Below are positions 1 through 64,000 of a stretch of DNA of 64,000 bases, piece after piece. Numbering within the stretch: position 1 is the first letter of the stretch; every line of letters starts with the position of its first letter. The notes below the pieces were generated by a model. The model saw nothing but the letters and a program-made list of their open reading frames with translations, had not been told where the DNA came from and made no database searches. Source of the stretch: Methanocaldococcus sp. 28A (GTDB lineage: Archaea; AGJL01; Methanococci; Methanococcales; Methanocaldococcaceae); the NCBI GenBank assembly GCA_049852185.1, contig CP187540.1. One strand, given 5' to 3'. The translations under genes and the position numbers were made by a program.

Positions 1-889
1 AAGATGTAAAACCTCAGATAAAAAGATAGCTGTTGATTTTGCAAATGGAGCTACAACAATAGCTGAGAAAGAAATTTTAAATGAGTTGTTTGATAATGCC
101 ATCTTTATAAATGATTATCCTGAAGGCTCTTTTCCTGCTCATCAGCCAGATACCTTAAAGATGGAATGCTTAAAAGATATAATAAAAGCAGTTAAAGAAA
201 ATAACTGTGATTTAGGTTTAATTTTTGATGGAGATGGAGATAGATTAGGAATTGTTGACGAAAATGGGAATGTTTTAAGAGGGGATATATTAACAGCCAT
301 AATGGCTGAAGAGATTTTAAAAGAAAAGCCAAAAGCTAAGATAGTTTATGATTTAAGATGTTCTAAAATAGTTCCAGAAATTATTGAGAAATATGGAGGA
401 ATACCAATAAAAAGTAGAGTTGGACACTATTTCATTAAAAAGTTAATGCATGAAATTGATGCTGAATTTGCTGGAGAGCTAAGTAATCATTTTTACTTTA
501 AAGAAATTGGTTATTTTGAGAGTCCATTGTTAGCCTTAAACTATATTTTAAAAGCTATGGATGATAACCATAAAAAGCTATCTGAGCTAAATAAGGAATT
601 TAATAAATATCCTCACAGTGGAGAGATAAACTTCAAAGTCAAAGACCAGAAATACATCATGGAAAAAATAAAGGAGCATTTTAAAGATTGTAAAATTGAA
701 GAGTTGGATGGAATATCTATTTATTGTAAAAACTTCTGGTTTAATTTAAGACCTTCAAATACTGAGCCGTTGTTAAGATTAAACTTAGAAGCAGATGATG
801 AGAAAACAATGAGAGAGAAAGTTGAAGAGATTAAAAAATTAATTGCAGAGTTTGATAAATCTTTAGAATATAGTTGTGTGCAAAAGTAA
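1..889 (+). CDS. Phosphomannomutase/phosphoglucomutase, 5'-truncated by the window edge
   Basis: Frame is open from position 2 (..IAVDFANGA..). Metal loop DGDGDR, GELSNH and C-terminal LRPSNTEP motifs. The last codons (YSCVQK*) come from a palindromic repeat. Confidence 0.92.
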   Translation, partial: RCKTSDKKIAVDFANGATTIAEKEILNELFDNAIFINDYPEGSFPAHQPDTLKMECLKDIIKAVKENNCDLGLIFDGDGDRLGIVDENGNVLRGDILTAIMAEEILKEKPKAKIVYDLRCSKIVPEIIEKYGGIPIKSRVGHYFIKKLMHEIDAEFAGELSNHFYFKEIGYFESPLLALNYILKAMDDNHKKLSELNKEFNKYPHSGEINFKVKDQKYIMEKIKEHFKDCKIEELDGISIYCKNFWFNLRPSNTEPLLRLNLEADDEKTMREKVEEIKKLIAEFDKSLEYSCVQK

Positions 890-981
890 TTATAGTAAAT
901 AAGGTATTAACGAATGCCTTCCTTATGGAAGGCATTCAAATTATCCTTTTTAAAGTTTATTTCATTTTGCACACAACTATA
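869..981. repeat. Palindromic MITE-like repeat, family A
   Basis: Terminal inverted repeat TATAGTTGTGTGCAAAA...TTTTGCACACAACTATA with internal hairpin GAATGCCTTCC-TTAT-GGAAGGCATTC. Near-identical copy at 33882-33995. Confidence 0.9.
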
Positions 982-1023
982 ATAACTTTTCTAATTTTTA
1001 TGGTTGTGTCTTTATCATACACT

Positions 1024-1042
1024 AAACCAAAATTTTTATATA
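1024..1042 (+). promoter_or_regulatory. BRE/TATA promoter of tRNA-iMet
   Basis: AAACCAAAATTTTTATATA about 45 nt upstream of the mature tRNA. Confidence 0.6.
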
Positions 1043-1086
1043 TTAGTTTGTAAGTATAGTAACTTTGCTTGTTTTAGATTGGAAGA

Positions 1087-1165
1087 AGCGGGGTAGGGTA
1101 GCCAGGTCCATCCCGCCGGGCTCATAACCCGGAGATCGGAGGTTCAAATCCTCCCCCCGCTACCA
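1087..1165 (+). tRNA. Initiator tRNA-Met (CAT), CCA encoded
   Basis: AGCGGGG...CCCCGCT-A-CCA acceptor with A1:U72, anticodon arm CCGGG-CTCATAA-CCCGG with three consecutive G-C pairs, T-loop TTCAAAT, followed by a T-tract. Confidence 0.97.
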
Positions 1166-1231
1166 TTTATTTTTTATTTTACAACCTTATATTTATTTAG
1201 TTAAATATATAAATATAGAATTCAATAAAGT

Positions 1232-1305
1232 AAATGTTCCCCCCGTATCCTACCCTCTCTCATCCATAGCACAGCTTAGTCGAGAGCGTGGGCCTCGGGG
1301 GGACT
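1232..1305 (-). ncRNA. Candidate single-hairpin archaeal H/ACA pseudouridylation guide RNA
   Basis: GC-rich island. Minus strand: lower stem UCCCCCCG/CGGGGGGA directly followed by ACA, an internal pocket, upper stem CUCUC/GAGAG, and a GA...GAUGA K-turn-like motif. Confidence 0.75.
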
Positions 1306-1338
1306 ATATTTCATTTTGTATTTTTTTATATAAATAAT

Positions 1339-2268
1339 TTATTCCAATGTTCCTACTCCAAGTATTCTTATCTTTGCACTACCATCAATTAAACATAATT
1401 TATCTCCAACATCATAAGCAATTTCCTTTTGTAGAGAAAGATTTATCTTGTTGTTATTTACTTCTTCAACAACACATGAAACACTTTGCAAACCAACAAT
1501 TATTTGGTAGTTTTCTCCTTCTTTTACAGTTTTTTGAATAAATGGATTCCAATTAACGTTGATTTCAACATCTTTAGCAACCTTTAACTCACCATTTGAT
1601 AGTATCATTCCTCTATCCAACTCATCTGTAGTTATTCCTTTTAAAGCTAAACCTACTCTATTTCCTGCTTTTGCCTCTTTAAAATCATTATCATGTATTT
1701 GAATACTTCTAACCATAACAGTTTTGTCTGTTGGATATACTCTTAAATTATCATGAACCTTGACAGTTCCAGTTTCAACTTTTCCTAATATAACTGTTCC
1801 TACACTTCTAACTGTAAAGTAGTGGTCTATAGGAATTTTGACAATTCCCTCATAATCTCTATCTACATTTAGATTAACCATTTTTTCTCTAATGTTTATA
1901 AAATCTTTCTCTAAGATTTCAAAATCCTTCATTGATGTTTGAGATATGATATTTTTCAACGTGTCTAAATCAACATAATCTCCAACAACAAAAGCTCCTC
2001 TATTTATTCCAAACATGTCCAATGCTAAAAGAGTTTCTCCTAACTCTCCTGTAATCTCATCTATAAAAACTAAAGCATAATCCATCATATTTATTGCATA
2101 TATTAATGGGTTTATTTTGTCTGGGTATCTTGTAGGCTCTACATAACAAATAGCTTTATTCCCTTGCTTGTAGTTATATAATGTTATATCTGTTGAAGTT
2201 CCTTTTTTTCCTAACTCTTTTCCAACTCCTTCAATATGTCCAAATAATCCTACGGTCAAACCTTCCAT
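1339..2268 (-). CDS. SelB-like / EF-Tu domain II-III protein with degenerate G domain (aSelBL type)
   Basis: LGKKGTSTDIT degenerate P-loop region; IDHYFTVRSVGTVILG and VRSIQ..RVGLALKG EF-Tu domain II motifs. Confidence 0.85.
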   Translation of the reverse strand: MEGLTVGLFGHIEGVGKELGKKGTSTDITLYNYKQGNKAICYVEPTRYPDKINPLIYAINMMDYALVFIDEITGELGETLLALDMFGINRGAFVVGDYVDLDTLKNIISQTSMKDFEILEKDFINIREKMVNLNVDRDYEGIVKIPIDHYFTVRSVGTVILGKVETGTVKVHDNLRVYPTDKTVMVRSIQIHDNDFKEAKAGNRVGLALKGITTDELDRGMILSNGELKVAKDVEINVNWNPFIQKTVKEGENYQIIVGLQSVSCVVEEVNNNKINLSLQKEIAYDVGDKLCLIDGSAKIRILGVGTLE

Positions 2269-2294
2269 TTAATCACCATAATTAATATTATTAG

Positions 2295-2790
2295 TGTGTA
2301 TCTTGGAAATATTTCGCACCTTAATAATAAATAGGACTTTCGCATTTTATATAATTAAATAAGGAAAAAATGATGCCAAAGGCCTCAAAGTTCATAAATA
2401 TTATTTATACCTACGAAAGTCCTAATAAATAAAGAATATAAACAAAAATTCCTCATATGAAAGACGCAAAACTTAACGACAAAAAGATTAAGAAAATTAT
2501 TAGAGGAAAAAGAATTTAGAACGAAAGATATTACTAAGAAGTTGGAAATTACTCATAGCGTTCAGTAGATATGGAAGATATCAGGAGATTTTGAAAATCC
2601 CGAAGATAATGAGCAAATCTCAAAAGCCAAAGGACGTATCGAAATAAGAAATAGATATTGATCCTTAAAGCATTTAAAATATGCAGGAGTCTGGTTAATT
2701 TAGAGCATTATTAATATTAACTATAATTTAACTATAATTTCATATCTCACATAACCGTATATATAATATACTTACAAAGAGAAGAAATAT
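2295..2790 (+). pseudogene. IS481-family transposase remnant (N-terminal HTH region)
   Basis: TGT-starting end TGTGTATCTTGGAAATATTTCGC. ATG at 2457 reads MKDAKLNDKKIKKIIR, then frameshifted segments ..VQ*IWK.. and ..HISHNRIYNIL resembling archaeal IS481 transposases. Stops and frameshifts throughout. Confidence 0.65.
2332..2424. repeat. Palindromic MITE-like repeat, family B
   Basis: TAGGACTTTCGCA...TACGAAAGTCCTA ends with an internal TGATGCC-AAA-GGCCTCA hairpin. Confidence 0.85.
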
Positions 2791-2901
2791 TATATATAAT
2801 AATTTATATATAATAATACACTCAAGAAAAAGATTCTCGGAGGATATATCAGGATATAATATTGAACACTATGAGAATCTCTGATAGACATTCTCAAAAA
2901 T

Positions 2902-3000
2902 TGTAAGACTTTCGCACTTATTATATTTAAGCAAGAAAAATAAATAATGCCAAAGGTATCAAAAATTCTTTACAATATTTGCTTATGTGAAAATCTTACA
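2902..3000. repeat. Family B repeat, diverged
   Basis: TGTAAGACTTTCGCA...TGTGAAAATCTTACA with internal ATGCCAAAGGTAT. Confidence 0.75.
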
Positions 3001-3274
3001 TAGAAAACCTTAGATAGATAATAAAGAGGTGGAATATAGATTAGATAGAGTTAATAGTTTAAAAGTGTTCATAGATTAAATGAAATCACTGATATGATTT
3101 CGTAGCTCTTCGCTAAGCTCAGAATTGTATAATAATATAAAACTTATCGTTCTTTGATAACTTCTTATAGGGTTTATTTTAAAAACTGTGATAAAATTTT
3201 TAACACATAGTTATATAGGAAAATCATGTATAACTTACAAGTTAATTTATAAGTTAAATTTTGAGGGGATATCA

Positions 3275-3640
3275 ATGAAAGTTAAAGAAATTATGAATAG
3301 GGATTTCATAAAAATCTCTCCAAATGATATTGGAGGAGATGTGGTTCAATTACTATATAAAGAAAGAAAATATTATGCTCCAGTTGTAGAAGAAGGTAAA
3401 TTGGTAGGATGGATAACTGCTTTAGATTTACTTGCAGGATGCAAGCATTCAAAAATTGAAGATTTAATGTTGTTTATTGATGAAATAAAAGTTTTAAAAG
3501 AAGAAGATGAACTAACAGAAAAAATGATAGAAGAAATGATTAAAAATGAAGAAATTGCTTATCCGGTTGTCAATGAAAACGATGAAGTTGTAGGAACATT
3601 GAGTGTTTTTGACATATTAGTAAGATTTTCGCAGAAATAA
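3275..3640 (+). CDS. CBS-pair domain protein
   Basis: MKVKEIM, PVVEEGKLVGWIT and PVVNENDEVVGTLS. Start moved from 3188 to the ATG after GAGGGG. Confidence 0.88.
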   Translation: MKVKEIMNRDFIKISPNDIGGDVVQLLYKERKYYAPVVEEGKLVGWITALDLLAGCKHSKIEDLMLFIDEIKVLKEEDELTEKMIEEMIKNEEIAYPVVNENDEVVGTLSVFDILVRFSQK

Positions 3641-3839
3641 ATCTTTAAAGAAATATTTGGAACCTTTGGAATTATATTTTCCTTCATTAAGTACATAATG
3701 TGCGAAAGTCATATTAAAATATAATCTAACTTTTTTTAAAAATTTTTTTAATTTTTTCGAAATTCGTATATTTTTTAAGAAATTTATGCGAAAAAATGAC
3801 GGATAAAATTATTATTTACCTTTAATTATAGACATATAG

Positions 3840-3899
3840 TATAGAACTTTTGCGGTTTATATATTCATTTAAAAAATTTATTCCTGCGAAAGTCCTATA
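3840..3899. repeat. Short family B repeat (a partial copy also ends near 3712)
   Basis: TATAGAACTTTTGCG...TGCGAAAGTCCTATA; TGCGAAAGTC at 3701-3710. Confidence 0.7.
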
Positions 3900-4004
3900 G
3901 TATATACTTTAGTTGTGTTTGTAAATGACATAAGCTAACAATAAATTGAGTTTTATAAACTTAATTTGATTTTTTACAACTCATTAAGTTTTAAAGGTGA
4001 TATA

Positions 4005-4586
4005 TTGCATATCTACATAAAATTGAATAAAGAAATGAGTGAAATTTTTAAAGAAATTATGGTGGATAAAGAAGATAATAGTTTGTCAAATGATGATGAA
4101 TTAGTTAATGAAGTAGTTGAACATTTAAAGAAGGGATTTGACAAAGAAAAAATGACATTTGATGAAAAGAAATATACTGACAGAAAAATTAAAGAATTTA
4201 TTCCATTAGAGTTTTTTAGAGTTATGATATACATTGTTATAAAGAAAATTAAAGAAAGAGGTTCTGAAATAACGCTATACGAGATGGGATATGAATTTGG
4301 AAAATTTTTAGAACCAAAAAATATTAGAGAATTAAAAACATTCTTTAGAAAAAATAATTTAGGAATTTTAGAAATTGAAAGTAGAAAACCATTTATTTTA
4401 AAAGTGAGAGAGTGTGCAATGTGTGGAGGTTTAGATATTGATGAACCAATCTGTCATTTTGATGCTGGTCTAATAGCTGGAGCAATGGAATGCATATTAA
4501 AAAAAACGGTTGTGGTTGATGAAATAAAATGTATGGCTCAGGGGGCTGATGCATGTTATTTCAAAGTTGAAGTTGTAAAAGATTAA
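4005..4586 (+). CDS. V4R (4-vinyl reductase) domain protein
   Basis: ECAMC, PICHFDAGLIAG, E.KCMAQGADAC.F. Probable TTG start after GGTGA. Confidence 0.85.
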   Translation: MHIYIKLNKEMSEIFKEIMVDKEDNSLSNDDELVNEVVEHLKKGFDKEKMTFDEKKYTDRKIKEFIPLEFFRVMIYIVIKKIKERGSEITLYEMGYEFGKFLEPKNIRELKTFFRKNNLGILEIESRKPFILKVRECAMCGGLDIDEPICHFDAGLIAGAMECILKKTVVVDEIKCMAQGADACYFKVEVVKD

Positions 4587-4613
4587 AATTCTAAATATGA
4601 ATTATAGTTTATA

Positions 4614-4649
4614 TCCGTAATACGAACATCGAACCGTAAATGTAATATA
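4614..4649 (+). promoter_or_regulatory. fprA promoter with candidate Ptr2 sites
   Basis: Two overlapping CG-N5-CG cores (TCCGTAATACGAA, ACGAACATCGAA) just upstream of a TATA-like element; they resemble the Ptr2 consensus GGACGATTTTCGTCC. Confidence 0.55.
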
Positions 4650-4723
4650 CCTAATGTAGAATAAATATTATTGCAAAATCTAAAGAATAAAAGTTGAAGA
4701 TTAATTATTAGTGGGTGAAATAT

Positions 4724-5965
4724 ATGAAAGCTGATGCAATTAAAATAGCAGATGGAGTATATTGGGTGGGAGTTTTAGATTGGGATATTAGAAAATACCA
4801 CGGATATACATTAAAAGGAACAACATACAACGCATACTTAGTATTTGGAGATGAAAAAGTTGCTATAATAGATAACACATATCCAGGAACCTCTGCTCAA
4901 ATGTGGGGAAGAATAAAAGATGCATTTGAAAAAGAAGGAAGAGAATTTAAAATTGATGTAATTGTTCAAAACCACGTAGAAAAAGACCACAGTGGGGCTT
5001 TACCAGAAATTCACAAAAAATTCCCAGAGGCTCCAATATACTGTACTGAAGTAGCAGTTGAAGGTTTGAAAAAGCACTATCCATCATTAAAGAATGCACC
5101 ATTCAAAGTAGTTAAATCATTAGATACTGTTGATTTAGGAGGTAAAACTTTAACTTTCTTAGAAGCTCCTTTATTGCACTGGCCAGACAGTATGTTTACC
5201 TTCTATAACGAAGGAGGAATTTTATTCTCAAACGATGCATTTGGACAGCACTTATGCTTCCCAGCACATAAGAGATTTGACACAGATATTCCAGAATACA
5301 TATTAATGGATGCAAATCAAAAGTTCTACGCAAACTTAATTACTCCATTATCAAAACTCGTCTTGAAGAAATTTGAAGAAGTTATTAATTTAGGATTATT
5401 AGAAAAGATAAAAATGATTGCTCCATCACATGGGCAAATATGGACAGACCCAATGAAAGTTATCAAAGCTTATCAAGACTTTGCTACTGGTAAAGCAGCT
5501 AAAGATAAGGCAGTTATTATCTATGATACAATGCACTATTCAACACAAAAAATGGCTCATGCATTTGCAGAAGGTTTAATGAGTGAAGGGATTGACGTAG
5601 TAATGTATTTCTTACATGAAGATGAGAGAAGTGAAATTGTTAAAGATATATTAGATGCTAAGGCAGTTCTCTTTGGAATTCCAACAATATATGATGAACC
5701 ATATCCATCAATTGGAGATATTGTATATTACTTGAGAGGACTGAAATTTAACAGAACAGGATTTAAGAGATTAGCAGTAGTATTTGGTTCAATGGGAGGT
5801 AATGGTGGAGCTGTTAAAATATTATCTGAAGAAATTGCAAAATGTGGATTTGAAGTTGTCAATCAATATGAACTCTACTATGTTCCAACAGAAGATGAAC
5901 TAACAAACTGCTACAACATGGGTAAAGAATTAGCTAAGAAGATTAAAGAAATGAAGATTGAATAA
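4724..5965 (+). CDS. fprA: Flavodiiron protein FprA (F420H2 oxidase type)
   Basis: [31 protein letters not shown] and PSHG di-iron motifs; C-terminal flavodoxin (YDTMHYST). Confidence 0.95.
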
Positions 5966-6114
5966 ATTTTCCATCTTTTTGTTTTTTTATTTTAATTTTT
6001 TATTTTTAGACTTTATTATTTATGTATTTAAATATATAAACTAATAATATTAAAATTATTAATAATATCATAAGGAAAATTAGAAGATATGAAAAACGAA
6101 ATATCTATATGGGA

Positions 6115-6210
6115 TAAATTTAGAACCAATTAATCAAATATTGATTGAATTTCGAACCATTAATGTTATATAATTTTCATATGTAAGTTATTATTACACA
6201 ATTAAAAAAT
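6115..6210 (+). promoter_or_regulatory. Hemerythrin promoter (duplicate of the rubrerythrin promoter)
   Basis: TTCGAACCATTAATGTTATATAA with a Ptr2-like site next to BRE/TATA; aligns with 6746-6841. Confidence 0.65.
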
Positions 6211-6307
6211 GAATATTTTAAACTAATATCCAAATTTCGATATCTACATGACATATTAATTAAATATTAATTTTAATAAGTTGTAAAAAGTTATGTTGGT
6301 GTATAAT

Positions 6308-6748
6308 ATGAAAGAGATAATTAAATGGAGTAAGGATTTTGAGACAGGAATTAAAGCTTTTGATGATGAGCATAAATTTTTGGTAAATACATTAAATGAA
6401 ATTTATACTTTGTTGGAAGAAGGCAAAAAGGAAGAAGCAAAAGAATTATTAAAGAGAAGAGTAATTAATTATGCTGCAAAGCACTTTAAGCATGAAGAGG
6501 AGGTTATGGAAAAATATGGATATCCTAACTTAGAGAGACATAGAAAAACTCATGAAATATTTGTTAAAACAGTTATTGAAAAATTACTCCCAAAAATTGA
6601 AGAAGGTTCAGAAAATGATTTTAGAAGTGCTTTATCTTTTTTAGTAGGGTGGCTTACAATGCACATAGCAAAACCAGATAAAGATTATGGAAGGTGGTTT
6701 AAGGAGAAAGGTATTATTATCGAAGATGAAATGGTTAGTATTGATTAA
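6308..6748 (+). CDS. Single-domain bacteriohemerythrin
   Basis: W...FETGI..FDDEH, HFKHEE..M, H...H, WL..HI...D hemerythrin signature. Confidence 0.92.
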
Positions 6749-6841
6749 ATTTAGAACTAATTTATCAGATATATTTCAAACTTCGAACCATTAATATTAT
6801 ATAACGTAATTGCATACTATTATTATATAAAATTAAAAAAT
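6746..6841 (+). promoter_or_regulatory. Rubrerythrin promoter with candidate Ptr2 site
   Basis: TTCAAACTTCGAACCATTAATATTATATAA. Confidence 0.65.
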
Positions 6842-6859
6842 AAAAATTAAGGTGAGATA

Positions 6860-7285
6860 ATGGAATTGGAGTTAATAAATGAACACAAAATAGGAGTAAC
6901 AAAAGGAACAGAATTGGAGAAAGAAGTTCAAGCAAACTTTGAAGGGGAGTGTAAGGAAGTTGGTTTATACTTAGCTATGGCAAGACAAGCTCAGAGGGAG
7001 GGGTTACCAGAAGTCGCTGAAGTTTTAAGAAGAATTGCTATGGAAGAAGCAGAGCACGCAGCACACTTTGCAGAAATGAACGGAATAATTTCAGAGAATT
7101 TAAAAGAGAACATTGAAATGATGTTAAAAGGAGAATGCATGGCAAACAAAGAGAAAAAAGCTGCTGCAACAAAGGCAAAAGAATTAGGTATTGACCCAGC
7201 TCATGACTTCTTTGATGAATCAAGTAGAGATGAAGCAAGACATGCAAGAATGTTAAAAGGAATCTTAGACAGATACTTTAAATAA
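6860..7285 (+). CDS. Rubrerythrin-like ferritin-fold di-iron protein without rubredoxin domain
   Basis: FEGEC.EVG.Y, EEAEHA, E...DEARH. Confidence 0.9.
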
Positions 7286-7348
7286 ATCTTCTTAATTCTA
7301 TTTTTGACTTTAATATTATTTTAAATTTTTTATTTTTAAACTTTTAAA

Positions 7349-7771
7349 TTATTTTAACTGCTCTAAAATAATAGCTGGGCAAATCTTTTTTATACCTTCA
7401 ATTTTTCCAATCTTATTGAAAATTAAATCTGAAAATTCTTTTCCATCTTTAGCCCAAATTTCAGCCATAATCATGTGGTCTCCTGTTGATGTAAATACTT
7501 TTTTAACTTCTTCAAAGTTACAAAGTTCTTTAGCAACACTCAGAAATTTATCAGGCTCAGTATCAAACCCTGTTAAAGCTACGACGTTATATCCAATTTT
7601 TGAGGGATTTATTATTGCAGTGTATCCTTTAATAACTCCCTCTTCTTCTAATTTTTTAACTCTTTTTCTTATAGAACTTTCACTTGTTCCTAATTCCCTT
7701 GCTATATCAGTATATGATTTTCTTCCATCTTTCATAAGAATCTCGATAATTTTTAAATCCTTTTCATCCAT
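7349..7771 (-). CDS. ptr2: Lrp/AsnC-family transcriptional regulator Ptr2
   Basis: HTH plus RAM domain; the sequence closely matches my recollection of M. jannaschii Ptr2 and sits in the same oxidative-stress context. Confidence 0.85.
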
Positions 7772-7778
7772 ACTATCA

Positions 7779-7789
7779 CCGAATTTCGG
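7779..7789. promoter_or_regulatory. Candidate Ptr2 operator between ptr2 and ferredoxin
   Basis: CCGAATTTCGG palindrome overlapping the ptr2 GGTGA ribosome-binding site. Confidence 0.55.
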
Positions 7790-7850
7790 ATGATTAATGA
7801 TATTAATTATAACATGATTTAATAATATATAAAAATTTTGGAGGAATAAA

Positions 7851-8069
7851 ATGGCTGTTGAAATTATTGTAAATAAAGAAAAATGTATTGGATGTGGAAG
7901 ATGCTATGATGTATGCCCAAAAGGTCCTCTTATTTGGACAAAAGATGAAAATGGAAAATACTATGCTTATGATGTTGAATACTGCCACAACTGCAAGTTT
8001 TGTGCAGGTAGATGCCCAACAAATGCTATATTAATTAAAGTAGTTAAGCCAAAAAATAATAAAAATTAA
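7851..8069 (+). CDS. 2[4Fe-4S] ferredoxin
   Basis: Two CxxCxxCxxxCP motifs. Confidence 0.95.
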
Positions 8070-9259
8070 TTTATCTCAGCAAATACTTCATCAAATGCAT
8101 TAGTTAAGGCGTCAATATGCTCTTTTTCTACAATTAATGGTGGTAAAAATCTCAAAACTACATCAGAAGTGCAATTAATTAGAAATCCTTTCTCAAGCAT
8201 TTTTTTAACGATTTCAGCTCCATTAAATTCAAGTTCAGAACCAATCATTAAACCTAACCCTCTTACTTCTTTTATAAAGTTATACTTTTCCCTAAGAGTT
8301 TCGAGTTTTCGAATGAAATATTTTCCTTTTTCTATAACTTTATCATCTTTAATAAGCTCTTCTATAACCTCAATTGATGCTAATGCAGCTGAGCAAGCTA
8401 AAGGATTTCCACCAAAGGTTGTTCCATGGTCTCCATAACTTAAAGCATTTGCTATCTCTTCTTTTAAAACAACAGCCCCTATTGGAACTCCTCCTCCAAG
8501 AGCTTTTGCCAATGTTAAGATGTCTGGCTTTACATCATAATGCTCATAGGCAAACATCTTTCCAGTTCTTCCCATTCCACACTGCACTTCATCAAAGATT
8601 AAAATAATATTTTTATCATCACATAAATCTCTAACAGCTTTTAAATAATCTTTATCAGCAACATGAATTCCTCCCTCTCCTTGAACAGGTTCAATTATTA
8701 TAGCACATGTTTTGTTTGTTATACTTTCTTTCAACGCCTCTATATCATTGAAAGGCACGTATTTAAAACCTTGTGGTAATGGATGAAAGCCCTCTTGATA
8801 CTTTGGTTTTGGTGTTGCCGCCAATGTTGTTAAAGTTCTTCCATGGAATGCGTTATACATACTGATAATTTCTCCGCCATCTTTTCCTAATATTTTTGAT
8901 GCATACTTTCTTGCAAATTTTATGGCACCTTCATTTGCCTCAGCTCCGCTGTTGCAAAAAAATGCCTTATCTAAGCCACTTAACTCAACCAACTTTTTAG
9001 CTAATTTTATTTGTGGGATTGAGTAATATATGTTGGATGTATGGATTAATGTTTCAGCTTGGCTTTTTATAGCTTCAACAACCTTTGGATGACAATGACC
9101 TACATTATTAACTCCAATTCCTGATAAAAAGTCAAGATATTTTTTTCCATTGATATCATAAACCTCCATTCCTTTACCTTCAACTAAAACAACTGGTAAT
9201 CTTCCATAAATTTGGAGATGATATTTTTTTTCTAACTCTATAATTTCCTCTGTGTCCAT
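8066..9259 (-). CDS. argD: Acetylornithine aminotransferase
   Basis: SGAEANE, FHGRT, EPVQGEGG, DEVQ.G.GRTG, AKALGGG, HGTTFGGNP. Confidence 0.93.
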   Translation of the reverse strand: MDTEEIIELEKKYHLQIYGRLPVVLVEGKGMEVYDINGKKYLDFLSGIGVNNVGHCHPKVVEAIKSQAETLIHTSNIYYSIPQIKLAKKLVELSGLDKAFFCNSGAEANEGAIKFARKYASKILGKDGGEIISMYNAFHGRTLTTLAATPKPKYQEGFHPLPQGFKYVPFNDIEALKESITNKTCAIIIEPVQGEGGIHVADKDYLKAVRDLCDDKNIILIFDEVQCGMGRTGKMFAYEHYDVKPDILTLAKALGGGVPIGAVVLKEEIANALSYGDHGTTFGGNPLACSAALASIEVIEELIKDDKVIEKGKYFIRKLETLREKYNFIKEVRGLGLMIGSELEFNGAEIVKKMLEKGFLINCTSDVVLRFLPPLIVEKEHIDALTNAFDEVFAEIN

Positions 9260-9288
9260 AGCATCCCTCCTGATAAATGATTAAGTAT

Positions 9289-9345
9289 TGGACTTTCGCA
9301 GTATATATTAAATTGTTAGAATTTAGACTCCTTTAGGAGTCTATG
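9289..9345. repeat. Partial family B repeat
   Basis: GGACTTTCGCA end plus hairpin TAGACTCC-TTTA-GGAGTCTA; the right end is missing. Confidence 0.65.
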
Positions 9346-9438
9346 TTCAATAAATATAATAAGTAAATATTTTAAAAGAGTTTGTAGTATTATTACTTTT
9401 GCTAAGGTAAATATAATTAATTACAAGAAGGTGATAAT

Positions 9439-10440
9439 TTGCATAAGATATGTGTTATAGAAGGAGACGGAATAGGGAAAGAAGTAGTACCTGCAACAAT
9501 AAAAGTTTTAGAAGCTACAGGATTACCATTTGAGTTTGTTTATGCTGAAGCTGGAGATGAAGTTTATAAAAGAACTGGAAAAGCTTTACCAGAAGAAACT
9601 ATTGAAACTGCCTTAGATTGTGATGCTGTTTTATTTGGAGCTGCTGGAGAAACAGCGGCAGATGTTATTGTTAAATTGAGGCAAATCTTAGACACCTATG
9701 CCAATGTAAGACCAGTAAAAGCTTATAAAGGAGTTAAATGCTTAAGACCTGATATTGATTATGTAATTGTTAGAGAAAACACTGAAGGATTGTATAAGGG
9801 AATAGAGGCAGAGATTGATGAAGGGGTTACAATAGCTACAAGAGTTATTACTGAGAAGGCTTGTGAGAGAATATTTAGATTTGCATTTAATTTGGCAAGA
9901 GACAGAAAGAAGATGGGTAAAGAAGGAAAGGTTACTTGTGCTCATAAAGCAAATGTCTTAAAATTAACTGATGGATTATTTAAAAAGATATTTTATAAAG
10001 TTGCTGAAGAATATGATGATATAAAAGCTGAAGATTACTATATAGACGCAATGAACATGTATATCATAACTAAACCACAAGTGTTTGATGTTGTTGTTAC
10101 ATCCAATTTGTTTGGAGATATCTTATCAGATGGAGCTGCTGGAACTGTTGGAGGTTTAGGATTAGCTCCTTCAGCAAACATTGGAGATGAACATGGATTA
10201 TTTGAGCCAGTTCATGGTTCAGCTCCAGATATTGCTGGAAAGAAAATTGCCAATCCAACAGCTACAATATTAAGTGCTGTTTTAATGCTTAGATACTTAG
10301 GAGAGTATGAAGCTGCAGATAAAGTTGAGAAAGCATTGGAGGAAGTTTTGGCTTTAGGTTTAACAACACCTGACTTAGGAGGAAACTTAAATACATTTGA
10401 AATGGCTGAAGAAGTTGCTAAAAGAGTAAGAGATGAATAA
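9439..10440 (+). CDS. leuB: 3-isopropylmalate/3-methylmalate dehydrogenase
   Basis: GDGIG.EV, RENTEG, HKANV, NLFGDILSD, EPVHGSAPDIAG. Confidence 0.85.
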   Translation: MHKICVIEGDGIGKEVVPATIKVLEATGLPFEFVYAEAGDEVYKRTGKALPEETIETALDCDAVLFGAAGETAADVIVKLRQILDTYANVRPVKAYKGVKCLRPDIDYVIVRENTEGLYKGIEAEIDEGVTIATRVITEKACERIFRFAFNLARDRKKMGKEGKVTCAHKANVLKLTDGLFKKIFYKVAEEYDDIKAEDYYIDAMNMYIITKPQVFDVVVTSNLFGDILSDGAAGTVGGLGLAPSANIGDEHGLFEPVHGSAPDIAGKKIANPTATILSAVLMLRYLGEYEAADKVEKALEEVLALGLTTPDLGGNLNTFEMAEEVAKRVRDE

Positions 10441-10569
10441 ATTAATCTATTTTTTATTTGAAAATTTTTTCTATTCTTTTATTTTAAAAATTTAATTTAA
10501 ATTTAAAATAATTTAAAATACATTTTTATAGGGTTGTTGTTAAATTAAGAAAAGGAACTGAGTTAGAAT

Positions 10570-10648
10570 AGGGCATTAATGAATGTCTTCCTTATGAAAG
10601 ACATTCAAATTTTCATTATAAATATAGTTTATTTTGCACACAAATATA
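10570..10648. repeat. Partial family A repeat
   Basis: GAATGTCTTCC-TTAT-GAAAGACATTC hairpin and TTTTGCACACAA end. Confidence 0.75.
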
Positions 10649-10656
10649 TTTAGGAG

Positions 10657-12432
10657 GTGATTTTTGTGAGATTGGCTATCATTGATTATGATAGATGTCA
10701 GCCAAAGAAATGCTCCTTAGAATGCATGAAATACTGTCCAGGAGTTAGAATGGGAGAGAAGACAATAGAGATAGACGAAAATTCTGGAAAACCAATAATA
10801 TCTGAGGTTTTATGTTCTGGTTGTGGAATCTGTGTTAAGAGATGTCCATTTAAGGCAATATCTATTATTGGATTGCCAGAAGAGTTGAGTGAAGATAAGA
10901 TAGTTCATTCTTATGGGCAGAATAGATTTAAGCTATTTGGTTTAGTTATTCCAAGAGATGGGGTTGTTGGGATTATAGGGCAGAATGGAATTGGTAAATC
11001 TACTGTCTTAAGAATTTTAGCTGGGGAGTTAATTCCTAATTTAGGAAGAGATGATAAAGAGCCAAACTATGATGATGTCATAAAATACTTTAGAGGCACT
11101 GAACTGCAAGAATATTTTGAAAAATTAAAAAATAAAGGAATAAAGGCTATCCATAAAGTTCAGTATGTTGATATATTACCAAAGGTTGTTAAGGGGAAGG
11201 TTGGAGAGTTATTAAAGAAAATTGATGAAAAAGGTAAGTTTGATGAAGTTGTTGAGAAGTTAGAGTTAAAAAATATTTTAGATAGAGAGTTAAACCAATT
11301 ATCCGGAGGAGAGTTGCAGAGAGTAGCTATTGCCGCTGCTTATTTAAGAAAAGGAGATATCTATTTCTTTGATGAACCTTCATCCTGGTTAGATATTAGA
11401 CAGAGATTCAATGCTGCAAGATTAATTAGAGAATTAAATAAAGTTGTTGTAGTTGAACACGATTTAATTGTTTTGGATTACTTATCTGATTATATACATA
11501 TTATGTATGGGGTTCCATCAGCTTATGGTATAGTCTCAATGCCAAAGAGTGTTAGAGTGGGAATTAATGAATATCTCTATGGAGAGTTGAGAGAAGAAAA
11601 CATGAAATTTAGAAAAGAGCCAATTATATTTGAGAAGAGGGCAGTTATTGACTTTAAGAATAGACCAATCTTATTAACATACTCATCAATGAAAAAGACT
11701 TTGGGAGATTTTAAATTAAAGATTAGCGGAGGAACTATTTATAAAGGAGAGGTTATTGGTATTTTAGGTCCTAACGGTATTGGAAAAACAACGTTTGTTA
11801 AGTTATTAGCTGGGATTATTAAACCAGATGAGGGAGAGGTTATTAAAGAGGGAGATATAAAAGTTTCATATAAACCTCAATATATCACTCCAGATTATGA
11901 TGGAACAGTTGAAGATTTATTGAGCTCAATAACTAACATAAACACATCTTATTACAAATCAGAGATAATTAATCCTCTACAGTTAGAGAAGTTGTTGGAT
12001 AGAGAGATTAAAGAGCTATCTGGTGGAGAGTTGCAGAGAGTAGCTATTGCTGCTTGCTTAAGTAGAGATGCTGATATTTATTTGTTGGATGAGCCCTCAG
12101 CATTTTTAGATGTTGAGCAGAGATTGAGAGTTTCAAAAGTAATAAGAAGAATTGCTGATGAAAAAGAAGCTGGGATGTTTGTTGTCGACCACGATATATT
12201 ATTCCAAGACTACATTTCAGATAGATTTATTGTATTTAGTGGAGAGCCAGGGAAGTTTGGAGTTGGTAGTAGTCCAATGAATAAGAGGGATGGAGCTAAT
12301 AAATTCTTAAAAGAGATGCAAATCACCTTTAGAAGAGACCCAGAAACAGGAAGGCCTAGAGCTAATAAGGAAGGTAGCCAAAGAGATATTATGCAAAAAG
12401 AGAAGGGAGAGTATTATTACGTAGATGAATAG
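10657..12432 (+). CDS. Ribosome recycling ATPase ABCE1/RLI1
   Basis: N-terminal FeS cluster domain, two ABC domains (GQNGIGKS, GPNGIGKT, LSGGELQR), hinge FRRD...RPR.NK.GS. Confidence 0.97.
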   Translation: MIFVRLAIIDYDRCQPKKCSLECMKYCPGVRMGEKTIEIDENSGKPIISEVLCSGCGICVKRCPFKAISIIGLPEELSEDKIVHSYGQNRFKLFGLVIPRDGVVGIIGQNGIGKSTVLRILAGELIPNLGRDDKEPNYDDVIKYFRGTELQEYFEKLKNKGIKAIHKVQYVDILPKVVKGKVGELLKKIDEKGKFDEVVEKLELKNILDRELNQLSGGELQRVAIAAAYLRKGDIYFFDEPSSWLDIRQRFNAARLIRELNKVVVVEHDLIVLDYLSDYIHIMYGVPSAYGIVSMPKSVRVGINEYLYGELREENMKFRKEPIIFEKRAVIDFKNRPILLTYSSMKKTLGDFKLKISGGTIYKGEVIGILGPNGIGKTTFVKLLAGIIKPDEGEVIKEGDIKVSYKPQYITPDYDGTVEDLLSSITNINTSYYKSEIINPLQLEKLLDREIKELSGGELQRVAIAACLSRDADIYLLDEPSAFLDVEQRLRVSKVIRRIADEKEAGMFVVDHDILFQDYISDRFIVFSGEPGKFGVGSSPMNKRDGANKFLKEMQITFRRDPETGRPRANKEGSQRDIMQKEKGEYYYVDE

Positions 12433-12439
12433 ATTTTAA

Positions 12440-12877
12440 CTAAATTTTTTTAAATGTCCAAACGGCTGTGTTTTCATTTTCGTTATAATTAACTTCCTGG
12501 AACTTAACTTTATAGTTTCTTAACTGAGCTACTAAAAACATATAGATTATTACAGGATGAATGACTATAGGAACATTTTCATTAAGTAGTAGCTTTATAG
12601 CTTTATTTAATATTGGATTTTTTGCATATAGTATTACGGTTCCATTATTTTCTGTAATTGATAAATCTTCAGCAATTTTTAATTTATTTATAAAAATATC
12701 CTTTAATTGTTCTTCATTGTAATTATTTTTATCTAAGAAATTTTGAGAATGTAGATAATCCAACATAAATTTTGCAGCTAATCTTGAAATAGCTACACCT
12801 GTTACTCCAGAAACTGAATATAATGCTTTATTTATGAGATAGATTAGTGCACTACTAAGGTCATTATTTTCAGCCAT
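12440..12877 (-). CDS. Hypothetical protein, possibly V4R/H-NOX-like fold
   Basis: 145-aa ORF with GAGGTGA ribosome-binding site; fold is an inference only. Confidence 0.7.
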   Translation of the reverse strand: MAENNDLSSALIYLINKALYSVSGVTGVAISRLAAKFMLDYLHSQNFLDKNNYNEEQLKDIFINKLKIAEDLSITENNGTVILYAKNPILNKAIKLLLNENVPIVIHPVIIYMFLVAQLRNYKVKFQEVNYNENENTAVWTFKKI

Positions 12878-12997
12878 TTAACGTCACCTCTAAATTTTTA
12901 TTTAAATTATCATTGTTATGATATAAAGTGAACTACTACATATAAATAGTTAACTTTAAGCAATGACACTTCAATATCTTTAAATGAGGTGATATAA

Positions 12998-13357
12998 ATG
13001 ATTTTCAATAGCTATGAAGAATTTACCAAAAAAATGGATGAATACATTGAAAAATATAAAGGGAAATATGGATGTGTTATAACTTTCAATGGATTTGTAA
13101 GAGAGTATGATATAAAAAATGGAGAAAAAATTCCTTCAAAAGGAATGCATATAGATAAGGATATCTTAAAAAAATTAGAATCAATTATAGATAATGCAAA
13201 AAATAAGTTTGATGTTATTGAGATTTTGTTTTATCATAACACTGGATTCTTGAATGTTGGGGAGAGAGTTTCTTCAATAGCTGTTTTTGCAAGGCATAGA
13301 AAAGAGGGTTTTGAAGCTCTTGAATATATAATAAACGAGATGAAGAAATACCACTAA
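12998..13357 (+). CDS. moaE: Molybdopterin synthase catalytic subunit
   Basis: G..ITF.GFVR, H.TG.L.VGE, ARHRKEGFEA..YII.EMK. Confidence 0.85.
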   Translation: MIFNSYEEFTKKMDEYIEKYKGKYGCVITFNGFVREYDIKNGEKIPSKGMHIDKDILKKLESIIDNAKNKFDVIEILFYHNTGFLNVGERVSSIAVFARHRKEGFEALEYIINEMKKYH

Positions 13358-13386
13358 AAAATTTTATTTTTAGATAATCTAACAAG

Positions 13387-13881
13387 TTAATATCTGCAAT
13401 ATTCAATAACAAACCAACAATATCCATTCTCTTTTTTTATTAATTGATTAGTACCATTCCAAAATTTCATTTTATATGGCCTATTTTTAAATTTGCCTAA
13501 TAAACTTGCAATTAATGATGGTATCGGGCATGCACTTCCAGGAATTTCTGCATCTCCAAGCTGTTTTGGGCAATATTTGCATTTGTCTATTTTAATTCCA
13601 ATAGTTATTGTATTATCTTCAATTTTTATGATAACATCATCACAAATCTGGCAGAATTCAATTAAAAACTTAATAAGTTTTTTATCATCCTTTGGAACTT
13701 CATATCCCAAATCTAAAATACATTGTCCAACTTTCTTTCCAATATATGAGCCAATAATATTTGTTGTTCCTTGATTTAACAATCTCAAATTAGCTAATTC
13801 CCCCAAGCATGACGTTAATATTATATGGAGTGGATGTAGATTTCTGTTCTCTATAAGCTTCTTATATGAATCTATTGTCAT
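13387..13881 (-). CDS. Hypothetical Cys-containing V4R-like protein
   Basis: 164 aa with CKYCP, ACPIP and C-terminal YCWF; GGTGAG ribosome-binding site. Confidence 0.7.
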   Translation of the reverse strand: MTIDSYKKLIENRNLHPLHIILTSCLGELANLRLLNQGTTNIIGSYIGKKVGQCILDLGYEVPKDDKKLIKFLIEFCQICDDVIIKIEDNTITIGIKIDKCKYCPKQLGDAEIPGSACPIPSLIASLLGKFKNRPYKMKFWNGTNQLIKKENGYCWFVIEYCRY

Positions 13882-14069
13882 AACCTCTCACCTATTAATA
13901 ATATTTTAAAAAATAAACTAAAAAATTATGGAAATTTAACAATATATAAATATAGGAAATTTATGGTTAACATAATATTTAAAATTTACTGTAATATAAT
14001 TAAAACATTCTTTAATTGAAATTTTTATTTAAATAACATTAATTTTTATTTCAAATTGAAGAACGTAGT

Positions 14070-14519
14070 AAAAATGTTAAGATAAAATTTGTATGATATG
14101 AGTAGCGAAAAGAAATAAGAAGTCAGAAGATTAAAGTTTTATCTGGGATTTTATATCATTTTTGGAATATAGTTAAAAAAAGCATGGTTTCTTTCACATT
14201 TTGAGAGTATAAGCTACAAATAGGTTAGAATATATTAAACGATTCTGAAAGAAGGACAAGAAACTTAATAGCAATCGAATGAAATCAAACAAACTAAACT
14301 AAAGTTTGAAAATGAAACTATTTATGTATGGTCAAATATTGATGTAATTTGAAAGAGTTTGATTTGGATTAAGTAATTGTGTAAAAAGTTTTTTCTTTAC
14401 TTAAACGAAGAACTAAATCTTTCTATGACCAATTCATAATACTACTAAATTCCCAACCGTCATTAGCTGGTTCGTACTCTTTCTATAACTTTTTCCTTTT
14501 ATTTTATCTTTACAGTCTC
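14070..14519 (+). mobile_element. Internally deleted IS6-family (ISMja1-like) element
   Basis: Degenerate translations KRNKKS..KVLSGILY, RRTRNLIAI..TKLK..IYVWSNIDV and LKRRTKSFY. Right end TTATCTTTACAGTCTC matches the IR at 15975-15989. Confidence 0.7.
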
Positions 14520-14599
14520 ATGGATAAACACACAAGAATAAATAGTTTATTTGTATATTAAATAAATATACTAAAAAATATTTATTGTGGTGGCATAAA

Positions 14600-15355
14600 A
14601 TGATTATCGCTGTTAGTGGAAAAGGAGGGGTTGGTAAGACAGCATTTACAACACTACTGATTAAAGCATTATCCAAAAAAACAAATAGCATTTTAGTTGT
14701 TGATGCTGACCCTGATTCAAATCTACCAGAAACTTTAGGAGTTTATGTAGAAAAAACTGTAGGGGATATTAGAGAAGAGTTAAAAAAGTTAGTTGAAAAA
14801 GATGAGATTCCTGCAGGAATGACAAAATTAGACTATTTAAGAAGTAAGATTTTTGAGATTTTAGTTGAAACAAAACATTATGACTTGTTAGTAATGGGAA
14901 GACCTGAAGGTAGTGGTTGTTATTGCAGTGTAAATAATTGGTTAAGGCAGATAATAGATAATCTATCTAAGGATTATGAATTTGTTGTTATAGATACTGA
15001 AGCGGGTTTAGAGCATCTTAGTAGAAGGACTACTCAAAATGTAGATGTTATGGTAGTTATAACTGATGCTTCAAAAAGAGGTTTAGGTACTGCAAAGAGA
15101 ATAAAAAAGTTAGCTAATGAGTTAGAAGTTAAATTTAAAGATATTTATGTTGTAGCAAATAAAGTTAAACCTGAGCATGAAGAACTAATTGAAAAATATG
15201 CAAAAGAACTTAGATTAAATTTGATTGGAAAGCTTCCATATAACAAAGAGATAGCTGAGTATGATTTAAAAGGTATTCCTCTATGGAATCTGCCTGAAGA
15301 CAATGAGGTTTATAAAAAAGTTGAAGAGATTACTAAAAAAATTATTAAAAAATAA
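14600..15355 (+). CDS. CooC/AcsF-type Ni-insertion ATPase (MinD family)
   Basis: GKGGVGKT, DADPD, GSGCYC, DTEAGLEHLSR. Confidence 0.88.
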   Translation: MIIAVSGKGGVGKTAFTTLLIKALSKKTNSILVVDADPDSNLPETLGVYVEKTVGDIREELKKLVEKDEIPAGMTKLDYLRSKIFEILVETKHYDLLVMGRPEGSGCYCSVNNWLRQIIDNLSKDYEFVVIDTEAGLEHLSRRTTQNVDVMVVITDASKRGLGTAKRIKKLANELEVKFKDIYVVANKVKPEHEELIEKYAKELRLNLIGKLPYNKEIAEYDLKGIPLWNLPEDNEVYKKVEEITKKIIKK

Positions 15356-15763
15356 AATTTCTATTTAATCATTGAATTGGTTATTTTTAATTTATTTCAT
15401 TTTCATATCCATTTATCCGTTCAACAAGTTTATTATACATTATTTTTGAAAATAAACCAAAACATTCGATTAATATCCCATAAGTTCTCTTATACACACC
15501 TGAAAAATATATCATTGCCCCAAAACCGAAAAGATTATTAAGTCTAATAGAGATATTTTCCCTGCGGATATAGGGTGATTTATTATCCTTCTTCTATTAT
15601 CGGGCAAAATTTCGCTTGCATAAACTTTATTAGTCTTAAAATTTTGGTATTTCCGATTATATCTTTTTGTTATATCTCTTTTATCATTATGTTTGTATAT
15701 TTATATCTTTGATGGGAACTATAGTATTTTTACCTACTAATATGCATTAGACATACACCAGAC

Positions 15764-15989
15764 GAGATTGTCAAGATAAGGATAGGTGCCAATTATATAG
15801 GGCTGGAAAAGATTCAAGTCAGTTAACCTTTCTTAATAATAATTTTAAATAATACAAAATTCTAACTAAAATATTAATCTATATTCTTATTCTTTTCTAT
15901 ATTCTTACTCTTTCCCTTTAACATTTCTATCGTAAGTTTTATATATTCATTTATTCGCATATTTGTTTAATACGTATCTTGACAGTCTC
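15764..15989. mobile_element. Non-autonomous IS6-derived MITE (226 bp) with target-site duplication
   Basis: Inverted repeats GAGATTGTCAAGATA / TATCTTGACAGTCTC; flanking 9-mers ACACCAGAC (15755-15763) and ACACAAGAC (15990-15998) match 8/9. Confidence 0.85.
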
Positions 15990-16140
15990 ACACAAGACAA
16001 ACATAATCTTTATATACCTGATTTAATATGACATTTACTTTATTAATAGATAGAATTATGATAGAATTATTAAAAACTCTTATACTGAGATTTGAAAAAG
16101 ACAAAAAATATAGCAAATATACAAAAAAGGGGGCAATATT

Positions 16141-16581
16141 ATGAAATTTTCAATAGATGAACTTTCAAAATCTAATAGAAATTCCTTAGGTAGAGATATA
16201 GATATTACCGTTTTTAGATTAATAAGATTTATGGACTTAGAAAGATTTTTAGGAAGAGAAGCAAATGGAATAATTTATGAATGTGGGAAAGAACTGGGAA
16301 AAAGTTTGAATCATTCATCTATTGATGATATGATAAAATTTTATGATGAATATAAACTTGGGAAAATGGAGATTGTAAATAAAAATCCTCTACAAATTAG
16401 AGTTTATGAGTGTATCTCTTGCTCTGGACTTCCAAAAGTTGGTAAGCCACTATGTTGGTTTGAAGGAGGATTTATTGCAGGTTGTTTAGAAAAGATATTA
16501 AATAAAAAGGTTAGAGCAACTGAAACACACTGTGTAGGTTTAGGCGATGATTTCTGTCAATTTGATATAAAAATTTTATAA
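16141..16581 (+). CDS. V4R domain protein
   Basis: ECISCSG, LCWFEGGFIAG, ETHC..LGDDFCQF. Confidence 0.9.
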   Translation: MKFSIDELSKSNRNSLGRDIDITVFRLIRFMDLERFLGREANGIIYECGKELGKSLNHSSIDDMIKFYDEYKLGKMEIVNKNPLQIRVYECISCSGLPKVGKPLCWFEGGFIAGCLEKILNKKVRATETHCVGLGDDFCQFDIKIL

Positions 16582-16589
16582 AATAAAAA

Positions 16590-16675
16590 TTGTCTAACCG
16601 ATTCATGACTTATACTCTTAAACTGTTAGAGAAACAAACTAACCTTTTTTAACGATAATCCTAAATAATACACAG
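16590..16675 (-). pseudogene. IS6-family transposase N-terminal fragment
   Basis: Minus strand reads CYLGLSLKKVSLFL*QFKSISHESVRQ; a degenerate IS6 end (..CTAACAGTCTC) lies near 17000-17012. Confidence 0.65.
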
Positions 16676-17263
16676 TATCTACGAATATGCATTAAACATA
16701 CACAACGGAGTATTACGCATAACCATGATTGAATATTCGAACTCCTCTAACAACTTTAGAATTATACAAACCAGTACTGCCTCTCTCTTTTCTATATTTG
16801 TGAATTAATTCTAAAAATTATTACAAATTATTACCCTAATAACCCTCAAAATGCGTATCTATCGATAGGCAAAAATTTCCATTGCTTTTTTTTAATTGAA
16901 TACGATTTTTAACGAAAGATTTATAAACTTCTTTAAACATAGAATTGTCTACCTTATTTATATATTGATAGTAAGAGTCTGCCAATGGATAATTTAGCTT
17001 GCTAACAGTCTCTAAATTATGTATTATTCGACATCTCCTCTATAAATCCTCCTGTATAATCTCCAACTCGATAAATACTTGAATATAGAGTGTTATTTAA
17101 TGATTTTATAGCCAACAATCTTATGTCGTTCATTGTTTTATCACCTCCTATTTTTTATAACTACGATATTATGAAATATTAACTTTTCTATTTATTTTAT
17201 GATGTTCGGAGATACTGTATATTTTTCGATAACCTCGGTTGTGGGGGGCGGTAGTCTTGTAAT

Positions 17264-17685
17264 AGGAAAGTTGAACGGATAAATAAAGAGGTTGAATATC
17301 GATTAGATAGATTTAATAGTTTAGAAGAGTTCAGTCGTTTGGGGTCTGTCCAACATTGACAATTATAGACAAATGTCCACGTTGGACTTGGGCGTCATCA
17401 ACCCTCTGGGTTCATTGGCTTAGGTCTCTGCCCCTGTCATGGACATAAAAACCGTAAGGTTTTTAAGTTCTCGTCGCTTCGCTCCGAGAGAACCCCAACT
17501 CCTCCCATTGGGTAAATCCGAATAATAAATGCCCCTCTTGACCCCTAATTCTCTCCCGCATCTGGGGCAGTTATAATTTCTATTTCTTATATATACTCAT
17601 ATTTGGTAATGAAAATCTATAAATGTGTATATTTGTCTATGAAAAATTAAACAGTTTCAAACGGCATAATTTTCGGGATACTACA
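17264..17685 (+). pseudogene. IS481 transposase C-terminal remnant and right end, interrupted by a TnpB-derived element
   Basis: KVERINKEVEYRLDRFNSLEEF before the insertion and YN after it. The end CATAATTTTCGGGATACTACA is inverse-similar to the 2295 end. Confidence 0.6.
17335..17570 (-). mobile_element. Internally deleted IS200/IS605 TnpB 3' remnant with omegaRNA-like tail
   Basis: GC-rich. Minus strand encodes a CPRCGRELGVKRG Zn-ribbon fragment, then ATGGGAGGAGTTGGGGTT...GATGACGCCCAA, a terminal hairpin GTCCAAC...GTTGGAC and an end CCCCAAACGA. Confidence 0.65.
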
Positions 17686-17773
17686 CTATTTATACATCCA
17701 ATAAATAATATAAAATATAATAAAAAAAATTAAAATAATATATTAATTAACTAAATTTACTTAAAGGGAGAAC

Positions 17774-18625
17774 ATGATAAAGAAAGCTGTGATTCCAGTA
17801 GCAGGTTTTGGGACTAGATTGTTACCAATAACTAAGGCACAACCAAAAGAGATGCTTCCAGTAGTTAATAAGCCAATAGTCCAGTATGTTGTTGAAGATT
17901 TGGTGAAAGCAGGTGTGAGAGATATTTTATTTGTAACAGGTAAGGGAAAACAAGCTATAGAAAATCATTTTGATATGAATTATGAATTAGAATGTAAACT
18001 AGAAAAATCTGGAAAATTTGAGCTTTTAAAAATTATTAAAGAAATTGATAAGTTAGGAAATATTTTTTATGTGAGGCAGAAAGAGCAGAAGGGATTAGGA
18101 GATGCTATTTTATACGGAGAGCAGTTTGTTGGAGAAGAATACTTTATAGCTATGGTTGGAGATACAATTTACTCTAAAAATATTGTAAAAGATTTAATAA
18201 AAGCCCATGAAAAATATGGTTGTTCAGTTATAGCCTTAGAGAGAGTTCCTAAGGAAGATGTTTATAAGTATGGAGTGATTGATGGAGAAGAAATAGAGGA
18301 AGGAATTTATAAAATAAAAAATATGGTAGAAAAACCAAAAGTAGAAGAAGCTCCTTCAAATTTAATTATAACAGGGGCTTATCTTTTATCCCCAAAAATA
18401 TTTGAAAAAATTAAACAAACACCACCAGGAAGAGGGGGAGAAGTTCAAATTACCGATGCTATGAATTTGTTATTAAAAGAAGAAGATATTATAGGAGTTG
18501 AAATTAACTGTAATAGATACGATATCGGAGATGTTTTCGGATGGTTGAAAGCAAATGTAGAGCTTGGTGTTGAAAAGTGTCCCGAATTTAGAGAATTTTT
18601 AAAGGAATTCGTTAAGAATTTATAA
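17774..18625 (+). CDS. galU: UTP-glucose-1-phosphate uridylyltransferase
   Basis: KAVIPVAGFGTRLLP.TKA.PKEMLP, VRQ....GLGDA, VEKP, QITDA. Confidence 0.93.
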   Translation: MIKKAVIPVAGFGTRLLPITKAQPKEMLPVVNKPIVQYVVEDLVKAGVRDILFVTGKGKQAIENHFDMNYELECKLEKSGKFELLKIIKEIDKLGNIFYVRQKEQKGLGDAILYGEQFVGEEYFIAMVGDTIYSKNIVKDLIKAHEKYGCSVIALERVPKEDVYKYGVIDGEEIEEGIYKIKNMVEKPKVEEAPSNLIITGAYLLSPKIFEKIKQTPPGRGGEVQITDAMNLLLKEEDIIGVEINCNRYDIGDVFGWLKANVELGVEKCPEFREFLKEFVKNL

Positions 18626-18687
18626 TTTTTTAAAATTTTTTGTTTTTTATTATATTTTTTATAAAACTATAATTTTTGTGGGATATT

Positions 18688-19101
18688 ATGGATATTGCTA
18701 TAATCTTAGGTCTCTTAGTTGCTGTATTTTATGGTATTGGGACATTTTTTGCAAAAATTGTTTGTGAAAAAAACCCTTTATTCCAGTGGATTGTGGTAAA
18801 TATAGTTGGAATTATATTATCTATGTTTATACTAATTAAATATAAAAATATAATTCTAACTGAGCAAAAAATTCTTACTTATGCAATAATATCCGCAGTA
18901 TTAGTAGTAGTTGGTTCATTATTGTTATATTATGCATTATATAAAGGAAAAGCGAGTATTGTAGTTCCATTATCATCAATAGGTCCAGCAATAACAGTAG
19001 CTTTATCAATATTATTTTTAAAAGAGACTTTGTCAATTTATCAGATGATTGGTGTAATTTTTATAATTATTGGAGTTATCTTACTATCCATATCAAACTA
19101 A
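18688..19101 (+). CDS. EamA/DMT-family small transporter
   Basis: Five hydrophobic helices; AL..GKASIVVPL and FLKE. Confidence 0.85.
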   Translation: MDIAIILGLLVAVFYGIGTFFAKIVCEKNPLFQWIVVNIVGIILSMFILIKYKNIILTEQKILTYAIISAVLVVVGSLLLYYALYKGKASIVVPLSSIGPAITVALSILFLKETLSIYQMIGVIFIIIGVILLSISN

Positions 19102-19128
19102 ATTAAGAAATATTAAAATATAGATTTA

Positions 19129-19380
19129 TTATTCACTAGAAGTTAATACATATCTTCTTGCACCTTGTATTCCAAGCTGTAGTTTTATTGCTTTTATAAG
19201 TTCATAAACATCTTCAACAGTTTCAGCATCATATAATGCTTCTTTAAATTTTTCTCTTTTTGAAGGCTCTATTAAGTTTAATAGATATTCAACTGTGGCA
19301 ATTAACTCAATGTATTTTCCTTCTCTACTCATTGTAGTATCTAATTCATTTATTATTTTTTGAATTTTTTCTGAAGGCAT
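19129..19380 (-). CDS. Hypothetical 83-aa protein
   Basis: GGTGA ribosome-binding site and host-like codon usage. Confidence 0.75.
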   Translation of the reverse strand: MPSEKIQKIINELDTTMSREGKYIELIATVEYLLNLIEPSKREKFKEALYDAETVEDVYELIKAIKLQLGIQGARRYVLTSSE

Positions 19381-19475
19381 TATTTCACCATATAATTCAT
19401 AGCATGTTAAGTAACAGATACATTATCATAATTATATAAATACTTTAACTATTAATATATAAAAGCGGTGAGAAC

Positions 19476-20657
19476 TTGGCAATGATTGGATTAATAGGAA
19501 AGCCAAATGTAGGAAAATCAACAATGTTTAATGCTTTAACTGAAAAACCAGCTGAGATTGGAAATTATCCATTTACAACAATAACCCCTAATAAGGGTAT
19601 AGCATATATAACAAGCCCTTGCCCATGTAAGGAGTTAAATATAAAGTGCAATCCAAGGAATTCAAAATGTATAGATGGAATTAGATATATTCCAGTTGAA
19701 GTAATAGATGTTGCTGGTTTAGTTCCAGGAGCTCATGAAGGTAGAGGGATGGGAAATAAGTTCTTAGATGATTTAAGGCAGGCAGATGCATTTATCTTAG
19801 TTGTTGATGCCTCTGGAAAGACAGACGCTGAAGGTAATCCAACAGAAAACTATGACCCAGTTGAAGACGTTAAATTTTTGTTAAATGAGATAGATATGTG
19901 GATTTATAGCATTTTAACAAAAAATTGGGATAAATTGGCAAGAAGAGCTCAGCAAGAGAAGAATATAGTTAAGGCTTTAAAAGACCAATTGAGTGGGCTG
20001 AATATAGATGAAGATGATATAAAGATGGCTATTAGGGATATGGATGAAAGCCCAATTAAATGGACTGAAGAAGATTTACTAAACTTGGCTAAAAAATTAA
20101 GAAAGATATCAAAGCCAATGATTATTGCAGCGAATAAAGCAGACCATCCAGATGCAGAGAAGAATATTGAAAGGTTAAAAAAAGAGTTTGGAGATTATAT
20201 TGTTATCCCTACATCTGCAGAGATAGAGTTAGCTTTAAAAAGAGCTGAAAAAGCTGGAATTATAAAAAGAAAAGGAAATGACTTTGAGATAATTGATGAA
20301 AGTAAAGTGAATGAGCAAATGAGAAAAGCTTTTGATTATATAAAAGAGTTTTTAGAGAAATATGGAGGAACAGGAGTTCAAGAGTGTATAAATAGAGCAT
20401 ACTTTGATTTATTAAATATGATTGTTGTTTATCCAGTTGAAGATGAGAATAAATTTTCAGATAAACAAGGAAATGTATTGCCAGATGCTTTTTTAGTTAA
20501 AAAAGGAACTACTGCAAAAGAATTAGCTTATAAGATACATACAGAGTTGGGGGATAAGTTTATTTACGCAATAGATGCAAAAAAGAAAATTAGAGTTGGA
20601 GCAGATTACGAATTAAATCATAATGATATAATTAAAATAGTCTCTGCTGCAAAATAA
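19476..20657 (+). CDS. ychF: OBG-family YchF-like NTPase with TGS domain
   Basis: GKPNVGKST, YPFTT, DVAGLV.GA, NKAD, C-terminal TGS. Confidence 0.9.
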   Translation: MAMIGLIGKPNVGKSTMFNALTEKPAEIGNYPFTTITPNKGIAYITSPCPCKELNIKCNPRNSKCIDGIRYIPVEVIDVAGLVPGAHEGRGMGNKFLDDLRQADAFILVVDASGKTDAEGNPTENYDPVEDVKFLLNEIDMWIYSILTKNWDKLARRAQQEKNIVKALKDQLSGLNIDEDDIKMAIRDMDESPIKWTEEDLLNLAKKLRKISKPMIIAANKADHPDAEKNIERLKKEFGDYIVIPTSAEIELALKRAEKAGIIKRKGNDFEIIDESKVNEQMRKAFDYIKEFLEKYGGTGVQECINRAYFDLLNMIVVYPVEDENKFSDKQGNVLPDAFLVKKGTTAKELAYKIHTELGDKFIYAIDAKKKIRVGADYELNHNDIIKIVSAAK

Positions 20658-20665
20658 TAAATTTA

Positions 20666-21100
20666 TTATTCAAACACCTTACTCATACAGCCAGCTAACA
20701 ATCCAGCTATGGCATCATCCAAAAACATAAAACCTTCTTTGTCCAATTTCCCAATTATTCCTGGTTTTTTAGCATCATAAAATCTAAAGTTAAATATTGC
20801 CTTTGTTCCAGCAATTTCATTTGCTATAGCTAAGCCAATAACTTCATCAACATATACATAATTAGGGTCTTCGTTATAGTTGAATGGTAAATTATTAGCT
20901 TTCCCTTCTTTATCCAATAAACTTGCTGCAATTAATAAAGTTGAGACATTTGGATTATTTAACTCTTTAAGCAAAATATCTTTAAGTTTTTCTTTAACCT
21001 TATCCATTTCTTCATCATCCCCAATATACAAAGCCATTCCTGCATCTAATAAGCTATCAATAGTTATTCCAAAAGATTTTAACCTCTCAACAATATCCAT
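20666..21100 (-). CDS. PgpA/CobZ-like phosphatase (alpha-ribazole phosphatase family)
   Basis: DP.YVYVDE.IG..IA..IAG.KA.FNF..YD.KKPG..FLDDAI. Confidence 0.75.
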   Translation of the reverse strand: MDIVERLKSFGITIDSLLDAGMALYIGDDEEMDKVKEKLKDILLKELNNPNVSTLLIAASLLDKEGKANNLPFNYNEDPNYVYVDEVIGLAIANEIAGTKAIFNFRFYDAKKPGIIGKLDKEGFMFLDDAIAGLLAGCMSKVFE

Positions 21101-21158
21101 ATTCTCACCAAATTTTTAAAATAAGTTTAACAAACTTAAAAAAAATGGTATTTGAATA

Positions 21159-22019
21159 TTACATATCTTTTAATAAAAATTTTAAAATATTATAGGCTTC
21201 CTCTACGGTTATAGGTAAATTATTGATATTTAGTTTTTTACCTATATCTTTGTCATTTACTAAAAGTTTAAAAAGCTTTGTAATTTCTGGGACATCTAAG
21301 TTATTTTTTTCTAAGAGTTCTATATTATTAAAAATCTCTCTAGGGGAACCCTCTGCAATTAATCTTTTATTAAGAATATAACATCTATCAGCTAATGTTA
21401 TTAAATTAGGGTCATGACTTACAAAAATTATTGTCTTATTTTTACTTTTTAAATTTTTAATTAGGTTTATGATATAATTTCTACTTTTAGGGTCTAAGTA
21501 TGAGGTAGGTTCATCCATTAGTATTACATCCGGCTCAATGGACATTACTGCGGCTATGGATGACTTCTTTTTTTCTCCTCCACTTATATTATATGGATGT
21601 TTATCTTTGATGTGGTTTAATTTCATTTCATTAATTACCTTATCTGTAACTTCAATAGCTTTTTCTTTATCTCTATATAGGTGTAATGGGGCAAAAGCAA
21701 TATCGTCCCAAACTGTAGGATTAAATAGCATAATATCTGGGTCTTGAAATATAAGCCCTACTTTTTTTCTAAAATAACTCATAAACTCTTTATTGTTTAA
21801 TAATGATTCACTTAATTTCTTCCCTTCAAAATACACTTCTCCTTTTTGTGGAAATTCTAATGCGTCAAGTATTTTTAACAATGTAGTTTTTCCTGCACCA
21901 TTAGGCCCTATAATAGCTACAACTTCTCCATCATATATTTTAAGATTTACGTCTTCTAATGCGACAGTACCATCTGGATAATAGTAAGATACATTTCTTA
22001 ATTCGTATAGTGTCTTCAT
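21159..22019 (-). CDS. cbiO: ECF transporter ATPase (CbiO/NikO)
   Basis: GPNGAGKTT, FQDPD, SGGEKK, DEPT. Confidence 0.88.
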   Translation of the reverse strand: MKTLYELRNVSYYYPDGTVALEDVNLKIYDGEVVAIIGPNGAGKTTLLKILDALEFPQKGEVYFEGKKLSESLLNNKEFMSYFRKKVGLIFQDPDIMLFNPTVWDDIAFAPLHLYRDKEKAIEVTDKVINEMKLNHIKDKHPYNISGGEKKKSSIAAVMSIEPDVILMDEPTSYLDPKSRNYIINLIKNLKSKNKTIIFVSHDPNLITLADRCYILNKRLIAEGSPREIFNNIELLEKNNLDVPEITKLFKLLVNDKDIGKKLNINNLPITVEEAYNILKFLLKDM

Positions 22020-22933
22020 AATATCAACCTATCCAAGCATATTGATGATACAGATAACAATATAATTATAATTAAAAAAACAAAATCATATTTAGTAAAT
22101 TTAAATTTTGTAATAATATGGACTTCATTTAAATAACCTCTTGATAGCATAGCATAGTATAAATCTTCACCCATTCTTTGAGTTTTCATAAAAAGAGCTC
22201 CCATACTTTTACCTGCAATTATCCAGCTTTCTTTTAATTTTAGTCTATTACATAACCTTGATTTTTTTGAATACATCATTTCTAAAACATTATTTAGTAA
22301 AAGGAATATATACCGATATGCAAGAGTCATTATCGTTATTATAACCTCAGGAACACCCAATATATTTAATGATTTCATTATTTCGTCCCATCTTGTGGTT
22401 AAAGTAATTAAAACTGTATAGGATATAGCAGTAGCCACTCTTAATGTAAATAAAGTTGCATATTTTAGACCTTCATAAGTTATAGCGATATAAAAAGGAT
22501 GCTGTAAAATAACAATTATAGGATGCCCTGGAGTAATAAAAATTACAGGTAATATTATTATTCCTGTAAATATTGGAATAAATACCCAAACTCTTTTTAG
22601 ATAGTACAATACAGGAATCTTTGATAACTTGCAAAAAACAAGAGAAAGGGTATATAATATAATCAATACCAATATATGCTTAATTGTAATCGTAGTTATA
22701 ACCATTAAAAATAATCCTAATACTTTTACTCTTGCGTCTAATCTCTGTAGAAATCCATCTTTCTGCTTAGCGAATTTTTCAGAAAAAATTGATTCTTGTA
22801 TATATTTTACTACATGCTCAACTGTTTTATCAATTAACTTCACAAAACTCACCAGTAAATCTCTTACTATATAGACATAAAAAATAGAAAAAATAATTTG
22901 AGGTACTTTACGAAGGATTGTTACCATAAACAA
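22016..22933 (-). CDS. cbiQ: ECF T component (CbiQ/NikQ); true start probably further downstream
   Basis: LDARVK, YRYIFLL, Y.AMLSRGY; multiple transmembrane helices. Confidence 0.85.
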   Translation of the reverse strand: MFMVTILRKVPQIIFSIFYVYIVRDLLVSFVKLIDKTVEHVVKYIQESIFSEKFAKQKDGFLQRLDARVKVLGLFLMVITTITIKHILVLIILYTLSLVFCKLSKIPVLYYLKRVWVFIPIFTGIIILPVIFITPGHPIIVILQHPFYIAITYEGLKYATLFTLRVATAISYTVLITLTTRWDEIMKSLNILGVPEVIITIMTLAYRYIFLLLNNVLEMMYSKKSRLCNRLKLKESWIIAGKSMGALFMKTQRMGEDLYYAMLSRGYLNEVHIITKFKFTKYDFVFLIIIILLSVSSICLDRLIL

Positions 22934-23249
22934 ATTTAACTAAGCCATAGTAAGCTATAATACATAATATTACTCCTACTATTGCAGATATTATATAGCC
23001 AATAGAAGCTTTTAAGGGCGTATCCCATCCGGGTATATCATAATCTGGTAATATTGCATAACTCCAAATTCCAGACAGTTCTTCCATCCCTTGTATATTA
23101 GCATGAACTTTTTTAGCTAACTCACTAACATCCCATTCTCCCCAAGCATCACCATAATTCCATACTAACAATATACCAATAGGACAACAAATTATCAATG
23201 CTATTATTATATAAACAAATTTTTTAACTAAGGGGTCATCAAAGTTCAA
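22908..23249 (-). CDS. PDGLE/NikN-type accessory membrane protein
   Basis: AWGEW and ILPDY motifs, two TM helices, located between cbiM and cbiQ. Confidence 0.8.
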   Translation of the reverse strand: MNFDDPLVKKFVYIIIALIICCPIGILLVWNYGDAWGEWDVSELAKKVHANIQGMEELSGIWSYAILPDYDIPGWDTPLKASIGYIISAIVGVILCIIAYYGLVKFVYGNNPS

Positions 23250-23915
23250 TTAATTCACCCCCAAATGCTCTTTTTTCGTTAATTCGAATAAATCTGGTCT
23301 TGATTTTTTAACATACCATACTACTATTGCAGTTACAACTGCAGCAGCAGGACCTGCAGTTACTAAATGAGCTAAGGCCATTGCAGGAACAGATACTGTA
23401 AATGGATATGGACAATATCCTGGTTCTATGAAAGGTTGTAATCCAAACTCAAACCCTGCAACAATTGCAGCTGTAACTATTCCTACATAAGCTCCAATAC
23501 CACTAGCGATAACATCACCAACTTTATCTTTTAGGAACTTATAGGTATAGTATCCAACAAATGGTAAAACTACACCCATATTAAAACAATTAGCTCCTAA
23601 CGTTGTAATTCCCCCATCACCAAAGAAAATTGCCTGAATAAATAACACAATTGATATAGCTATTGTTGCTACCCAAGGATTGTCCATTAATATAGCTATT
23701 AATGTACCACCAACCATGTGGGCAGTAGTTCCATCTGGAACTGGGAGGTTATACATCATTATTAAAAAGGAAAATGCTGTTAAAATTCCTAATAGGGGGA
23801 TTTGTTTTGGGTGTAACTTCTTTAATTCTTTAACTCCTCTATACCAAAAATACAACATTACTAAGTAAAAAAACGCACAAGTTATTGGACCCAAATATCC
23901 ATCTGGTATGTGCAT
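23250..23915 (-). CDS. cbiM: ECF S component CbiM/NikM
   Basis: N-terminal MHIPDG metal-binding motif, GTTAH, FGDGG..LGAN..NM. Confidence 0.92.
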   Translation of the reverse strand: MHIPDGYLGPITCAFFYLVMLYFWYRGVKELKKLHPKQIPLLGILTAFSFLIMMYNLPVPDGTTAHMVGGTLIAILMDNPWVATIAISIVLFIQAIFFGDGGITTLGANCFNMGVVLPFVGYYTYKFLKDKVGDVIASGIGAYVGIVTAAIVAGFEFGLQPFIEPGYCPYPFTVSVPAMALAHLVTAGPAAAVVTAIVVWYVKKSRPDLFELTKKEHLGVN

Positions 23916-24233
23916 AGTTTCACCTTATTTGATATTATTTAATTGAATTAACATCATACTTAATGTAAGTAATACTATTTAAACTTTTCTCTATTTTCTC
24001 TATTAAAATTTATTAAAAATGTCTTGAATTAATATAAAAAAATGTTACATAAAATTAAAATAAAAAAAAATTGAGTTACTAAATATTATTCAACTTATTA
24101 TTTAATATTTGAAAAATAGCGATTTTTACGGAATGTTCTATTTTAAAAGGTTTTATATTAGTTTGCTAATTAATACCCAATATTTAATTTTCAAAAGAGT
24201 GAAACTACCTTAGCAGTAAATAATGGGGATACT

Positions 24234-24386
24234 ATGAACTGGATTGAGAAATATATGGAAATATTACAATGTCCCTATTGCAGAGGGGATTTATATTTAG
24301 ACAAGGGTAAAAATAAGTTGATATGTAAAAAATGCAATAGAGTTTATGATATAGTTGATGGAATACCAATATTAATAAAATATTGA
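24234..24386 (+). CDS. Trm112-family methyltransferase activator (50 aa, absent from the ORF track)
   Basis: MNWIEKYMEILQCPYCRGDL...LICKKCNRVYDIVDGIPILIKY*; GGGGA ribosome-binding site. Confidence 0.9.
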   Translation: MNWIEKYMEILQCPYCRGDLYLDKGKNKLICKKCNRVYDIVDGIPILIKY

Positions 24387-24394
24387 GGGATAAT

Positions 24395-24916
24395 ATGAGG
24401 CTATTTTTAGCTATAGATATTCCAGAAAATTTAAAAGAAGAAATAGCTAAATTCCAGGAGCATTTTAAAATGAAAGGAATAAAGTTGGTTGAAAAAGAAA
24501 ATTTGCATATAACTGTTAAATTTTTAGGAGAAGTTGATGAAGAAAAATTAAAAGAAATATTGAATTTGGATTTATCAATTGAGCCAATAAAAATAAAATT
24601 AAAACACATTGGAACTTTCCCAAACTCTAACTATATAAGAGTTATATGGATTAAAGCAGAGAATGAAAACCTTATAGAGATTTTTAAAGACATTGATAAA
24701 AAAATATCAAACTTAGGATTTAAAAAAGAGAGAGAATATGTTCCACATTTAACAATAGGAAGAGTTAAATTCATTGACAATAAGAAAAAATTAAAGGATA
24801 GAATTGAGAAATATAAAGATATTGATTTTGGAGAGTTTGAAGCAAAACACATAAAGCTTTATAAGTCAACTTTAACTCCAAACGGCCCTATATATGAAGT
24901 TGTTAAAGAGTGGTAG
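24395..24916 (+). CDS. thpR: RNA 2',3'-cyclic phosphodiesterase (2H family)
   Basis: MRLFLAI and two HxT motifs (HIT, HLT). Confidence 0.92.
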
Positions 24917-25437
24917 CAATGAATGAAAACATGCAAAAGCTACACTATATCATTAACCTATTAACAAATGGAAATAAAAAGAAGTGGATAAAACAAACAG
25001 TTTTATATGCTCTTATATATTATTTTATAAAATTAGATGTTTTTAAAGAATATGATTATGCTCCAACACCGTTTATGTGGGAAGATAAGATAAAATTCAT
25101 AAATATCTCTTACGATGCAATAAACGATTTAAACTACCTTTTAGATAACAACTATTTAAATGAGATTTTATTATCAGTTAGAGGTTTGAATGAATTTATT
25201 ATTGGATATAGCATTGGGAAAGAGATAGATTACAATTTTAGCCAGAAAGATAAAGAAATAATAGATAATACATTATTAGAAGATGGACATTTAAAAGAAA
25301 TTCAAATAACTGAAGATGGAATAATAATAAAATCAAAAAAAGAGGACATAAAGATAAAAATTACAAACATTGATAAAATCAGCTACAAATCAAAAAGCTA
25401 TATAATGAAGGTATCATTATGGGATACAGGGCTGTGA
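24910..25437 (+). CDS. Hypothetical protein, possible winged helix
   Basis: 175-aa ORF overlapping both neighbours; YDYAP motif. Confidence 0.75.
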
Positions 25438-26762
25438 AAATAAAAAATCCAAAGGTAATTTTGACTGAGTGGATACCTTTTGGTAAAAACTACATGACAG
25501 AATTCATAGATAGAATTACTTTGAAGGAGTATCAAAGAAAGAGAATTAAATATTTCACAGCATCAGAGGATAGAGATATAAAGGATAAAGCAATTTTTGA
25601 AACTTCTGAATATCAAACAACAGTAGATATTATTGATTTTATTCCAGAAACTTCTGTAAAATTCAATGCTGAAATAAAAGGAGAAAGAAAGAAGGATGTT
25701 TTTATATATGTTGATTATCTTGGAAGATGTATTTATGCATCTGAAATAACTAAAGCTGAAAATGAAGAGGGTTTTATAAGTTTAGACAATCTCTCATTTA
25801 TAATTCCTGATTTAATTTTAGATTCTTCAAGAATTATGTCTCATTTAATTGCTCCACCACAAAGATATATCTTAGAGACATTATATGGGAAAATAAAAGT
25901 TTATAAGCATGTTACCATTTTAACAGAAACTAAAATAGACCTAAATGAAAAAACTTTGATAGAGATTAGTCAAGTTATTGGAGCAGTTAAATATATACTT
26001 GAGGTAAATGATGGATTAATAATCTTTGGAGACTTTGGAATCTTAATCTCTAATCCAAAGTCAGAGAAATTTGAAAAGTTTATCTACTACTATCCATTTA
26101 TAAGGAGTATTACTGGAGTTTCAAGAGATTTATTTTTTAAGCTCAACACTATAGCTTCAAAGTTGGAAGTTATTAGTAATACTCTAGAATCAGGTATTGA
26201 TTTAGAAGATATAACTGATATTAGGGGAGAGTTAAGTAGTATAGATAGAGAACTGTCAGTTATAGAAATTACTTGCGGATATTTAAAAGAAATTATTGAA
26301 TTTTTAAACTCATCATATCCTCCAAACTTTGGTGATTTTGATATAATGATTTTGGAGAAAGTTGATGCAGAAAGAAAGCTAAAACGTCTTATTTATAGAA
26401 TTGCAGAGATAGAAAACATTTTAACAAGTAATAGTAGTTTAGCAACAAGCTTAACGAGGTTGCTAACAACTATATCTGAAGATTTAGAAAGAAAAATAGC
26501 CAATCAATTAGCTGAAAATACTAAATATCAAGTTGCTATTGGAGAGGCAATGGAAGTTTTAGAGATAGGAATTTTTGGAGTATATGCTTTAGAAGCAGCC
26601 CATGTTTTGCTATTAACTTCTGGAAAGGAGGAGATACTGCATCACACTAAAATATTTGGATTTCCATTAGATTTTTGGATAATACTGTCTGTTACAATAT
26701 TTGGAATTTACCTTGGAAAGATTATTATTGAGCATAGGAAAAAGAAAATATTAAGAAAATAA
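25419..26762 (+). CDS. Hypothetical membrane protein with long helical soluble part and two C-terminal hydrophobic segments
   Basis: 447 aa; hydrophobic C-terminus ending in a basic tail. Confidence 0.78.
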
Positions 26763-28298
26763 ATCATCATCTCCAAACGCACTATCGTCTATTTTATCAG
26801 ATTTTTTTAAATTTTCAGAATTTATATAATCTTTTTCCCAAAGTTCAACAATTTTTAAATCTTCTCCTCCATATCTTCCATCAAATTTATCCACTTTAAC
26901 GATTGCAGGCACTTTTATACAAGGTCCTAATATTATAGCCTCCCCAATGTTTAAGCTTGTTAATTGCTTTATTAAATCTTCACTCAAATTTTCAGAAGCC
27001 ATTTGGACATGTTTTTGGTCTGTTGGTTCAATAAGCTTAGATATTATTAAGTTAGAACACTGTGATAAAGTTTCAGCATCTAAGGTTTTAGGTCTTTGTG
27101 AAACTAAACATAAGCCCACTCCAAACTTTCTACCCTCTCTTGCTATTCTGCTTAGATAATACTTAGCCCTTGTTTTTCTATTTTGTGGAGCTATTAAATG
27201 AGCTTCTTCAAAAATCATGAATATTGGTTTTGCAAAATCTCTTCCTTTCTCTATAATAATCCGCTTTCTATCATCTAAAACAGCTTTTGCTATGTATGAA
27301 ACAACAATATCTACAGCGTTCTCATCCAATTCTTCCATTGGAATTATGTTGATATAATGCTCTCTAATGTCATTTATTGGATTATAGTGGAGAGTTATAA
27401 TATTTTTCCTAAACTGCAACATATCTTCCAATCTAAATATGGCTGTTTGTATGCTGCTTTCATCTTTTTTATAGTTGTCATCTACCTTATATTCTTCTAA
27501 CTTTCTAATAATTGCATTTACATATTCTTCAACTGTGCTGAAATCACTTTCCTTAAATTTCTCTTTAATTTCTTTAATCGCCTTTCTTATGTATGGCCTT
27601 TGCTTTGTTGCTTGAACATCTACGCCAGCCAAATCACATAAATCATCATCATTTATTCTATAGATGTTTATCTTTGGCTCAATAACATGAACTCTAAGTT
27701 TTTCACTTTCACAATATATGTCTCTATACTCTCCATGCATATCAAAAACTAAAACCGTTGCTTTAAGCTTATTTAGCTCTCTCAACAAAACAGCTACAGT
27801 ATTTGATTTACCCATCCCAGTCATCGCCAATATTGCCAAATGCCTTGAACATAATTTATTTGCGTCTAACTTAATTTCAACGTCCTCTCTTGTAACCAAA
27901 TGCCCTATTTTTAAATGCCCATTACCAAAAACCTTTTTTAATATATTATCATCTGCTCTATAAATTGGTATTCCTGGCTTTGGTGGAACTCTTGGCAACT
28001 TTAAAGCTCCATTTTTATTATTTAATCCCTTAATATCCCCTAAAACTTTTATCTTTCCTAAAATATAATAAGAGGAATTATCTTCGAATTTTCTAATCTT
28101 CTCTAAATGTTCTATACTTAAAATATCTTCTAAAGCCAAGTTTCCTTGAATTGTGCTTTCAACCATTCCTAATAGCTCAGAGTTGTCATAATTTATTTTA
28201 ACATAATCTCCTACTTTAGGAGCTTCTTTAGCCAAAAATGTTAGTTCATCAATCCTTGTTTCTCCTATTGTGTATCCAATAATCTCATTATTGTTCAT
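26751..28298 (-). CDS. HerA-like ATPase (HAS barrel plus DUF87)
   Basis: RHLAILAMTGMGKS, FDMHGEY, EEAH, IAREGRKFG, SQRP. Confidence 0.9.
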   Translation of the reverse strand: MNNNEIIGYTIGETRIDELTFLAKEAPKVGDYVKINYDNSELLGMVESTIQGNLALEDILSIEHLEKIRKFEDNSSYYILGKIKVLGDIKGLNNKNGALKLPRVPPKPGIPIYRADDNILKKVFGNGHLKIGHLVTREDVEIKLDANKLCSRHLAILAMTGMGKSNTVAVLLRELNKLKATVLVFDMHGEYRDIYCESEKLRVHVIEPKINIYRINDDDLCDLAGVDVQATKQRPYIRKAIKEIKEKFKESDFSTVEEYVNAIIRKLEEYKVDDNYKKDESSIQTAIFRLEDMLQFRKNIITLHYNPINDIREHYINIIPMEELDENAVDIVVSYIAKAVLDDRKRIIIEKGRDFAKPIFMIFEEAHLIAPQNRKTRAKYYLSRIAREGRKFGVGLCLVSQRPKTLDAETLSQCSNLIISKLIEPTDQKHVQMASENLSEDLIKQLTSLNIGEAIILGPCIKVPAIVKVDKFDGRYGGEDLKIVELWEKDYINSENLKKSDKIDDSAFGDDDLFS

Positions 28299-28811
28299 CT
28301 AATCACCGGCTGAATTATCTATTATTTTTATTTTTAAATTGCTATTTTCATCTTTAACTTCTTCGTTCTCTTCTTTTTCTTCTTCATTTTCTAATTCATC
28401 TTCGTTAATTATAACTCCTCCTTTAGTTCTTGGGGCGATGTCTTTAATTATTTTCATAATGTCTTCATTTTCATCAGCGATTATCTTAACAAATATCCCG
28501 CCATGGGTGTCTATGTCAAAATTCACTGCACTTACATAGGCAGCCTGTTTATTTAAATAAAATTTTGTTGAGTTGTTTGATAATCCTTTCTCTAAAACTA
28601 TTCTTGCGGCATCTAATATTGCCTGACTTCTTAAAAGCTCCTTTAGCTTTTCTACATTCTTAGTTTTTCCTTCCCATTTTCCAAACTCGTTATCTTCTTT
28701 AATAAAGTTTAGTTTTGCCCTTGGAAATATATTTAAGATAGCTTTTTTAACTTTGTATTTGTCTTCAGTAGGTTTTACTTTTGCTTTAATTATGACTTCC
28801 AATAACATCAC
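28299..28811 (-). CDS. UPF0201 RNA-binding family protein
   Basis: V.PTED..KV.KA..NIFP, Q.ILDAAR, LNKQAA. Confidence 0.85.
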   Translation of the reverse strand: MMLLEVIIKAKVKPTEDKYKVKKAILNIFPRAKLNFIKEDNEFGKWEGKTKNVEKLKELLRSQAILDAARIVLEKGLSNNSTKFYLNKQAAYVSAVNFDIDTHGGIFVKIIADENEDIMKIIKDIAPRTKGGVIINEDELENEEEKEENEEVKDENSNLKIKIIDNSAGD

Positions 28812-28964
28812 CTTATGTTTTTGTTTATAATAAATAATAAAGCTATTAAGGATACAAATAACTTTTTCATCTTTTTAATTATTTTCAATTATAGATTTTA
28901 ATATTTAATTTAGATGATTTTAGTAAGGCTTATATATTTTCATTAATTACATTTTATTCAATTG

Positions 28965-28982
28965 GTTCAAAAATTTTTGAAC
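28965..28982. promoter_or_regulatory. Perfect 18-bp palindrome, candidate operator
   Basis: GTTCAAAAATTTTTGAAC about 30 nt downstream of the TATA element (TTATATA, 28930-28936) of the GbsR/MarR operon. Confidence 0.7.
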
Positions 28983-29046
28983 ATTCTAAACTTATAGTAT
29001 TATAGTATTATAGAGTATAAATCCAAGGTTTTGAAAAGATTATGTA

Positions 29047-29499
29047 GTGATAAGTATGGAAGAAGTAAAAAAATTAATTATTGAGTTATTTTCAGAAATT
29101 GCAAAGATTCATGGATTGAATAAATCAATGGGAGCTGTTTATGCCATCCTCTACTTGTCAGATAAACCATTAACAATCTCAGACATTATGGAAGAATTAA
29201 AGATTAGCAAGGGAAATGTTAGTATGTCTTTAAAAAAGCTTGAAGAGCTTGGATTTGTAAAAAAGGTTTGGATTAAAGGAGAGAGAAGAAATTATTACAC
29301 TGCTATTGATGGTTTTTCATCAATTAAAGATATTGCAAAGAAAAAACACGATTTAATTACAAAAACTTATGAAGATTTAAAAAAATTAGAAGAAATATGC
29401 AATGAAGAAGAGAAAGAGTTTATAAAACAAAAAATTAGAGGAATTGAAAGAATGAAAAAAGTTTCTGAGAAGATTTTAGAGACATTAAATGAGTTATAA
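29047..29499 (+). CDS. GbsR/MarR-family transcriptional regulator
   Basis: G..YAILYL..PLT..I.E.L..SKGNVS..LK.L, GERR.YY. Confidence 0.88.
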
Positions 29500-30685
29500 T
29501 TTATTTATAATGGTGGTATTGATGCTTAGAGAAATTTTAAAAAAAATTGCTCATTTTTCTGAACAAAAGCCATTCTTAATGGTTCTAATCATCTTAGTTA
29601 TAACAGTATTTGCTGGAATATCGGCAACTAATGTAAAAACTCAAACATCCTTTGAGAAAATGCTTCCTCAAGATAATCCAATAATAAAAACATTATATGA
29701 AGTTAGGGATGAATTTGGAGGAACAGATGTCATAATTATTTGTATAAAGCTAAAACCCTCAGATAGTTATGATAAAGTTGTTGATATAAGAGACCCAAGA
29801 GTTCTAAGGGCAATTAAAGAATTGGAAGAGAATTTGAGATATGTTGATGGAATAACTAATGTGTATTCTCCTGTAGATATAATAATCCAAAAAAATAATG
29901 GTGTTGTGCCAAATGACATTGATACAGTTAAAAATATCCTATCTAAGCTTCCAGAAAATGAAAGAAGGAAGATATTCAATTCTGATTATTCAATGACTGT
30001 TGTTTATGCATATACAGATGTTGGAGATAACCAGAAAAAGCTCATGAGGCTTATGGAAGACGTAAATGAAAGAATTAAAGAAACTCCATTTCCTCCAGGA
30101 GTTGAAGCTATAGCAACAGGAACTCCTCCAATGAGACAATTGTTAGATATATTGATGAAAGAAAGCCAGAAATTTACAACAATAGTAGGTCTAATTGGAG
30201 TTTTGATAATATTAATTATCTACTTCAGAAAGCCTCTATCTTCAATAATGCCTCTCTTACCTGTGCTTATAGCGGTTATATGGACTGGAGGGGCTATGGG
30301 GCTTTTAAATATTCCGTTGGATATGGCAACGGCTGGAATTGGTTCTCTGATATTAGGGTTGGGTATTGATTATGGTATCCATTTAATGCATAGGTATAAT
30401 GAAGAAAGAAAGAAAGGAATTCCAATTGATAAAGCAATAGAAATATCTGTAGTTGAAACAGGAACTGCAGTTACAGCTACAACAGCAACAACAGTAGTAG
30501 GTTTCTTAGCTTTGGTTTTAGCTCCATTACCATTGATGGCAAACTTAGGGAAGGTTTGTGCTTTAGGGATAACATTTTCTATGATTATCGTCCTTACCTT
30601 ATTACCCGCTTTAATTGTTATTGAAGAAAAATACGTAATCCCATATATTAAGAGATTAAGAGGTGGTTCTAATGTTAACCAATAA
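29489..30685 (+). CDS. Half-size RND/MMPL (HAE3-type) transporter
   Basis: [23 protein letters not shown]. Confidence 0.88.
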
Positions 30686-32339
30686 AATAAAAATATTTCT
30701 ATTATCTTTAGTTTTAATTTCAAGTGTTTATGCTTTACAAATAGGTGAAATTCAGTATCAACCAAATATTATTCATCCAGGAGATGATGTAGATTTGTGG
30801 ATTAAAATAACTAATGATAATTATAACAATGAAGTCAAAAATATAGTTGTTGAGATTTCCCCTCATTATCCATTTGAGTTAAAGCAAGTAAATCCAATTA
30901 AGGGCATTGCTAAAATAAGCCATCTAAATCCTGGAGAATCAGATATTGTACATTTCAAACTACATGTAAACGAAAATGCCCCTTCTGGAGATTATAGAAT
31001 AGATGTAAAGGTAAGTTATGATGAGATTGAGAAAGAGAATGGTGAAGAGATAACTCACCACTATGAATTTACTAAACCTTATTATCTCCATGTTTATGGA
31101 ATTGCTAGTTTTGAGATTAATGGGAATTTTAGCTTAATTCCTTCAAAAACCCAAACAGTTCCAATTATAATTAAAAATACTGGAACAGGGACTGCTAAGG
31201 AAGTTAATGTGTATATAGGATATTCTTTAAACTCAATTAATGCAGGAACTGAATCAACAACTATCTCTGCTTATGGGACAACACAAAACATAGAAAAAAC
31301 TATTTACTATCCCACCCCTATTCCTATGTCTAATCTACCAATCTCACCAGTTGGAGAAACAACGTATTACTTAGGAGCCTTAAAACCTGATGATAGTAGA
31401 GTAATTAATTTAAAATTATACACTGCAAGCAATTTAGTTGAGGGTGTTTATCAAATTCCAGTAGTGATTACATGGATAGATGAAGATGGAACAAAAAGGG
31501 CAGAGCAAATATCTATTGGAGCTTATGTAAAAGGAGATATCTTATTGGGAATATCTAATGTTGTTACTGACCCAAAAGAGATAAAGCCAGGAACCACCTA
31601 TGTGAGAATTGATGTAACAATAACTAACAATGGTCATGCAGAGGCAAAGGATGTTAAATTAAAATTAATAGCGAATAAACCATTTAAAGATAGCTGGAGC
31701 AACTGTAATATAAAAGATATTGGCAACTTATTACCAGGAGTTTCAAAAACTGTCTCTTTCTATGTAGATGTAGATAAATATGCCCCTGCAAAACACTATA
31801 AGCTTCCAATTGAAATTAGCTATTTAGACCCCTCAGATAAAGAATACAAAACTGAAAAATTTATAGATATCTATGTTAAACCAAAGCCATTATTTGAGAT
31901 TATAACAAAAGAAGTTAATGTAACTGCTGGAAAAGAAAACACCGTTTATATAAAAATAAAAAATATAGGAAGTGAGAAGGCAGTGAGGGTTAAGATTTCA
32001 GCAATTAGGAACTCTGGCCAACCATTTGATTACCCAGTTAAAAGTGATACTATAGGTACTCTCTACCCTAACCAAACAGGTACTGGAGTTATAGTTATAG
32101 ACGTTGATAAATCTGCCAAACCAAAACCATATATAATAACTCTTGAAATAAGATGTGCAGGAGATAGTGATGAAGGGGATTACAACGTCTATGTCTATCA
32201 AGAGCCGTTAAAGGTTGTAGTAGTTAATAATTCAAATTCAGAAAGTTTTTGGATATTAATTGGAATAATAGCAGTTATTGCCATTGTATTAGCTGTAAGA
32301 TATGCATTTAAAAGAAAAAATAATAAAGATAAAGAATAA
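30663..32339 (+). CDS. COG1361 S-layer-domain surface protein
   Basis: Signal peptide, repeated Ig-like N.G...A..V / L.PG modules, C-terminal TM anchor. Confidence 0.85.
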   Translation: MVLMLTNKIKIFLLSLVLISSVYALQIGEIQYQPNIIHPGDDVDLWIKITNDNYNNEVKNIVVEISPHYPFELKQVNPIKGIAKISHLNPGESDIVHFKLHVNENAPSGDYRIDVKVSYDEIEKENGEEITHHYEFTKPYYLHVYGIASFEINGNFSLIPSKTQTVPIIIKNTGTGTAKEVNVYIGYSLNSINAGTESTTISAYGTTQNIEKTIYYPTPIPMSNLPISPVGETTYYLGALKPDDSRVINLKLYTASNLVEGVYQIPVVITWIDEDGTKRAEQISIGAYVKGDILLGISNVVTDPKEIKPGTTYVRIDVTITNNGHAEAKDVKLKLIANKPFKDSWSNCNIKDIGNLLPGVSKTVSFYVDVDKYAPAKHYKLPIEISYLDPSDKEYKTEKFIDIYVKPKPLFEIITKEVNVTAGKENTVYIKIKNIGSEKAVRVKISAIRNSGQPFDYPVKSDTIGTLYPNQTGTGVIVIDVDKSAKPKPYIITLEIRCAGDSDEGDYNVYVYQEPLKVVVVNNSNSESFWILIGIIAVIAIVLAVRYAFKRKNNKDKE

Positions 32340-32400
32340 TATATTCTTCTTTTTTTAAATTTTCATTTTTAATTTTTTATTTTAATGTTTAGGTGGTTTT

Positions 32401-33561
32401 ATGGGAAAATTAGAGAAAAATGTGTTTGTTATCTGGATTACTACCTTTACAACAATGCTTGGTGTTGGTTTTATAGCTCCAATTATGGCAATATATGCCC
32501 AAACATTGGGAGCTACAAATTTACAAATTGGTTTAATATTTGGTTCATTTGCATTAGCGAGAACAGTAGCTCAAATTCCTGTTGGTGTTTTATCTGATAT
32601 ATATGGAAAGAAGTTTTTTATTGTTTGTGGGACATTTTTTTATGGAGTTTTTACCTTGATGTATAATTTTGTTAGTACAGTTTTAGGTCTTTTAATTGTA
32701 AGGACTTTCACAGGAATTTTTTCAGCATTTGTAACGCCAGTAGCAGGTTCTTATATAGCAGCAATAGCTCCAAAAACAAGATTAGGAGAATATATGGGAA
32801 TCTTTAATTCTGCAATTACATTAGGTTTTGGAGTAGGTCCTTTTATAGGAGGTTTTCTTGCAGATATATATGGAATTAAAACGCCATTTTACTTTTGTGG
32901 TTTTTTAGGGATTTTGGCGGCAATTATAAGTTATATGAAATTAGAAGATATTGTTTTTAATGAAAATACAAAAAATAGGAATATTAAAAATATATCTAAT
33001 TTATTTTCATTTGAATTTTTAAAAAATAGAAACTTTTTAGCTTCTTTTATTATTAACACATCAAATGTAATGATAAATGCAGGAATTTTTGCTTATTTGG
33101 CATTGTATGCAACTAACTATGATATAACTTTAACTCAAGTAGGAGCTATGATTGCATCTACAAATATCTTAATGGCGTTGCTTCAAAGAACATTTGGAAA
33201 GCTTTATGATAAATTTGGAAATGTGATGATAATTATAGGAATTTTTATAATATCATTTGGAATGTATTTACTTTCAATCTCAACTACTTTTTTGAGTATG
33301 ATAATTTCTTTAATAATTGTAGCAGTTGGTAGCTCAATTTCCTCCACTGCAACAACATCTCTCGCAGTTAAAGACATTCCAACACATAGAAAAGGAGAAG
33401 CTATGGGACTATTTACTACAAGTATAAACATTGGTATGTTTATTGGTGCAGTATCGTTTGGATTTTTGGCAGATATTTTGGGGATAGCAAATATGTATAA
33501 ATTTTCATCAATATTTTCAATTATTGTTGGAATTATAAGCTATTTAAGAATAGTGAGATAA
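32401..33561 (+). CDS. MFS transporter
   Basis: GVLSDIYGKK motif A; about 12 TM helices. Confidence 0.92.
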   Translation: MGKLEKNVFVIWITTFTTMLGVGFIAPIMAIYAQTLGATNLQIGLIFGSFALARTVAQIPVGVLSDIYGKKFFIVCGTFFYGVFTLMYNFVSTVLGLLIVRTFTGIFSAFVTPVAGSYIAAIAPKTRLGEYMGIFNSAITLGFGVGPFIGGFLADIYGIKTPFYFCGFLGILAAIISYMKLEDIVFNENTKNRNIKNISNLFSFEFLKNRNFLASFIINTSNVMINAGIFAYLALYATNYDITLTQVGAMIASTNILMALLQRTFGKLYDKFGNVMIIIGIFIISFGMYLLSISTTFLSMIISLIIVAVGSSISSTATTSLAVKDIPTHRKGEAMGLFTTSINIGMFIGAVSFGFLADILGIANMYKFSSIFSIIVGIISYLRIVR

Positions 33562-33689
33562 TTATTTCAATTCAAATTCAGCACTTTATTTAATATTTTC
33601 TTAAACAATTCATCCCTATTTTCAACAGTTAAGGTATATCTTTTTTTATTCTTATATCTAAAATATATCTATTTAGTTTGTATAACTGC

Positions 33690-33826
33690 TCACCGTTCTA
33701 GAGGAGTGGGACGGAGCCGTTCTGGTTATCTGCTACTTTTGAAACAAATGAAACAATTGTAGAGGATAACCTTCCAGTTTCCTATCTTCATCGGCTAGCT
33801 ATTGGAGGAAACGGGAACTTCCCATG
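33690..33826 (-). ncRNA. HgcC-family / TnpB omegaRNA-like ncRNA with no adjacent tnpB
   Basis: Minus strand AUGGGAAGUUCCCGUUUCCUCC..CGAUGAAGAUAGGAAACUGGAAGGUUAUC-CUCUAC..GUAGCA-GAUAACCAGAACGG resembles HgcC/TnpB 3' tails as I recall them. TATA-like element about 30 nt upstream. Confidence 0.7.
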
Positions 33827-33881
33827 GTTAAATTATTGTTATGTAGTTAAGTAGTTAATAATTACTATTCGAGTTAAAGAA

Positions 33882-33995
33882 TTATAGTTGCGTGCAAAAC
33901 TATTTTAATTAAAATAAGGTATTAAAGAATGCCTTCCTTAAAGAAGGCAGTCAAATTATCCTTTTTAAAGTTTATTTCATTTTGCACACAACTAT
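33882..33995. repeat. Palindromic MITE-like repeat, family A
   Basis: TATAGTTGCGTGCAAAA...TTTTGCACACAACTATA, near-identical to 869-981. Confidence 0.9.
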
Positions 33996-34184
33996 AAACT
34001 GTTACTATAAATATAAAAATAATGATGCATATTCTTTTATTTACAAATGAATCAAATTTCCAGTTCTTAAATCTCGATTATAAAAAATTATATACTTTAT
34101 GACCAAACTCCACCCACCAAATAGAAAAATTTATATGTGCTTTCTATAATGTATGAATATCAAAATTAGAAGATTGGTGATATC

Positions 34185-35468
34185 ATGGATATTGTGTTGT
34201 TCCTTGGATATCTGTCCATTCTTTTTGCTGGAGGTGCTATAATAGCAAAAATTGCTAAAAAGATAGATATTCCTGATATACCTCTATTATTAATATTTGG
34301 GCTTATATTATCTGCTTTAAATATTATTCCAAAAAATATTGTTGCAAGTTCTTTTGATTTTATTGGAAACTTTGGGTTAATAATTTTATTGTTCATAGGT
34401 TCTTTTGAAATGGAATGGAACGTTATGAAGAGAGTATTAGATGTTATTTTAAAACTTGATATATTAGCGTTATTAATAGTTTGGTTTATATCAGGAATCG
34501 TATTTAACTTCGTCTTTCACCTTCCAATATTGTCATTAATAGGTTTGTTATTTGGAGCTATTGTCTCTGCTACTGACCCAGCTACTCTAATCCCAATATT
34601 TTCTAAAATGGATATAAATCCTGAAGTAGCAATAACATTAGAGGCAGAAAGTGTATTTAACGACCCATTAGGAATCGTTGTAACGTTAATATGTTTATCA
34701 GCTCTTGGTTTGGCAAAAGCTGAGAATCCAATCCTCGAGTTTGTTTCATTAGCTGTTGGAGGAATTATTCTTGGATTAATTGCAGGTAAGTTTTATGAAA
34801 CTATTATATCAAAAATTAAGTTTGAAGATTATATTGCTCCATTTACATTAGGTTTGGCTATTGCTTTTTGGTATTTTGCTCAGGGTATTTTTCCATCAAT
34901 AACGGGCTATGAAATTAGTGGATTTATGGCTGTGGCTATCATGGGTCTATACATTGGAAATGTTATAGTCCATAAAAAAGAACATAAAGAAGATATGGAA
35001 AAAGTTGCTATATTTTTCGATGAATTATCAATATTTATTAGAATATTAATTTTTATATTATTGGGGGCAAGTATCTCAATACCTCTATTAGAAAAATACG
35101 CTGTTCCAGCGTTTATATGTGCATTAGGTTCTATACTTTTAGCAAGACCTATTGGGGTTTTAATAGCTACAGCTATCCCACCTATTAGACCACTTGCTGA
35201 AAGAATTTATATAGCTTTAGAAGGGCCAAGAGGTGTAGTTCCAGCAACATTATCAGCAATGGTATATACCGAAATTATGAAACATCCAGATATTGTCCCA
35301 AAAAGTGTAGCAAGTTTGATGCCTCCAGCAGAATTAGCTGGAACTATACTAGTAGCAACCTTTATGACAATAATAGTTAGTGTTATTTTAGAAGCTTCAT
35401 GGGCAAAACCATTAGCAAATATATTGTTGAAAAGTAAGACATCAAATAAGACCTCAACGTCCTCATAA
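34185..35468 (+). CDS. CPA1 Na+/H+ antiporter (NhaP type)
   Basis: ATDPA, EAESVFNDP, GPRGVVPA. Confidence 0.92.
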   Translation: MDIVLFLGYLSILFAGGAIIAKIAKKIDIPDIPLLLIFGLILSALNIIPKNIVASSFDFIGNFGLIILLFIGSFEMEWNVMKRVLDVILKLDILALLIVWFISGIVFNFVFHLPILSLIGLLFGAIVSATDPATLIPIFSKMDINPEVAITLEAESVFNDPLGIVVTLICLSALGLAKAENPILEFVSLAVGGIILGLIAGKFYETIISKIKFEDYIAPFTLGLAIAFWYFAQGIFPSITGYEISGFMAVAIMGLYIGNVIVHKKEHKEDMEKVAIFFDELSIFIRILIFILLGASISIPLLEKYAVPAFICALGSILLARPIGVLIATAIPPIRPLAERIYIALEGPRGVVPATLSAMVYTEIMKHPDIVPKSVASLMPPAELAGTILVATFMTIIVSVILEASWAKPLANILLKSKTSNKTSTSS

Positions 35469-35621
35469 TATTAAATTATATTAAATTATTTATTATTTTT
35501 TATTTAAAACATATTAGTAGTGTCACTTAAAAAAGTAAATATAAACCAGTGAAAAAATATAAAATTATTTAAAAAATTCTCAATTTTTAACATAAAATTT
35601 TTCATTATAATATGTGAAACT

Positions 35622-36251
35622 ATGATTTATATAGTTGGAGTTGGTCCAGGAGATAAAGATTATCTAACACTAAAAGCAATAAAAATCATTGAAAATGCTG
35701 ATTTAGTTGTTGGCAGTAAAAGAGCTTTAAAATTGTTTAATATAGATGAAAAGAAAATAATTCTAACAAAAAATTTAATTAATGAATTAAAAGAAATAAT
35801 AAACAATGAAGATATAGAAAACAAAAAAATTGTTATACTATCAACAGGAGACCCATGTTTTAGTGGTTTATTAAAAACACTATTAAAGATTGGTGCTAAA
35901 AAAGAAGATATTGAAGTTATCTCTGGAATTTCATCTATACAAATAGCAGCAGCAAAATTAAAAATCTCATGGGAAGATTATAATATAGTAACCCTCCATG
36001 GAAAAGAAGAAAATAAGGAAAAACTTTTAAATTTAATAAAAAATCATAAGAAAGTTATATTCTTACCAAACAATTTAAAGGAAGATGCAAAGTTTTTGAT
36101 AGATAATGGTGTAAATCCAAATACGAAAATTTGGGTGCTTGAAAATCTAACATATCCTAATGAGAAAATTAGCTTAAAATCTTTAATGGATATTGTTAAA
36201 GAAAATTTTTCTTACTTAACCGTCTGTGTTTATGAGGGAAACAATGATTAG
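35622..36251 (+). CDS. cbiE: Cobalt-precorrin-7 C5-methyltransferase
   Basis: VGVGPG, TGDP.FSG, GISS.Q.A.A, LHG, ENL.Y..E. Confidence 0.9.
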   Translation: MIYIVGVGPGDKDYLTLKAIKIIENADLVVGSKRALKLFNIDEKKIILTKNLINELKEIINNEDIENKKIVILSTGDPCFSGLLKTLLKIGAKKEDIEVISGISSIQIAAAKLKISWEDYNIVTLHGKEENKEKLLNLIKNHKKVIFLPNNLKEDAKFLIDNGVNPNTKIWVLENLTYPNEKISLKSLMDIVKENFSYLTVCVYEGNND

Positions 36252-36618
36252 AGAGCTACTATTAATAGGGATTGGAGGATTTTTTGGGGCTATTTTTAGA
36301 TATTTAATTAGCGGAATTGTCCCAGTAAAATTTGGATTGCCTACTGGAACATTGATAGTTAATTTAATAGGTAGTTTTATCTTAGGATTTTTGATGTATA
36401 GCTCTCTACTAACTTCAATACCAAGTGAATATAAATTGCTTATTGGAACTGGCTTTTGTGGAGCTTTAACTACATTTTCAACATTTTCTTATGAAACCTT
36501 TGCCTTAGTTGATGAAGGACTATTATTTAAAGCTCTGCTAAATATATTACTAAATATAATTGGCTGTTTAATTATGGTTTATCTTGGTAGAATTGTAGTT
36601 TTAGCCATATTTAGATAG
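36244..36618 (+). CDS. crcB: Fluoride channel Fluc/CrcB
   Basis: GG..GA..RY, GTL.VN..GSF, GFCGALTTFSTF. Confidence 0.95.
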   Translation: MIRELLLIGIGGFFGAIFRYLISGIVPVKFGLPTGTLIVNLIGSFILGFLMYSSLLTSIPSEYKLLIGTGFCGALTTFSTFSYETFALVDEGLLFKALLNILLNIIGCLIMVYLGRIVVLAIFR

Positions 36619-36620
36619 AG

Positions 36621-36956
36621 GTGAAATATATGATAAAAGTAAAAATTTTGAAAATTTATTCAAGAGAAGGAGATAAATTTAAAGGGGAGCTAATGTATAA
36701 ATATATAGTTAAAATGCTGAAAAGGGAGGGAATTAGTGGAGCTACCGTTTATAAGGGAATATGCGGTTATGGGGTTAGAGGAATAGCTGAAGTAGATATA
36801 TTTAGATTGTCCATAAACCTTCCAGTAATTATTGAATGCATTGATATTGAAGAAAATATAAATAAGGTATTGCCTAAATTACATGAAATTATCAAAGATA
36901 ATGGGTTGATAGTAATAACTGATGGCTATGTGTATAAAGGTGAAAATCATGAGTAA
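36621..36956 (+). CDS. DUF190 (PII-like) protein
   Basis: GISGATV.KG..GYG, LS..LP.IIE; usual crcB neighbour. Confidence 0.88.
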   Translation: MKYMIKVKILKIYSREGDKFKGELMYKYIVKMLKREGISGATVYKGICGYGVRGIAEVDIFRLSINLPVIIECIDIEENINKVLPKLHEIIKDNGLIVITDGYVYKGENHE

Positions 36957-39729
36957 AGTATTAGAAAAAATAAATAATTTCTTTAAAGAAAAGAGCTGGA
37001 TAAAAATCTTTTTAATTGTATTAATGTTAATGTTTCTAAGTTTCCAGCTGAGAGCTCAAACAGCTGATATGAAATTTGCTCAAGATAATGAGTTTTTAAA
37101 AAAGATGTTTTCAGATGAACATGGAAGGATGTATCTTTTAGGGTTAGACCCTTACCACTACTTAAGATTTTCTGAAAACCTTTACAATCATGGATATTGT
37201 GGGGATACACTAAAAGTTATTGATGGAAAAGTAGTGCCTTATGATTTATACCAATATGCACCTCCAGGACATCCTATAAGTTGGGAACCTCCTATAATTT
37301 GTTTAGCAACATTAGCAATCTATTTCATATGGCATTCAATTGATTCAACTGTAACAATTATGAACGCTGCTTTCTGGGTTCCTGCAGTTTTAGGAATGCT
37401 TTTAGGAATTCCAATTTATTTCATAGTTAGGAGGGTTACAAATAGTAATATTGGAGGAATTGTTGGAGCTATAGCTCTAATATCTGCTCCTGGTTTGTTA
37501 TACAAAACATCAGCAGGTTTTGCTGACACTCCAATATTTGAAATTTTACCTATACTCTTCATAGTGTGGTTTATCCTTGAAGCTATACACAGTCAAGAAA
37601 AAACAGCCTTATTTAAAAAAGACATTAAAAATCCAGTCTCATTATTTGTAATTATTGCATTAATTACTGAACTAATAATTGGAGCTTATCTAAATATTGC
37701 ATCAGGAGAAAGTGTAGTTATTGCTTCAATATTATTCTACACTATCTCAATATTAATCATATTAGTTGGTTTAGTAATAGCAGGAATTAAGAAATTAAAA
37801 GGTAATGACGTAGAGTTTGAATTATTTGCTTTATTGGCAGTAATCTTAACAGTTGTAGCTCCAAAAATGTGGGGTGCATGGTGGTATGGATTTGATATAA
37901 TAACAGCTTTCTTAATAATTTATATAATTGCATTGGCATTACTAAAATCACAAGTAAAAATAAAAGATTTTGTTTTAATTGGAAACTTTAAGAATGTTAT
38001 AAATTTAGCTGTCTTTTACATAATTGTGGTATTTATATTATTAACAGCCATATATGGAATAGGAATGGCATTATCTCCAATAACTAATCCAGTAGGGATT
38101 AATAAAATACTTTCTACCTATACTCTATCCACGGGTTGGCCTAATGTATATACAACTGTTGCAGAACTTGAAAAACCAAAGTCATTTACTGAGATATTTA
38201 TAAATGCTATTGGTTCAGACATTATGGCAATTTTAGGGATATTTGGAATAATATTATCATTTATTTCATTGAGATATAATAAAATAAAGTTTGATGTAAA
38301 ATATGCTATACTATTGGCAATTTGGTTATCAGTAACATTATATGCAGCTACAAAAGGGATTAGATTTGCATCTTTGGCTACACCTCCATTAGCTATTGGT
38401 TTAGGAATTCTTATTGGACAATTAGATAGATTATTAAAGATGAAAAATGACATAGTAATATTTGGATTAGGAATACCAATAGGAATATTTGGATTATTAG
38501 TAATTTCAAAATATGCTACAAAAATTTCTGAAATATTATTGCCAACAACCTATGTCCCTCCAATAGCTTACGGATTTTTAATTGTCTTAGCATTATTGGC
38601 TATTTATAAAATCTCAGATATCGTTACAGTAATAAATGATAAAAAAGAGACTATAATAAAGCTTTCTGCAGTATTGCTTTGTATTGGTGTAGTAATTCCT
38701 CCACTATCTGCAGTAATTCCATTTACAGCCGTCCCAACATTTAACAATGGTTGGAAATCAGGTTTAGATTGGATAAAGGCTAATGCACCAAAAAATGCAG
38801 TTATAACCTGCTGGTGGGATAACGGGTATATCTATTCATATGAAGCAAGAAGAATGGTAACATTTGATGGTGGGTGTCAAAATACCCCAAGAGCCTACTG
38901 GGTAGGTAGGGCTTTTGCCACATCAAACGAAAACTTGTCTATTGGAATAATTAGGATGTTGGCGACAAGTGGTGATGAGGCATTTAAAAAGGGAAGTGTC
39001 TTAATGAACTTTACACATAACAATGTCTCAAAGACCGTTGAGATATTAAATGAAATTCTTCCAGTAAGTAGAAGTAAGGCTTATGAAATATTAACTAAGA
39101 AATATGGCTTAACTCCTAAGGAAGCAAAATTAGTTTTAAATGCTACCCATCCAGAGCATCCAAATCCAGATTATTTAATAACCTACAACAGAATGACAGA
39201 TATTGCTCCAGTTTGGAGTATGTTTGGATTCTGGAACTTCTCTCTACCTCCAAACACTCCTGATACTAAGAGAGAGAAAGGAGCATTTTATAAAGGAATA
39301 GCGCTATACTTAGGAAATGGAACATTAGTTGCAAATGTAAATGTTTATGGATATAGCTATGTTACATTAATAAACAGAACAAATATTTCTACAGCAATAG
39401 TTCAAAAAATAAATGGACAGACAAGAATTATTGGAACATTTAAGATACATAAGTTGTATATTAAAACACCTTTAGGTGTTAAAGAAATTGTATTAAATAA
39501 AGATGGGCAGTTATCAGAGTTTATTAGAATAGAAGCAGATGGAAGAGGTTGGGCATGGTTATCAACAAGAAACTTAGAAGATAGTATATACGCTAAATTG
39601 CATTTCTTAGATGGATATGGGTTAAAGCATATAAAATTGGTTAAAGCAACAATAGACCCAACAGACTTTGGCGTTCAGCCAGGATTTAAAATATATGAAG
39701 TTGATTATGGAACTGACTATCTAAACTAA
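36949..39729 (+). CDS. aglB: Oligosaccharyltransferase AglB (STT3)
   Basis: DPYHYLR, GFAD, TVAE, WWDNG, DGG; many TM helices. Confidence 0.95.
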   Translation: MSKVLEKINNFFKEKSWIKIFLIVLMLMFLSFQLRAQTADMKFAQDNEFLKKMFSDEHGRMYLLGLDPYHYLRFSENLYNHGYCGDTLKVIDGKVVPYDLYQYAPPGHPISWEPPIICLATLAIYFIWHSIDSTVTIMNAAFWVPAVLGMLLGIPIYFIVRRVTNSNIGGIVGAIALISAPGLLYKTSAGFADTPIFEILPILFIVWFILEAIHSQEKTALFKKDIKNPVSLFVIIALITELIIGAYLNIASGESVVIASILFYTISILIILVGLVIAGIKKLKGNDVEFELFALLAVILTVVAPKMWGAWWYGFDIITAFLIIYIIALALLKSQVKIKDFVLIGNFKNVINLAVFYIIVVFILLTAIYGIGMALSPITNPVGINKILSTYTLSTGWPNVYTTVAELEKPKSFTEIFINAIGSDIMAILGIFGIILSFISLRYNKIKFDVKYAILLAIWLSVTLYAATKGIRFASLATPPLAIGLGILIGQLDRLLKMKNDIVIFGLGIPIGIFGLLVISKYATKISEILLPTTYVPPIAYGFLIVLALLAIYKISDIVTVINDKKETIIKLSAVLLCIGVVIPPLSAVIPFTAVPTFNNGWKSGLDWIKANAPKNAVITCWWDNGYIYSYEARRMVTFDGGCQNTPRAYWVGRAFATSNENLSIGIIRMLATSGDEAFKKGSVLMNFTHNNVSKTVEILNEILPVSRSKAYEILTKKYGLTPKEAKLVLNATHPEHPNPDYLITYNRMTDIAPVWSMFGFWNFSLPPNTPDTKREKGAFYKGIALYLGNGTLVANVNVYGYSYVTLINRTNISTAIVQKINGQTRIIGTFKIHKLYIKTPLGVKEIVLNKDGQLSEFIRIEADGRGWAWLSTRNLEDSIYAKLHFLDGYGLKHIKLVKATIDPTDFGVQPGFKIYEVDYGTDYLN

Positions 39730-39795
39730 AACTTTTTTATTTTTTAAAATGATAGTTAAAATATTATAAATTAAAGATTAAAAAAGGGATTTTTT

Positions 39796-40926
39796 ATGTT
39801 TCTATTAGACCCATTTTCTGGAATTAGTGGAGATATGTTTTTAGCAGCTATGATTGATTTTGTTAATAAAGAAAAGCTTATAAATACAATTAAAAAAGTT
39901 ATTGATGTTGATATTGAGATAAAAAGAGTTAAGAAATGTCATATAATTGCAAATAAGGTTAATATAATTCCAAAGTATAATGTTGATTATAAAGCAAATA
40001 CTTACAAAGATATTAAAAAAATTATTAAAAAAGCTGAGATTCCAAAAAATATTAAAATCTCTGCTTTAGAAATTTTAAAGATATTGACTGAGGCAGAAAG
40101 CAAAGTTCATAATGTAGATATTGAGGATGTTCATTTTCATGAAATTGGGAATTATGATACAATAGCTGATATTGTTGGAGCGGCATATATTATAAATGAA
40201 TTAAATTTAAAAAATAACTGTTTTTATAAACCAATAAATGTTGGAGGGGGTTTTGTAAAGACATCTCATGGAATAATGCCAGTTCCAGCACCAGCAACAG
40301 CTGAGATATTAAAAGGGCTTGAGATATTTTTTTCAAACATTGAGGAGGAGCTTACAACACCAACTGGAGCGGCTATCATTAAATATATAAATCCAAAACT
40401 GATTAAAGGAAGTTTTACAATAAAGGAAGTTTCTTATGGAGCAGGAGATAAAGATTTGGAGATATTGAATGTTTTGAGAGTATTTAAAATTGAAAATATC
40501 AAATTGGAAGATATTGTTTTATTGGAAACAAATGTTGATGACATTTCAGCAGAGATATTAGGTTATTTATATGAAGTTTTAGATGGAAAAGTTAGAGATT
40601 TACATTTTATTCCAACGTATATGAAAAAGAATAGACCTGCATATACAATAAGGGCAATCGTTAAAAGAGATAAAGTTAAAGAGGTAGCTAAGATTATAAT
40701 GAGAGAAACAGGGACTTTGGGAATTAGAGTTTATGATATAGGAAGAATAACCGCAGATAGAGAATTTGAAACTATAAAATTGTTTAATGAGCCTATTAAA
40801 ATAAAAATTGGAAAAATAGATGATGAAATAATATCAAAAAAAGCAGAATTTGAAGATTTAAAAAAGATAGCTAAAAAATATAAAATTCCATTGAAAGAGC
40901 TGTACTATTTTATTTTAAAAAACTAA
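39796..40926 (+). CDS. larC: Nickel pincer cofactor Ni insertase LarC
   Basis: GISGDM, AE..VH, VHFHE, HG..PVPAPA, TPTGAA, ETNVDD, MKK.RP. Confidence 0.92.
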   Translation: MFLLDPFSGISGDMFLAAMIDFVNKEKLINTIKKVIDVDIEIKRVKKCHIIANKVNIIPKYNVDYKANTYKDIKKIIKKAEIPKNIKISALEILKILTEAESKVHNVDIEDVHFHEIGNYDTIADIVGAAYIINELNLKNNCFYKPINVGGGFVKTSHGIMPVPAPATAEILKGLEIFFSNIEEELTTPTGAAIIKYINPKLIKGSFTIKEVSYGAGDKDLEILNVLRVFKIENIKLEDIVLLETNVDDISAEILGYLYEVLDGKVRDLHFIPTYMKKNRPAYTIRAIVKRDKVKEVAKIIMRETGTLGIRVYDIGRITADREFETIKLFNEPIKIKIGKIDDEIISKKAEFEDLKKIAKKYKIPLKELYYFILKN

Positions 40927-40970
40927 ATTTTTAAAATTTTTTATATTTAAAATTTAAAAATAGGGATATT

Positions 40971-41507
40971 ATGGTTGTTGAAGTTTTAAGATTAGGGCAT
41001 AGGGGAGAGAGAGATATGAGGATATCAACACATGTTGCTTTAACAGCAAGGGCATTAGGAGCTGAGAAGATAATATTCACAACTGAAGATGAACATGTTG
41101 AAAATAGTGTTAAAAAAGTTGTGGAAAGTTGGGGAGGTAATTTTAAGTTTGTTGTTGAGAAACATTGGAAAAAATACATTAGAGAATTTAAAAAAAGAGG
41201 TATTGTAGTTCATTTAACAATGTATGGTGCTAATATAAATGAGATAATGCCAGAGATTAGAGAATTGAGTAGAGAGAAGGATATATTGGTTATTGTTGGA
41301 GCTGAAAAAGTGCCAAAGGAAGTGTATGAATTGGCAGATTACAACATTTCTGTTGGAAATCAGCCACATTCTGAGGTTGCAGCTTTAGCAATCTTTTTAG
41401 ATAGGTTGTTTGAAGGTAAAACCCTCTATAGAGAGTTTGAAAATGCAAAAATAAAAATAGTCCCATCAAATCATGGAAAAGTAGTTATAAGAGAAAAACA
41501 AAATTAA
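40971..41507 (+). CDS. trm56: tRNA (cytidine(56)-2'-O)-methyltransferase
   Basis: [38 protein letters not shown]. Confidence 0.95.
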
Positions 41508-41538
41508 ATAATATTAAATCATAACTGGAGTGATAACC

Positions 41539-42123
41539 ATGGAAGTCTTACTACCTGAGATAGAGGAAATAAAGTTAGAGGATGTTTTATTAAAGAGGAG
41601 GTCCGTAAGGGAATATATCTCCTCTCCTTTAACTTTAAGGGAGCTATCTCATATTTTATTTGCCGCTTATGGAGTAACTAATGAAGAAGGCTTTAAAACT
41701 GTTCCCTCTGCTGGAGCAACTTATCCATTAGAGATTTATGTTAATGTGAAGGATGTTGTTGGTTTAGAGGAAGGGGTTTATAAATACATTCCTGAGAGAC
41801 ATTCAATTGTTAGAGTTTTAGATGAAGAAGTAGGATATGAATTAGCGTTAGCATCATTAAAGCAGATGTTTATTGCTGTAGCTCCAATAGTTTTAATTAT
41901 AACTGCTAATTATGAAAGAACAACAAGGGTTTATGGGGATAGGGGCTTTAGATATGTCTATATGGAAGTTGGATGTGTCTCTCAGAATATTTATTTAATG
42001 GCTACCTCTTTGGGATTGGGAACTGTGGCTGTTGGGGCATTTTATGATAATGAAATAAAAGAAATTTTAAAGATAGATGAGTATCCTCTATTGTTAATGC
42101 CAGTTGGTAGAAAGATAGATTAA
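41539..42123 (+). CDS. SagB/nitroreductase-family oxidoreductase
   Basis: RRS.R.Y, PSAGATYP, YG.RG.RY..ME.G..QN..L. Confidence 0.9.
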   Translation: MEVLLPEIEEIKLEDVLLKRRSVREYISSPLTLRELSHILFAAYGVTNEEGFKTVPSAGATYPLEIYVNVKDVVGLEEGVYKYIPERHSIVRVLDEEVGYELALASLKQMFIAVAPIVLIITANYERTTRVYGDRGFRYVYMEVGCVSQNIYLMATSLGLGTVAVGAFYDNEIKEILKIDEYPLLLMPVGRKID

Positions 42124-42190
42124 TATAATTATATCGCTGGCATCATTGTATATTATATTTGTTTTTAGTTTAATTAATTGAGGTGAGAGT

Positions 42191-42961
42191 ATGATAGACA
42201 CTCACATACATTCAGATACAAGGGGTTTAGAGGATTTAGAGCTAATGGCAATGTGCTTAGATGCTGTTATTACATTAGCCCATGACCCATTTGAGATGAA
42301 AAATATTAAAGTTTGGGAAGCTCATGTTGAAAAGCTATTGATTAATGAGTTGGAGAGGGCTAAAAAAGTAGGGTTGAATTTATTTGTATGTGTTGGAATG
42401 CATCCAAGGGCTATTCCTCCAGAGATTGATGAAGCTATAGAAAAGATAAAGAGCTATATAAACTATAATAATGTTGTGGGAATTGGAGAGATTGGTTTAG
42501 AAAAAGCTACAAAGGTAGAGAAAGAAGTTTTTATAAAGCAGTTGAGGTTAGCTGAGGAATTAAATATGCCTGCTGTAATTCACACACCAAGAAGAAATAA
42601 GGAAGAAGTAACTAAAACTATATTGGATGAAATTTCTACACTAAATTTAAAAAATAGAGATATTGTCATTGAACACTGCAATAAAGAAACTACAAATTGG
42701 GTTTTAGATGGGGGGTTTTATGTTGGACTAACAGTTCAGCCAGGAAAACTAACACCATTAGAAGCAGTTGAGATAGTTAAAGAAAATAAAGATTTTGCTG
42801 ATAAGATTTTATTAAATAGTGATTGCTCTTCAAATGCATCTGATGTCTTAGCTGTTCCAAGAACTGTTTTGAAAATGAAGATTAATGGTATTGAGAAAGA
42901 GATTATCACAAATGTAGCTCATAAAAATGCTGTAGAGTTGTTTAAGTTAAATATAGAATAA
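42191..42961 (+). CDS. TatD-related metal-dependent hydrolase
   Basis: DTHIH, G.HP, GEIGL, HTP, EH, NSD. Confidence 0.9.
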
Positions 42962-42987
42962 ATAAACTTTTTTTATTTTTTATTTTT

Positions 42988-43104
42988 TAGAACTTTCGCA
43001 GGAATAAATGTTAAAAGGTATATTGAAGCCCTTTGGGCATCATATTTTCATTAGCAAATATATAAAGTGCGAAAGTCCTATTAAACATAGTTGCGAAAGT
43101 CCTA
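42988..43104. repeat. Family B repeat plus an extra right end
   Basis: TAGAACTTTCGCA...TGCGAAAGTCCTA (to 43080), with a second TGCGAAAGTCCTA at 43092-43104. Confidence 0.85.
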
Positions 43105-43118
43105 TGAAATTCTACTAA

Positions 43119-43214
43119 CCATAGAGCTTCGCCCTATTGTTTTACCCCCATAGGGGCAAAGCCCCTATTGGTATACCCCAGGATGCATTGCCTCGCTTCG
43201 CTCGGCAATGCCTC
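43119..43214. repeat. Cluster of GC-rich REP-like hairpins, family C
   Basis: ATAGAGC-TTC-GCCCTAT, TAGGGGC-AAA-GCCCCTA-TTGGTATACCCCA, GCATTGCC-TCGCTTCGCTC-GGCAATGC. Confidence 0.8.
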
Positions 43215-43236
43215 TTAATATGTAAAAGGTGAAACC

Positions 43237-44244
43237 ATGAAATTCTACGATAGAGAAAGAGAAGTAAATTTTTTAAAAACCTACTGCCAATTAGAGCCGA
43301 ATTCTATACTATTTGTTTATGGGCCAAAATCATCAGGTAAAACTACTGTAATGCTTAGGGTTATTGAAGAATTGTCTAAAAATGAGGATATTATTTTCTT
43401 TTATTACGATTTGAGGAGGTATGCAACACCTACAAAAGAAGAATTTTTAGAAATATTTTTTGAGAAATCAGATAAAAAATATTTACTAAATAGATTTGAG
43501 ATTAATCTAAAAATATGGAGATTTGGGGTTGAGGAAAAGTTTGATTTTAACAATATAAAGTTAAATGATGTGTTTGATAAGATTTATGAGGGCATTGAAG
43601 CAGTTATTAAAGATGGAAAAAAACCAGTTTTAATTATTGATGAGTTGCAGAAGTTGAAAAATATTTATTTTAATGGAGGTAAATCCTTATTAAATGAATT
43701 GTTTAATTTATTTGTTCATTTAACAAAAGTTAGGCACTTATGTCATGTAATTTGCTTAACTTCCGATACTTTGTTTATTGAAGAGATTTATAAGAACTCT
43801 ACATTGGAAAATACTTCTGAATATTTCTTAATTGATTGGTTGAGGAAAGGAACTATAAGGAATATTTTAAAAGAGGAGGGTTTTAGTGAAGAAGAGGTTA
43901 ATTATGCTTTAAATTATCTATCATTACCTTATGAGATTACTCAATTGATAAATAATAAAAAACTTGGGTTGAGTGTTGAAGAGACAATAAAAAAGTGGAT
44001 AAATATTGAAAAAGATAAAATAAAATACATAATAAGGAAAAATTTGGACAAAAAAGATGAAATCCTAAAAATACTATCAAAGTTTAAAGATAATATAAAA
44101 ATAAAAAATGATGAGATTGAGGATGAATTATTTGAGACATTAAAGATATTAATTGAGAATGAAATACTGTTTTATGATGTTATTAATGGGATAATTAAGC
44201 CAACATCTATAAAGAAGTGGTTTGCTATAAAGGATATAATCTAA
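43237..44244 (+). CDS. Archaeal (MJ-type) ATPase, copy 1
   Basis: MKFYDRE.E, Walker A YGPKSSGKTT, Walker B IIDELQ, LTSD. Confidence 0.9.
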   Translation: MKFYDREREVNFLKTYCQLEPNSILFVYGPKSSGKTTVMLRVIEELSKNEDIIFFYYDLRRYATPTKEEFLEIFFEKSDKKYLLNRFEINLKIWRFGVEEKFDFNNIKLNDVFDKIYEGIEAVIKDGKKPVLIIDELQKLKNIYFNGGKSLLNELFNLFVHLTKVRHLCHVICLTSDTLFIEEIYKNSTLENTSEYFLIDWLRKGTIRNILKEEGFSEEEVNYALNYLSLPYEITQLINNKKLGLSVEETIKKWINIEKDKIKYIIRKNLDKKDEILKILSKFKDNIKIKNDEIEDELFETLKILIENEILFYDVINGIIKPTSIKKWFAIKDII

Positions 44245-44282
44245 CAAATATTAAAATACATAAAAATAGAGTGGGTGGGTTT

Positions 44283-44729
44283 ATGAGTGAGGATATAATT
44301 GGAGCAACATTTCCAATACCTAAACCCTTAATAGGAAGAATATTAGATGAGCATAAAAATGTTTTTGTCAAGCCCGCAACATTAACCAAGCTTGAGAAAG
44401 GTATGAAAATTATATTTTATGCTTCAAGGGAGGAACAAGGATTTTATGGAGAGGCTGAGATTGAGAAAGTAGAGTTTTTTGAAAATCCAATGAAAATATT
44501 GGAAAAATATAAAGATGAGATGTTTTTAACTGAAGAGGAGTTTAAAGAATATATTGACTCCTCCAAAAAGTGGGGTTATGGTAGAAAAAAGAAAAAACCT
44601 TGGATGGTTATTGTTCTAAAGAATATTAAAAAGTATTCTAAGGTTGTTAAGCCAAAGAGGTTTATTACTGTTGGAGGGCGATATGTTAAAGAGAAAGAAT
44701 ATAAGGAAATTTTAAATAGAGCAATCTAA
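44283..44729 (+). CDS. DUF365-like PUA/ASCH-fold protein
   Basis: GATFPIPK..RI..KNVFVKP, IFYAS...GF.GEA.I, FLTEEE, ITVGGRY. Confidence 0.75.
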   Translation: MSEDIIGATFPIPKPLIGRILDEHKNVFVKPATLTKLEKGMKIIFYASREEQGFYGEAEIEKVEFFENPMKILEKYKDEMFLTEEEFKEYIDSSKKWGYGRKKKKPWMVIVLKNIKKYSKVVKPKRFITVGGRYVKEKEYKEILNRAI

Positions 44730-44820
44730 ATTATTAATTTAAATAATGAATTTTATATAATTTTATATATAGTAAAATATTGGGGATTAAACTATTGCAT
44801 TAATTAAAGGGGGTTAATAT

Positions 44821-47800
44821 ATGGAGAGATTTATAGAGAATCCAAAGTTTCCAATAAGAGAAATTAATGAGAAGAGTGAAAAAGAGAAAGGTGCTGCAAG
44901 ACCTCCATATTGGGAAATGGTATTTTATTGGACAAGAAAACCATTAATTGGAGCAAGAGGAGTTATTGCTGGCTGTTTATTACCTTATGACATTGACTTA
45001 GAGAGATTTAAAAATGCTATAGCACTTAATGAAAAAACTCCTCACAGGGAAAGTCCAAAAATTCGTAATGATTGGAAGAAGTATTTTGAAGGTAAAAAGT
45101 TATTAGACCCATTTGCAGGTTTTGGTTCTATTCCATTGGAAGGGTTGAGATTAGGTTTAGATGTTACAGCAGTTGAGTTATTACCCACAACTTATGTATT
45201 TTTAAAAGCAGTTTTAGAATATCCAAAAAAGTTTGGTAAGACACTTATAAAAGATGTGGAAAAGTGGGGGAATTGGATAACTGAAAGATTGAAAGAAGAT
45301 GAAGATATAAAAGAACTTTATGATGAAGATATTGCTGTCTATATAGGAACTTGGGAGATAAAATGCCCACACTGTGGGAAATTTACCCCTGCAATAGGCA
45401 ATTATTGGTTAGCGAGAGTTAAAGACAGCAAAGGATACAAAAGATTGGCATATATGAAACCAGAGTTTAATGGGGAGAGTGTAAATATAAAAGTTATTGA
45501 TTTAAATGCAATTTTTGGTAGTGTTGAAAATGCAAAGGTGGATACTAAGAACAACACTATTGTTTTTGTTGGAGATAATTATATAGAGAAGGTTAAGAAG
45601 GCTGTAGAAAAGGGAATTTTAAAAGAGGGTGATTTTGTAATTGATGGTAATAAAGTTGTGTTTAAAGTTCCTTCTGCTAATATAGAATCAAGAAGAAGCC
45701 AATTAACATGTCTATGTTGTGGAAATATTATAAAATATGCAGATGAAGAGGGAAGGCATTACATTGACAGAAAGAAGGGGAATAATGAATTTTATGTAAA
45801 ATTTGCTTTAAAGAAATATCATTCTGGAGATGAAAATTATGCAAGGCAGAGGTTATTGGTTAAGGTTAAAATTAAAGAGAGGGATTTAACTTTTGAACCA
45901 TGCATTGAAGAAGATAACAATAAGTTGTTAATTGCCAAACAAAAGATTAATGAGTTGTTGAGTAATGGGGATGTTGATATTCCAACCGAATCTGTTGCTC
46001 CCTGGGGTTCAAAAGGAATGGGAGGAGATATTAAAACTATCACATGGGGATTAACAACGTGGGATAAACACTTTAATCCAAGGCAGTTATTGACATTGAT
46101 AAAAATAGTTAAACTAATTAGAGAAGTTGGTAAAAAAGTAGAGGAAGAGAAAATTAATGAAGGTTGGGATAAAGATAAAGCATTTGAGTATGCTGAGGCT
46201 ATTGCTACTTATTTGAGCATGGCTATGTTGAAATATGCTGATTATAGTTCAATTTCTACAAGGTGGAACTCATCTTTAATTATGGCTAATACATTATCTA
46301 CACGAGGTATAGCAATGGTTTGGAATTATTTTGAAATCTCACCATTTGCAAAATGGACTGGCTCATGGAGACAGGGAATTGAATATACAATTCCAAAATC
46401 CTTAGAATATCTTACTGATGCCATCTCACCTAAACAAAAAACTCTAACTGAAATAATAAAATCAAATTCAATAAATATTATACAAGGGGATGCTACTTCA
46501 TTAAACCTAAATGAAAAATTTGATATTATTGTTACCGACCCACCTTATGCTGATGATGTTCCTTATACAGAATTATCTGACTTTTATTATGTTTGGCTTA
46601 AAAGAGCTTTATCTGATGTTGAAAACAACAAGTTAATTCCAAGATTCCATAAAGATGCATTCTTTAAAAAAATAGGTAAAAAATACAAGGAGATAAAAAC
46701 CCAATGGCAGGAATTTGCTAAAAAAGAAGTATCTGAAAATGCTGGAAGATTTATGAATGAGGAAAATAAAAAAGAACTTGCTAAAAAACACTTTGAAAAT
46801 CTCTTCTCTCAAGCATTTATATCTATGAGAAACCATTTAAAAGATGATGGGATTTTAGTAACCTATTATGCCCACACAAACCCAGAATCATGGGCAAATC
46901 TCTTAGAGGCTGGCTGGAAGAGAGCAAAACTAACAATAACAAGAGCCCTACCTTTAACAACTGAATCAAAGCAAAACATTGTATCAAGAGGCAAACTATC
47001 CTTAGATACTTCCATAATTGCCATCTGGAAAAAGAAAACTCTAAAAGATAAAACTTTAATCTCTACCCTAATACCAAAATTAAGAGAGAAAGGAAGAGAG
47101 ACAGCAGAGTTGTTAATAAAACATGGACAGCATGATTTAGATTTATTATATGGTGTAATGGCTGGTATATTAGAAGAGATAACCCAATACAATGAAATTG
47201 TTAGTCCAGAAGGAAAATTAACAACAAAAGATATCCTTGATAAATATGTTTATCCATTAACAATATACAGCATTATAGATGCAATTTCAAAAGAAAAAGA
47301 GGGGGCCTTGAAAATTACTACAAAACCAGCCCTCTTCTATACCACTTACAAAATCCTATTTGGTAGTAAAACATTGGGAAGTGGTGATTTAATCTTATTA
47401 AATATTTCAACAGGAATTGATGCTAAAAAGGCTGTTGAATATAATCTAATAAAAGAAGAGAGTAAAGGATTTGTCTTAAACTCTCCTGACTTAATAAAAG
47501 AACTTAATGAAAAATATCTCTACCAGTTTTTAATTGAGAAAGACATAAATCCAACAAATCCAGAAATAAAAACATCAATAGATATATTGCATTTGCTTGA
47601 ATACTATGCCTTTGCTTATGCAATAGATGCATTCAAATCTAAACTTGAAGAATTGAAAAGTAAATACCCAACAGAAACTGAAGAAGCAATAAATATTGCC
47701 AAACTAATAAACAAATATTATGCAAGTGTATTTAAAGAAATATACGCAGGCAAAAAAGACAGTGAGATTGATAAACTACTCCAAAAAGATAAAATTTATG

Positions 47801-47853
47801 AAATCTATCTAATAAGAAGATTAGTAAGATTCTTAGAAGGAAAAGCATTTTAA
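44821..47853 (+). CDS. DUF1156/COG1743 DNA N6-adenine methyltransferase with Zn ribbon
   Basis: YWTRKPL N-terminus, SAM motif DPFAGFGSIP, CPHC...CLCC, FNPRQL, catalytic TDPPY, ELSDFYYVWLKR. Confidence 0.9.
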   Translation: MERFIENPKFPIREINEKSEKEKGAARPPYWEMVFYWTRKPLIGARGVIAGCLLPYDIDLERFKNAIALNEKTPHRESPKIRNDWKKYFEGKKLLDPFAGFGSIPLEGLRLGLDVTAVELLPTTYVFLKAVLEYPKKFGKTLIKDVEKWGNWITERLKEDEDIKELYDEDIAVYIGTWEIKCPHCGKFTPAIGNYWLARVKDSKGYKRLAYMKPEFNGESVNIKVIDLNAIFGSVENAKVDTKNNTIVFVGDNYIEKVKKAVEKGILKEGDFVIDGNKVVFKVPSANIESRRSQLTCLCCGNIIKYADEEGRHYIDRKKGNNEFYVKFALKKYHSGDENYARQRLLVKVKIKERDLTFEPCIEEDNNKLLIAKQKINELLSNGDVDIPTESVAPWGSKGMGGDIKTITWGLTTWDKHFNPRQLLTLIKIVKLIREVGKKVEEEKINEGWDKDKAFEYAEAIATYLSMAMLKYADYSSISTRWNSSLIMANTLSTRGIAMVWNYFEISPFAKWTGSWRQGIEYTIPKSLEYLTDAISPKQKTLTEIIKSNSINIIQGDATSLNLNEKFDIIVTDPPYADDVPYTELSDFYYVWLKRALSDVENNKLIPRFHKDAFFKKIGKKYKEIKTQWQEFAKKEVSENAGRFMNEENKKELAKKHFENLFSQAFISMRNHLKDDGILVTYYAHTNPESWANLLEAGWKRAKLTITRALPLTTESKQNIVSRGKLSLDTSIIAIWKKKTLKDKTLISTLIPKLREKGRETAELLIKHGQHDLDLLYGVMAGILEEITQYNEIVSPEGKLTTKDILDKYVYPLTIYSIIDAISKEKEGALKITTKPALFYTTYKILFGSKTLGSGDLILLNISTGIDAKKAVEYNLIKEESKGFVLNSPDLIKELNEKYLYQFLIEKDINPTNPEIKTSIDILHLLEYYAFAYAIDAFKSKLEELKSKYPTETEEAINIAKLINKYYASVFKEIYAGKKDSEIDKLLQKDKIYEIYLIRRLVRFLEGKAF

Positions 47854-47876
47854 ATTTAAACTTTTGAGGGATAAAA

Positions 47877-48464
47877 ATGTCTAATTATCTAAAAGGAATA
47901 TTTGAAGATTTGGAACCAGAGGAAAAAATCATCCTCTATGCATTGGGAGCTTTAAACAACACTCCCTTAAATAGCAAAATAAAACTCCATAAATTGTTAT
48001 TCTTAGTTTCTAATGTATTTCCGCAACTAAATGAATTACTTGAATTTGAAGAACACTTTTTAGGTCCTTACAGTGAAAAAATAAACTATATCCTCGACGA
48101 TTTAATTAGTTTGGGATTGGTAGAAAAAAAAGGTAGCAAATACAAACTTACTGAAAAAGGAATGGAGATATATAAACGACTAAAACCAAAACCAGGACTA
48201 AAAGAGGTCTTAGAAGATTTTAAAGAATTTATACACGATTTAACAGATGATGAAATATTGGCATTTATCTATGTCTCATATCCAAAATATACCAAAGAAT
48301 CTATAAAGTGGGATGAATTGAAAAAACAAAGAGTTGATTTAGCCATCTCATTACTAAAAAAACAAAAAATTAGTTTTGGAAAAGCTGCACAAATAGCTGG
48401 ACTCTCTCCTATGGAATTTGAAGAATTGCTTTTAAAAAGAGGGATAAAGTGGAGGGGAATATAA
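47877..48464 (+). CDS. Putative antitoxin: N-terminal wHTH (SocA/YwgA-like) fused to a C-terminal UPF0175 HTH
   Basis: KLHKLLFL...F....GPYS; C-terminal ISFGKAAQIAGLS..EF..LL.KRGI. Confidence 0.7.
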   Translation: MSNYLKGIFEDLEPEEKIILYALGALNNTPLNSKIKLHKLLFLVSNVFPQLNELLEFEEHFLGPYSEKINYILDDLISLGLVEKKGSKYKLTEKGMEIYKRLKPKPGLKEVLEDFKEFIHDLTDDEILAFIYVSYPKYTKESIKWDELKKQRVDLAISLLKKQKISFGKAAQIAGLSPMEFEELLLKRGIKWRGI

Positions 48465-49027
48465 CGGTCAAAATTCTTGATAATACAGTAATAAGTGCAA
48501 GTTTAAAAGAAATAAAAACCATTAACCTCATAGAAAGATGTTTAAAAAGATATAAATTAGTTACATCAGAATATGTATTTGTAGAGACATTAAAAGGATT
48601 TTCAAATCCTACAATCGAAAATTGCTATTCAGATATTGAAGTCCATGAAATTAATGAAGAAATGTTTAATTTTCTTTTAGATTACTTAGAAAGGAGATTC
48701 CCATATTTACACAGAGGAGAACTTTCATCCTTCTTAGTGGCTTTATTAAAATATGCTGAAAATGGTAAATCATATTACTATGTAACAGACGACCGTAGAA
48801 TGAGAGATACAATCTCTAAAATTTTAAATGACCCGATAGTAAAATCAAAATTAAAAAATCCTATAACTCCAGAAAATTTTAACCTAACAGGGACTATTGG
48901 GCTTCTTTTAAGATTAAAATATAGGGGATTAATATCAAAAGAGGAAGCTAAAAAGATTGCAGATGATTTAGAAAACAGTTCTTTTAGAGTAACTCCTGAA
49001 CTATTAAAAAAATTGAGAGAGGATTGA
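48449..49027 (+). CDS. PIN-domain (VapC/DUF3368-like) ribonuclease toxin
   Basis: ILDNTVI, V..E, LHRGE.S, VTDDR, GTIGLL; overlaps the antitoxin stop. Confidence 0.8.
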   Translation: MEGNITVKILDNTVISASLKEIKTINLIERCLKRYKLVTSEYVFVETLKGFSNPTIENCYSDIEVHEINEEMFNFLLDYLERRFPYLHRGELSSFLVALLKYAENGKSYYYVTDDRRMRDTISKILNDPIVKSKLKNPITPENFNLTGTIGLLLRLKYRGLISKEEAKKIADDLENSSFRVTPELLKKLRED

Positions 49028-49028
49028 T

Positions 49029-50126
49029 ATGGGCAAGCTGAAAGTTCATATAAACTCTATAGATGAAAATTTAATGTTTAGAAGCTTGGATATAAAGGTA
49101 GGTTCTAAAACAATGGCAACCACTCCAATAAAAGTTAGCCCTCCAGAACACCCAATAAGTCCTATAAATGAGGTATATAAAAAATTTTCTATTGATAAAT
49201 TGAAAAAATGCAATATTGACAACTCTATAGAAACAAAGACAAACCAGGAAATAAGAAAATGTTTAATAGCAGATAAGTTAAATATGGTTATTGTTGATTA
49301 TACCTCTGATATTTTACCTAAAAAAGAACACTTAGAAGTTTTAATGGATTTGCAATATAATGGAGATGTTGTTATAACTCCAATTTTCTCTAAACTCGTA
49401 AAAACTCTTAAAGAGGAAAAACTAAAAAATACATTCATTAAATTAACAAATCAATGTATAGAAATAGCAAATACCTTAAATAATAAAACTATAGTTGGAA
49501 TAATCCCAGCAAAGATGCCAAGACAATTTATTGAGGATATTATAAAAAACTATGTTGATAAAAATATAACTCATTACATTATAGACCTTGATAGGAGAAC
49601 TATCTCAGCGAATACTTCTTGGATTATAAAGTTATTTAGAACTATCCATGATAATGGAATTCTTGATGAAACTTTGTTATATTGTGTTAATGGTAGTGAA
49701 GGTAAATTCTTAAAAAATGCTGAGGTAATCCCTGCTCATGATTTTATAAATTCTGGTTTTGGAATTGATATATTAGGTTTGAAACATGTCCCTCCTCAAT
49801 TACCTCCAGAAGTATGGGCAAAATTAAAAAATATAAAAAAGGAAGAAATTTATAGAATATTTAATAGAAATACTTATGGTTATCATAAAGTAAATGTGGA
49901 GATTCTCCAAAATTTGGGACTATTTCCTAACCAAAATACTGTAAAAATCTATAATATAGAAAAACAGTTTGATGAAGCCATTTATTTACAAAACCTTCTT
50001 AAGGAAGAATCAACCGTAGAGCAATATGTGTCATCAAAATCTCAAATGAAAGATATAATTCCAGAAATCAAAAAAGTTAAACATGAAGTTAAAGAAAAAT
50101 CAATGAAACTTGATTTTTTCCTATAA
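49029..50126 (+). CDS. Divergent TGT (tRNA-guanine transglycosylase)-like TIM-barrel protein
   Basis: N-terminal D...R..I......TP pattern, LQ..GDVVITP, IVGIIP, FGIDILG. No Cys/His zinc site. Fold is inferred. Confidence 0.5.
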   Translation: MGKLKVHINSIDENLMFRSLDIKVGSKTMATTPIKVSPPEHPISPINEVYKKFSIDKLKKCNIDNSIETKTNQEIRKCLIADKLNMVIVDYTSDILPKKEHLEVLMDLQYNGDVVITPIFSKLVKTLKEEKLKNTFIKLTNQCIEIANTLNNKTIVGIIPAKMPRQFIEDIIKNYVDKNITHYIIDLDRRTISANTSWIIKLFRTIHDNGILDETLLYCVNGSEGKFLKNAEVIPAHDFINSGFGIDILGLKHVPPQLPPEVWAKLKNIKKEEIYRIFNRNTYGYHKVNVEILQNLGLFPNQNTVKIYNIEKQFDEAIYLQNLLKEESTVEQYVSSKSQMKDIIPEIKKVKHEVKEKSMKLDFFL

Positions 50127-50207
50127 ATAAGTTGATAATTAATATATAGACTTGGATTTGCTTATTCCATGGTGATAAAATGAAATTCTACTAACTTGGT
50201 GAATATT

Positions 50208-51227
50208 ATGAAATTCTACGATAGAGAGAAAGAAGTTAAATATTTAAAAACTTACTGCCAGTTAGAGCCAAACTCTATATTATTCGTCTATGGACCAAAA
50301 TCTTCTGGCAAAACTACTGTAATGCTTAGAGTTATAGAAGAACTAAACAAAAGGGATGATATAATATTCTTCTACTACGATTTAAGGGAATATGCGACAC
50401 CAACAAAAGAAGAGTTTTTAAGTATATTCTTTGAAAAATCAGACAAAAAATATCTTTTAAATAAATTAGAAATCGATTTAAAAATATTTAAATTTGGAGT
50501 AGAAGAGAATTTTGATTTTAATAATTTATCATTAAATGATGTTTTTAATAAAATAAAAGAAAGCATCAAAGAGGTTGTTAAAGAAGGTAAAAAACCTATA
50601 TTGGTTATTGATGAATTGCAGAAATTAAAGAGCATCTATTTCAATGGTGGTAAATCCTTACTAAATGAGTTATTTAATCTATTTGTCCATCTAACAAAAG
50701 TTAGGCATCTATGTCATGTTATTTGTTTAACCTCTGATACTTTGTTTATTGAGGAGATTTATAAGAACTCTACATTAGAGAATACTTCTGAATATTTTTT
50801 AATTGATTGGTTAAATATAGATGATATTAAAAACATTCTAAAAGAAGAGGGTTTTAGTGAAGAAGAGGTTAATTATGCTTTGAATTATATATCATTACCT
50901 TATGAAATCTCACAATTAATAAATAATAAAAAATTAGGTTTATCTGTTGAAGAAGCAATAAAGCAGTGGATTAATATTGAGAGAGATAAAATTTTATATT
51001 TAATATCAACTCAAAAGGAATTTGAGATGAAAAATTTAGAAAATGCTCTGAAATTATTTGAAGATAAAATAAAAGTTGATATCAAAGAGATAATAAAAAA
51101 CAATCTTATGGATGAGGTTAAATTTTTGATAAAAAATGAGATTTTATTTTATGATGTAATAAATGGCATAATTAAGCCAACTTCTGTAAAAAAATGGTTT
51201 GCTATTAAAGAAATAATTATGGGTTAA
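50208..51227 (+). CDS. Archaeal (MJ-type) ATPase, copy 2
   Basis: Close paralog of 43237-44244 with the same Walker motifs; ATG after GGTGA. Confidence 0.9.
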   Translation: MKFYDREKEVKYLKTYCQLEPNSILFVYGPKSSGKTTVMLRVIEELNKRDDIIFFYYDLREYATPTKEEFLSIFFEKSDKKYLLNKLEIDLKIFKFGVEENFDFNNLSLNDVFNKIKESIKEVVKEGKKPILVIDELQKLKSIYFNGGKSLLNELFNLFVHLTKVRHLCHVICLTSDTLFIEEIYKNSTLENTSEYFLIDWLNIDDIKNILKEEGFSEEEVNYALNYISLPYEISQLINNKKLGLSVEEAIKQWINIERDKILYLISTQKEFEMKNLENALKLFEDKIKVDIKEIIKNNLMDEVKFLIKNEILFYDVINGIIKPTSVKKWFAIKEIIMG

Positions 51228-51289
51228 AAGCCTCTAACTTAATGCATTCAGTATTCGAATAAGCATTTGACGCATAGATTGACGAAGTC

Positions 51290-51397
51290 TTGGGGTATCC
51301 CGAACCATAGGGCTAATGCCCTATTGGTATGAACCTTTTAGAAAAAGGTTCATCAAAAAATTTTGGGGTATACCAATAGGGGCGAAGCCCCTAATGG
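51290..51397. repeat. Family C hairpin cluster
   Basis: ATAGGGC-TAAT-GCCCTAT, ATGAACCTTTT-AGA-AAAAGGTTCAT, TGGGGTATACCAA-TAGGGGC-GAA-GCCCCTA (inverse of the 43149-43180 unit). Confidence 0.8.
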
Positions 51398-51431
51398 TAA
51401 TGAAATAATCTAAAAAGTGGAGGGGAGAAAA

Positions 51432-54400
51432 ATGCAAAAATTAAAAGTTTGGGAGGATGTTTTAGATGAGACATTAGATATGCAGGTAGCTCCTGAATTG
51501 GGAGATGTTGTAAATAAAACTGCTCACAAAATTTATACTGAACCAGAGGAATTCTTTAAAAGAACTTACTTTACTGATTCCATGGTTCAAATACTTGATA
51601 GGCTATTAAATACCTTAAGTGGGGATGAAAGACACAATATATTCTTAATATATTCTCTTTTTGGGGGAGGGAAGACACATACAATATTAACCATATACCA
51701 TGCAGTTAATAATCCTGATTCACTTACAAATGAAAATATTCTAAAAGATTATCCTGAAGATAAAAAAGAGAAAATAAAAAGTATTGGAATAAAATTAAAA
51801 GACTTTCAAAATCAAAACATAAAAATACTTCCAATATATGGTAAAGGAAGCTTAGGGCAACCAAGTAATCCATTAAACTTCGGTGCTTATGAAGTTAAAA
51901 CCTTATGGGGCTATATAGGACATTACTTAGGAAAGTATGCACTTGTTGAAAAATATGATAAAAACTTAACAGTTCCTCCAATAGACACAATTAGAGAACT
52001 TTTAAAAGGAAATAAAGTTGTGTTTTTAGTTGATGAAATTGTTCATTATATTGATAATTTATACAATAGTGGAAATGAAGATGATAGGAGATACGCAAAA
52101 AATATCTGTAAGTTTTTTGACGCTTTATCAACTGCATTAATTGGAACTGATAGTATAATGATTCTAACCTTACCAATGGAAAAAGATGGGGAAAAAGTTG
52201 AAAAAGGGTATAATAAGGAGATAGTTCTTTCACTTCATAGAGCAGTTGAGAGAGTCGGGGGAGCAGAACTTTACTCACCACTAAGAACCGAAGGAATTTC
52301 AGGTGGAGAAATTGTTGAAATTTTAAAAAAGAGAATTTTTGAAGACATAGACAAAGATTTTAAAGAGAAGATTATTGAAAAATATAGAGAAGCTTATTCA
52401 AACACTGATATATTTGGTAGATTTGAAAATAATTTATCAAAAACATATCCTTTTCATCCAGATTATATAGCAACGCTTAGAACTATAGTTGAAAGAGGGA
52501 ACTTGCAGAAAACAAGGGATATGGTTAGAATAACAAGAATTGTTATAAGAAACTTATTACAAGAAGAAGAGTTTCCTACCTTAATAATGCCATATCATAT
52601 AAATCCAAGAAATGAAAAACTAAAAGGGATATTGTTTGGAAAAAATCAAACATTTGCTGATTATGGAGGAGCTGTATTAGATGTAGATTTATCTCTTGAA
52701 AAATTTAAAAGATTTTCAAAACCAGAATTGGCAGAAATTATTTTGAGATACATATTCTTAAAAACCTATCCTTATGATTCTCCAATACCACTTGAAGGAT
52801 TCCCAAAAAAAGATAGTATTGCAAGGGCAGTTTATGAAATCAATTTCTTTGAAAGATATGCATTGCAATTAACTGATATTCCAAACACAATAAGTGAAAT
52901 TGAAAAAAGCTCATCATTCATATATTTAAACAAAAAAGATGGAATCTTCTGGTTTTGGAGAGTTGCAAATGTATCTCAAATGGTTGAAAGTAAAAAAGAT
53001 GAATTACTCTCCCTCCATATAATTGGTGTTTATAGAAAACTTGAAGAATTTGTTAAGAGGCATGTAGGAGGAAAAGGATTAAAAACCAAAAAAATTGAAG
53101 AGAATAAAATAACATTTTTTAAAAAGAATAATATTGTAGTATCAAGAGACGCACAAGAGTTCCAAGATGATGAAGATTATAAATTGCAAATACTCATAAG
53201 AGATGATGTTGATAAATCTACACTTTATAGAATAATTTATCAGTATGGGACTGGAACAAGAACATATAGAAATACAATAACTGTTTGTTATGCTGATAAA
53301 TCCCTAAACAAATTGCTTGAAATAACTGCTCGTATAATGGCATGTGAGAAAGTAAAAGACGATATTAAAGCAAAATATAAATCTTATGGAGAGGAGGTTG
53401 TTCAAATACAATCAAATATGGTAAGGACTATTGAAGATGATGCAAAAGCAGAATTTGATGAATCTGTAGCCAGCATATTTAAAAAAGTTGCATATCCTAA
53501 AGATAATGATGTGGAAATTGTTGATGCTACTCCAACATCCAAGTCAATACTTGAAAATGTATATTCAACACTTGTTGAATGGGGAAAAATTCCATCAAGT
53601 CTAACTTTTGAAGGTCTTGAATATTATTTAAATGAGGTAAATATATCCTTTGATAAACCAATTTATTTTTCAGAACTTAGAAGTATTATTAGAACTAATA
53701 CAAAACTTCCATTTATTACTGATGAACAATTAAAAGAAGTGATAAAAGAAGGAGTTGAAGACCTAAAAATTGGTATTGAGAGAGATGGAAGAGTTTTATT
53801 TAAAAGAATCTATCAAAATGTTCCTAATCATAATGAATCTGGAGTTCCTCTCAATGACATAAAAGAAAATGATATAATCTTGCCTCAAATAATGGCATTA
53901 AACAAACAAATAAACCAGATTTTAAAAGAAGAAAAGGATGAAGTTGTTGATAATAAGTATAAAAAGGTTTGGTATGAGGTTTATATTTCAGATTCTGAAT
54001 CATTGCCACTAAGAGAACTCGTTGAAGAAACAGAAGATGGCTTTATTGTTAAATCTGAGTTTGTAGATTTAGTAATAAATGGATATATAGTAAGAAAGAG
54101 TGAAGAGAAGATTATTGGAGAAAGAAATGAGTTTTCTTTGAAATTGGATAGACATAATATTGAAGGAAAACCAGGAGAAGATGTAGATGTAAAAGTAATA
54201 ATAACACCGTTAAAAGGCAATGATTTTGAAGTGAATATTGAAGTTGAAGAAGGGATATTAGATTTAACACATGGAAAGGTTCCTTATGAAACAATTTGGC
54301 ATATAAAAATTCCTGAATCTAAAAAAACTTATGAGATAAAAGCAATATCTGAAGATGGTGTAGTAAAAACTGATAAAATAACCATCACTCCAAGAACTGA

Positions 54401-54746
54401 TATTGTAGATGTTCATGAATTATCTGAAAACTTAAAAGGAGGAAAATTATTAGAAATAAAGGGAATTAAATCCTATGATGATTTATGTATGATTCCTGAA
54501 AACTTAAATGTCAAAGTTAGAGGAAACTTTATTATTGAAAATGATGAATACTTTAAAGCAGATTTCAATAATCTACCTCTTGATGTTGTAAAATATATTA
54601 TTGAAGAGATAGAAGGAGTTATAGAACATAAGGCAAAGTTAGACGTAGATATTATTTTTACAGAAGAGATAAAAATTGATGACTTAATATTTGAGAAACT
54701 TAGATGCTTAAATAAAAAAGTAGTATTTAAAATTAAAAAATGCTGA
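51432..54746 (+). CDS. DUF499/COG1483 AAA+ ATPase with beta-rich C-terminal domains
   Basis: FF.RTY.T, Walker A FGGGKTH, TLWG, Walker B FLVDE, IL.KRIF, YPFHP, Q.TR. Confidence 0.88.
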   Translation: MQKLKVWEDVLDETLDMQVAPELGDVVNKTAHKIYTEPEEFFKRTYFTDSMVQILDRLLNTLSGDERHNIFLIYSLFGGGKTHTILTIYHAVNNPDSLTNENILKDYPEDKKEKIKSIGIKLKDFQNQNIKILPIYGKGSLGQPSNPLNFGAYEVKTLWGYIGHYLGKYALVEKYDKNLTVPPIDTIRELLKGNKVVFLVDEIVHYIDNLYNSGNEDDRRYAKNICKFFDALSTALIGTDSIMILTLPMEKDGEKVEKGYNKEIVLSLHRAVERVGGAELYSPLRTEGISGGEIVEILKKRIFEDIDKDFKEKIIEKYREAYSNTDIFGRFENNLSKTYPFHPDYIATLRTIVERGNLQKTRDMVRITRIVIRNLLQEEEFPTLIMPYHINPRNEKLKGILFGKNQTFADYGGAVLDVDLSLEKFKRFSKPELAEIILRYIFLKTYPYDSPIPLEGFPKKDSIARAVYEINFFERYALQLTDIPNTISEIEKSSSFIYLNKKDGIFWFWRVANVSQMVESKKDELLSLHIIGVYRKLEEFVKRHVGGKGLKTKKIEENKITFFKKNNIVVSRDAQEFQDDEDYKLQILIRDDVDKSTLYRIIYQYGTGTRTYRNTITVCYADKSLNKLLEITARIMACEKVKDDIKAKYKSYGEEVVQIQSNMVRTIEDDAKAEFDESVASIFKKVAYPKDNDVEIVDATPTSKSILENVYSTLVEWGKIPSSLTFEGLEYYLNEVNISFDKPIYFSELRSIIRTNTKLPFITDEQLKEVIKEGVEDLKIGIERDGRVLFKRIYQNVPNHNESGVPLNDIKENDIILPQIMALNKQINQILKEEKDEVVDNKYKKVWYEVYISDSESLPLRELVEETEDGFIVKSEFVDLVINGYIVRKSEEKIIGERNEFSLKLDRHNIEGKPGEDVDVKVIITPLKGNDFEVNIEVEEGILDLTHGKVPYETIWHIKIPESKKTYEIKAISEDGVVKTDKITITPRTDIVDVHELSENLKGGKLLEIKGIKSYDDLCMIPENLNVKVRGNFIIENDEYFKADFNNLPLDVVKYIIEEIEGVIEHKAKLDVDIIFTEEIKIDDLIFEKLRCLNKKVVFKIKKC

Positions 54747-54826
54747 TTTTAAGTAGTTTTTTATATCATTTTATATTATTTTTTCCTTCCTATTATTTTT
54801 TTATTTCTTTTTTGTGAGGTGATTTT

Positions 54827-55282
54827 GTGAAAGGAAATACTCAATATATGGTTAAACTTAGATATATTAAGCCTATAAAATTGCCAATTGTAAAAGAACA
54901 AAAATTAGCAGAATTTATTCCTATAATTCCTCTTGAGGACAACAAATACATAAAAGGTAAAATTGAAGGAGTTGCGAGAGTATTTCTTCCAGAGTTTATT
55001 AATTTCGCTAAACACCTTGGATTTGAAGTTTCTGGTAAAAAGAGGATAACATTAAAAACTGATGATGATTATGCATATCTAAAATTGTTTGTCTATGCCA
55101 TGGTTATGCAAGCATTAAAAGATAATACAATGTGGGGAAAGTTAGAAGACCACATTCTTTCTATGGAACCTCTATCCTTACGTTATTGGGCATCAACTTT
55201 TAGAAGTAGATATTGGGAATATAATAATAGAAGAAAATTATTAAAAATAGCAAAATGTTTTTTGGAAGTTGAAGAACTTTAA
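54827..55282 (+). CDS. Small accessory protein in the position usually held by DUF3780
   Basis: GAGGTGA ribosome-binding site; M....L.YW motif; lies between the DUF499 ATPase and the helicase. Confidence 0.6.
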   Translation: MKGNTQYMVKLRYIKPIKLPIVKEQKLAEFIPIIPLEDNKYIKGKIEGVARVFLPEFINFAKHLGFEVSGKKRITLKTDDDYAYLKLFVYAMVMQALKDNTMWGKLEDHILSMEPLSLRYWASTFRSRYWEYNNRRKLLKIAKCFLEVEEL

Positions 55283-55285
55283 AAA

Positions 55286-55332
55286 TAGGACTTTCGCAGG
55301 AATAAATATATTAGTATTGAATATAGACACCT
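55286..55332. repeat. Partial family B repeat
   Basis: TAGGACTTTCGCAGGAATAAAT, matching the start of the 42988 copy; truncated. Confidence 0.7.
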
Positions 55333-55353
55333 AATTATGTGGGGGGATGAAAA

Positions 55354-58353
55354 TTGCAAAATAAAATAAAAAACTATCTCATAAAAAAGATATTTTTGCA
55401 TGACCCATTACTATTTTTCTATGCTTTAAATCATCCTGCATCAAAAAAACAAATAAAGCCATTTATACACCAAATTTATCTCCTATACAATGCTATGCTT
55501 CTTCGTCCAGTCCGTTTTTTAATTGCAGATGAGATTGGCTTAGGTAAAACAATAGAATCTCTTACAATAGCAAGATATTTAGAACTAAAAGATGGGATAA
55601 AAAAGATTTTAGTTTTAACTCCAAAAATTTTAAGAGAGCAGTGGGTTTCAGAAATAAAAAGAGTTGGAGGAATTCCAAGGATTGTTAAAAATGGGAATGA
55701 TATAAATAATATTAAAAGTTTTTTACAGTATTATGATTCTGCAGTTTATATTATAATCTCAATAGACCTTGCAAAAAGGTATGTTGATAAAATATTGCAA
55801 ATTGATTGGGACTTAGTTATTGTTGATGAAGCCCATAACATTACCAAAAATACTCAAAGGGGAAAATTAGTAGAAAAACTTTCAAAAAAAGTAAGAAATA
55901 TGCTTTTACTTTCCGCAACTCCACACAGAGGAGACCATCAAGATTATCTATATAGATTAAAGATTTTAGATTACACACTTATAAATGATTTTGACAAATT
56001 AAATACTCAAAATTTCTATCGTAAGACTCATGACATATTAGTTTTTAGAAGGACAAAAAAATTAGTAAATGCCCTTGAGAATAAAAAAGTCTTTAAAGAT
56101 TGCCAGTTTAATGCAGTAGTAGTGGATATATCAGAAGAGGAAAAAATATTTTTTAACCTTCTTGAAAATACTCTTAAAAATATACTGAAAAATACAAAAA
56201 AGAGTTCTCCAATAGCTCTTTTAGCAGTGATTTTAGGTAAGAGGGCATCTTCAAGTTATAAAGCAGCAATTGAAACACTGAATAGGATTATAAAAAGTAG
56301 CATTTTAAAAACTGATGATATTGATGTGTCAGAAGATATTCAAAACCTCTTCTCATTAAGTTTTGAAGAAATAGAATTTGAAGATTATAGAGAAGTATCT
56401 GACATAATAAATAATATTGTTGATAAATATTCACCCTATTTAAGCCAAGAACAAAAAGAATTATTTGAAAATCTCCTTAAAACAACAACTAACATTATAG
56501 TTAAAAAAGATAGTAAAATTGATGCTTTAGCAAAAATTATTGCAGAACATATTGAAAATAATGAGAAAATTGTAGTATTTACTGAATATGTTGATACTCT
56601 CAAATATCTTCAAGAAAATCTGCCTAAGTATCTAAATAACTATGGTGTTAAAATAGACACAAATGAAATATTAACACTTTCAGGAGAGGACAAAAATAGG
56701 ATGGAGAATATTACTGAGGAGATTAATAAAAAATTTGGGGATTATGGAAAAATTTTACTGGCAACAGATGTCGCTTCTGAAGGTCTTAATTTACAAATTG
56801 CAAGTGTCCTAATAAATTATGACTCCCCATGGAGTCCTATAAAATTAGAGCAAAGAATTGGTAGGGTTTGGAGGTTAGGGCAAGAAAAGGACGTGTCTAT
56901 TTATAATATTTTCCTTTCAAATAGAATGGACTTGGAACTACTCAATAACCTTTATAAAAAAATTATGAATATTAAAACTGCACTTGATAATCAATTAGCA
57001 ATAGGTAAGGAGATATATATTGCAAATGCTGAAAATCTATTTAACTTAGAAGAATTCGCATACATAAAAAACTTGTCCGAGTATGATATTATAATTTCAG
57101 CAATAATTGGAGAGTTAGGCAGTTATACAGAAGAAATTGTCAAAACTCTAAAAGTTATTAGAAATAAGCTAAAAATAATGGGTATTTTTCCAGAAGAACG
57201 TGCTGAAGAAATAAAAAAGGAAGTTTTAAATGTTATCCAAAACGAAAATTATTTAGAGATTGAAAAGGTTGAAGAAATTTTGAGGGACTATCATGATAAA
57301 GTCTTAAATGACAAAATAAATACCCAAAATATGTGGTATCAAATCATAAAATCAAAAAATGATAAAGATTTACAAATATCAAGAATTGTTATAAAGAATC
57401 AATTTAAAAATAGGGAATATTTGTTTTTTGTAAAGATATTAAATGAAGATAATGAGATTGTTTGGGAAATTCCATTGATGGTCTCTTATCAAAAAAAAAT
57501 TAAGTTAATGACAAGTGTTGAATTGTTAAAATACTTAACAACAATCTTTAGCAAAGATTTATTTTTCACAGAATACATAGAAAAACCTAATGAAAAGCAA
57601 GTATTGGCTATTAAAGGAAATGTCCTTACTTATGCCAGAAGTATTGTAAGTAACATAAATAAAAGAATTTCAAATTACGAAAATCTCATGGATTCAGGTT
57701 TAAAAGATGATAAATTATTTAAGAATTTGAAAATAAGTGTTAGTAATCCTATAATTATTGATTATCTGCCAGAGAAGGAATTTTCAATTGGAAAAGTTAT
57801 TCCTTTAGATATTGTGGATAATTTAGATAGAGATAATATTATTTTACCAGATGAAAATGATTTAAAGGTAATAAATAGGAATTTTCTGCCCCTTGAAGAA
57901 CTTGTGAAAATTGAAAAATTGGCTATGAATGTTATAATGAATCTCGAAGAACAAAGATTAGCAAGTAAATATGGATATGAAAATAAAGGTAAGATTTGGG
58001 ATGTTTTAGATGTCTCTCTACATGAGCATTATGATATAAAAGTTATTGAAAATGGAGAGGAGAAGTATATTGAAGTAAAAGGTCATAAGGGATTATTACC
58101 AATTGCAGAACTTACAGAGGCGGAATACAGATTTGCCATGGAAAATAAAGATAAATACTACCTATATATTGTTTGTAATATTGGGGAAGATGGGAAAAAT
58201 GCTATAATATTTGAGATTCATAATCCTTTAGACAATGAAAATAGAAAAGTTTATTTAATTAGAGATGGGGAAAAAATAGATATAAGCAAACACTATAAAA
58301 ATACTAACATCGTTGAAAGAAAAAGATATCTCCTAAAATTGGGACAAAAATAG
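55354..58353 (+). CDS. SWI2/SNF2 helicase fused to a DUF3883 (PD-(D/E)XK) nuclease
   Basis: HQ, ADEIGLGKT, DEAH, SATP, FRRTK, VFTEY, SEGLNLQ, EQRIGRV.R.GQ; C-terminal YDI...IEVKG....LT..E. Confidence 0.92.
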   Translation: MQNKIKNYLIKKIFLHDPLLFFYALNHPASKKQIKPFIHQIYLLYNAMLLRPVRFLIADEIGLGKTIESLTIARYLELKDGIKKILVLTPKILREQWVSEIKRVGGIPRIVKNGNDINNIKSFLQYYDSAVYIIISIDLAKRYVDKILQIDWDLVIVDEAHNITKNTQRGKLVEKLSKKVRNMLLLSATPHRGDHQDYLYRLKILDYTLINDFDKLNTQNFYRKTHDILVFRRTKKLVNALENKKVFKDCQFNAVVVDISEEEKIFFNLLENTLKNILKNTKKSSPIALLAVILGKRASSSYKAAIETLNRIIKSSILKTDDIDVSEDIQNLFSLSFEEIEFEDYREVSDIINNIVDKYSPYLSQEQKELFENLLKTTTNIIVKKDSKIDALAKIIAEHIENNEKIVVFTEYVDTLKYLQENLPKYLNNYGVKIDTNEILTLSGEDKNRMENITEEINKKFGDYGKILLATDVASEGLNLQIASVLINYDSPWSPIKLEQRIGRVWRLGQEKDVSIYNIFLSNRMDLELLNNLYKKIMNIKTALDNQLAIGKEIYIANAENLFNLEEFAYIKNLSEYDIIISAIIGELGSYTEEIVKTLKVIRNKLKIMGIFPEERAEEIKKEVLNVIQNENYLEIEKVEEILRDYHDKVLNDKINTQNMWYQIIKSKNDKDLQISRIVIKNQFKNREYLFFVKILNEDNEIVWEIPLMVSYQKKIKLMTSVELLKYLTTIFSKDLFFTEYIEKPNEKQVLAIKGNVLTYARSIVSNINKRISNYENLMDSGLKDDKLFKNLKISVSNPIIIDYLPEKEFSIGKVIPLDIVDNLDRDNIILPDENDLKVINRNFLPLEELVKIEKLAMNVIMNLEEQRLASKYGYENKGKIWDVLDVSLHEHYDIKVIENGEEKYIEVKGHKGLLPIAELTEAEYRFAMENKDKYYLYIVCNIGEDGKNAIIFEIHNPLDNENRKVYLIRDGEKIDISKHYKNTNIVERKRYLLKLGQK

Positions 58354-58369
58354 TTAGATATGCGATATT

Positions 58370-58810
58370 ATGACATATTGGCTCTGCATAACAAATGAAG
58401 ATAATTGGAAAGTGATAAAAGAAAAGAAAATTTGGGGAGTGGCAGAGAGACATAAGAATACACTAAGTAAAGTTAAAGTTGGAGATAAACTAATTATTTA
58501 TGAAATTCAGAGGAGTGGAAAGGATTATAAACCTCCATACATTAGAGGCGTTTATGAAGTAATCTCTGAAGTTTATAAAGATTCTACAAAAATTTTTAAA
58601 CCAACTCCAAGAAATCCTAATGAGAAATTTCCATATAGAGTTAAACTTAAAGAAATTAAAGTTTTTGAACCTCCAATTAACTTTAAAGATTTAATTCCAA
58701 AACTTAGATTTATCACCAATAAAAAGAAATGGAGTGGGCATTTAATGGGAAAAGCAATGAGAGAAATTCCTGAGGAAGATTATAAATTAATTGTTGAATC
58801 TAAAGCTTAA
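58370..58810 (+). CDS. EVE domain protein (PUA-like)
   Basis: YWL.IT..NW.....WGV, VK.GD.LI.Y, F.....E.FPYRV, MREI.EEDY. Confidence 0.9.
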
Positions 58811-60663
58811 AACCTATTTTTTATACTTGCATCAAGCTCATCTAAGGAATATACATTTAACTCTCCTTTTTTTACAGTTTCTATTGCTTTAACTGCCGCT
58901 TTAGCTCCTGGAATTGTTGTAATGTATGGAATACCCAAATCTACTGCTGCTCTTCTTATATAATATCCATCTGACTTTGCCTTTTTTCCTGAAGATGTGT
59001 TTATTATTAAGTGTATCTTTCCATCTCTCATTAACTTTAAGATGTTATCATTTGGGCTTTCAGATATCTTCTTAACAAGTATTGTTGGAATGTCATTTTC
59101 TCTTAACACTTTTGCAGTACCTTCTGTTGCATATATTGTAAATCCAAGCTCATGTAATTTTTTAGCAACTTCAACAATATGCTTTTTATCTCTATCCCTA
59201 ACACTTATAAACACATTCCCAACAATTGGCAATTCCATATTTGCAGATAATTGGGATTTATAATATGCCCTACCAAAGTCTTTATCAATTCCAATAGCCT
59301 CTCCAGTAGATTTCATCTCTGGTCCTAAAACAGGGTCTACTCCAGGCAATTTTTGGAATGGGAACACAGCCTCTTTAATTGATACATACTTTGGCTTAGC
59401 AATCCAAACTTTTTCTCCCACTGTTTCAACATCATAATCTTTAATTAACTCCTCCAACTTTTTACCAAGCATAACCTTTGTAGCCAACTTAGCTAATGGA
59501 ATTCCTACTGATTTACTTACGTAAGGAACAGTTCTTGAAGCTCTTGGGTTTGCTTCCAAAACATAAACAACCCCATCCTTAACTGCATACTGCACATTCA
59601 ACAATCCTACTATATTTAACTCCCTTGCTAACTTTGCAGTGTAATCAATGACAGTATCAATTATCTCTTTAGGTAGTGTCTGAGGAGGAATTACAGTTGC
59701 TGAATCCCCACTATGCACTCCTGCCTCTTCAATATGTTCCATTATAGCTCCAATTAAAACACTCTCTCCATCACATACTGCATCAACATCTAACTCAATG
59801 GCATCTTCTAAAAATTTATCTATCAAAACAGGATGCTCTTCTGAAACTCTAACGGCTTCTTCCATGTATTCAATTAACTCCTCTTCACTATAGACAATTT
59901 GCATCGCCCTTCCTCCCAAAACATAGGAAGGTCTGACTAAAACAGGATATCCAATTCTTTTAGCTATCTCTAAAGCCTCTTCTTTTGTAAAAGCAGTTCC
60001 TCCTTCAGCTTGAGGAATATTTAACTTTTTTAATAATTTAGAAAACTCTTCCCTATCTTCAGCAACATTTATATTTTCTGGGGTAGTTCCTAAGATATTA
60101 ACACCAGCTTTTTTTAACTTCATAGCTAAGTTTATTGCTGTTTGCCCACCAAATTGAACTATAACTCCTAAAAGCTCTCCTCTCTCTTTCTCTCTTTCAA
60201 CTATATTTAAAACATCTTCAAATGTTATTGGCTCAAAATATAACTTATCTGATGTGTCATAGTCAGTTGAAACTGTCTCTGGGTTGTTATTTATAATTAT
60301 TGCTTCAAATCCCATCTCCTTTAAAGCTAAGACTGCATGAACACTTGAGTAATCAAATTCTATACCCTGTCCAATCCTTATTGGTCCAGAACCTAATATA
60401 ATTACTTTCTTTCTATCTGATGGGTTGCTTTCATCCTGCTCCTTATAGACATAATTTTCATAGGCTGAATAATAATAAGGTGTTTTTGCCTCAAACTCTG
60501 CAGCACAGGTATCTACCATTTTATATAGTGGGAGGATATTAAGTTTTTTTCTCAATTCTCTAACTTCCATCTCATCCATTCCTAATAAATTAGCTATTTG
60601 TTTATCAGAAAAGCCCATTTTTTTTGCTTTTAATAAAATTTCCTTTAATTTTTTCATTTCCAT
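58807..60663 (-). CDS. carB2: Carbamoyl-phosphate synthase large subunit, C-terminal part
   Basis: [43 protein letters not shown] domain. Confidence 0.95.
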
Positions 60664-60685
60664 AGTTTTTCACCTAATAATTATT

Positions 60686-62143
60686 TTAACTGCTTAAACT
60701 TAATTCCTTAATTTCTTCTTTAAGTTTTTCTAACTCTTTTTTCATATCAACAATATTTTTAATCTTCTTAATGAAGAACTCATCAATATTTGTTAATTCA
60801 CAGATTTTTTCAACACTCCATCCTTTCTCTAAAGCCTTAGCTATAACAAAAATCCTCTCATCAGTTGGATTTTTCAATATGTTTTTAATTTCTTCATCAC
60901 TATAGTCCTTATCCTTCCTATCACCAATTAAACCTAATCTACCAATATCTAAACTTCTAATAGCTTTCTGCAGAGCTTCTTCAAAGCTTCTACCAATTGC
61001 CATTACTTCTCCAGTAGATTTCATACTAGTTCCTAATCTCTTATCTACTGTTTTAAACTTATCAAATGGCCATCTTGGGATTTTTACAACAACATAGTCT
61101 AAAGTTGGCTCAAAGCTTGCTGGTGTCTCTTTTGTAACATCATTTAAAATTTCATCTAATGTTTTTCCTATAGCTATTTTTGCAGCAATCCTTGCTATTG
61201 GATAACCAGTAGCTTTACTTGCTAAAGCTGAACTTCTTGAAACTCTTGGATTAACTTCAATAACCCTATACTCAGTCATTTCCTTATTTACTGCAAATTG
61301 TATATTGCATCCTCCCTCAACTCCTAAATGTCTTATAATCTTTATAGCCGCATTTCTTAGCTTTTGATAAAACTCATCTGGTAATGTTTGTATTGGAGAA
61401 ACAACAATACTCTCTCCAGTGTGTATTCCCATAGGGTCTATATTCTCCATACCACAGACAATTATACATGTATCTTTTCTGTCCCTCATAACCTCTAACT
61501 CAAACTCTTTCCATCCCAAAACACTCTCATCAATTAAAACTTGGTTAATTATTGAATATTTTAAACCTTTTGAAGCAATATCTATTAATTCTTCTTTGTT
61601 ATGTGCAATACCTCCTCCTGTTCCTCCTAATGTAAATGCAGGTCTTACAATAACAGGATAGCCAATCTCTTCAGCAAACTCAAGTGCTTCATCAACAGAA
61701 TTAACTGCTTTACACTTTGTAACTGGCTCATTAATTTCAGCCATTGCCTTAGCAAAAAGCTCTCTATCCTCTGCTATTTCAATTGTCTTTATATTTGAAC
61801 CAAGAAGTTTTATTCCATATTTGTCTAAAATCCCTCTTCTATGTAACTCTAAAGCTAAGTTAAGTCCTGTTTGTCCTCCCATTGTTGGTAAAATAGCATC
61901 GGGTCTTTCCTTCTCAATAATCTTTTCAACAATTTTTGGATGTAATGGCTCTAAATAAACCTTATCTGCCATGTCTGTATCTGTTTGGATAGTTGCGGGG
62001 TTTGAATTTACTAAAATAGTATATATTCCTTCCTCCCTCAAAGCTTTACACGCCTGAGAACCTGAAAAATCGAACTCTGCTGCCTGTCCAATAACTATCG
62101 GCCCAGAACCAAAAACCATAACTTTCTCAATACTTTCCATCAA
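60686..62143 (-). CDS. carB1: Carbamoyl-phosphate synthase large subunit, N-terminal part
   Basis: [41 protein letters not shown]. Confidence 0.95.
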
Positions 62144-62325
62144 TATCCACCATAATAATATTTTACAATATTTATATATTTGACTATTATAATTCAGATT
62201 ATCTCAATTATTGAAGATGAGCTTTTTAAAATTGCATAAATTATAATATAGTTACTTACATTTAAGTATCCTTTCCATAATAATCAGTTAAGGTTTTTAA
62301 AGTTAATGGTTCTAAAGGTGGTAAT

Positions 62326-63984
62326 GTGGAAGAGAAGATTATGACAATTGCATTAAGAAATGCCATAAAATATAATGGAAAAGCTAATCCAAAAGCAGTT
62401 TTAGGGATATTTTTGTCAGAAAATCCAGAATATAGAAGTAAAGCTAAGGAAGTAATGCCAATTATAGAAAAAATTGTTGAAGATGTTAATAAACTATCGT
62501 TAGAAGAAATGAAGAAAAAGTTGGAAGAATTGAATATAGATGAGAAAAAGAAAGAAAAGAAAGAGAAAGGTTTAGAACTACCAAACGTAAAAGATAAGGT
62601 AGTTATGAGATTCGCTCCTAATCCATCAGGGCCTTTACATATAGGACATGCAAGAGCTGCGGTATTAAATGATTACTTTGTTAAAAAATATAATGGAAGA
62701 TTAATTTTAAGATTAGAAGATACTGACCCAAAGAGAGTTTTACCAGAAGCTTATGATATGATTAAAGAAGATTTAGATTGGTTGGGAGTTAAAGTTGATG
62801 AAGTTGTTATTCAATCAGATAGAATAGAGCTTTATTATGAATATGGTAGAAAATTGATTGAAATGGGGCATGCTTATGTTTGTGACTGTAATCCAGAAGA
62901 GTTTAGAGAGCTAAGAAACAAAGGAATGCCATGTAAATGTAGAGATAGAGCTGTTGAAGATAACTTAGAACTTTGGGAAAAAATGTTAAATGGAGAACTT
63001 GAAAATGTTGTTGTTAGATTAAAAACAGATATAAAGCACAAAAACCCATCTATAAGAGATTTTCCAATATTTAGGATAGAAAAAACTCCACACCCAAGAA
63101 CTGGAGATAAATATAGTGTCTATCCATTAATGAACTTCTCAGTGCCTGTTGATGATTATTTATTGGGAATGACCCATGTTTTAAGAGGAAAAGACCACAT
63201 TGTAAATACTGAAAAACAAGCCTATATTTACAAATACTTTGGCTGGGAAATGCCAGAATTTATACACTATGGAATTTTAAAGATAGAAGATATTGTTTTA
63301 AGCACATCATCCATGTATAAAGGAATTAAAGAAGGGCTTTATAGTGGATGGGATGATGTTAGATTAGGTACATTAAGAGCATTAAGAAGAAGGGGGATTA
63401 AAGCTGAAGCAATATATGAAATAATGAAAAGAATTGGAATTAAGCAGGCAGATGTTAAATTTTCATGGGAAAACTTGTATGCAATAAATAAAGAATTTAT
63501 AGATAAAGATGCAAGGAGATTCTTCTTCGTCTGGAATCCAAAGAAGCTTATTATTGAAAATGTTGAAAAGAGAGTTTTAAAACTTAGAATGCATCCTGAT
63601 AGACCAGAGTTTGGTGAAAGAGAATTAATATTTGATGGAGAGGTTTATGTTGTTGGAGATGAGTTGGAAGAGAATAAAATGTATAGATTAATGGAACTCT
63701 TCAATATATTTGTTGAAAAAGTTAATGATATTGCATTGGCAAAATATCACTCAGATGACTTTAAAATAGCAAGAAAAAATAAAGCTAAAATTATACACTG
63801 GATTCCTGTAAAAGATAGTGTAAAGGTTAAAGTTTTAATGCCTAATGGTGAAATAAAAGAGGGTTTTGCTGAGAAAGACTTTAACATGGTTGAAGTTGAT
63901 GATATTATCCAATTTGAGAGATTTGGATTTGCAAGAGTGGATAAAAAAGATAGTGAAGTTGTTTGTTGCTATGCACATAGATAA
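62326..63984 (+). CDS. gltX: Glutamate-tRNA ligase
   Basis: [33 protein letters not shown]. Confidence 0.96.
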
Positions 63985-64000
63985 ATAATAATCTTTTATT

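Follow-up and report, generated by a model that had tools for sequence, protein, structure and literature searches.

A predicted four-gene archaeal form of the Hma (Type-1 BREX-related) system in an accessory island of Methanocaldococcus sp. 28A

The interval between tatD and carB in Methanocaldococcus sp. 28A raises the question of which of its genes form a defence system, to which known class that system belongs and how it came to stand there. Within the window, the 64,000-nucleotide stretch of contig CP187540.1 analysed here, the ORF listing of positions 43237-58810 comprises exactly eleven ORFs, all on the plus strand and without internal stops, flanked by tatD on the left (42191-42961; PF01026, E 5e-24) and by the two halves of carB on the right (58807-60663 and 60686-62143, minus strand). 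A preliminary description had reported these co-oriented frames and read them as one complete DUF1156-DUF499-SNF2/DUF3883 defence island. According to Pfam and PADLOC the triad is real and complete, and the motifs that had been named (FAGFG, DPPY, GGGKTH and an SNF2 helicase with a PD-(D/E)XK tail) are all present. However, the eleven ORFs do not constitute a single system: four of them, encoding a DUF1156 methylase, a DUF499 ATPase, a 151-aa protein and an SNF2-nuclease, make up the system; another six, which differ from genome to genome, are flanking paralogues or cargo, and EVE falls beyond the inserted segment.

The methylase (44821..47853, plus strand; 1010 aa), corresponding to HmaB or the BREX-related (BR) MTase, is a predicted N6-adenine DNA methyltransferase with a DUF1156 match (PF06634, E 4e-9) and a full-length match to the PADLOC MTase_II model PDLC03352 (1358 bits), carrying FAGFG at residue 98 and DPPY at residue 573. 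The DUF499 protein (51417..54746, plus strand), corresponding to HmaC or the BR ATPase, is an ORC/Cdc6-type AAA+ ATPase without HEPN domain, in which PF04465 covers residues 115-1108 (E 5.7e-292), Walker A (GGGKTH) lies at residues 83-88 and Walker B (VFLVDE) at 202; F82, G83, G84, G85, K86 and H88 are invariant across 25 homologues. Its relatives form 120 clusters, the named ones nearly all archaeal, and the protein is 87-90% identical in genomes G012, G015 and G016. The third gene (55354..58353, plus strand), corresponding to HmaA or the Type-1 BR helicase, encodes SNF2-rel (E 2e-19) and Helicase_C (E 2.9e-21) domains with motifs GLGKT at 62, DEAH at 158 and QRIGR at 500, followed by a C-terminal PD-(D/E)xK tail recognised as NOV_C/DUF3883 (PF13020, residues 853-948, E 6e-16), whose predicted nuclease residues are D894-I-K ... 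E907-V-K909. This protein also matches the PADLOC BrxHI/BrxHII models (E 2.7e-60) and ResIII (E 2.5e-12), the latter generic for SF2 helicases. Its N-terminus is short: motif I is preceded by 61 residues, where three Type-1 helicases from bacteria have 119-130, and the profile alignments start at position 84 for HmaA, 126 for DrmD and 152 for RapA. An N-terminal TUDOR domain, which the BR literature describes as typical of Type-1 and Type-3 and lost in Type-2, was not found on the helicase, as far as its length and the coordinates of the profile alignments, as opposed to a fold, can show.

All three PADLOC Hma models match the triad (HmaA, E 2.7e-61; HmaB, E 1.8e-50; HmaC, E 3.9e-43), and values between 1e-43 and 1e-61, together with the DUF499 match, lie far from anything chance would give. 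Judged by these PADLOC matches and by domain content, the island core is a four-gene archaeal version of Hma, alias Type-1 BR. Hma (HmaA/B/C; Payne et al. 2021, Liu et al. 2024) was named in 2021 and classed as a Type-1 BR system by Rakesh & Krishnan (NAR 2026); with HmaA tested and MANTIS, a sister system, reconstituted, the earlier statement that such triads are only computationally predicted and poorly characterised is outdated. The view that the island is BREX-related and devoid of PglZ was well founded: PglZ has no match in the eleven ORFs, and PF08665 has none in the whole genome (99.94% complete), in a search that was positive in 2 of 14 control genomes. Furthermore, no BrxA-, BrxB- or BrxL-like family was detected among the island ORFs with Pfam and PADLOC.

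Two sister genomes, G005 and G014, present empty sites, with tatD, EVE and carB contiguous in G005. Homology to these sites stops at window position 42943 (G005) or 42986 (G014) and restarts at 58362 or 58364; consequently, about 15.4 kb (42987..58361, no strand assigned) has been inserted between tatD and the resident EVE gene. PF04465 matched eight of the 17 Methanocaldococcus genomes, and the present subtype occurs in four of them, its four-gene core standing at three other chromosomal sites in G012, G015 and G016, where intact orthologues are 75-93% identical to the core proteins. The presence of the subtype in 4/17 genomes, its four chromosomal sites and the empty sites indicate that the island is accessory and mobile, not part of a universal core genome, and was probably acquired horizontally. 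The GC content of the island resembles that of its flanks; the search for integration signatures returned no tRNA and no Rfam match, and Pfam revealed no integrase or transposase family among the island ORFs. The sole terminal inverted pair (42959-42978 and 58238-58257; 20 nt, 85% complementary) was treated as chance, because it is AT-rich and one arm lies within the helicase gene. A GC-rich hairpin repeat (D5, I1, I16; 43151..43180, no strand assigned) upstream of the first ATPase_2 gene has related copies upstream of DUF499 (51310-51330 and 51364-51400), and its motif yields nine matches at about six places in the genome, against none for the reversed control. The methylase adjoins the rest of the core in G012, is separated from it by cargo in G000 and G016, and in G015 belongs to a block 93 kb away from DUF499, the small gene and SNF2; in G008 (86% complete) the methylase block stops at a contig end and DUF499 was not found there. 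The arrangements in G015 and G008 imply that tight linkage of the methylase to the core is not obligatory, a point that weighs against the explanation preferred below.

Between motifs I and IV, the methylase carries an insert with two CxxC pairs (CPHC at 182, CLCC at 297). Across five orthologues, the blocks 201-300, 351-400 and 501-550 show 28-49% identity, compared with 81-95% in the cores. In MANTIS the stretch from motif I to motif IV is assigned to target recognition (Shaw et al., bioRxiv 2026), and the coincidence of the variable insert with that region suggests that specificity is diversifying. The DUF1156 methylase is the predicted specificity and self-marking subunit. By homology to MANTIS and Hma, its variable insert would read a short asymmetric site and the enzyme would N6-methylate one strand, the DUF499 AAA+ ATPase would serve as an ATP-driven loader or switch that puts the methylase on unmodified sites, and unmodified sites on incoming DNA would engage the SNF2 motor and PD-(D/E)xK nuclease to translocate and to nick or cut. 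In MANTIS (also Gao_RL), the Type-2 BR system whose mechanism has been reconstituted, ATP-dependent hemimethylation requires MtsA, MtsB and MtsC, whereas restriction requires the complete set of four proteins (Shaw et al.). Methylation-based discrimination of self from non-self with ATP-dependent restriction, as proposed earlier, is the best-supported mechanism on these homologies. Taken as a whole, the locus is probably an acquired island of about 15.4 kb with a four-gene Type-1 BR/Hma core working by a MANTIS/Hma-like mechanism, a 151-aa MtsB-like co-factor, cargo genes and a resident EVE neighbour.

The fourth gene of this core (54827..55282, plus strand), located between the DUF499 and helicase genes, encodes a basic 151-aa protein (pI 9.5) for which Pfam, PADLOC, NCBIfam and PHROGs contain no family. 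Its relatives form 17 clusters among 1.84 billion representatives, with a pI of 9.2-10.1 in 26 of 29 sequences and cluster lengths of 67-512 aa. The structural model is alpha+beta (pLDDT 90.5) and matched no solved fold, either with Foldseek against the PDB (best E 0.048) or in a wide VIA-align search (best Z 5.7); the best sequence-profile match in the PDB had E 0.96, the best ESM Atlas score (0.87) fell under the 0.9 lead level, and tblastn against a named phage collection gave no match at E<=0.01. Complex prediction for this protein and the first 480 residues of DUF499 gave no answer (score 0.00), which speaks neither for nor against. DUF499 lies directly upstream of the small gene in 12 of the 17 homologue loci, across archaeal lineages; these comprise all four subtype-holding genomes of the genus and eight other loci. 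A Halobacteriota MAG and six metagenome loci repeat the succession DUF499, small gene, SNF2/NOV_C; in a seventh metagenome locus the contig breaks off after DUF499 and the small gene. A helicase follows the pair in 11/11 loci where downstream DNA is present. The methylase is directly upstream of DUF499 in four loci (L056, L057, L059 and L063). These observations, together with those given below, lead us to state that the 151-aa protein is a true fourth component of the system.

The main alternative for this protein is that it is a lodged viral or mobile-element gene, such as a DNA-binding regulator or an anti-defence protein, and not a component. The basic charge of the family would suit that role, and five of the 17 homologue loci contain neither DUF499 nor SNF2, one of them being on a tailed-virus contig: L061 and L062 are ORFan-rich arrays in which TnpB, ThyX and an exonuclease occur; in L064 the neighbours are an STIV B116-like gene and an HTH-IrrE gene; and L066 is an IMG/VR contig that bears large terminase, Dam-type methylase and primase-helicase genes. 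Thus, the protein can do its work, or at any rate survive, without the system, which also counts against our overall explanation. We nevertheless consider this alternative unlikely, because the gene keeps the same place between DUF499 and helicase in 11 loci that span two archaeal lineages and both deep clades of the small-gene tree (each with 100/99 support and each containing system-linked loci), and the virus and element copies branch within the system-linked branches. Moreover, in L047 the small gene follows DUF499 at a distance of 3 nt and shares 8 nt with the helicase ORF, and within the genus none of the other three core proteins is as well conserved as this one (91-93% identity in four genomes).

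As a component, the 151-aa protein is most likely a co-factor in the place of MtsB (DUF3780). This analogy is drawn from charge, size, operon position and context; neither sequence nor fold searches connected the protein to DUF3780. Membership of DUF3780 was rejected at the level of the Pfam and PADLOC searches, in which PF12635 matches 0/17 members at E<=1 and PADLOC gave nothing at E<=0.01; across the phylum PF12635 matched 0/40 genomes, in a search whose control genomes also gave 0. Origin as a detached N-terminal domain of the helicase was rejected at the sequence level, with 0/17 clusters fused. A bolder proposal, which we put forward tentatively and hold to be doubtful, is that the protein marks a new four-gene Type-1 BR/Hma form in which an MtsB-like loading activator replaces the helicase N-terminal domain, and that viruses or mobile elements captured the gene at least twice as an anti-defence acting via boosted self-methylation or titration of the ATPase or helicase. 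Phage lambda Ral boosts methylation of its own DNA under type I restriction-modification. If the proposal were true, one family would provide both a defence co-factor and an anti-defence protein. The small gene with DUF499 in 12/17 loci, its lack of a Pfam or fold match, the short helicase N-terminus and the five system-free homologues were not found in the texts consulted; the main text of Rakesh & Krishnan (NAR 2026) mentions no fourth gene or small protein, and its supplement may already list the gene. Relative to the Type-1 system as published, the extra gene and the short N-terminus of the helicase are departures, and to that extent count against the explanation of the locus preferred here.

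A reading that we regard as distinctly unlikely is that the SNF2-nuclease acts alone, like Halomonas HmaA, with methylase, DUF499 and small protein dispensable or merely regulatory. According to the Hma literature, HmaA alone protected E. coli against T4 and needed its helicase and nickase domains, phage from HmaB-overexpressing cells behaved as wild type with unchanged T4 infectivity, and hmaA genes are accompanied by hmaB in only 85.3% and by hmaC in only 80.7% of cases. The Halomonas results with HmaA and HmaB also stand as observations counting against our overall explanation. The persistence of DUF499, small gene and SNF2 at a distance from the methylase in G015 would likewise agree with a helicase acting alone. 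Nevertheless, all five genomes counted as holding the subtype, G015 included, keep an open methylase frame (993-1012 aa); the recognition insert of the methylase diversifies and its cores stay conserved, the pattern to be expected where specificity is important; DUF499 and the small gene are never split from the helicase where downstream DNA is present; and MANTIS needs all of its four proteins. The Halomonas test, moreover, was conducted in a heterologous host and with T4. The DNA of T4 is modified.

The EVE (PUA-like) gene (58370..58810, plus strand; PF01878, E 5.5e-29; NF002008, 231 bits against a cut-off of 139) starts 16 nt past the helicase stop on the same strand, and Bell et al. (2020) described standalone EVE genes recurrently partnered with a COG1743, DUF499, SNF2-nuclease operon in diverse archaea. 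On this basis EVE could be a functional fifth component that reads a modified base on foreign DNA and directs restriction, and an EVE pseudogene fragment within the variant methylase-DUF499 locus of G006 would fit such a role. We judge this very unlikely, since EVE adjoins carB in G005, G010 and G014, genomes without a DUF499 match, which implies that the adjacency arose by insertion beside a resident gene; the tatD-EVE-carB order of G005 is also what places EVE outside the insertion. Moreover, tblastn found no EVE in the G012, G015 and G016 loci. EVE is present in 10 of the 17 genomes, with extra copies and pseudogenes, and its frequency, broken copies counted, is 5/8 in genomes with DUF499 (G000, G003, G006, G011, G015) and 5/9 in those without (G004, G005, G009, G010, G014). 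EVE is a pre-existing neighbour, for which a functional link is possible and not required.

The remaining genes, which lie ahead of the methylase or between it and the ATPase, are cargo at a site already recognised as a hotspot of insertion; the Hma literature reports insertions in 66.5% of Hma loci, and Thermus pVV8 carries HicAB between methylase and DUF499. Two ATPase_2 (MJ1010-like) paralogues, a (43237..44244) and b (50196..51227, between methylase block and DUF499), both on the plus strand and matching PF01637 (E 1.6e-55), share 79% amino acid identity and 80% nucleotide identity over two direct-repeat segments about 6.97 kb apart. The genome has 15 PF01637 matches, an ATPase_2 gene or remnant stands beside the system in G016, G015, G012 and G008, and the same holds for the variant locus of G001. 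These paralogues are probably recombination substrates that move the methylase block. The DUF365 gene (44217..44729, plus strand; PF04033, E 5.6e-45) is the sole copy in the genome and is absent from the sister loci by tblastn. Downstream of the methylase, a wHTH + UPF0175 protein, a putative antitoxin (47877..48464, plus strand; PF03683, E 4.4e-12; HTH_45; PADLOC PDC-S70 and PDC-M19A), is encoded by a gene present in G008 and frameshifted in G015, and overlaps by 16 nt the gene for a DUF3368 (PIN-like) protein, a putative toxin (48449..49027, plus strand; PF11848, E 2.5e-10; PADLOC PDC-S70, E 1.4e-5). This cargo block is common to G008 and decayed in G015. Frameshifted cargo could suggest that the island is an inactive relic, but this is extremely improbable given eleven open frames, intact catalytic motifs and core proteins close to intact orthologues in three other genomes.

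The last cargo gene (49029..50126, plus strand) encodes a protein of 365 aa whose family is rare (14 clusters among 5.8 billion proteins), with no Pfam, PADLOC, NCBIfam or PHROG family, Pfam TGT included, and no relative in IMG/VR. Its model, of modest confidence (pLDDT 67.9), suggests a TGT-like TIM barrel. The top four structural matches, 3unt_A (Z 12.9), 1iq8_A (Z 11.7), DpdA 7ui4_A (Z 11.0) and Cap10 9ntn_B (Z 10.9), all belong to the TGT superfamily (TGT, arcTGT, DpdA, Cap10), with generic TIM barrels at Z <=10.4, and Foldseek placed TGT first (E 2.7e-4). The protein would resemble TGT, DpdA and Cap10 in its predicted barrel, and its setting is a defence island; it differs in an identity of 7-10% and in that, by Pfam, the eleven ORFs include no DpdB- or DpdC-like family. 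The CxCxxC...H cluster, which we take to be a TGT hallmark, is not visible in the translation.

BR/Hma systems have been reported from some 3,600 prokaryotic taxa, many of them archaeal (NAR 2026). Among BR forms, only Type-2 has a reconstituted mechanism, which depends on a small protein reportedly unique to that type, and the MANTIS authors anticipated that other proteins may fill the MtsB role in other BR systems (Shaw et al.). The 151-aa protein, apparently unrelated to MtsB in structure and encoded at the equivalent place in a Type-1 operon, is a concrete candidate for such an alternative protein. Components from a hyperthermophile may be stabler and yield complexes too transient to capture in Pseudomonas, and the virus-borne copies of the 151-aa gene provide a lead to anti-BR counter-defence. 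Furthermore, the sister genomes form a natural series from adjacent (G012) through cargo-separated (G000, G016) to 93 kb apart (G015), and their diverged recognition inserts suit the mapping of specificity determinants. Apart from these points, the island does not stand out within the known family to which it belongs.

The label "type III RM-like" stands as an analogy to the site-orientation dependence of MANTIS and falls as a classification: no feature of the Type III pairing of a Mod-type methylase with a Res helicase-nuclease was found, PF01555 (N6_N4_Mtase, Mod-type) having no match and the methylase matching DUF1156 and UPF0020 in Pfam instead. For DISARM, PADLOC gave just DrmD- and DrmA-like helicase matches, NF038317 scored 250.7 bits against a cut-off of 610, and no DUF1998 (DrmB) or PLD was found among the ORFs, so that the set of DrmA, DrmB and DrmC or DrmD is absent. 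Type-3 BREX and Type-3 BR systems have a homologous ATPase, methylase and SNF2 helicase according to the BR literature, and differ in that this genome lacks PglZ, the phosphatase/nuclease of BREX types 1-6 and of Type-3 BR, and the nuclease is here fused to the helicase. The operon of Bell et al. (2020) shares an identical gene order, downstream standalone EVE included, and an archaeal setting; unlike in that operon, EVE is here older than the insertion and is absent from the sister loci by tblastn.

MANTIS resembles the island in having four genes, a small basic protein without known fold encoded directly after DUF499, a methylase built of motif I, insert and DPPY, and a helicase without N-terminal TUDOR, the last feature judged here from length. 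It differs in its N-terminal HKD/PLD nuclease, in contrast to the C-terminal PD-(D/E)xK nuclease found here, and in its small protein (0/17 members to DUF3780 at E<=1 by Pfam profile comparison). The NCBIfam Type-2 equivalogs remained far under their cut-offs (116 against 1000, 77 against 1200 and 159 against 1100); no PLD family was found in Pfam, and phospholipD_antiphage covers just helicase residues 282-544, with 159 bits against 1100. Of four plasmid records inspected for a Type-2 locus, three proved to be Type-1 and one a different SIR2/DUF1156/SNF2 locus. The gene order here is methylase, ATPase, small gene, helicase, as opposed to helicase, methylase, ATPase on three bacterial plasmids. 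The island further departs from Type-1, described as a three-gene system (NAR 2026), in its extra conserved 151-aa gene, an ATPase without HEPN domain and a helicase N-terminus about 60-70 residues shorter (motif I at 62 versus 120-131). With Hma/Type-1 BR it shares the DUF499 ATPase, the DUF1156 methylase in which an insert separates motif I from motif IV, the SNF2 helicase with C-terminal PD-(D/E)xK (NOV_C), genes inserted between methylase and ATPase and a patchy, mobile distribution, and its helicase domains are the set listed for HmaA and the architecture given for Type-1 BR.

The interval between tatD (42191–42961) and the two minus-strand carB halves contains eleven plus-strand ORFs (43237–58810). 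As claimed in the preliminary description, this run is free of internal stops, which the ORF listing and translations confirmed. Pfam searches identified an ATPase_2 protein (43237–44244), a DUF365 protein (44217–44729), a methylase combining DUF1156 with a methyltransferase core (44821–47853), a wHTH-UPF0175 protein (47877–48464), a DUF3368 protein (48449–49027), a second ATPase_2 copy (50196–51227), a DUF499 ATPase (51417–54746; E 5.7e-292), a helicase with SNF2-rel, Helicase_C and NOV_C domains (55354–58353) and an EVE protein (58370–58810), and made no assignment for the proteins of 365 aa (49029–50126) and 151 aa (54827–55282). All motifs previously read from the sequence were recovered in the translated ORFs, along with others: FAGFG (residue 98) and DPPY (573) in the methylase, GGGKTH (83–88) and Walker B (202) in the DUF499 protein, and GLGKT (62), DEAH (158) and a tail with D894 and E907-V-K909 in the helicase. 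The reported absence of PglZ was also upheld, both in the island ORFs (Pfam) and across the 99.94%-complete genome. The adjoining large subunit of carbamoyl-phosphate synthase occupies two adjacent minus-strand ORFs of 485 and 618 aa (58807–60663 and 60686–62143).

The three large core proteins all matched PADLOC Hma models (HmaA, helicase, E 2.7e-61; HmaB, methylase, E 1.8e-50; HmaC, DUF499 ATPase, E 3.9e-43), and NCBIfam equivalogs for Type-2 BREX-related (BR) proteins and DISARM DrmD scored far under their cut-offs on these proteins. Judged by domain content, the core is a Type-1 BR, or Hma, system. The Pfam and PADLOC matches thus support the earlier recognition of this kind of system, while its portrayal as predicted and poorly characterised is outdated, the family being already named, classified and partly characterised (Payne et al., 2021; Liu et al., 2024; Rakesh and Krishnan, NAR 2026; Shaw et al., bioRxiv 2026). 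The order COG1743, DUF499, SNF2-nuclease and EVE was drawn for archaea by Bell et al. (2020), before Hma received its name from Payne et al. (2021), who found this candidate system of three genes 1,638 times. As classified by Rakesh and Krishnan (NAR 2026), Type-1 BR systems consist of three genes, with a helicase bearing a C-terminal PD-(D/E)xK domain; Type-2 systems have an additional DUF3780 protein and an HKD-helicase without TUDOR; and Type-3 systems have additional PglZ and iSTAND.

To the insertion site, the related genomes lacking the system are informative. In G005, tatD, EVE and carB directly adjoin; a broken EVE lies between tatD and carB in G014, and EVE abuts carB in G010. A DUF499 match is lacking in all three genomes. 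Nucleotide homology to the empty sites stops at window position 42943 or 42986 and restarts at 58362 or 58364, 8 or fewer bases ahead of the EVE start codon; therefore, the comparison indicates that about 15.4 kb was inserted next to a resident EVE gene. Consequently, of the proposed eleven-ORF island, the intact co-oriented run stands, but EVE falls outside the insertion. The island does not differ from its flanks in GC content, and no tRNA, Rfam family, integrase among the ORFs or convincing terminal repeat was found in it. At the G014 empty site, the tatD–EVE spacer of about 0.7 kb is 73–90% identical to window 14108–14514, 15824–15990 and 16593–16672, and seems to represent a dispersed repeat or mobile sequence using the same site. 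The EVE gene itself is patchy and multi-copy, with matches in 10 of the 17 Methanocaldococcus genomes (82–94% identity), including second-contig copies in G003 and G005 as well as broken copies in G006, G009, G010 and G014.

DUF499 (PF04465) matches occur in 8/17 genomes of the genus, and synteny reveals empty tatD–carB sites, so the system is accessory and not universal core. The window's DUF499 subtype (about 1,100 aa, E ≤ 1e-293) is confined to the window genome (G000), G012, G015 and G016; close methylase orthologues (76–83% identity) are found in these four and in G008. The neighbourhood of the core differs genome by genome: hydrogenase and fumarate-reductase genes and type III CRISPR RAMPs in G016, mcrC and fumarase in G015, and DUF2111, DUF2112 and nadA in G012. 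The island is inserted and mobile. Directly 3' of the sister helicases lie genes of 947 aa in G012 (L014:110–2953, minus strand) and 148 aa in G015 (L013:17122–17568, plus strand), with no Pfam family at E ≤ 1e-4. A second type, with a distant DUF1156 methylase (30–31% identity) and a shorter DUF499 protein (about 885–895 aa), was observed in G001, G003, G006 and G011. In the G001 locus (G001:C1:365000–383000), the methylase lies between unknown genes of 449 aa (before it) and 154 aa (after it), and ATPase_2 and DUF499 come next; in that of G006 (G006:C1:449000–468000), an MNT/HepT pair precedes the methylase, which is followed by an OLD-type AAA_15/TOPRIM gene, a split DUF3226, AAA_21, a pseudogene fragment of EVE and, finally, DUF499. 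No SNF2 helicase appeared among the ORFs scanned, namely all but three small initial and two final ORFs in the former, and all but five beyond purA and two upstream in the latter.

The arrangement of core and cargo varies among the orthologous loci. Methylase, DUF499, small gene and helicase follow one another without intervening genes in G012, and a single ATPase_2 gene separates methylase from DUF499 in G016. In the window, UPF0175, DUF3368, the 365-aa gene and ATPase_2 intervene, a block shared by G008, whose contig ends inside ATPase_2. In G015, the methylase is open (1012-aa frame), with an ATPase_2 fragment upstream and frameshifted UPF0175, DUF3368, 365-aa and ATPase_2 genes; a distance of 93 kb separates this block from DUF499, small gene and helicase, which directly follow another ATPase_2 remnant. 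In the window, the methylase block is flanked by two ATPase_2 copies (79% protein identity), which are direct repeats with a spacing of about 6.97 kb, and PF01637 has 15 matches in this genome, an expanded, decaying paralogue family; several carry internal stops, and one lies just beyond the window end (G000:C1:1312316–1313068). We infer that these paralogues served as recombination substrates that inserted cargo and relocated the methylase block. Genes inserted between methylase and DUF499 are a described trait of Hma loci, with inserted genes in 66.5% of them (Liu et al., 2024), and in the Thermus plasmid pVV8 we found HicAB at this position. A 16-nt overlap joins the UPF0175 and DUF3368 genes, whose products both match the PADLOC candidate system PDC-S70; they are read as a putative toxin-antitoxin-like pair. 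Only 14 clusters make up the family of the 365-aa protein, whose model, well predicted in the core at about residues 46–190, has modest confidence (pLDDT 67.9). Its best four structural matches all belong to the tRNA-guanine transglycosylase superfamily (Z 12.9–10.9) and include the DNA preQ0 insertase DpdA and CBASS Cap10, followed by generic TIM barrels (Z ≤ 10.4). As a lead rather than a finding, the model suggests a candidate base-exchange or related enzyme within a DNA-modification island. GC-rich hairpin-forming repeats resembling GGGGCNAAGCCCCTATTGGTAT precede the first ATPase_2 gene (43151–43180) and DUF499 (51310–51330 and 51364–51400); the motif has 9 matches at about six genome places versus none with a reversed control, and an Rfam search of these repeats returned no family.

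The methylase also diverges in a patterned manner. Across the five orthologues, with the window protein as reference, identity is 81–95% in residues 1–200 and 551–1010, and drops to 28–45% in 201–300, 49% in 351–400 and 46% in 501–550. These divergent blocks fall in the motif I–IV insert, which holds two CxxC pairs. In MtsC, the methylase of the Type-2 system MANTIS, the target-recognition domain is located between motifs I and IV, and swapping the recognition region alters the methylated site (Shaw et al., bioRxiv 2026). The divergence pattern fits selection towards new specificities and speaks for a methylase that is in use.

The fourth gene encodes the 151-aa protein, for which Pfam, PADLOC, NCBIfam and PHROGs hold no family. 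Searched exhaustively with HMMER, 1.84 billion representatives yielded 17 clusters at E ≤ 0.001, all short proteins (67–512 aa), none fused to a helicase. The family is basic (pI 9.2–10.1 in 26/29 sequences). A confident AlphaFold2 model (pLDDT 90.5) has an N-terminal sheet (strands 6–13, 25–35, 41–43 and 48–53, plus two short strands) and five helices (56–63, 81–94, 101–111, 115–132 and 136–148); no solved structure matched it (best Foldseek E 0.048, best VIA-align Z 5.7). Counting non-redundantly four genus genomes, L047 and L055–L066 (L046 and L054 duplicate G012), DUF499 lies directly upstream of the small gene in 12 of 17 loci. An SNF2/NOV_C helicase follows directly in 11 of those 12, the twelfth contig ending there, and a methylase precedes DUF499 in L056, L057, L059 and L063. 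The tree of the protein has two deep clades (each 100/99 support), and this linkage occurs in both; since the L047 record is titled as a Halobacteriota MAG, it also spans distant archaeal lineages. The supplement of Rakesh and Krishnan (NAR 2026) may already list the small gene. A small gene likewise lies ahead of the helicase in a different DUF1156 system on a Citrobacter plasmid (NZ_CP022275.1, 85205–100233), where genes for a SIR2 protein and an ATP-binding protein are followed by those for a DUF1156 methylase, a hypothetical protein of 166 aa and, last, an SNF2-related protein.

The small gene lacks DUF499 and SNF2 neighbours in the remaining five loci. L061 and L062, 87% identical around the gene and of 28–29% GC, carry co-oriented short-ORF arrays, almost all without a Pfam or PHROG family, together with TnpB, ThyX and an exonuclease. 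In L064 the gene has STIV B116-like and HTH-IrrE neighbours; L065 is 1 kb of sequence only; and the IMG/VR contig L066 also encodes a large terminase (phrog_2, E 2.5e-41), together with a D12 methylase of the Dam type and a primase-helicase. The family's conserved residues are kept in these settings (19/19 in L066, 18/19 in L061 and L062). In the tree (28 rows, 17 of them with known context), L066 and the system-linked L059 are sisters (99/100), the other four form their own branch (92/100), and at least two context changes are required. Purely as a hypothesis, viruses might use the small protein against the system.

Gene content, intact motifs, mobility, conserved four-gene linkage and a diversifying methylase recognition insert are directly established here. 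By extension from MANTIS and Hma, the DUF499 protein would load the methylase in an ATP-dependent manner, asymmetric sites would be hemimethylated, and unmodified sites would recruit the SNF2-nuclease for nicking or cleavage; from its context, the 151-aa protein would act as a co-factor. The value of the locus lies in a four-gene archaeal variant, in homologues of its small protein that viruses carry, and in a natural series of rearranged loci. The window helicase shares its Snf2/Helicase_C/NOV_C domain set with Halomonas HmaA, which protects E. coli from T4 and whose nuclease domain has an essential nickase activity (Liu et al., 2024). In reconstituted MANTIS, MtsA, the DUF499 ATPase, places MtsC on unmodified asymmetric 6-bp sites, methylation requires the small, dimeric MtsB, and restriction requires all four proteins, being strongest with inverted site pairs (Shaw et al., bioRxiv 2026). 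According to the same authors, MtsB is without structural relatives, and other proteins may fill its role in other BR systems. The 151-aa protein is a candidate for such an alternative; it resembles MtsB in position, size and charge only, and no sequence link to DUF3780 was detected by Pfam on family members or a PF12635 search of 40 genomes of the phylum, which had no match in its control genomes either. Helicase motif I lies at residue 61–62 in five small-gene loci with called start codons and at 98 or earlier in four further loci read stop-to-stop, versus 120–131 in three bacterial plasmid Type-1 helicases without the small gene, and alignments to the window helicase begin only at profile positions 84 (HmaA), 126 (DrmD) and 152 (RapA). 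This short N-terminus is consistent with loss of the roughly 75-residue TUDOR domain; such loss is the hallmark of Type-2 helicases, and DUF3780 was suggested as the replacement for the domain (Rakesh and Krishnan, NAR 2026). The window system combines a Type-1 nuclease architecture with a Type-2-like layout, in which the ATPase gene is followed by that of a small protein and the helicase has a short N-terminus.

Follow-up and report, generated by a model that had tools for sequence, protein, structure and literature searches.

Positions 47877-50126 of the analysed window (the whole 64,000-nucleotide stretch of Methanocaldococcus sp. 28A contig CP187540.1) hold three plus-strand open reading frames that overlap or abut one another, and we read them, with a probability of about 0.58, as a composite module of the toxin-antitoxin or abortive-infection type, with a single bifunctional antitoxin (gene A) that would hold two effectors (genes B and C). 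The cassette comprises:

47877..48464, + strand: gene A, 195 aa, ATG start; candidate fused antitoxin
48449..49027, + strand: gene B, 192 aa, GTG start; COG2405/DUF3368 PIN-like nuclease
49029..50126, + strand: gene C, 365 aa, ATG start; unannotated family, predicted TGT-superfamily TIM-barrel fold without a zinc site and with a remodelled pocket
47866..50196, no strand: cassette-specific block of ~2.33 kb, missing from the orthologous locus of relative G016

Gene A starts 23 nt 3' of the stop of a DUF1156 methyltransferase ORF (44821-47853) and extends 16 nt into B, a gap of 1 nt separates B from C, and a GAGG or GAGGG motif, read from the sequence, lies ahead of each of the three starts; the ORF coordinates, spacing, overlap and gap given in a preliminary description of this DNA were all reproduced. 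That description had also placed the three genes within a DNA-methylation defence locus, in agreement with the DUF1156 methyltransferase, DUF499 and SNF2-helicase genes found around them:

44821..47853, + strand: DUF1156 N6-adenine DNA methyltransferase (Pfam DUF1156; PADLOC MTase_II, E 0, and HmaB; NCBIfam DUF1156_antiphage); context
50196..51227, + strand: archaeal ATPase_2, MJ1010-like (Pfam ATPase_2, E 1.6e-55; probable start ATG 50208); context
51417-54746, + strand: DUF499 ATPase (Pfam DUF499, E 5.7e-292; PADLOC HmaC); context
54827-55282, + strand: conserved 151-aa ORF; context
55354-58353, + strand: SNF2 helicase with NOV_C domain (Pfam SNF2-rel_dom, Helicase_C, NOV_C; PADLOC HmaA/DrmD); context

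Assignment of this methyltransferase locus to the Hma or BREX-related type-1 systems finds support in the account given in PMC12839542. We compared positions 47001-51500 with three loci (L069, L070 and L071) by blastn and followed gene content by tblastn. Homology to the locus of relative G016 (L069) ended at 47865 and restarted at 50197, and homology to that of relative G012 (L070) ended at 47856 and restarted at 51398, leaving a block (47857-51397) composed of the cassette and the ATPase_2 gene. The latter, 79% identical to an upstream paralogue (43237-44244), was present in G016 and absent between the methyltransferase and DUF499 genes in G012 (tblastn), and is a second optional insert of the host locus. 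Three relatives (G016, G012 and G024) carry the orthologous methyltransferase-DUF499-helicase core without A, B or C, for which reason we rejected the cassette as a core part of the Hma or BREX-related type-1 system. The cassette is intact in G008, and in G015 all three of its genes are broken (pseudogenes) beside an intact methyltransferase gene. Together, the absence from three orthologous loci and the decay in G015 mark the cassette as a separately acquired module.

The three genes belong together well beyond this genome. We surveyed 40 loci with HMMs and treated as informative the 27 in which the sequence upstream of C extended to 1.2 kb or more. A adjoined C in all 27 and B did so in 25 (one of them weak), which is consistent with the three tightly coupled genes of the preliminary description and links the homologs of C to the PIN pair in other genomes. 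The order A-B-C was collinear in 22 of the 27; A-B lay on the opposite strand in two (L015, L113), A was accompanied by a weakly detected B in L116, and A was present with B not detected in the HMM survey in L014 and L072. Among the shorter loci, six had B directly upstream of C, six held no upstream information, and the 511 nt upstream of C in L110 gave no HMM match. The same A-B-C triplet in 22 further loci from different phyla makes the arrangement more than a matter of chance. The preliminary description had cited UPF0175-PIN pairs as archaeal toxin-antitoxin modules; in the survey the conserved core is A plus C and not that pair, since L014 and L072 lack B and L116 shows it only weakly.

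Hosts of the cassette include Methanococci, Altiarchaeales, Thermoplasmata, Methanosarcinales, Hodarchaeota, Halobacteriales, Gammaproteobacteria and Clostridia, and the distribution is sporadic, with 4 clear matches among 40 Methanococcales genomes and 5 full-length ones among 151 haloarchaeal genomes. Integrase, resolvase, IS200 or conjugation genes lie near the cassette in six loci (L010, L096, L106, L005, L111 and L093). In the distant haloarchaeal branch, two of the five full-length C genes (G143, G107) stand beside Cdc6-like genes without A within 1.5 kb, which indicates that C is not always under the control of A.

Gene A carries UPF0175 at residues 143-192 (Pfam E 4.4e-12, 46 bits; cut-off 27.9), a winged-helix HTH_45 match at residues 70-103 (Pfam E 5.9e-6) and an F..GPYS motif whose G63, P64 and S66 are invariant across 17 homologues. 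Its profile matched an Sso10a wHTH (E 3e-5) and DarG's C-terminal domain (7yk3_B, E 6e-5) in the PDB, and PADLOC returned PDC-M19A (E 2.1e-12) and DarG (E 2e-6). Residues 15-144 aligned with 13 standalone archaeal proteins (hhalign probability 99.5%, E 1.2e-22), eight of which match PF13274 SocA_Panacea at E<1e-3, three of them exceeding the 25.7-bit cut-off. This Panacea assignment is transitive because the PF13274 model gives no direct match to A, and PF13274 is absent among the Pfam families listed for the 17 A homologues. On these sequence comparisons, A appears to be a fusion of a Panacea/SocA-like, DarG-C-terminal-like domain (residues ~15-144, including the winged helix) and a UPF0175 HTH antitoxin domain (143-192). 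The preliminary description of A as a wHTH-UPF0175 fusion holds for the F..GPYS motif, HTH_45 and UPF0175, but the part it called a wHTH is, by profile and hhalign, probably a toxin-neutralising domain of Panacea/SocA type, which makes C a likely second toxin and not, as had been proposed, a TIM barrel controlling the PIN RNase. The DarG C-terminal domain is reported to sequester DarT (PMC7003065), and Panacea antitoxins are reported to bind many different toxins directly (PMC8832971). A also varies least among the three (51-63% identity to collinear homologues vs 33-47% for C), which is unusual for an antitoxin and counts against a toxin-antitoxin reading.

Gene B matched DUF3368 at residues 147-189 (Pfam E 2.5e-10, 40.5 bits; cut-off 27.3) and PDC-S70 in PADLOC (E 1.4e-5), and its Atlas model aligned with PIN/DUF3368 clusters at TM 0.69-0.92 (normalised by query). 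Across 14 homologues E46, E91, D114 and D115 never vary and D11 reaches a conservation of at least 90%, so the earlier identification of a PIN nuclease with its acidic residues present is upheld. UPF0175 has been reported 'exclusively in the context of COG2405' (PMC5499597), and UPF0175 with COG2405/DUF3368 is a described predicted toxin-antitoxin pair (PMC5499597, PMC2701414). As in those pairs, the UPF0175 of A and the DUF3368 of B both score above cut-off and are encoded by adjacent, co-directional, overlapping genes with the PIN acidic residues kept, and B is a putative toxin and partner of the UPF0175 domain. The cassette differs from them in that UPF0175 is fused into a 195-aa protein, of which it makes up the C-terminal third; it also has a constantly linked third gene, and some of its relatives can dispense with the PIN gene.

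Gene C had no family match in Pfam, PADLOC or PHROGs, and NCBIfam gave only a sub-threshold Fic match (E 0.0038, 16.9 bits vs a cut-off of 230); its family accounts for 292 of 1.84 billion cluster representatives (E up to 0.001). When the model of C (pLDDT 96.2, pTM 0.93) was compared with the PDB by Foldseek, the best 49 matches were all TGTs, from E 1.3e-7 and TM 0.55, with 7ovo_C first. VIA comparisons placed an archaeal TGT (1iq8_A; Z 20.5, rmsd 3.9, 299 residues aligned) and a bacterial TGT (3unt_A; Z 20.4) at the top, followed by QTRT2 (6fv5_A; Z 17.8), Cap10 (9ntn_B; Z 15.3) and, in fifth place, DpdA (7ui4_A; Z 13.7); the next match stood at Z 12.1, and GH5 and other generic TIM barrels reached at most 12.1. 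The predicted structure thereby confirms C as a TIM barrel of the TGT superfamily, whose (beta/alpha)8 barrel carries a three-stranded N-terminal sheet and a helical subdomain at the C-terminal end, closest to TGT itself, as the TGT-like N-terminus and alternating beta/alpha pattern remarked on in the preliminary description had suggested. The likeness to bacterial, archaeosine and QTRT1/QTRT2-type TGTs extends over the full length of the fold (286-299 residues aligned), and C shares with them TP after the N-terminal sheet, SD...P, G-x-D in strand 8 and (H/Y)-N...E in the C-terminal helix, motifs that we take, partly from general knowledge of TGTs, to be common anchors. C differs from TGTs in its 9-11% identity to solved members and its linkage to an antitoxin gene. 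PDB profile searches with C returned no TGT, and PF01702 had no match to C in either a Pfam scan of the protein or a search of its own genome, where that model found the archaeosine TGT elsewhere (E 4.2e-94) and one weak second site.

In TGTs the zinc site is Cys-x-Cys-x-x-Cys ... His, and the nucleophile Asp lies at the end of strand 8. C has no such Cys/His cluster, because no alignment column reaches 30% Cys among 135 family members; the absence of a zinc site had been noticed before. Across these 135 sequences, at 20-88% identity, N221 is conserved in 100% and E48, D186, D238, D247 and K337 in 94-98%, H253 is the single conserved His, and Y308 occupies the aligned position of the His in the TGT 'HN' motif. 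These polar residues suggest that C looks like an enzyme. A weak hhalign alignment to TGT (E 0.0034, probability 9%) sets G245-x-D247-x-x-G250 against G-x-D-x-F-D, which puts Gly250 (97% Gly) at the nucleophile position, with the invariant D247 three residues before it, and finds no conserved acid at the two base-reading Asp positions of TGT; on such an alignment, it is uncertain that the catalytic Asp has been lost.

Co-folding of A (alignment of 17 rows) with C (45 rows) gave a score of 0.86 (runs 0.83, 0.86 and 0.86), compared with 0.00 in the best of 3 controls; at least 90% of contacts agreed between runs, and partner pLDDT was at least 88. Of 80 solved complexes 58 attain the mark applied, as do 2 of 110 mismatched pairs, counts that are approximate here as custom alignments were used. 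The predicted interface on A covers residues 4-108 and 140-143, that is, the N-domain, leaving the UPF0175 domain free, and on C it covers the loops after strands 4-8 (125-132, 162-166, 190-198, 226-231 and 258-266) together with the C-terminal tail (360-365). The predicted complex supports a model in which the N-domain of A caps the catalytic face of C. A stable, functional A-C holoenzyme would be expected to give the same co-fold result as toxin sequestration.

We infer from these observations an autonomous, horizontally mobile toxin-antitoxin-like module that would have arisen by the joining of two pairs. The N-terminal Panacea/SocA-like domain of A would bind C and cap the beta-alpha loop face of the barrel, and its C-terminal UPF0175 domain, the usual partner of COG2405 PIN-like toxins, would neutralise B, presumably a PIN-like RNase. 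C may have derived from the TGT fold by losing the zinc site and also, going by the best alignment, the canonical Asp residues, while retaining a strongly conserved polar pocket (E48, D186, N221, D238, D247 and H253), and it may act as a second effector on nucleic acid or nucleotide by a chemistry other than TGT base exchange. If A were lost, degraded or titrated, for example in infection, both effectors would be freed and growth would stop. The cassette may land preferentially in defence loci beside DNA methyltransferase genes. A more specific proposal, which we consider speculative and rather unlikely, is that C founds a new TGT-derived effector class: C, kept inactive by a Panacea-type cap over its pocket, would be released in infection, perhaps once the adjacent restriction or BREX-related system has been disabled, and would damage tRNA or DNA by base cleavage or exchange with the non-TGT residue set listed above, together with a PIN RNase controlled by that same double antitoxin. 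If the module reading holds, the folds known for toxins and effectors in toxin-antitoxin and anti-virus systems would gain a TGT-derived barrel, and two different effectors would be controlled by naturally fused antitoxin domains of the Panacea-like and UPF0175 types.

The trigger could alternatively lie in the neighbouring defence system, an option also raised in the preliminary description, with the cassette serving as a PrrC-like guard or backup effector that is coupled to the adjacent methyltransferase/helicase complex and fires the PIN RNase, C or both upon viral inhibition of that complex. This account overlaps with the preferred module and differs from it in making the state of the neighbouring system the trigger. 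In 12 of 28 non-redundant loci with scanned flanks the cassette sits beside or inside restriction-modification (R-M) or BREX-related operons, a raw count. It lies between the DUF1156 methyltransferase and DUF499 in the window and in L002; between the SNF2/NOV_C helicase and the DUF1156 methyltransferase in L012/L105, L100, L099 and L111; between hsdR and hsdS-hsdM in L095; before hsdS in L098; after type III Mod-Res in L093; ahead of Eco57I/MmeI-type or N6_N4 methyltransferases in L005, L009 and L015; and beside an HsdM fragment and RhuM in L007. PrrC in EcoprrI offers a precedent for an RNase-bearing module embedded, like the cassette, within a defence operon: a type I R-M enzyme linked to PrrC is reported to keep it silent, and a phage anti-restriction factor to activate it (PMC2610378, PMC3874168). 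PIN and other RNases are catalogued as 'backup suicidal effectors' within BREX and BREX-related loci in PMC12839542. The cassette, in contrast, has no ABC-ATPase anticodon nuclease and brings its own antitoxin, and its coupling to R-M is only a possibility. The partner systems fall into four or more unrelated R-M classes, a spread that speaks against specific contact between proteins, the other 16 loci show no R-M component in the scanned flanks, some of which hold housekeeping genes (L003/L004, L097 and L109), and in G015 the methyltransferase gene outlived the cassette; we therefore regard such coupling as unlikely, though still worth weighing. If the preferred reading holds, the repeated lodging in several operon classes would offer a tractable case for separating backup layers from hitch-hikers.

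Other accounts concern the role of C. It might be a non-catalytic, QTRT2-like subunit that binds nucleic acid (tRNA) and gives B its target specificity while A keeps the pair inactive, as its fold lies near that of non-catalytic QTRT2, 7ovo_C heads the Foldseek matches, the zinc site is lost, the nucleophile and base-reading Asp positions are not kept on the best alignment, and B and C are translationally coupled. We judge this improbable, given that C occurs with A but without detectable B in two loci, that its polar residues conserved at 94-100% are typical of an active site and that the partner predicted on the catalytic face is A. A somewhat fainter prospect is that C is no toxin itself and regulates a classic UPF0175-PIN pair as a small-molecule or nucleobase sensor or as an enzyme modifying A or B: the conserved pocket and the predicted A-C contact over it would suit such a role, and Cap10 is described as a case in which this fold has been reshaped to work on a partner protein (bioRxiv 10.1101/2025.04.06.647259), yet A-C pairs without B occur, and the domain of A predicted to bind C is of a known toxin-neutralising type. 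The preliminary description had C sensing or exchanging modified guanines, and a DpdA-like DNA (or tRNA) transglycosylase inserting 7-deazaguanine derivatives as the modification arm of the locus would accord with the TGT-superfamily fold, the presence of DpdA among the structural matches and the setting in a DNA-modification defence locus. DpdA nevertheless ranks under tRNA TGTs, QTRT2 and Cap10; C shows neither a PF01702 match nor a zinc site, and has Gly250 in place of the nucleophile and no conserved base-reading acids (low-confidence alignment); its constant partner is an antitoxin-type protein; and in three relatives the host locus dispenses with the cassette. DpdA acts together with DpdB and DpdC, and the 15 neighbouring ORFs scanned contain no DpdB, DpdC or QueC-type gene, all of which makes this role for C highly improbable.

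Cap10 of type IV CBASS and DpdA of Dpd are among the nearest known systems to the cassette, being TGT-derived barrels recruited to anti-virus loci; their partners Cap9, CD-NTase, DpdB and DpdC are absent at the cassette, and Cap10 is described as keeping its catalytic Asp (D248) and nucleobase-reading residues and as working with a QueC-like Cap9 and a CD-NTase (bioRxiv 10.1101/2025.04.06.647259). DarTG shares the DarG-type match of the A N-domain, the two-domain antitoxin and a toxin on nucleic acid (here putative), and differs in that the cassette has neither a macrodomain nor a DarT ADP-ribosyltransferase, its partner being a TIM barrel. A further near system is PanAT, in which a Panacea (DUF4065/SocA-like) antitoxin is paired with a variable toxin; the main text of PMC8832971, datasets aside, has 0 occurrences of 'TGT' or 'transglycosylase'. 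As for likeness to PanAT, residues 15-144 of A are homologous to Panacea-positive proteins, C is a constant neighbour in a PanAT-type two-gene arrangement with a binding partner (the binding being a co-fold prediction), and the distribution is mobile and sporadic. PF13274, in contrast, does not reach A, which carries a second antitoxin domain, and there are two candidate toxins. Relatives of the A N-domain were found in 25 of the 151 sampled haloarchaeal genomes, which, if the reading of this domain holds, would mark Panacea-type antitoxins as common in archaea.

The three genes of the cassette, A (fused antitoxin), B (PIN-like nuclease) and C (an unannotated protein with the fold of tRNA-guanine transglycosylase, TGT), lie in the window within a locus that encodes a DNA methyltransferase (MTase), ATPases and a helicase.

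Genes of the cassette (A, B and C; ORF listing and sequence reading) and of the host locus (PADLOC, NCBIfam and Pfam scans)
44821-47853, DUF1156 DNA methyltransferase
47877-48464, plus strand, A, 195 aa
48449-49027, plus strand, B, 192 aa, GTG start
49029-50126, plus strand, C, 365 aa
50196-51227, archaeal ATPase_2
51417-54746, DUF499 ATPase
54827-55282, 151-aa ORF (p151) of no family, between DUF499 and the helicase
55354-58353, SNF2 helicase with NOV_C domain

Between the stop of the upstream 1010-aa ORF and the start of A lie 23 nt, the first 16 nt of B are shared with the end of A, and a gap of 1 nt separates B from C, so that the coordinates, spacings and tight coupling of the preliminary description all stand. 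A GAGG-type motif precedes each of the three starts, and the start of B agrees with the consensus N-terminus of its homologues. Cassette composition showed no anomaly (GC 0.28-0.30, matching the surroundings), and A and C are single-copy in this genome, where B alone has a second match, a marginal one. PADLOC names the host MTase, DUF499 and helicase genes HmaB, HmaC and HmaA/DrmD, two host-locus genes received an "anti-phage-associated" NCBIfam label at sub-threshold scores, and a 2026 survey (PMC12839542) classes this gene set as "Type-1 BREX-related" and describes PIN, HEPN and Schlafen RNases as backup effectors within BREX-related loci.

Comparison with relatives showed that the cassette is an accessory insert that stands outside the core of the methylation system, since three Methanococcales genomes carry the host genes without it. 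Among 40 Methanococcales genomes, close MTase orthologues were present in five (this genome included) and C was clear in four, namely this genome, G008 (88% identity), G015 and G022 (30%). The order in G016 is MTase, ATPase_2, DUF499, p151 and helicase, in G012 MTase, DUF499, p151 and helicase with neither cassette nor ATPase_2, and in G024 MTase, DUF499 and helicase; nucleotide alignment delimited the cassette-specific block to 47866-50196 against G016 and 47857-51397 against G012. G015 holds a decaying copy of the locus, in which frameshifts or a stop interrupt each of the four genes downstream of the MTase (A, B, C and ATPase_2), and neither DUF499 nor the helicase was found within 19 kb; the MTase itself is intact in this 19-kb stretch (L071). 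The p151 ORF, 91-93% conserved in G016 and G012, had no match in Pfam, PADLOC, NCBIfam or PHROGs.

Linkage was examined in 40 loci bearing C (14 from genomes and 25 from metagenomes, found with a 14-row alignment of C, and one from G022); owing to that alignment, distant relatives are under-sampled in this context survey. A, B and C profile models were run on six-frame ORFs, and in 27 of the 40 loci the sequence extended 1.2 kb or more 5' of C. The three genes were collinear in 22 of these 27 (four with identical proteins; L003 and L004 are close kin, and B is frameshifted in L004), in L015 and L113 A and B were encoded on the opposite strand, in a divergent or convergent arrangement with C, A was accompanied by a weak B (E 3.1e-5) in L116, and A alone adjoined C in L014 and L072. 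Among the shorter loci, B lay directly 5' of C in six, six began inside or at C, and L110, with 511 nt upstream of C, had no A or B match. The three-gene linkage proposed earlier thus recurs, but B is not a constant member: because it is missing or weak in some loci where A adjoins C, the constant pair is A and C, with B usual and dispensable. Full-length C was also found in five of 151 haloarchaeal genomes, with a fragment in a sixth; a divergent A of full length accompanied two of the five, a third had a standalone Panacea-like gene at a distance of 0.9 kb, and the remaining two had no A or Panacea-like gene within 1.5 kb and were adjoined by Cdc6-like and integrase-type genes. In L072 (G022), an unannotated 1145-aa ORF lies upstream of the A-C pair.

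The Pfam matches of A comprise a winged helix at residues 70-103 and UPF0175 at residues 143-192. Its 17-sequence profile matched the C-terminal domain of the DarG antitoxin (7yk3_B, E 6e-5) across the K-L-Q-K-L...G-P-Y-S-E region, as well as the wHTH protein Sso10a, and matched 34 of the 151 haloarchaeal genomes, with UPF0175-part-only matches in nine of the 34 and N-domain-only matches, in standalone proteins some 150-200 aa long, in 25 of the 151. SocA_Panacea was detected (Pfam, E<1e-3) in seven of 14 scanned standalone haloarchaeal proteins, and a further standalone protein, encoded at 7889-8323 of L072 directly 3' of the A-C pair lacking B, matched it at E 1.8e-18; in a profile-profile comparison with 13 standalone proteins, residues 15-144 of A aligned at 99.5% probability (E 1.2e-22). 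From the UPF0175 and DarG matches and the profile match to SocA_Panacea-bearing proteins, we infer that A unites two antitoxin domains in one protein, a Panacea-type one and, C-terminal to it, a UPF0175 one. Direct binding by Panacea antitoxins is reported to neutralise a wide range of unrelated toxins (PMC8832971), and the DarG C-terminal domain to sequester DarT (PMC7003065). A DUF6338 gene adjoins seven of the 14 examined standalone Panacea-like proteins and a TrmB-like gene two (loci L129-L146), and these could be archaeal PanAT-type pairs.

B matched DUF3368 (Pfam), which stands for the C-terminal portion of PIN-like proteins of the COG2405 group, and E46, E91, D114 and D115 are invariant among 14 homologues, with D11 nearly so, which bears out the PIN nuclease with acidic residues of the preliminary description. 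The Atlas model of B matched DUF3368/PIN clusters at TM 0.69-0.92; a PDB profile search returned nothing significant (best E 0.44), and PHROGs had no match to B. According to PMC5499597 and PMC2701414, UPF0175 occurs with COG2405 only, as a predicted toxin-antitoxin pair.

C had no match in Pfam, PADLOC or PHROGs (the Pfam scan covered the C of the window only), and in NCBIfam only a sub-threshold Fic match (16.9 bits, the cut-off being 230). Its family is small and largely archaeal: a word search of a 5.8-billion collection gave 14 proteins, none with a precomputed Pfam domain, an exhaustive HMMER search of 1.84 billion cluster representatives gave 292 at E<=0.001, 156 at E<=1e-10 and 32 at E<=1e-30, and the matching Atlas clusters are 90-100% archaeal. 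C was absent from the 149 candidate viral stretches scanned, and the viral fold search (BFVD) gave a single match at E<=0.001 with a TM of only 0.30. A mediocre first model from 14 sequences (pLDDT 67.9) was superseded by one from 135 sequences (pLDDT 96.2, pTM 0.93), whose top Foldseek matches in the PDB were TGTs only (E 1.3e-7, TM about 0.55). An aligner independent of Foldseek ranked archaeosine TGT (1iq8_A, Z 20.5, rmsd 3.9, 299 aligned) and bacterial TGT (3unt_A, Z 20.4) ahead of three other proteins of TGT fold, QTRT2 (6fv5_A, Z 17.8), Cap10 (9ntn_B, Z 15.3) and DpdA (7ui4_A, Z 13.7), with generic TIM barrels at Z 12.1 or less. On these scores the earlier "TGT-like" call is right at the level of fold; PDB sequence-profile searches gave no match with the 14-row alignment and four chance-level matches with the 135-row alignment (best E 0.078, none a TGT).

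The zinc site had already been described as missing, and indeed no column of the 135-sequence alignment reaches 30% Cys. With hhalign, the C family matched a Methanococcales-only TGT alignment only locally at the C-terminus (E 0.014), and more diverse archaeal and bacterial TGTs collinearly but weakly (E 0.0034, probability 9%). The latter alignment places C T32-P33 on the TGT "TP", the I-x-G157 strand on "I-Q-G", Y218...N221 on "H-L-F-G", G245-x-D247-x-x-G250 on "G-x-D-x-F-D" and Y308-N309 on the "H-N" that bears the zinc His. In this uncertain register Gly250 (97% Gly) takes the place of the TGT nucleophile Asp, and opposite the two base-reading Asp C has no conserved acid, so loss of the canonical TGT catalytic set is likely, not proven. 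Cap10, for its part, is reported to keep the catalytic Asp and base-reading residues (bioRxiv 10.1101/2025.04.06.647259). The polar residues conserved in C (E48 98%, D113 87%, K153 88%, D186 94%, N221 100%, D238 96%, D247 96%, H253 90% and K337 97% of the 135 sequences) speak for a working pocket of a kind other than that of TGT.

Co-folding of A (17-row alignment) with C (45-row) scored 0.86 (runs 0.83, 0.86 and 0.86; best of three controls 0.00). Of 80 solved complexes 58 attain the scoring mark, as do 2 of 110 mismatched pairs, counts that are only rough here because custom alignments were used. Contact agreement between runs was at least 90% and partner pLDDT at least 88. The predicted interface joins the N-domain of A to the loops after strands 4 to 8 of C, which form the catalytic face of the barrel in the model, together with the last six residues of C; the UPF0175 domain is nearly contact-free. 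The prediction supports binding of C by A, and fits sequestration and a working holoenzyme alike. We favour, at a probability of about 0.58, a composite toxin-antitoxin or abortive-infection module in which A, as a double antitoxin, holds both B and C: its UPF0175 domain would hold the PIN-like RNase B, and its Panacea-type domain would cap C, a TGT-derived effector. Its kin, PanAT and UPF0175-PIN pairs, are known, and TGT-derived C would be a new candidate effector fold; the triad itself was not found described in the literature searched, and the supplementary tables of PMC8832971 and PMC12839542 may list it. That C is a QTRT2-like adaptor, to which the likely loss of the catalytic set and the Z of 17.8 would lend themselves and against which the conserved pocket may be set, is improbable. 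A sensor or modifier role, which could use such a pocket, is slightly less probable still. Base insertion in the manner of DpdA shares the barrel fold, with the lowest score among the TGT-fold proteins compared and probably without TGT chemistry; it was weighed as a DNA-modifying role for C and set aside as very improbable.

The surroundings of the cassette bear on a further reading, a PrrC-like guard of neighbouring restriction-modification (R-M) systems. Flanks were scanned in 31 loci (28 non-redundant), and R-M or BREX-related components adjoined the cassette in 12 of the 28.

Neighbourhoods of the cassette
Window, L002: between DUF1156 MTase and DUF499
L012/L105, L100, L099, L111: between NOV_C helicase and DUF1156 MTase
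L095: between hsdR and hsdS-hsdM
L098: 5' of hsdS
L093: after type III Mod-Res, conjugation genes adjoining
L005, L009, L015: 5' of Eco57I/MmeI-type or N6_N4 methyltransferases
L007: adjoining an HsdM fragment and RhuM
L094: KwaB
L113: HEPN-MNT
L010, L096, L106: integrases
L003/L004, L097, L109: plain housekeeping genes

The association with methyltransferases is descriptive, being counted without a background rate, and plain housekeeping genes are also among the neighbours; we regard the guard as doubtful, the leading one among the alternatives and compatible with the composite toxin-antitoxin module. In L095, inside the type I R-M operon, hsdR and the cassette are separated by the gene of a 617-aa HEAT-repeat protein (2617-4470).

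Several minor features concern the locus. A DUF365 protein (44217-44729, E 5.6e-45) overlaps the end of a first ATPase_2 gene (43237-44244), directly 5' of the MTase. This ATPase_2 (MJ1010-like) and its paralogue at 50196-51227, with a protein identity of 79% and a DNA identity of about 80%, form direct repeats 6971 nt apart that bracket DUF365, the MTase and A-B-C. Just 3' of the C stop, 22 nt (about 50171-50192) repeat the 5' end of ATPase_2, and the true start of the second ATPase_2 copy is probably the ATG at 50208. In G016 the cassette position (L069, 6044-6402) is taken up by a 54-nt piece of the 5' end of ATPase_2 and, after it, a hairpin-rich stretch of about 300 nt, beyond which the full ATPase_2 begins; the piece and the stretch together could be a small mobile repeat that uses the same hot spot.
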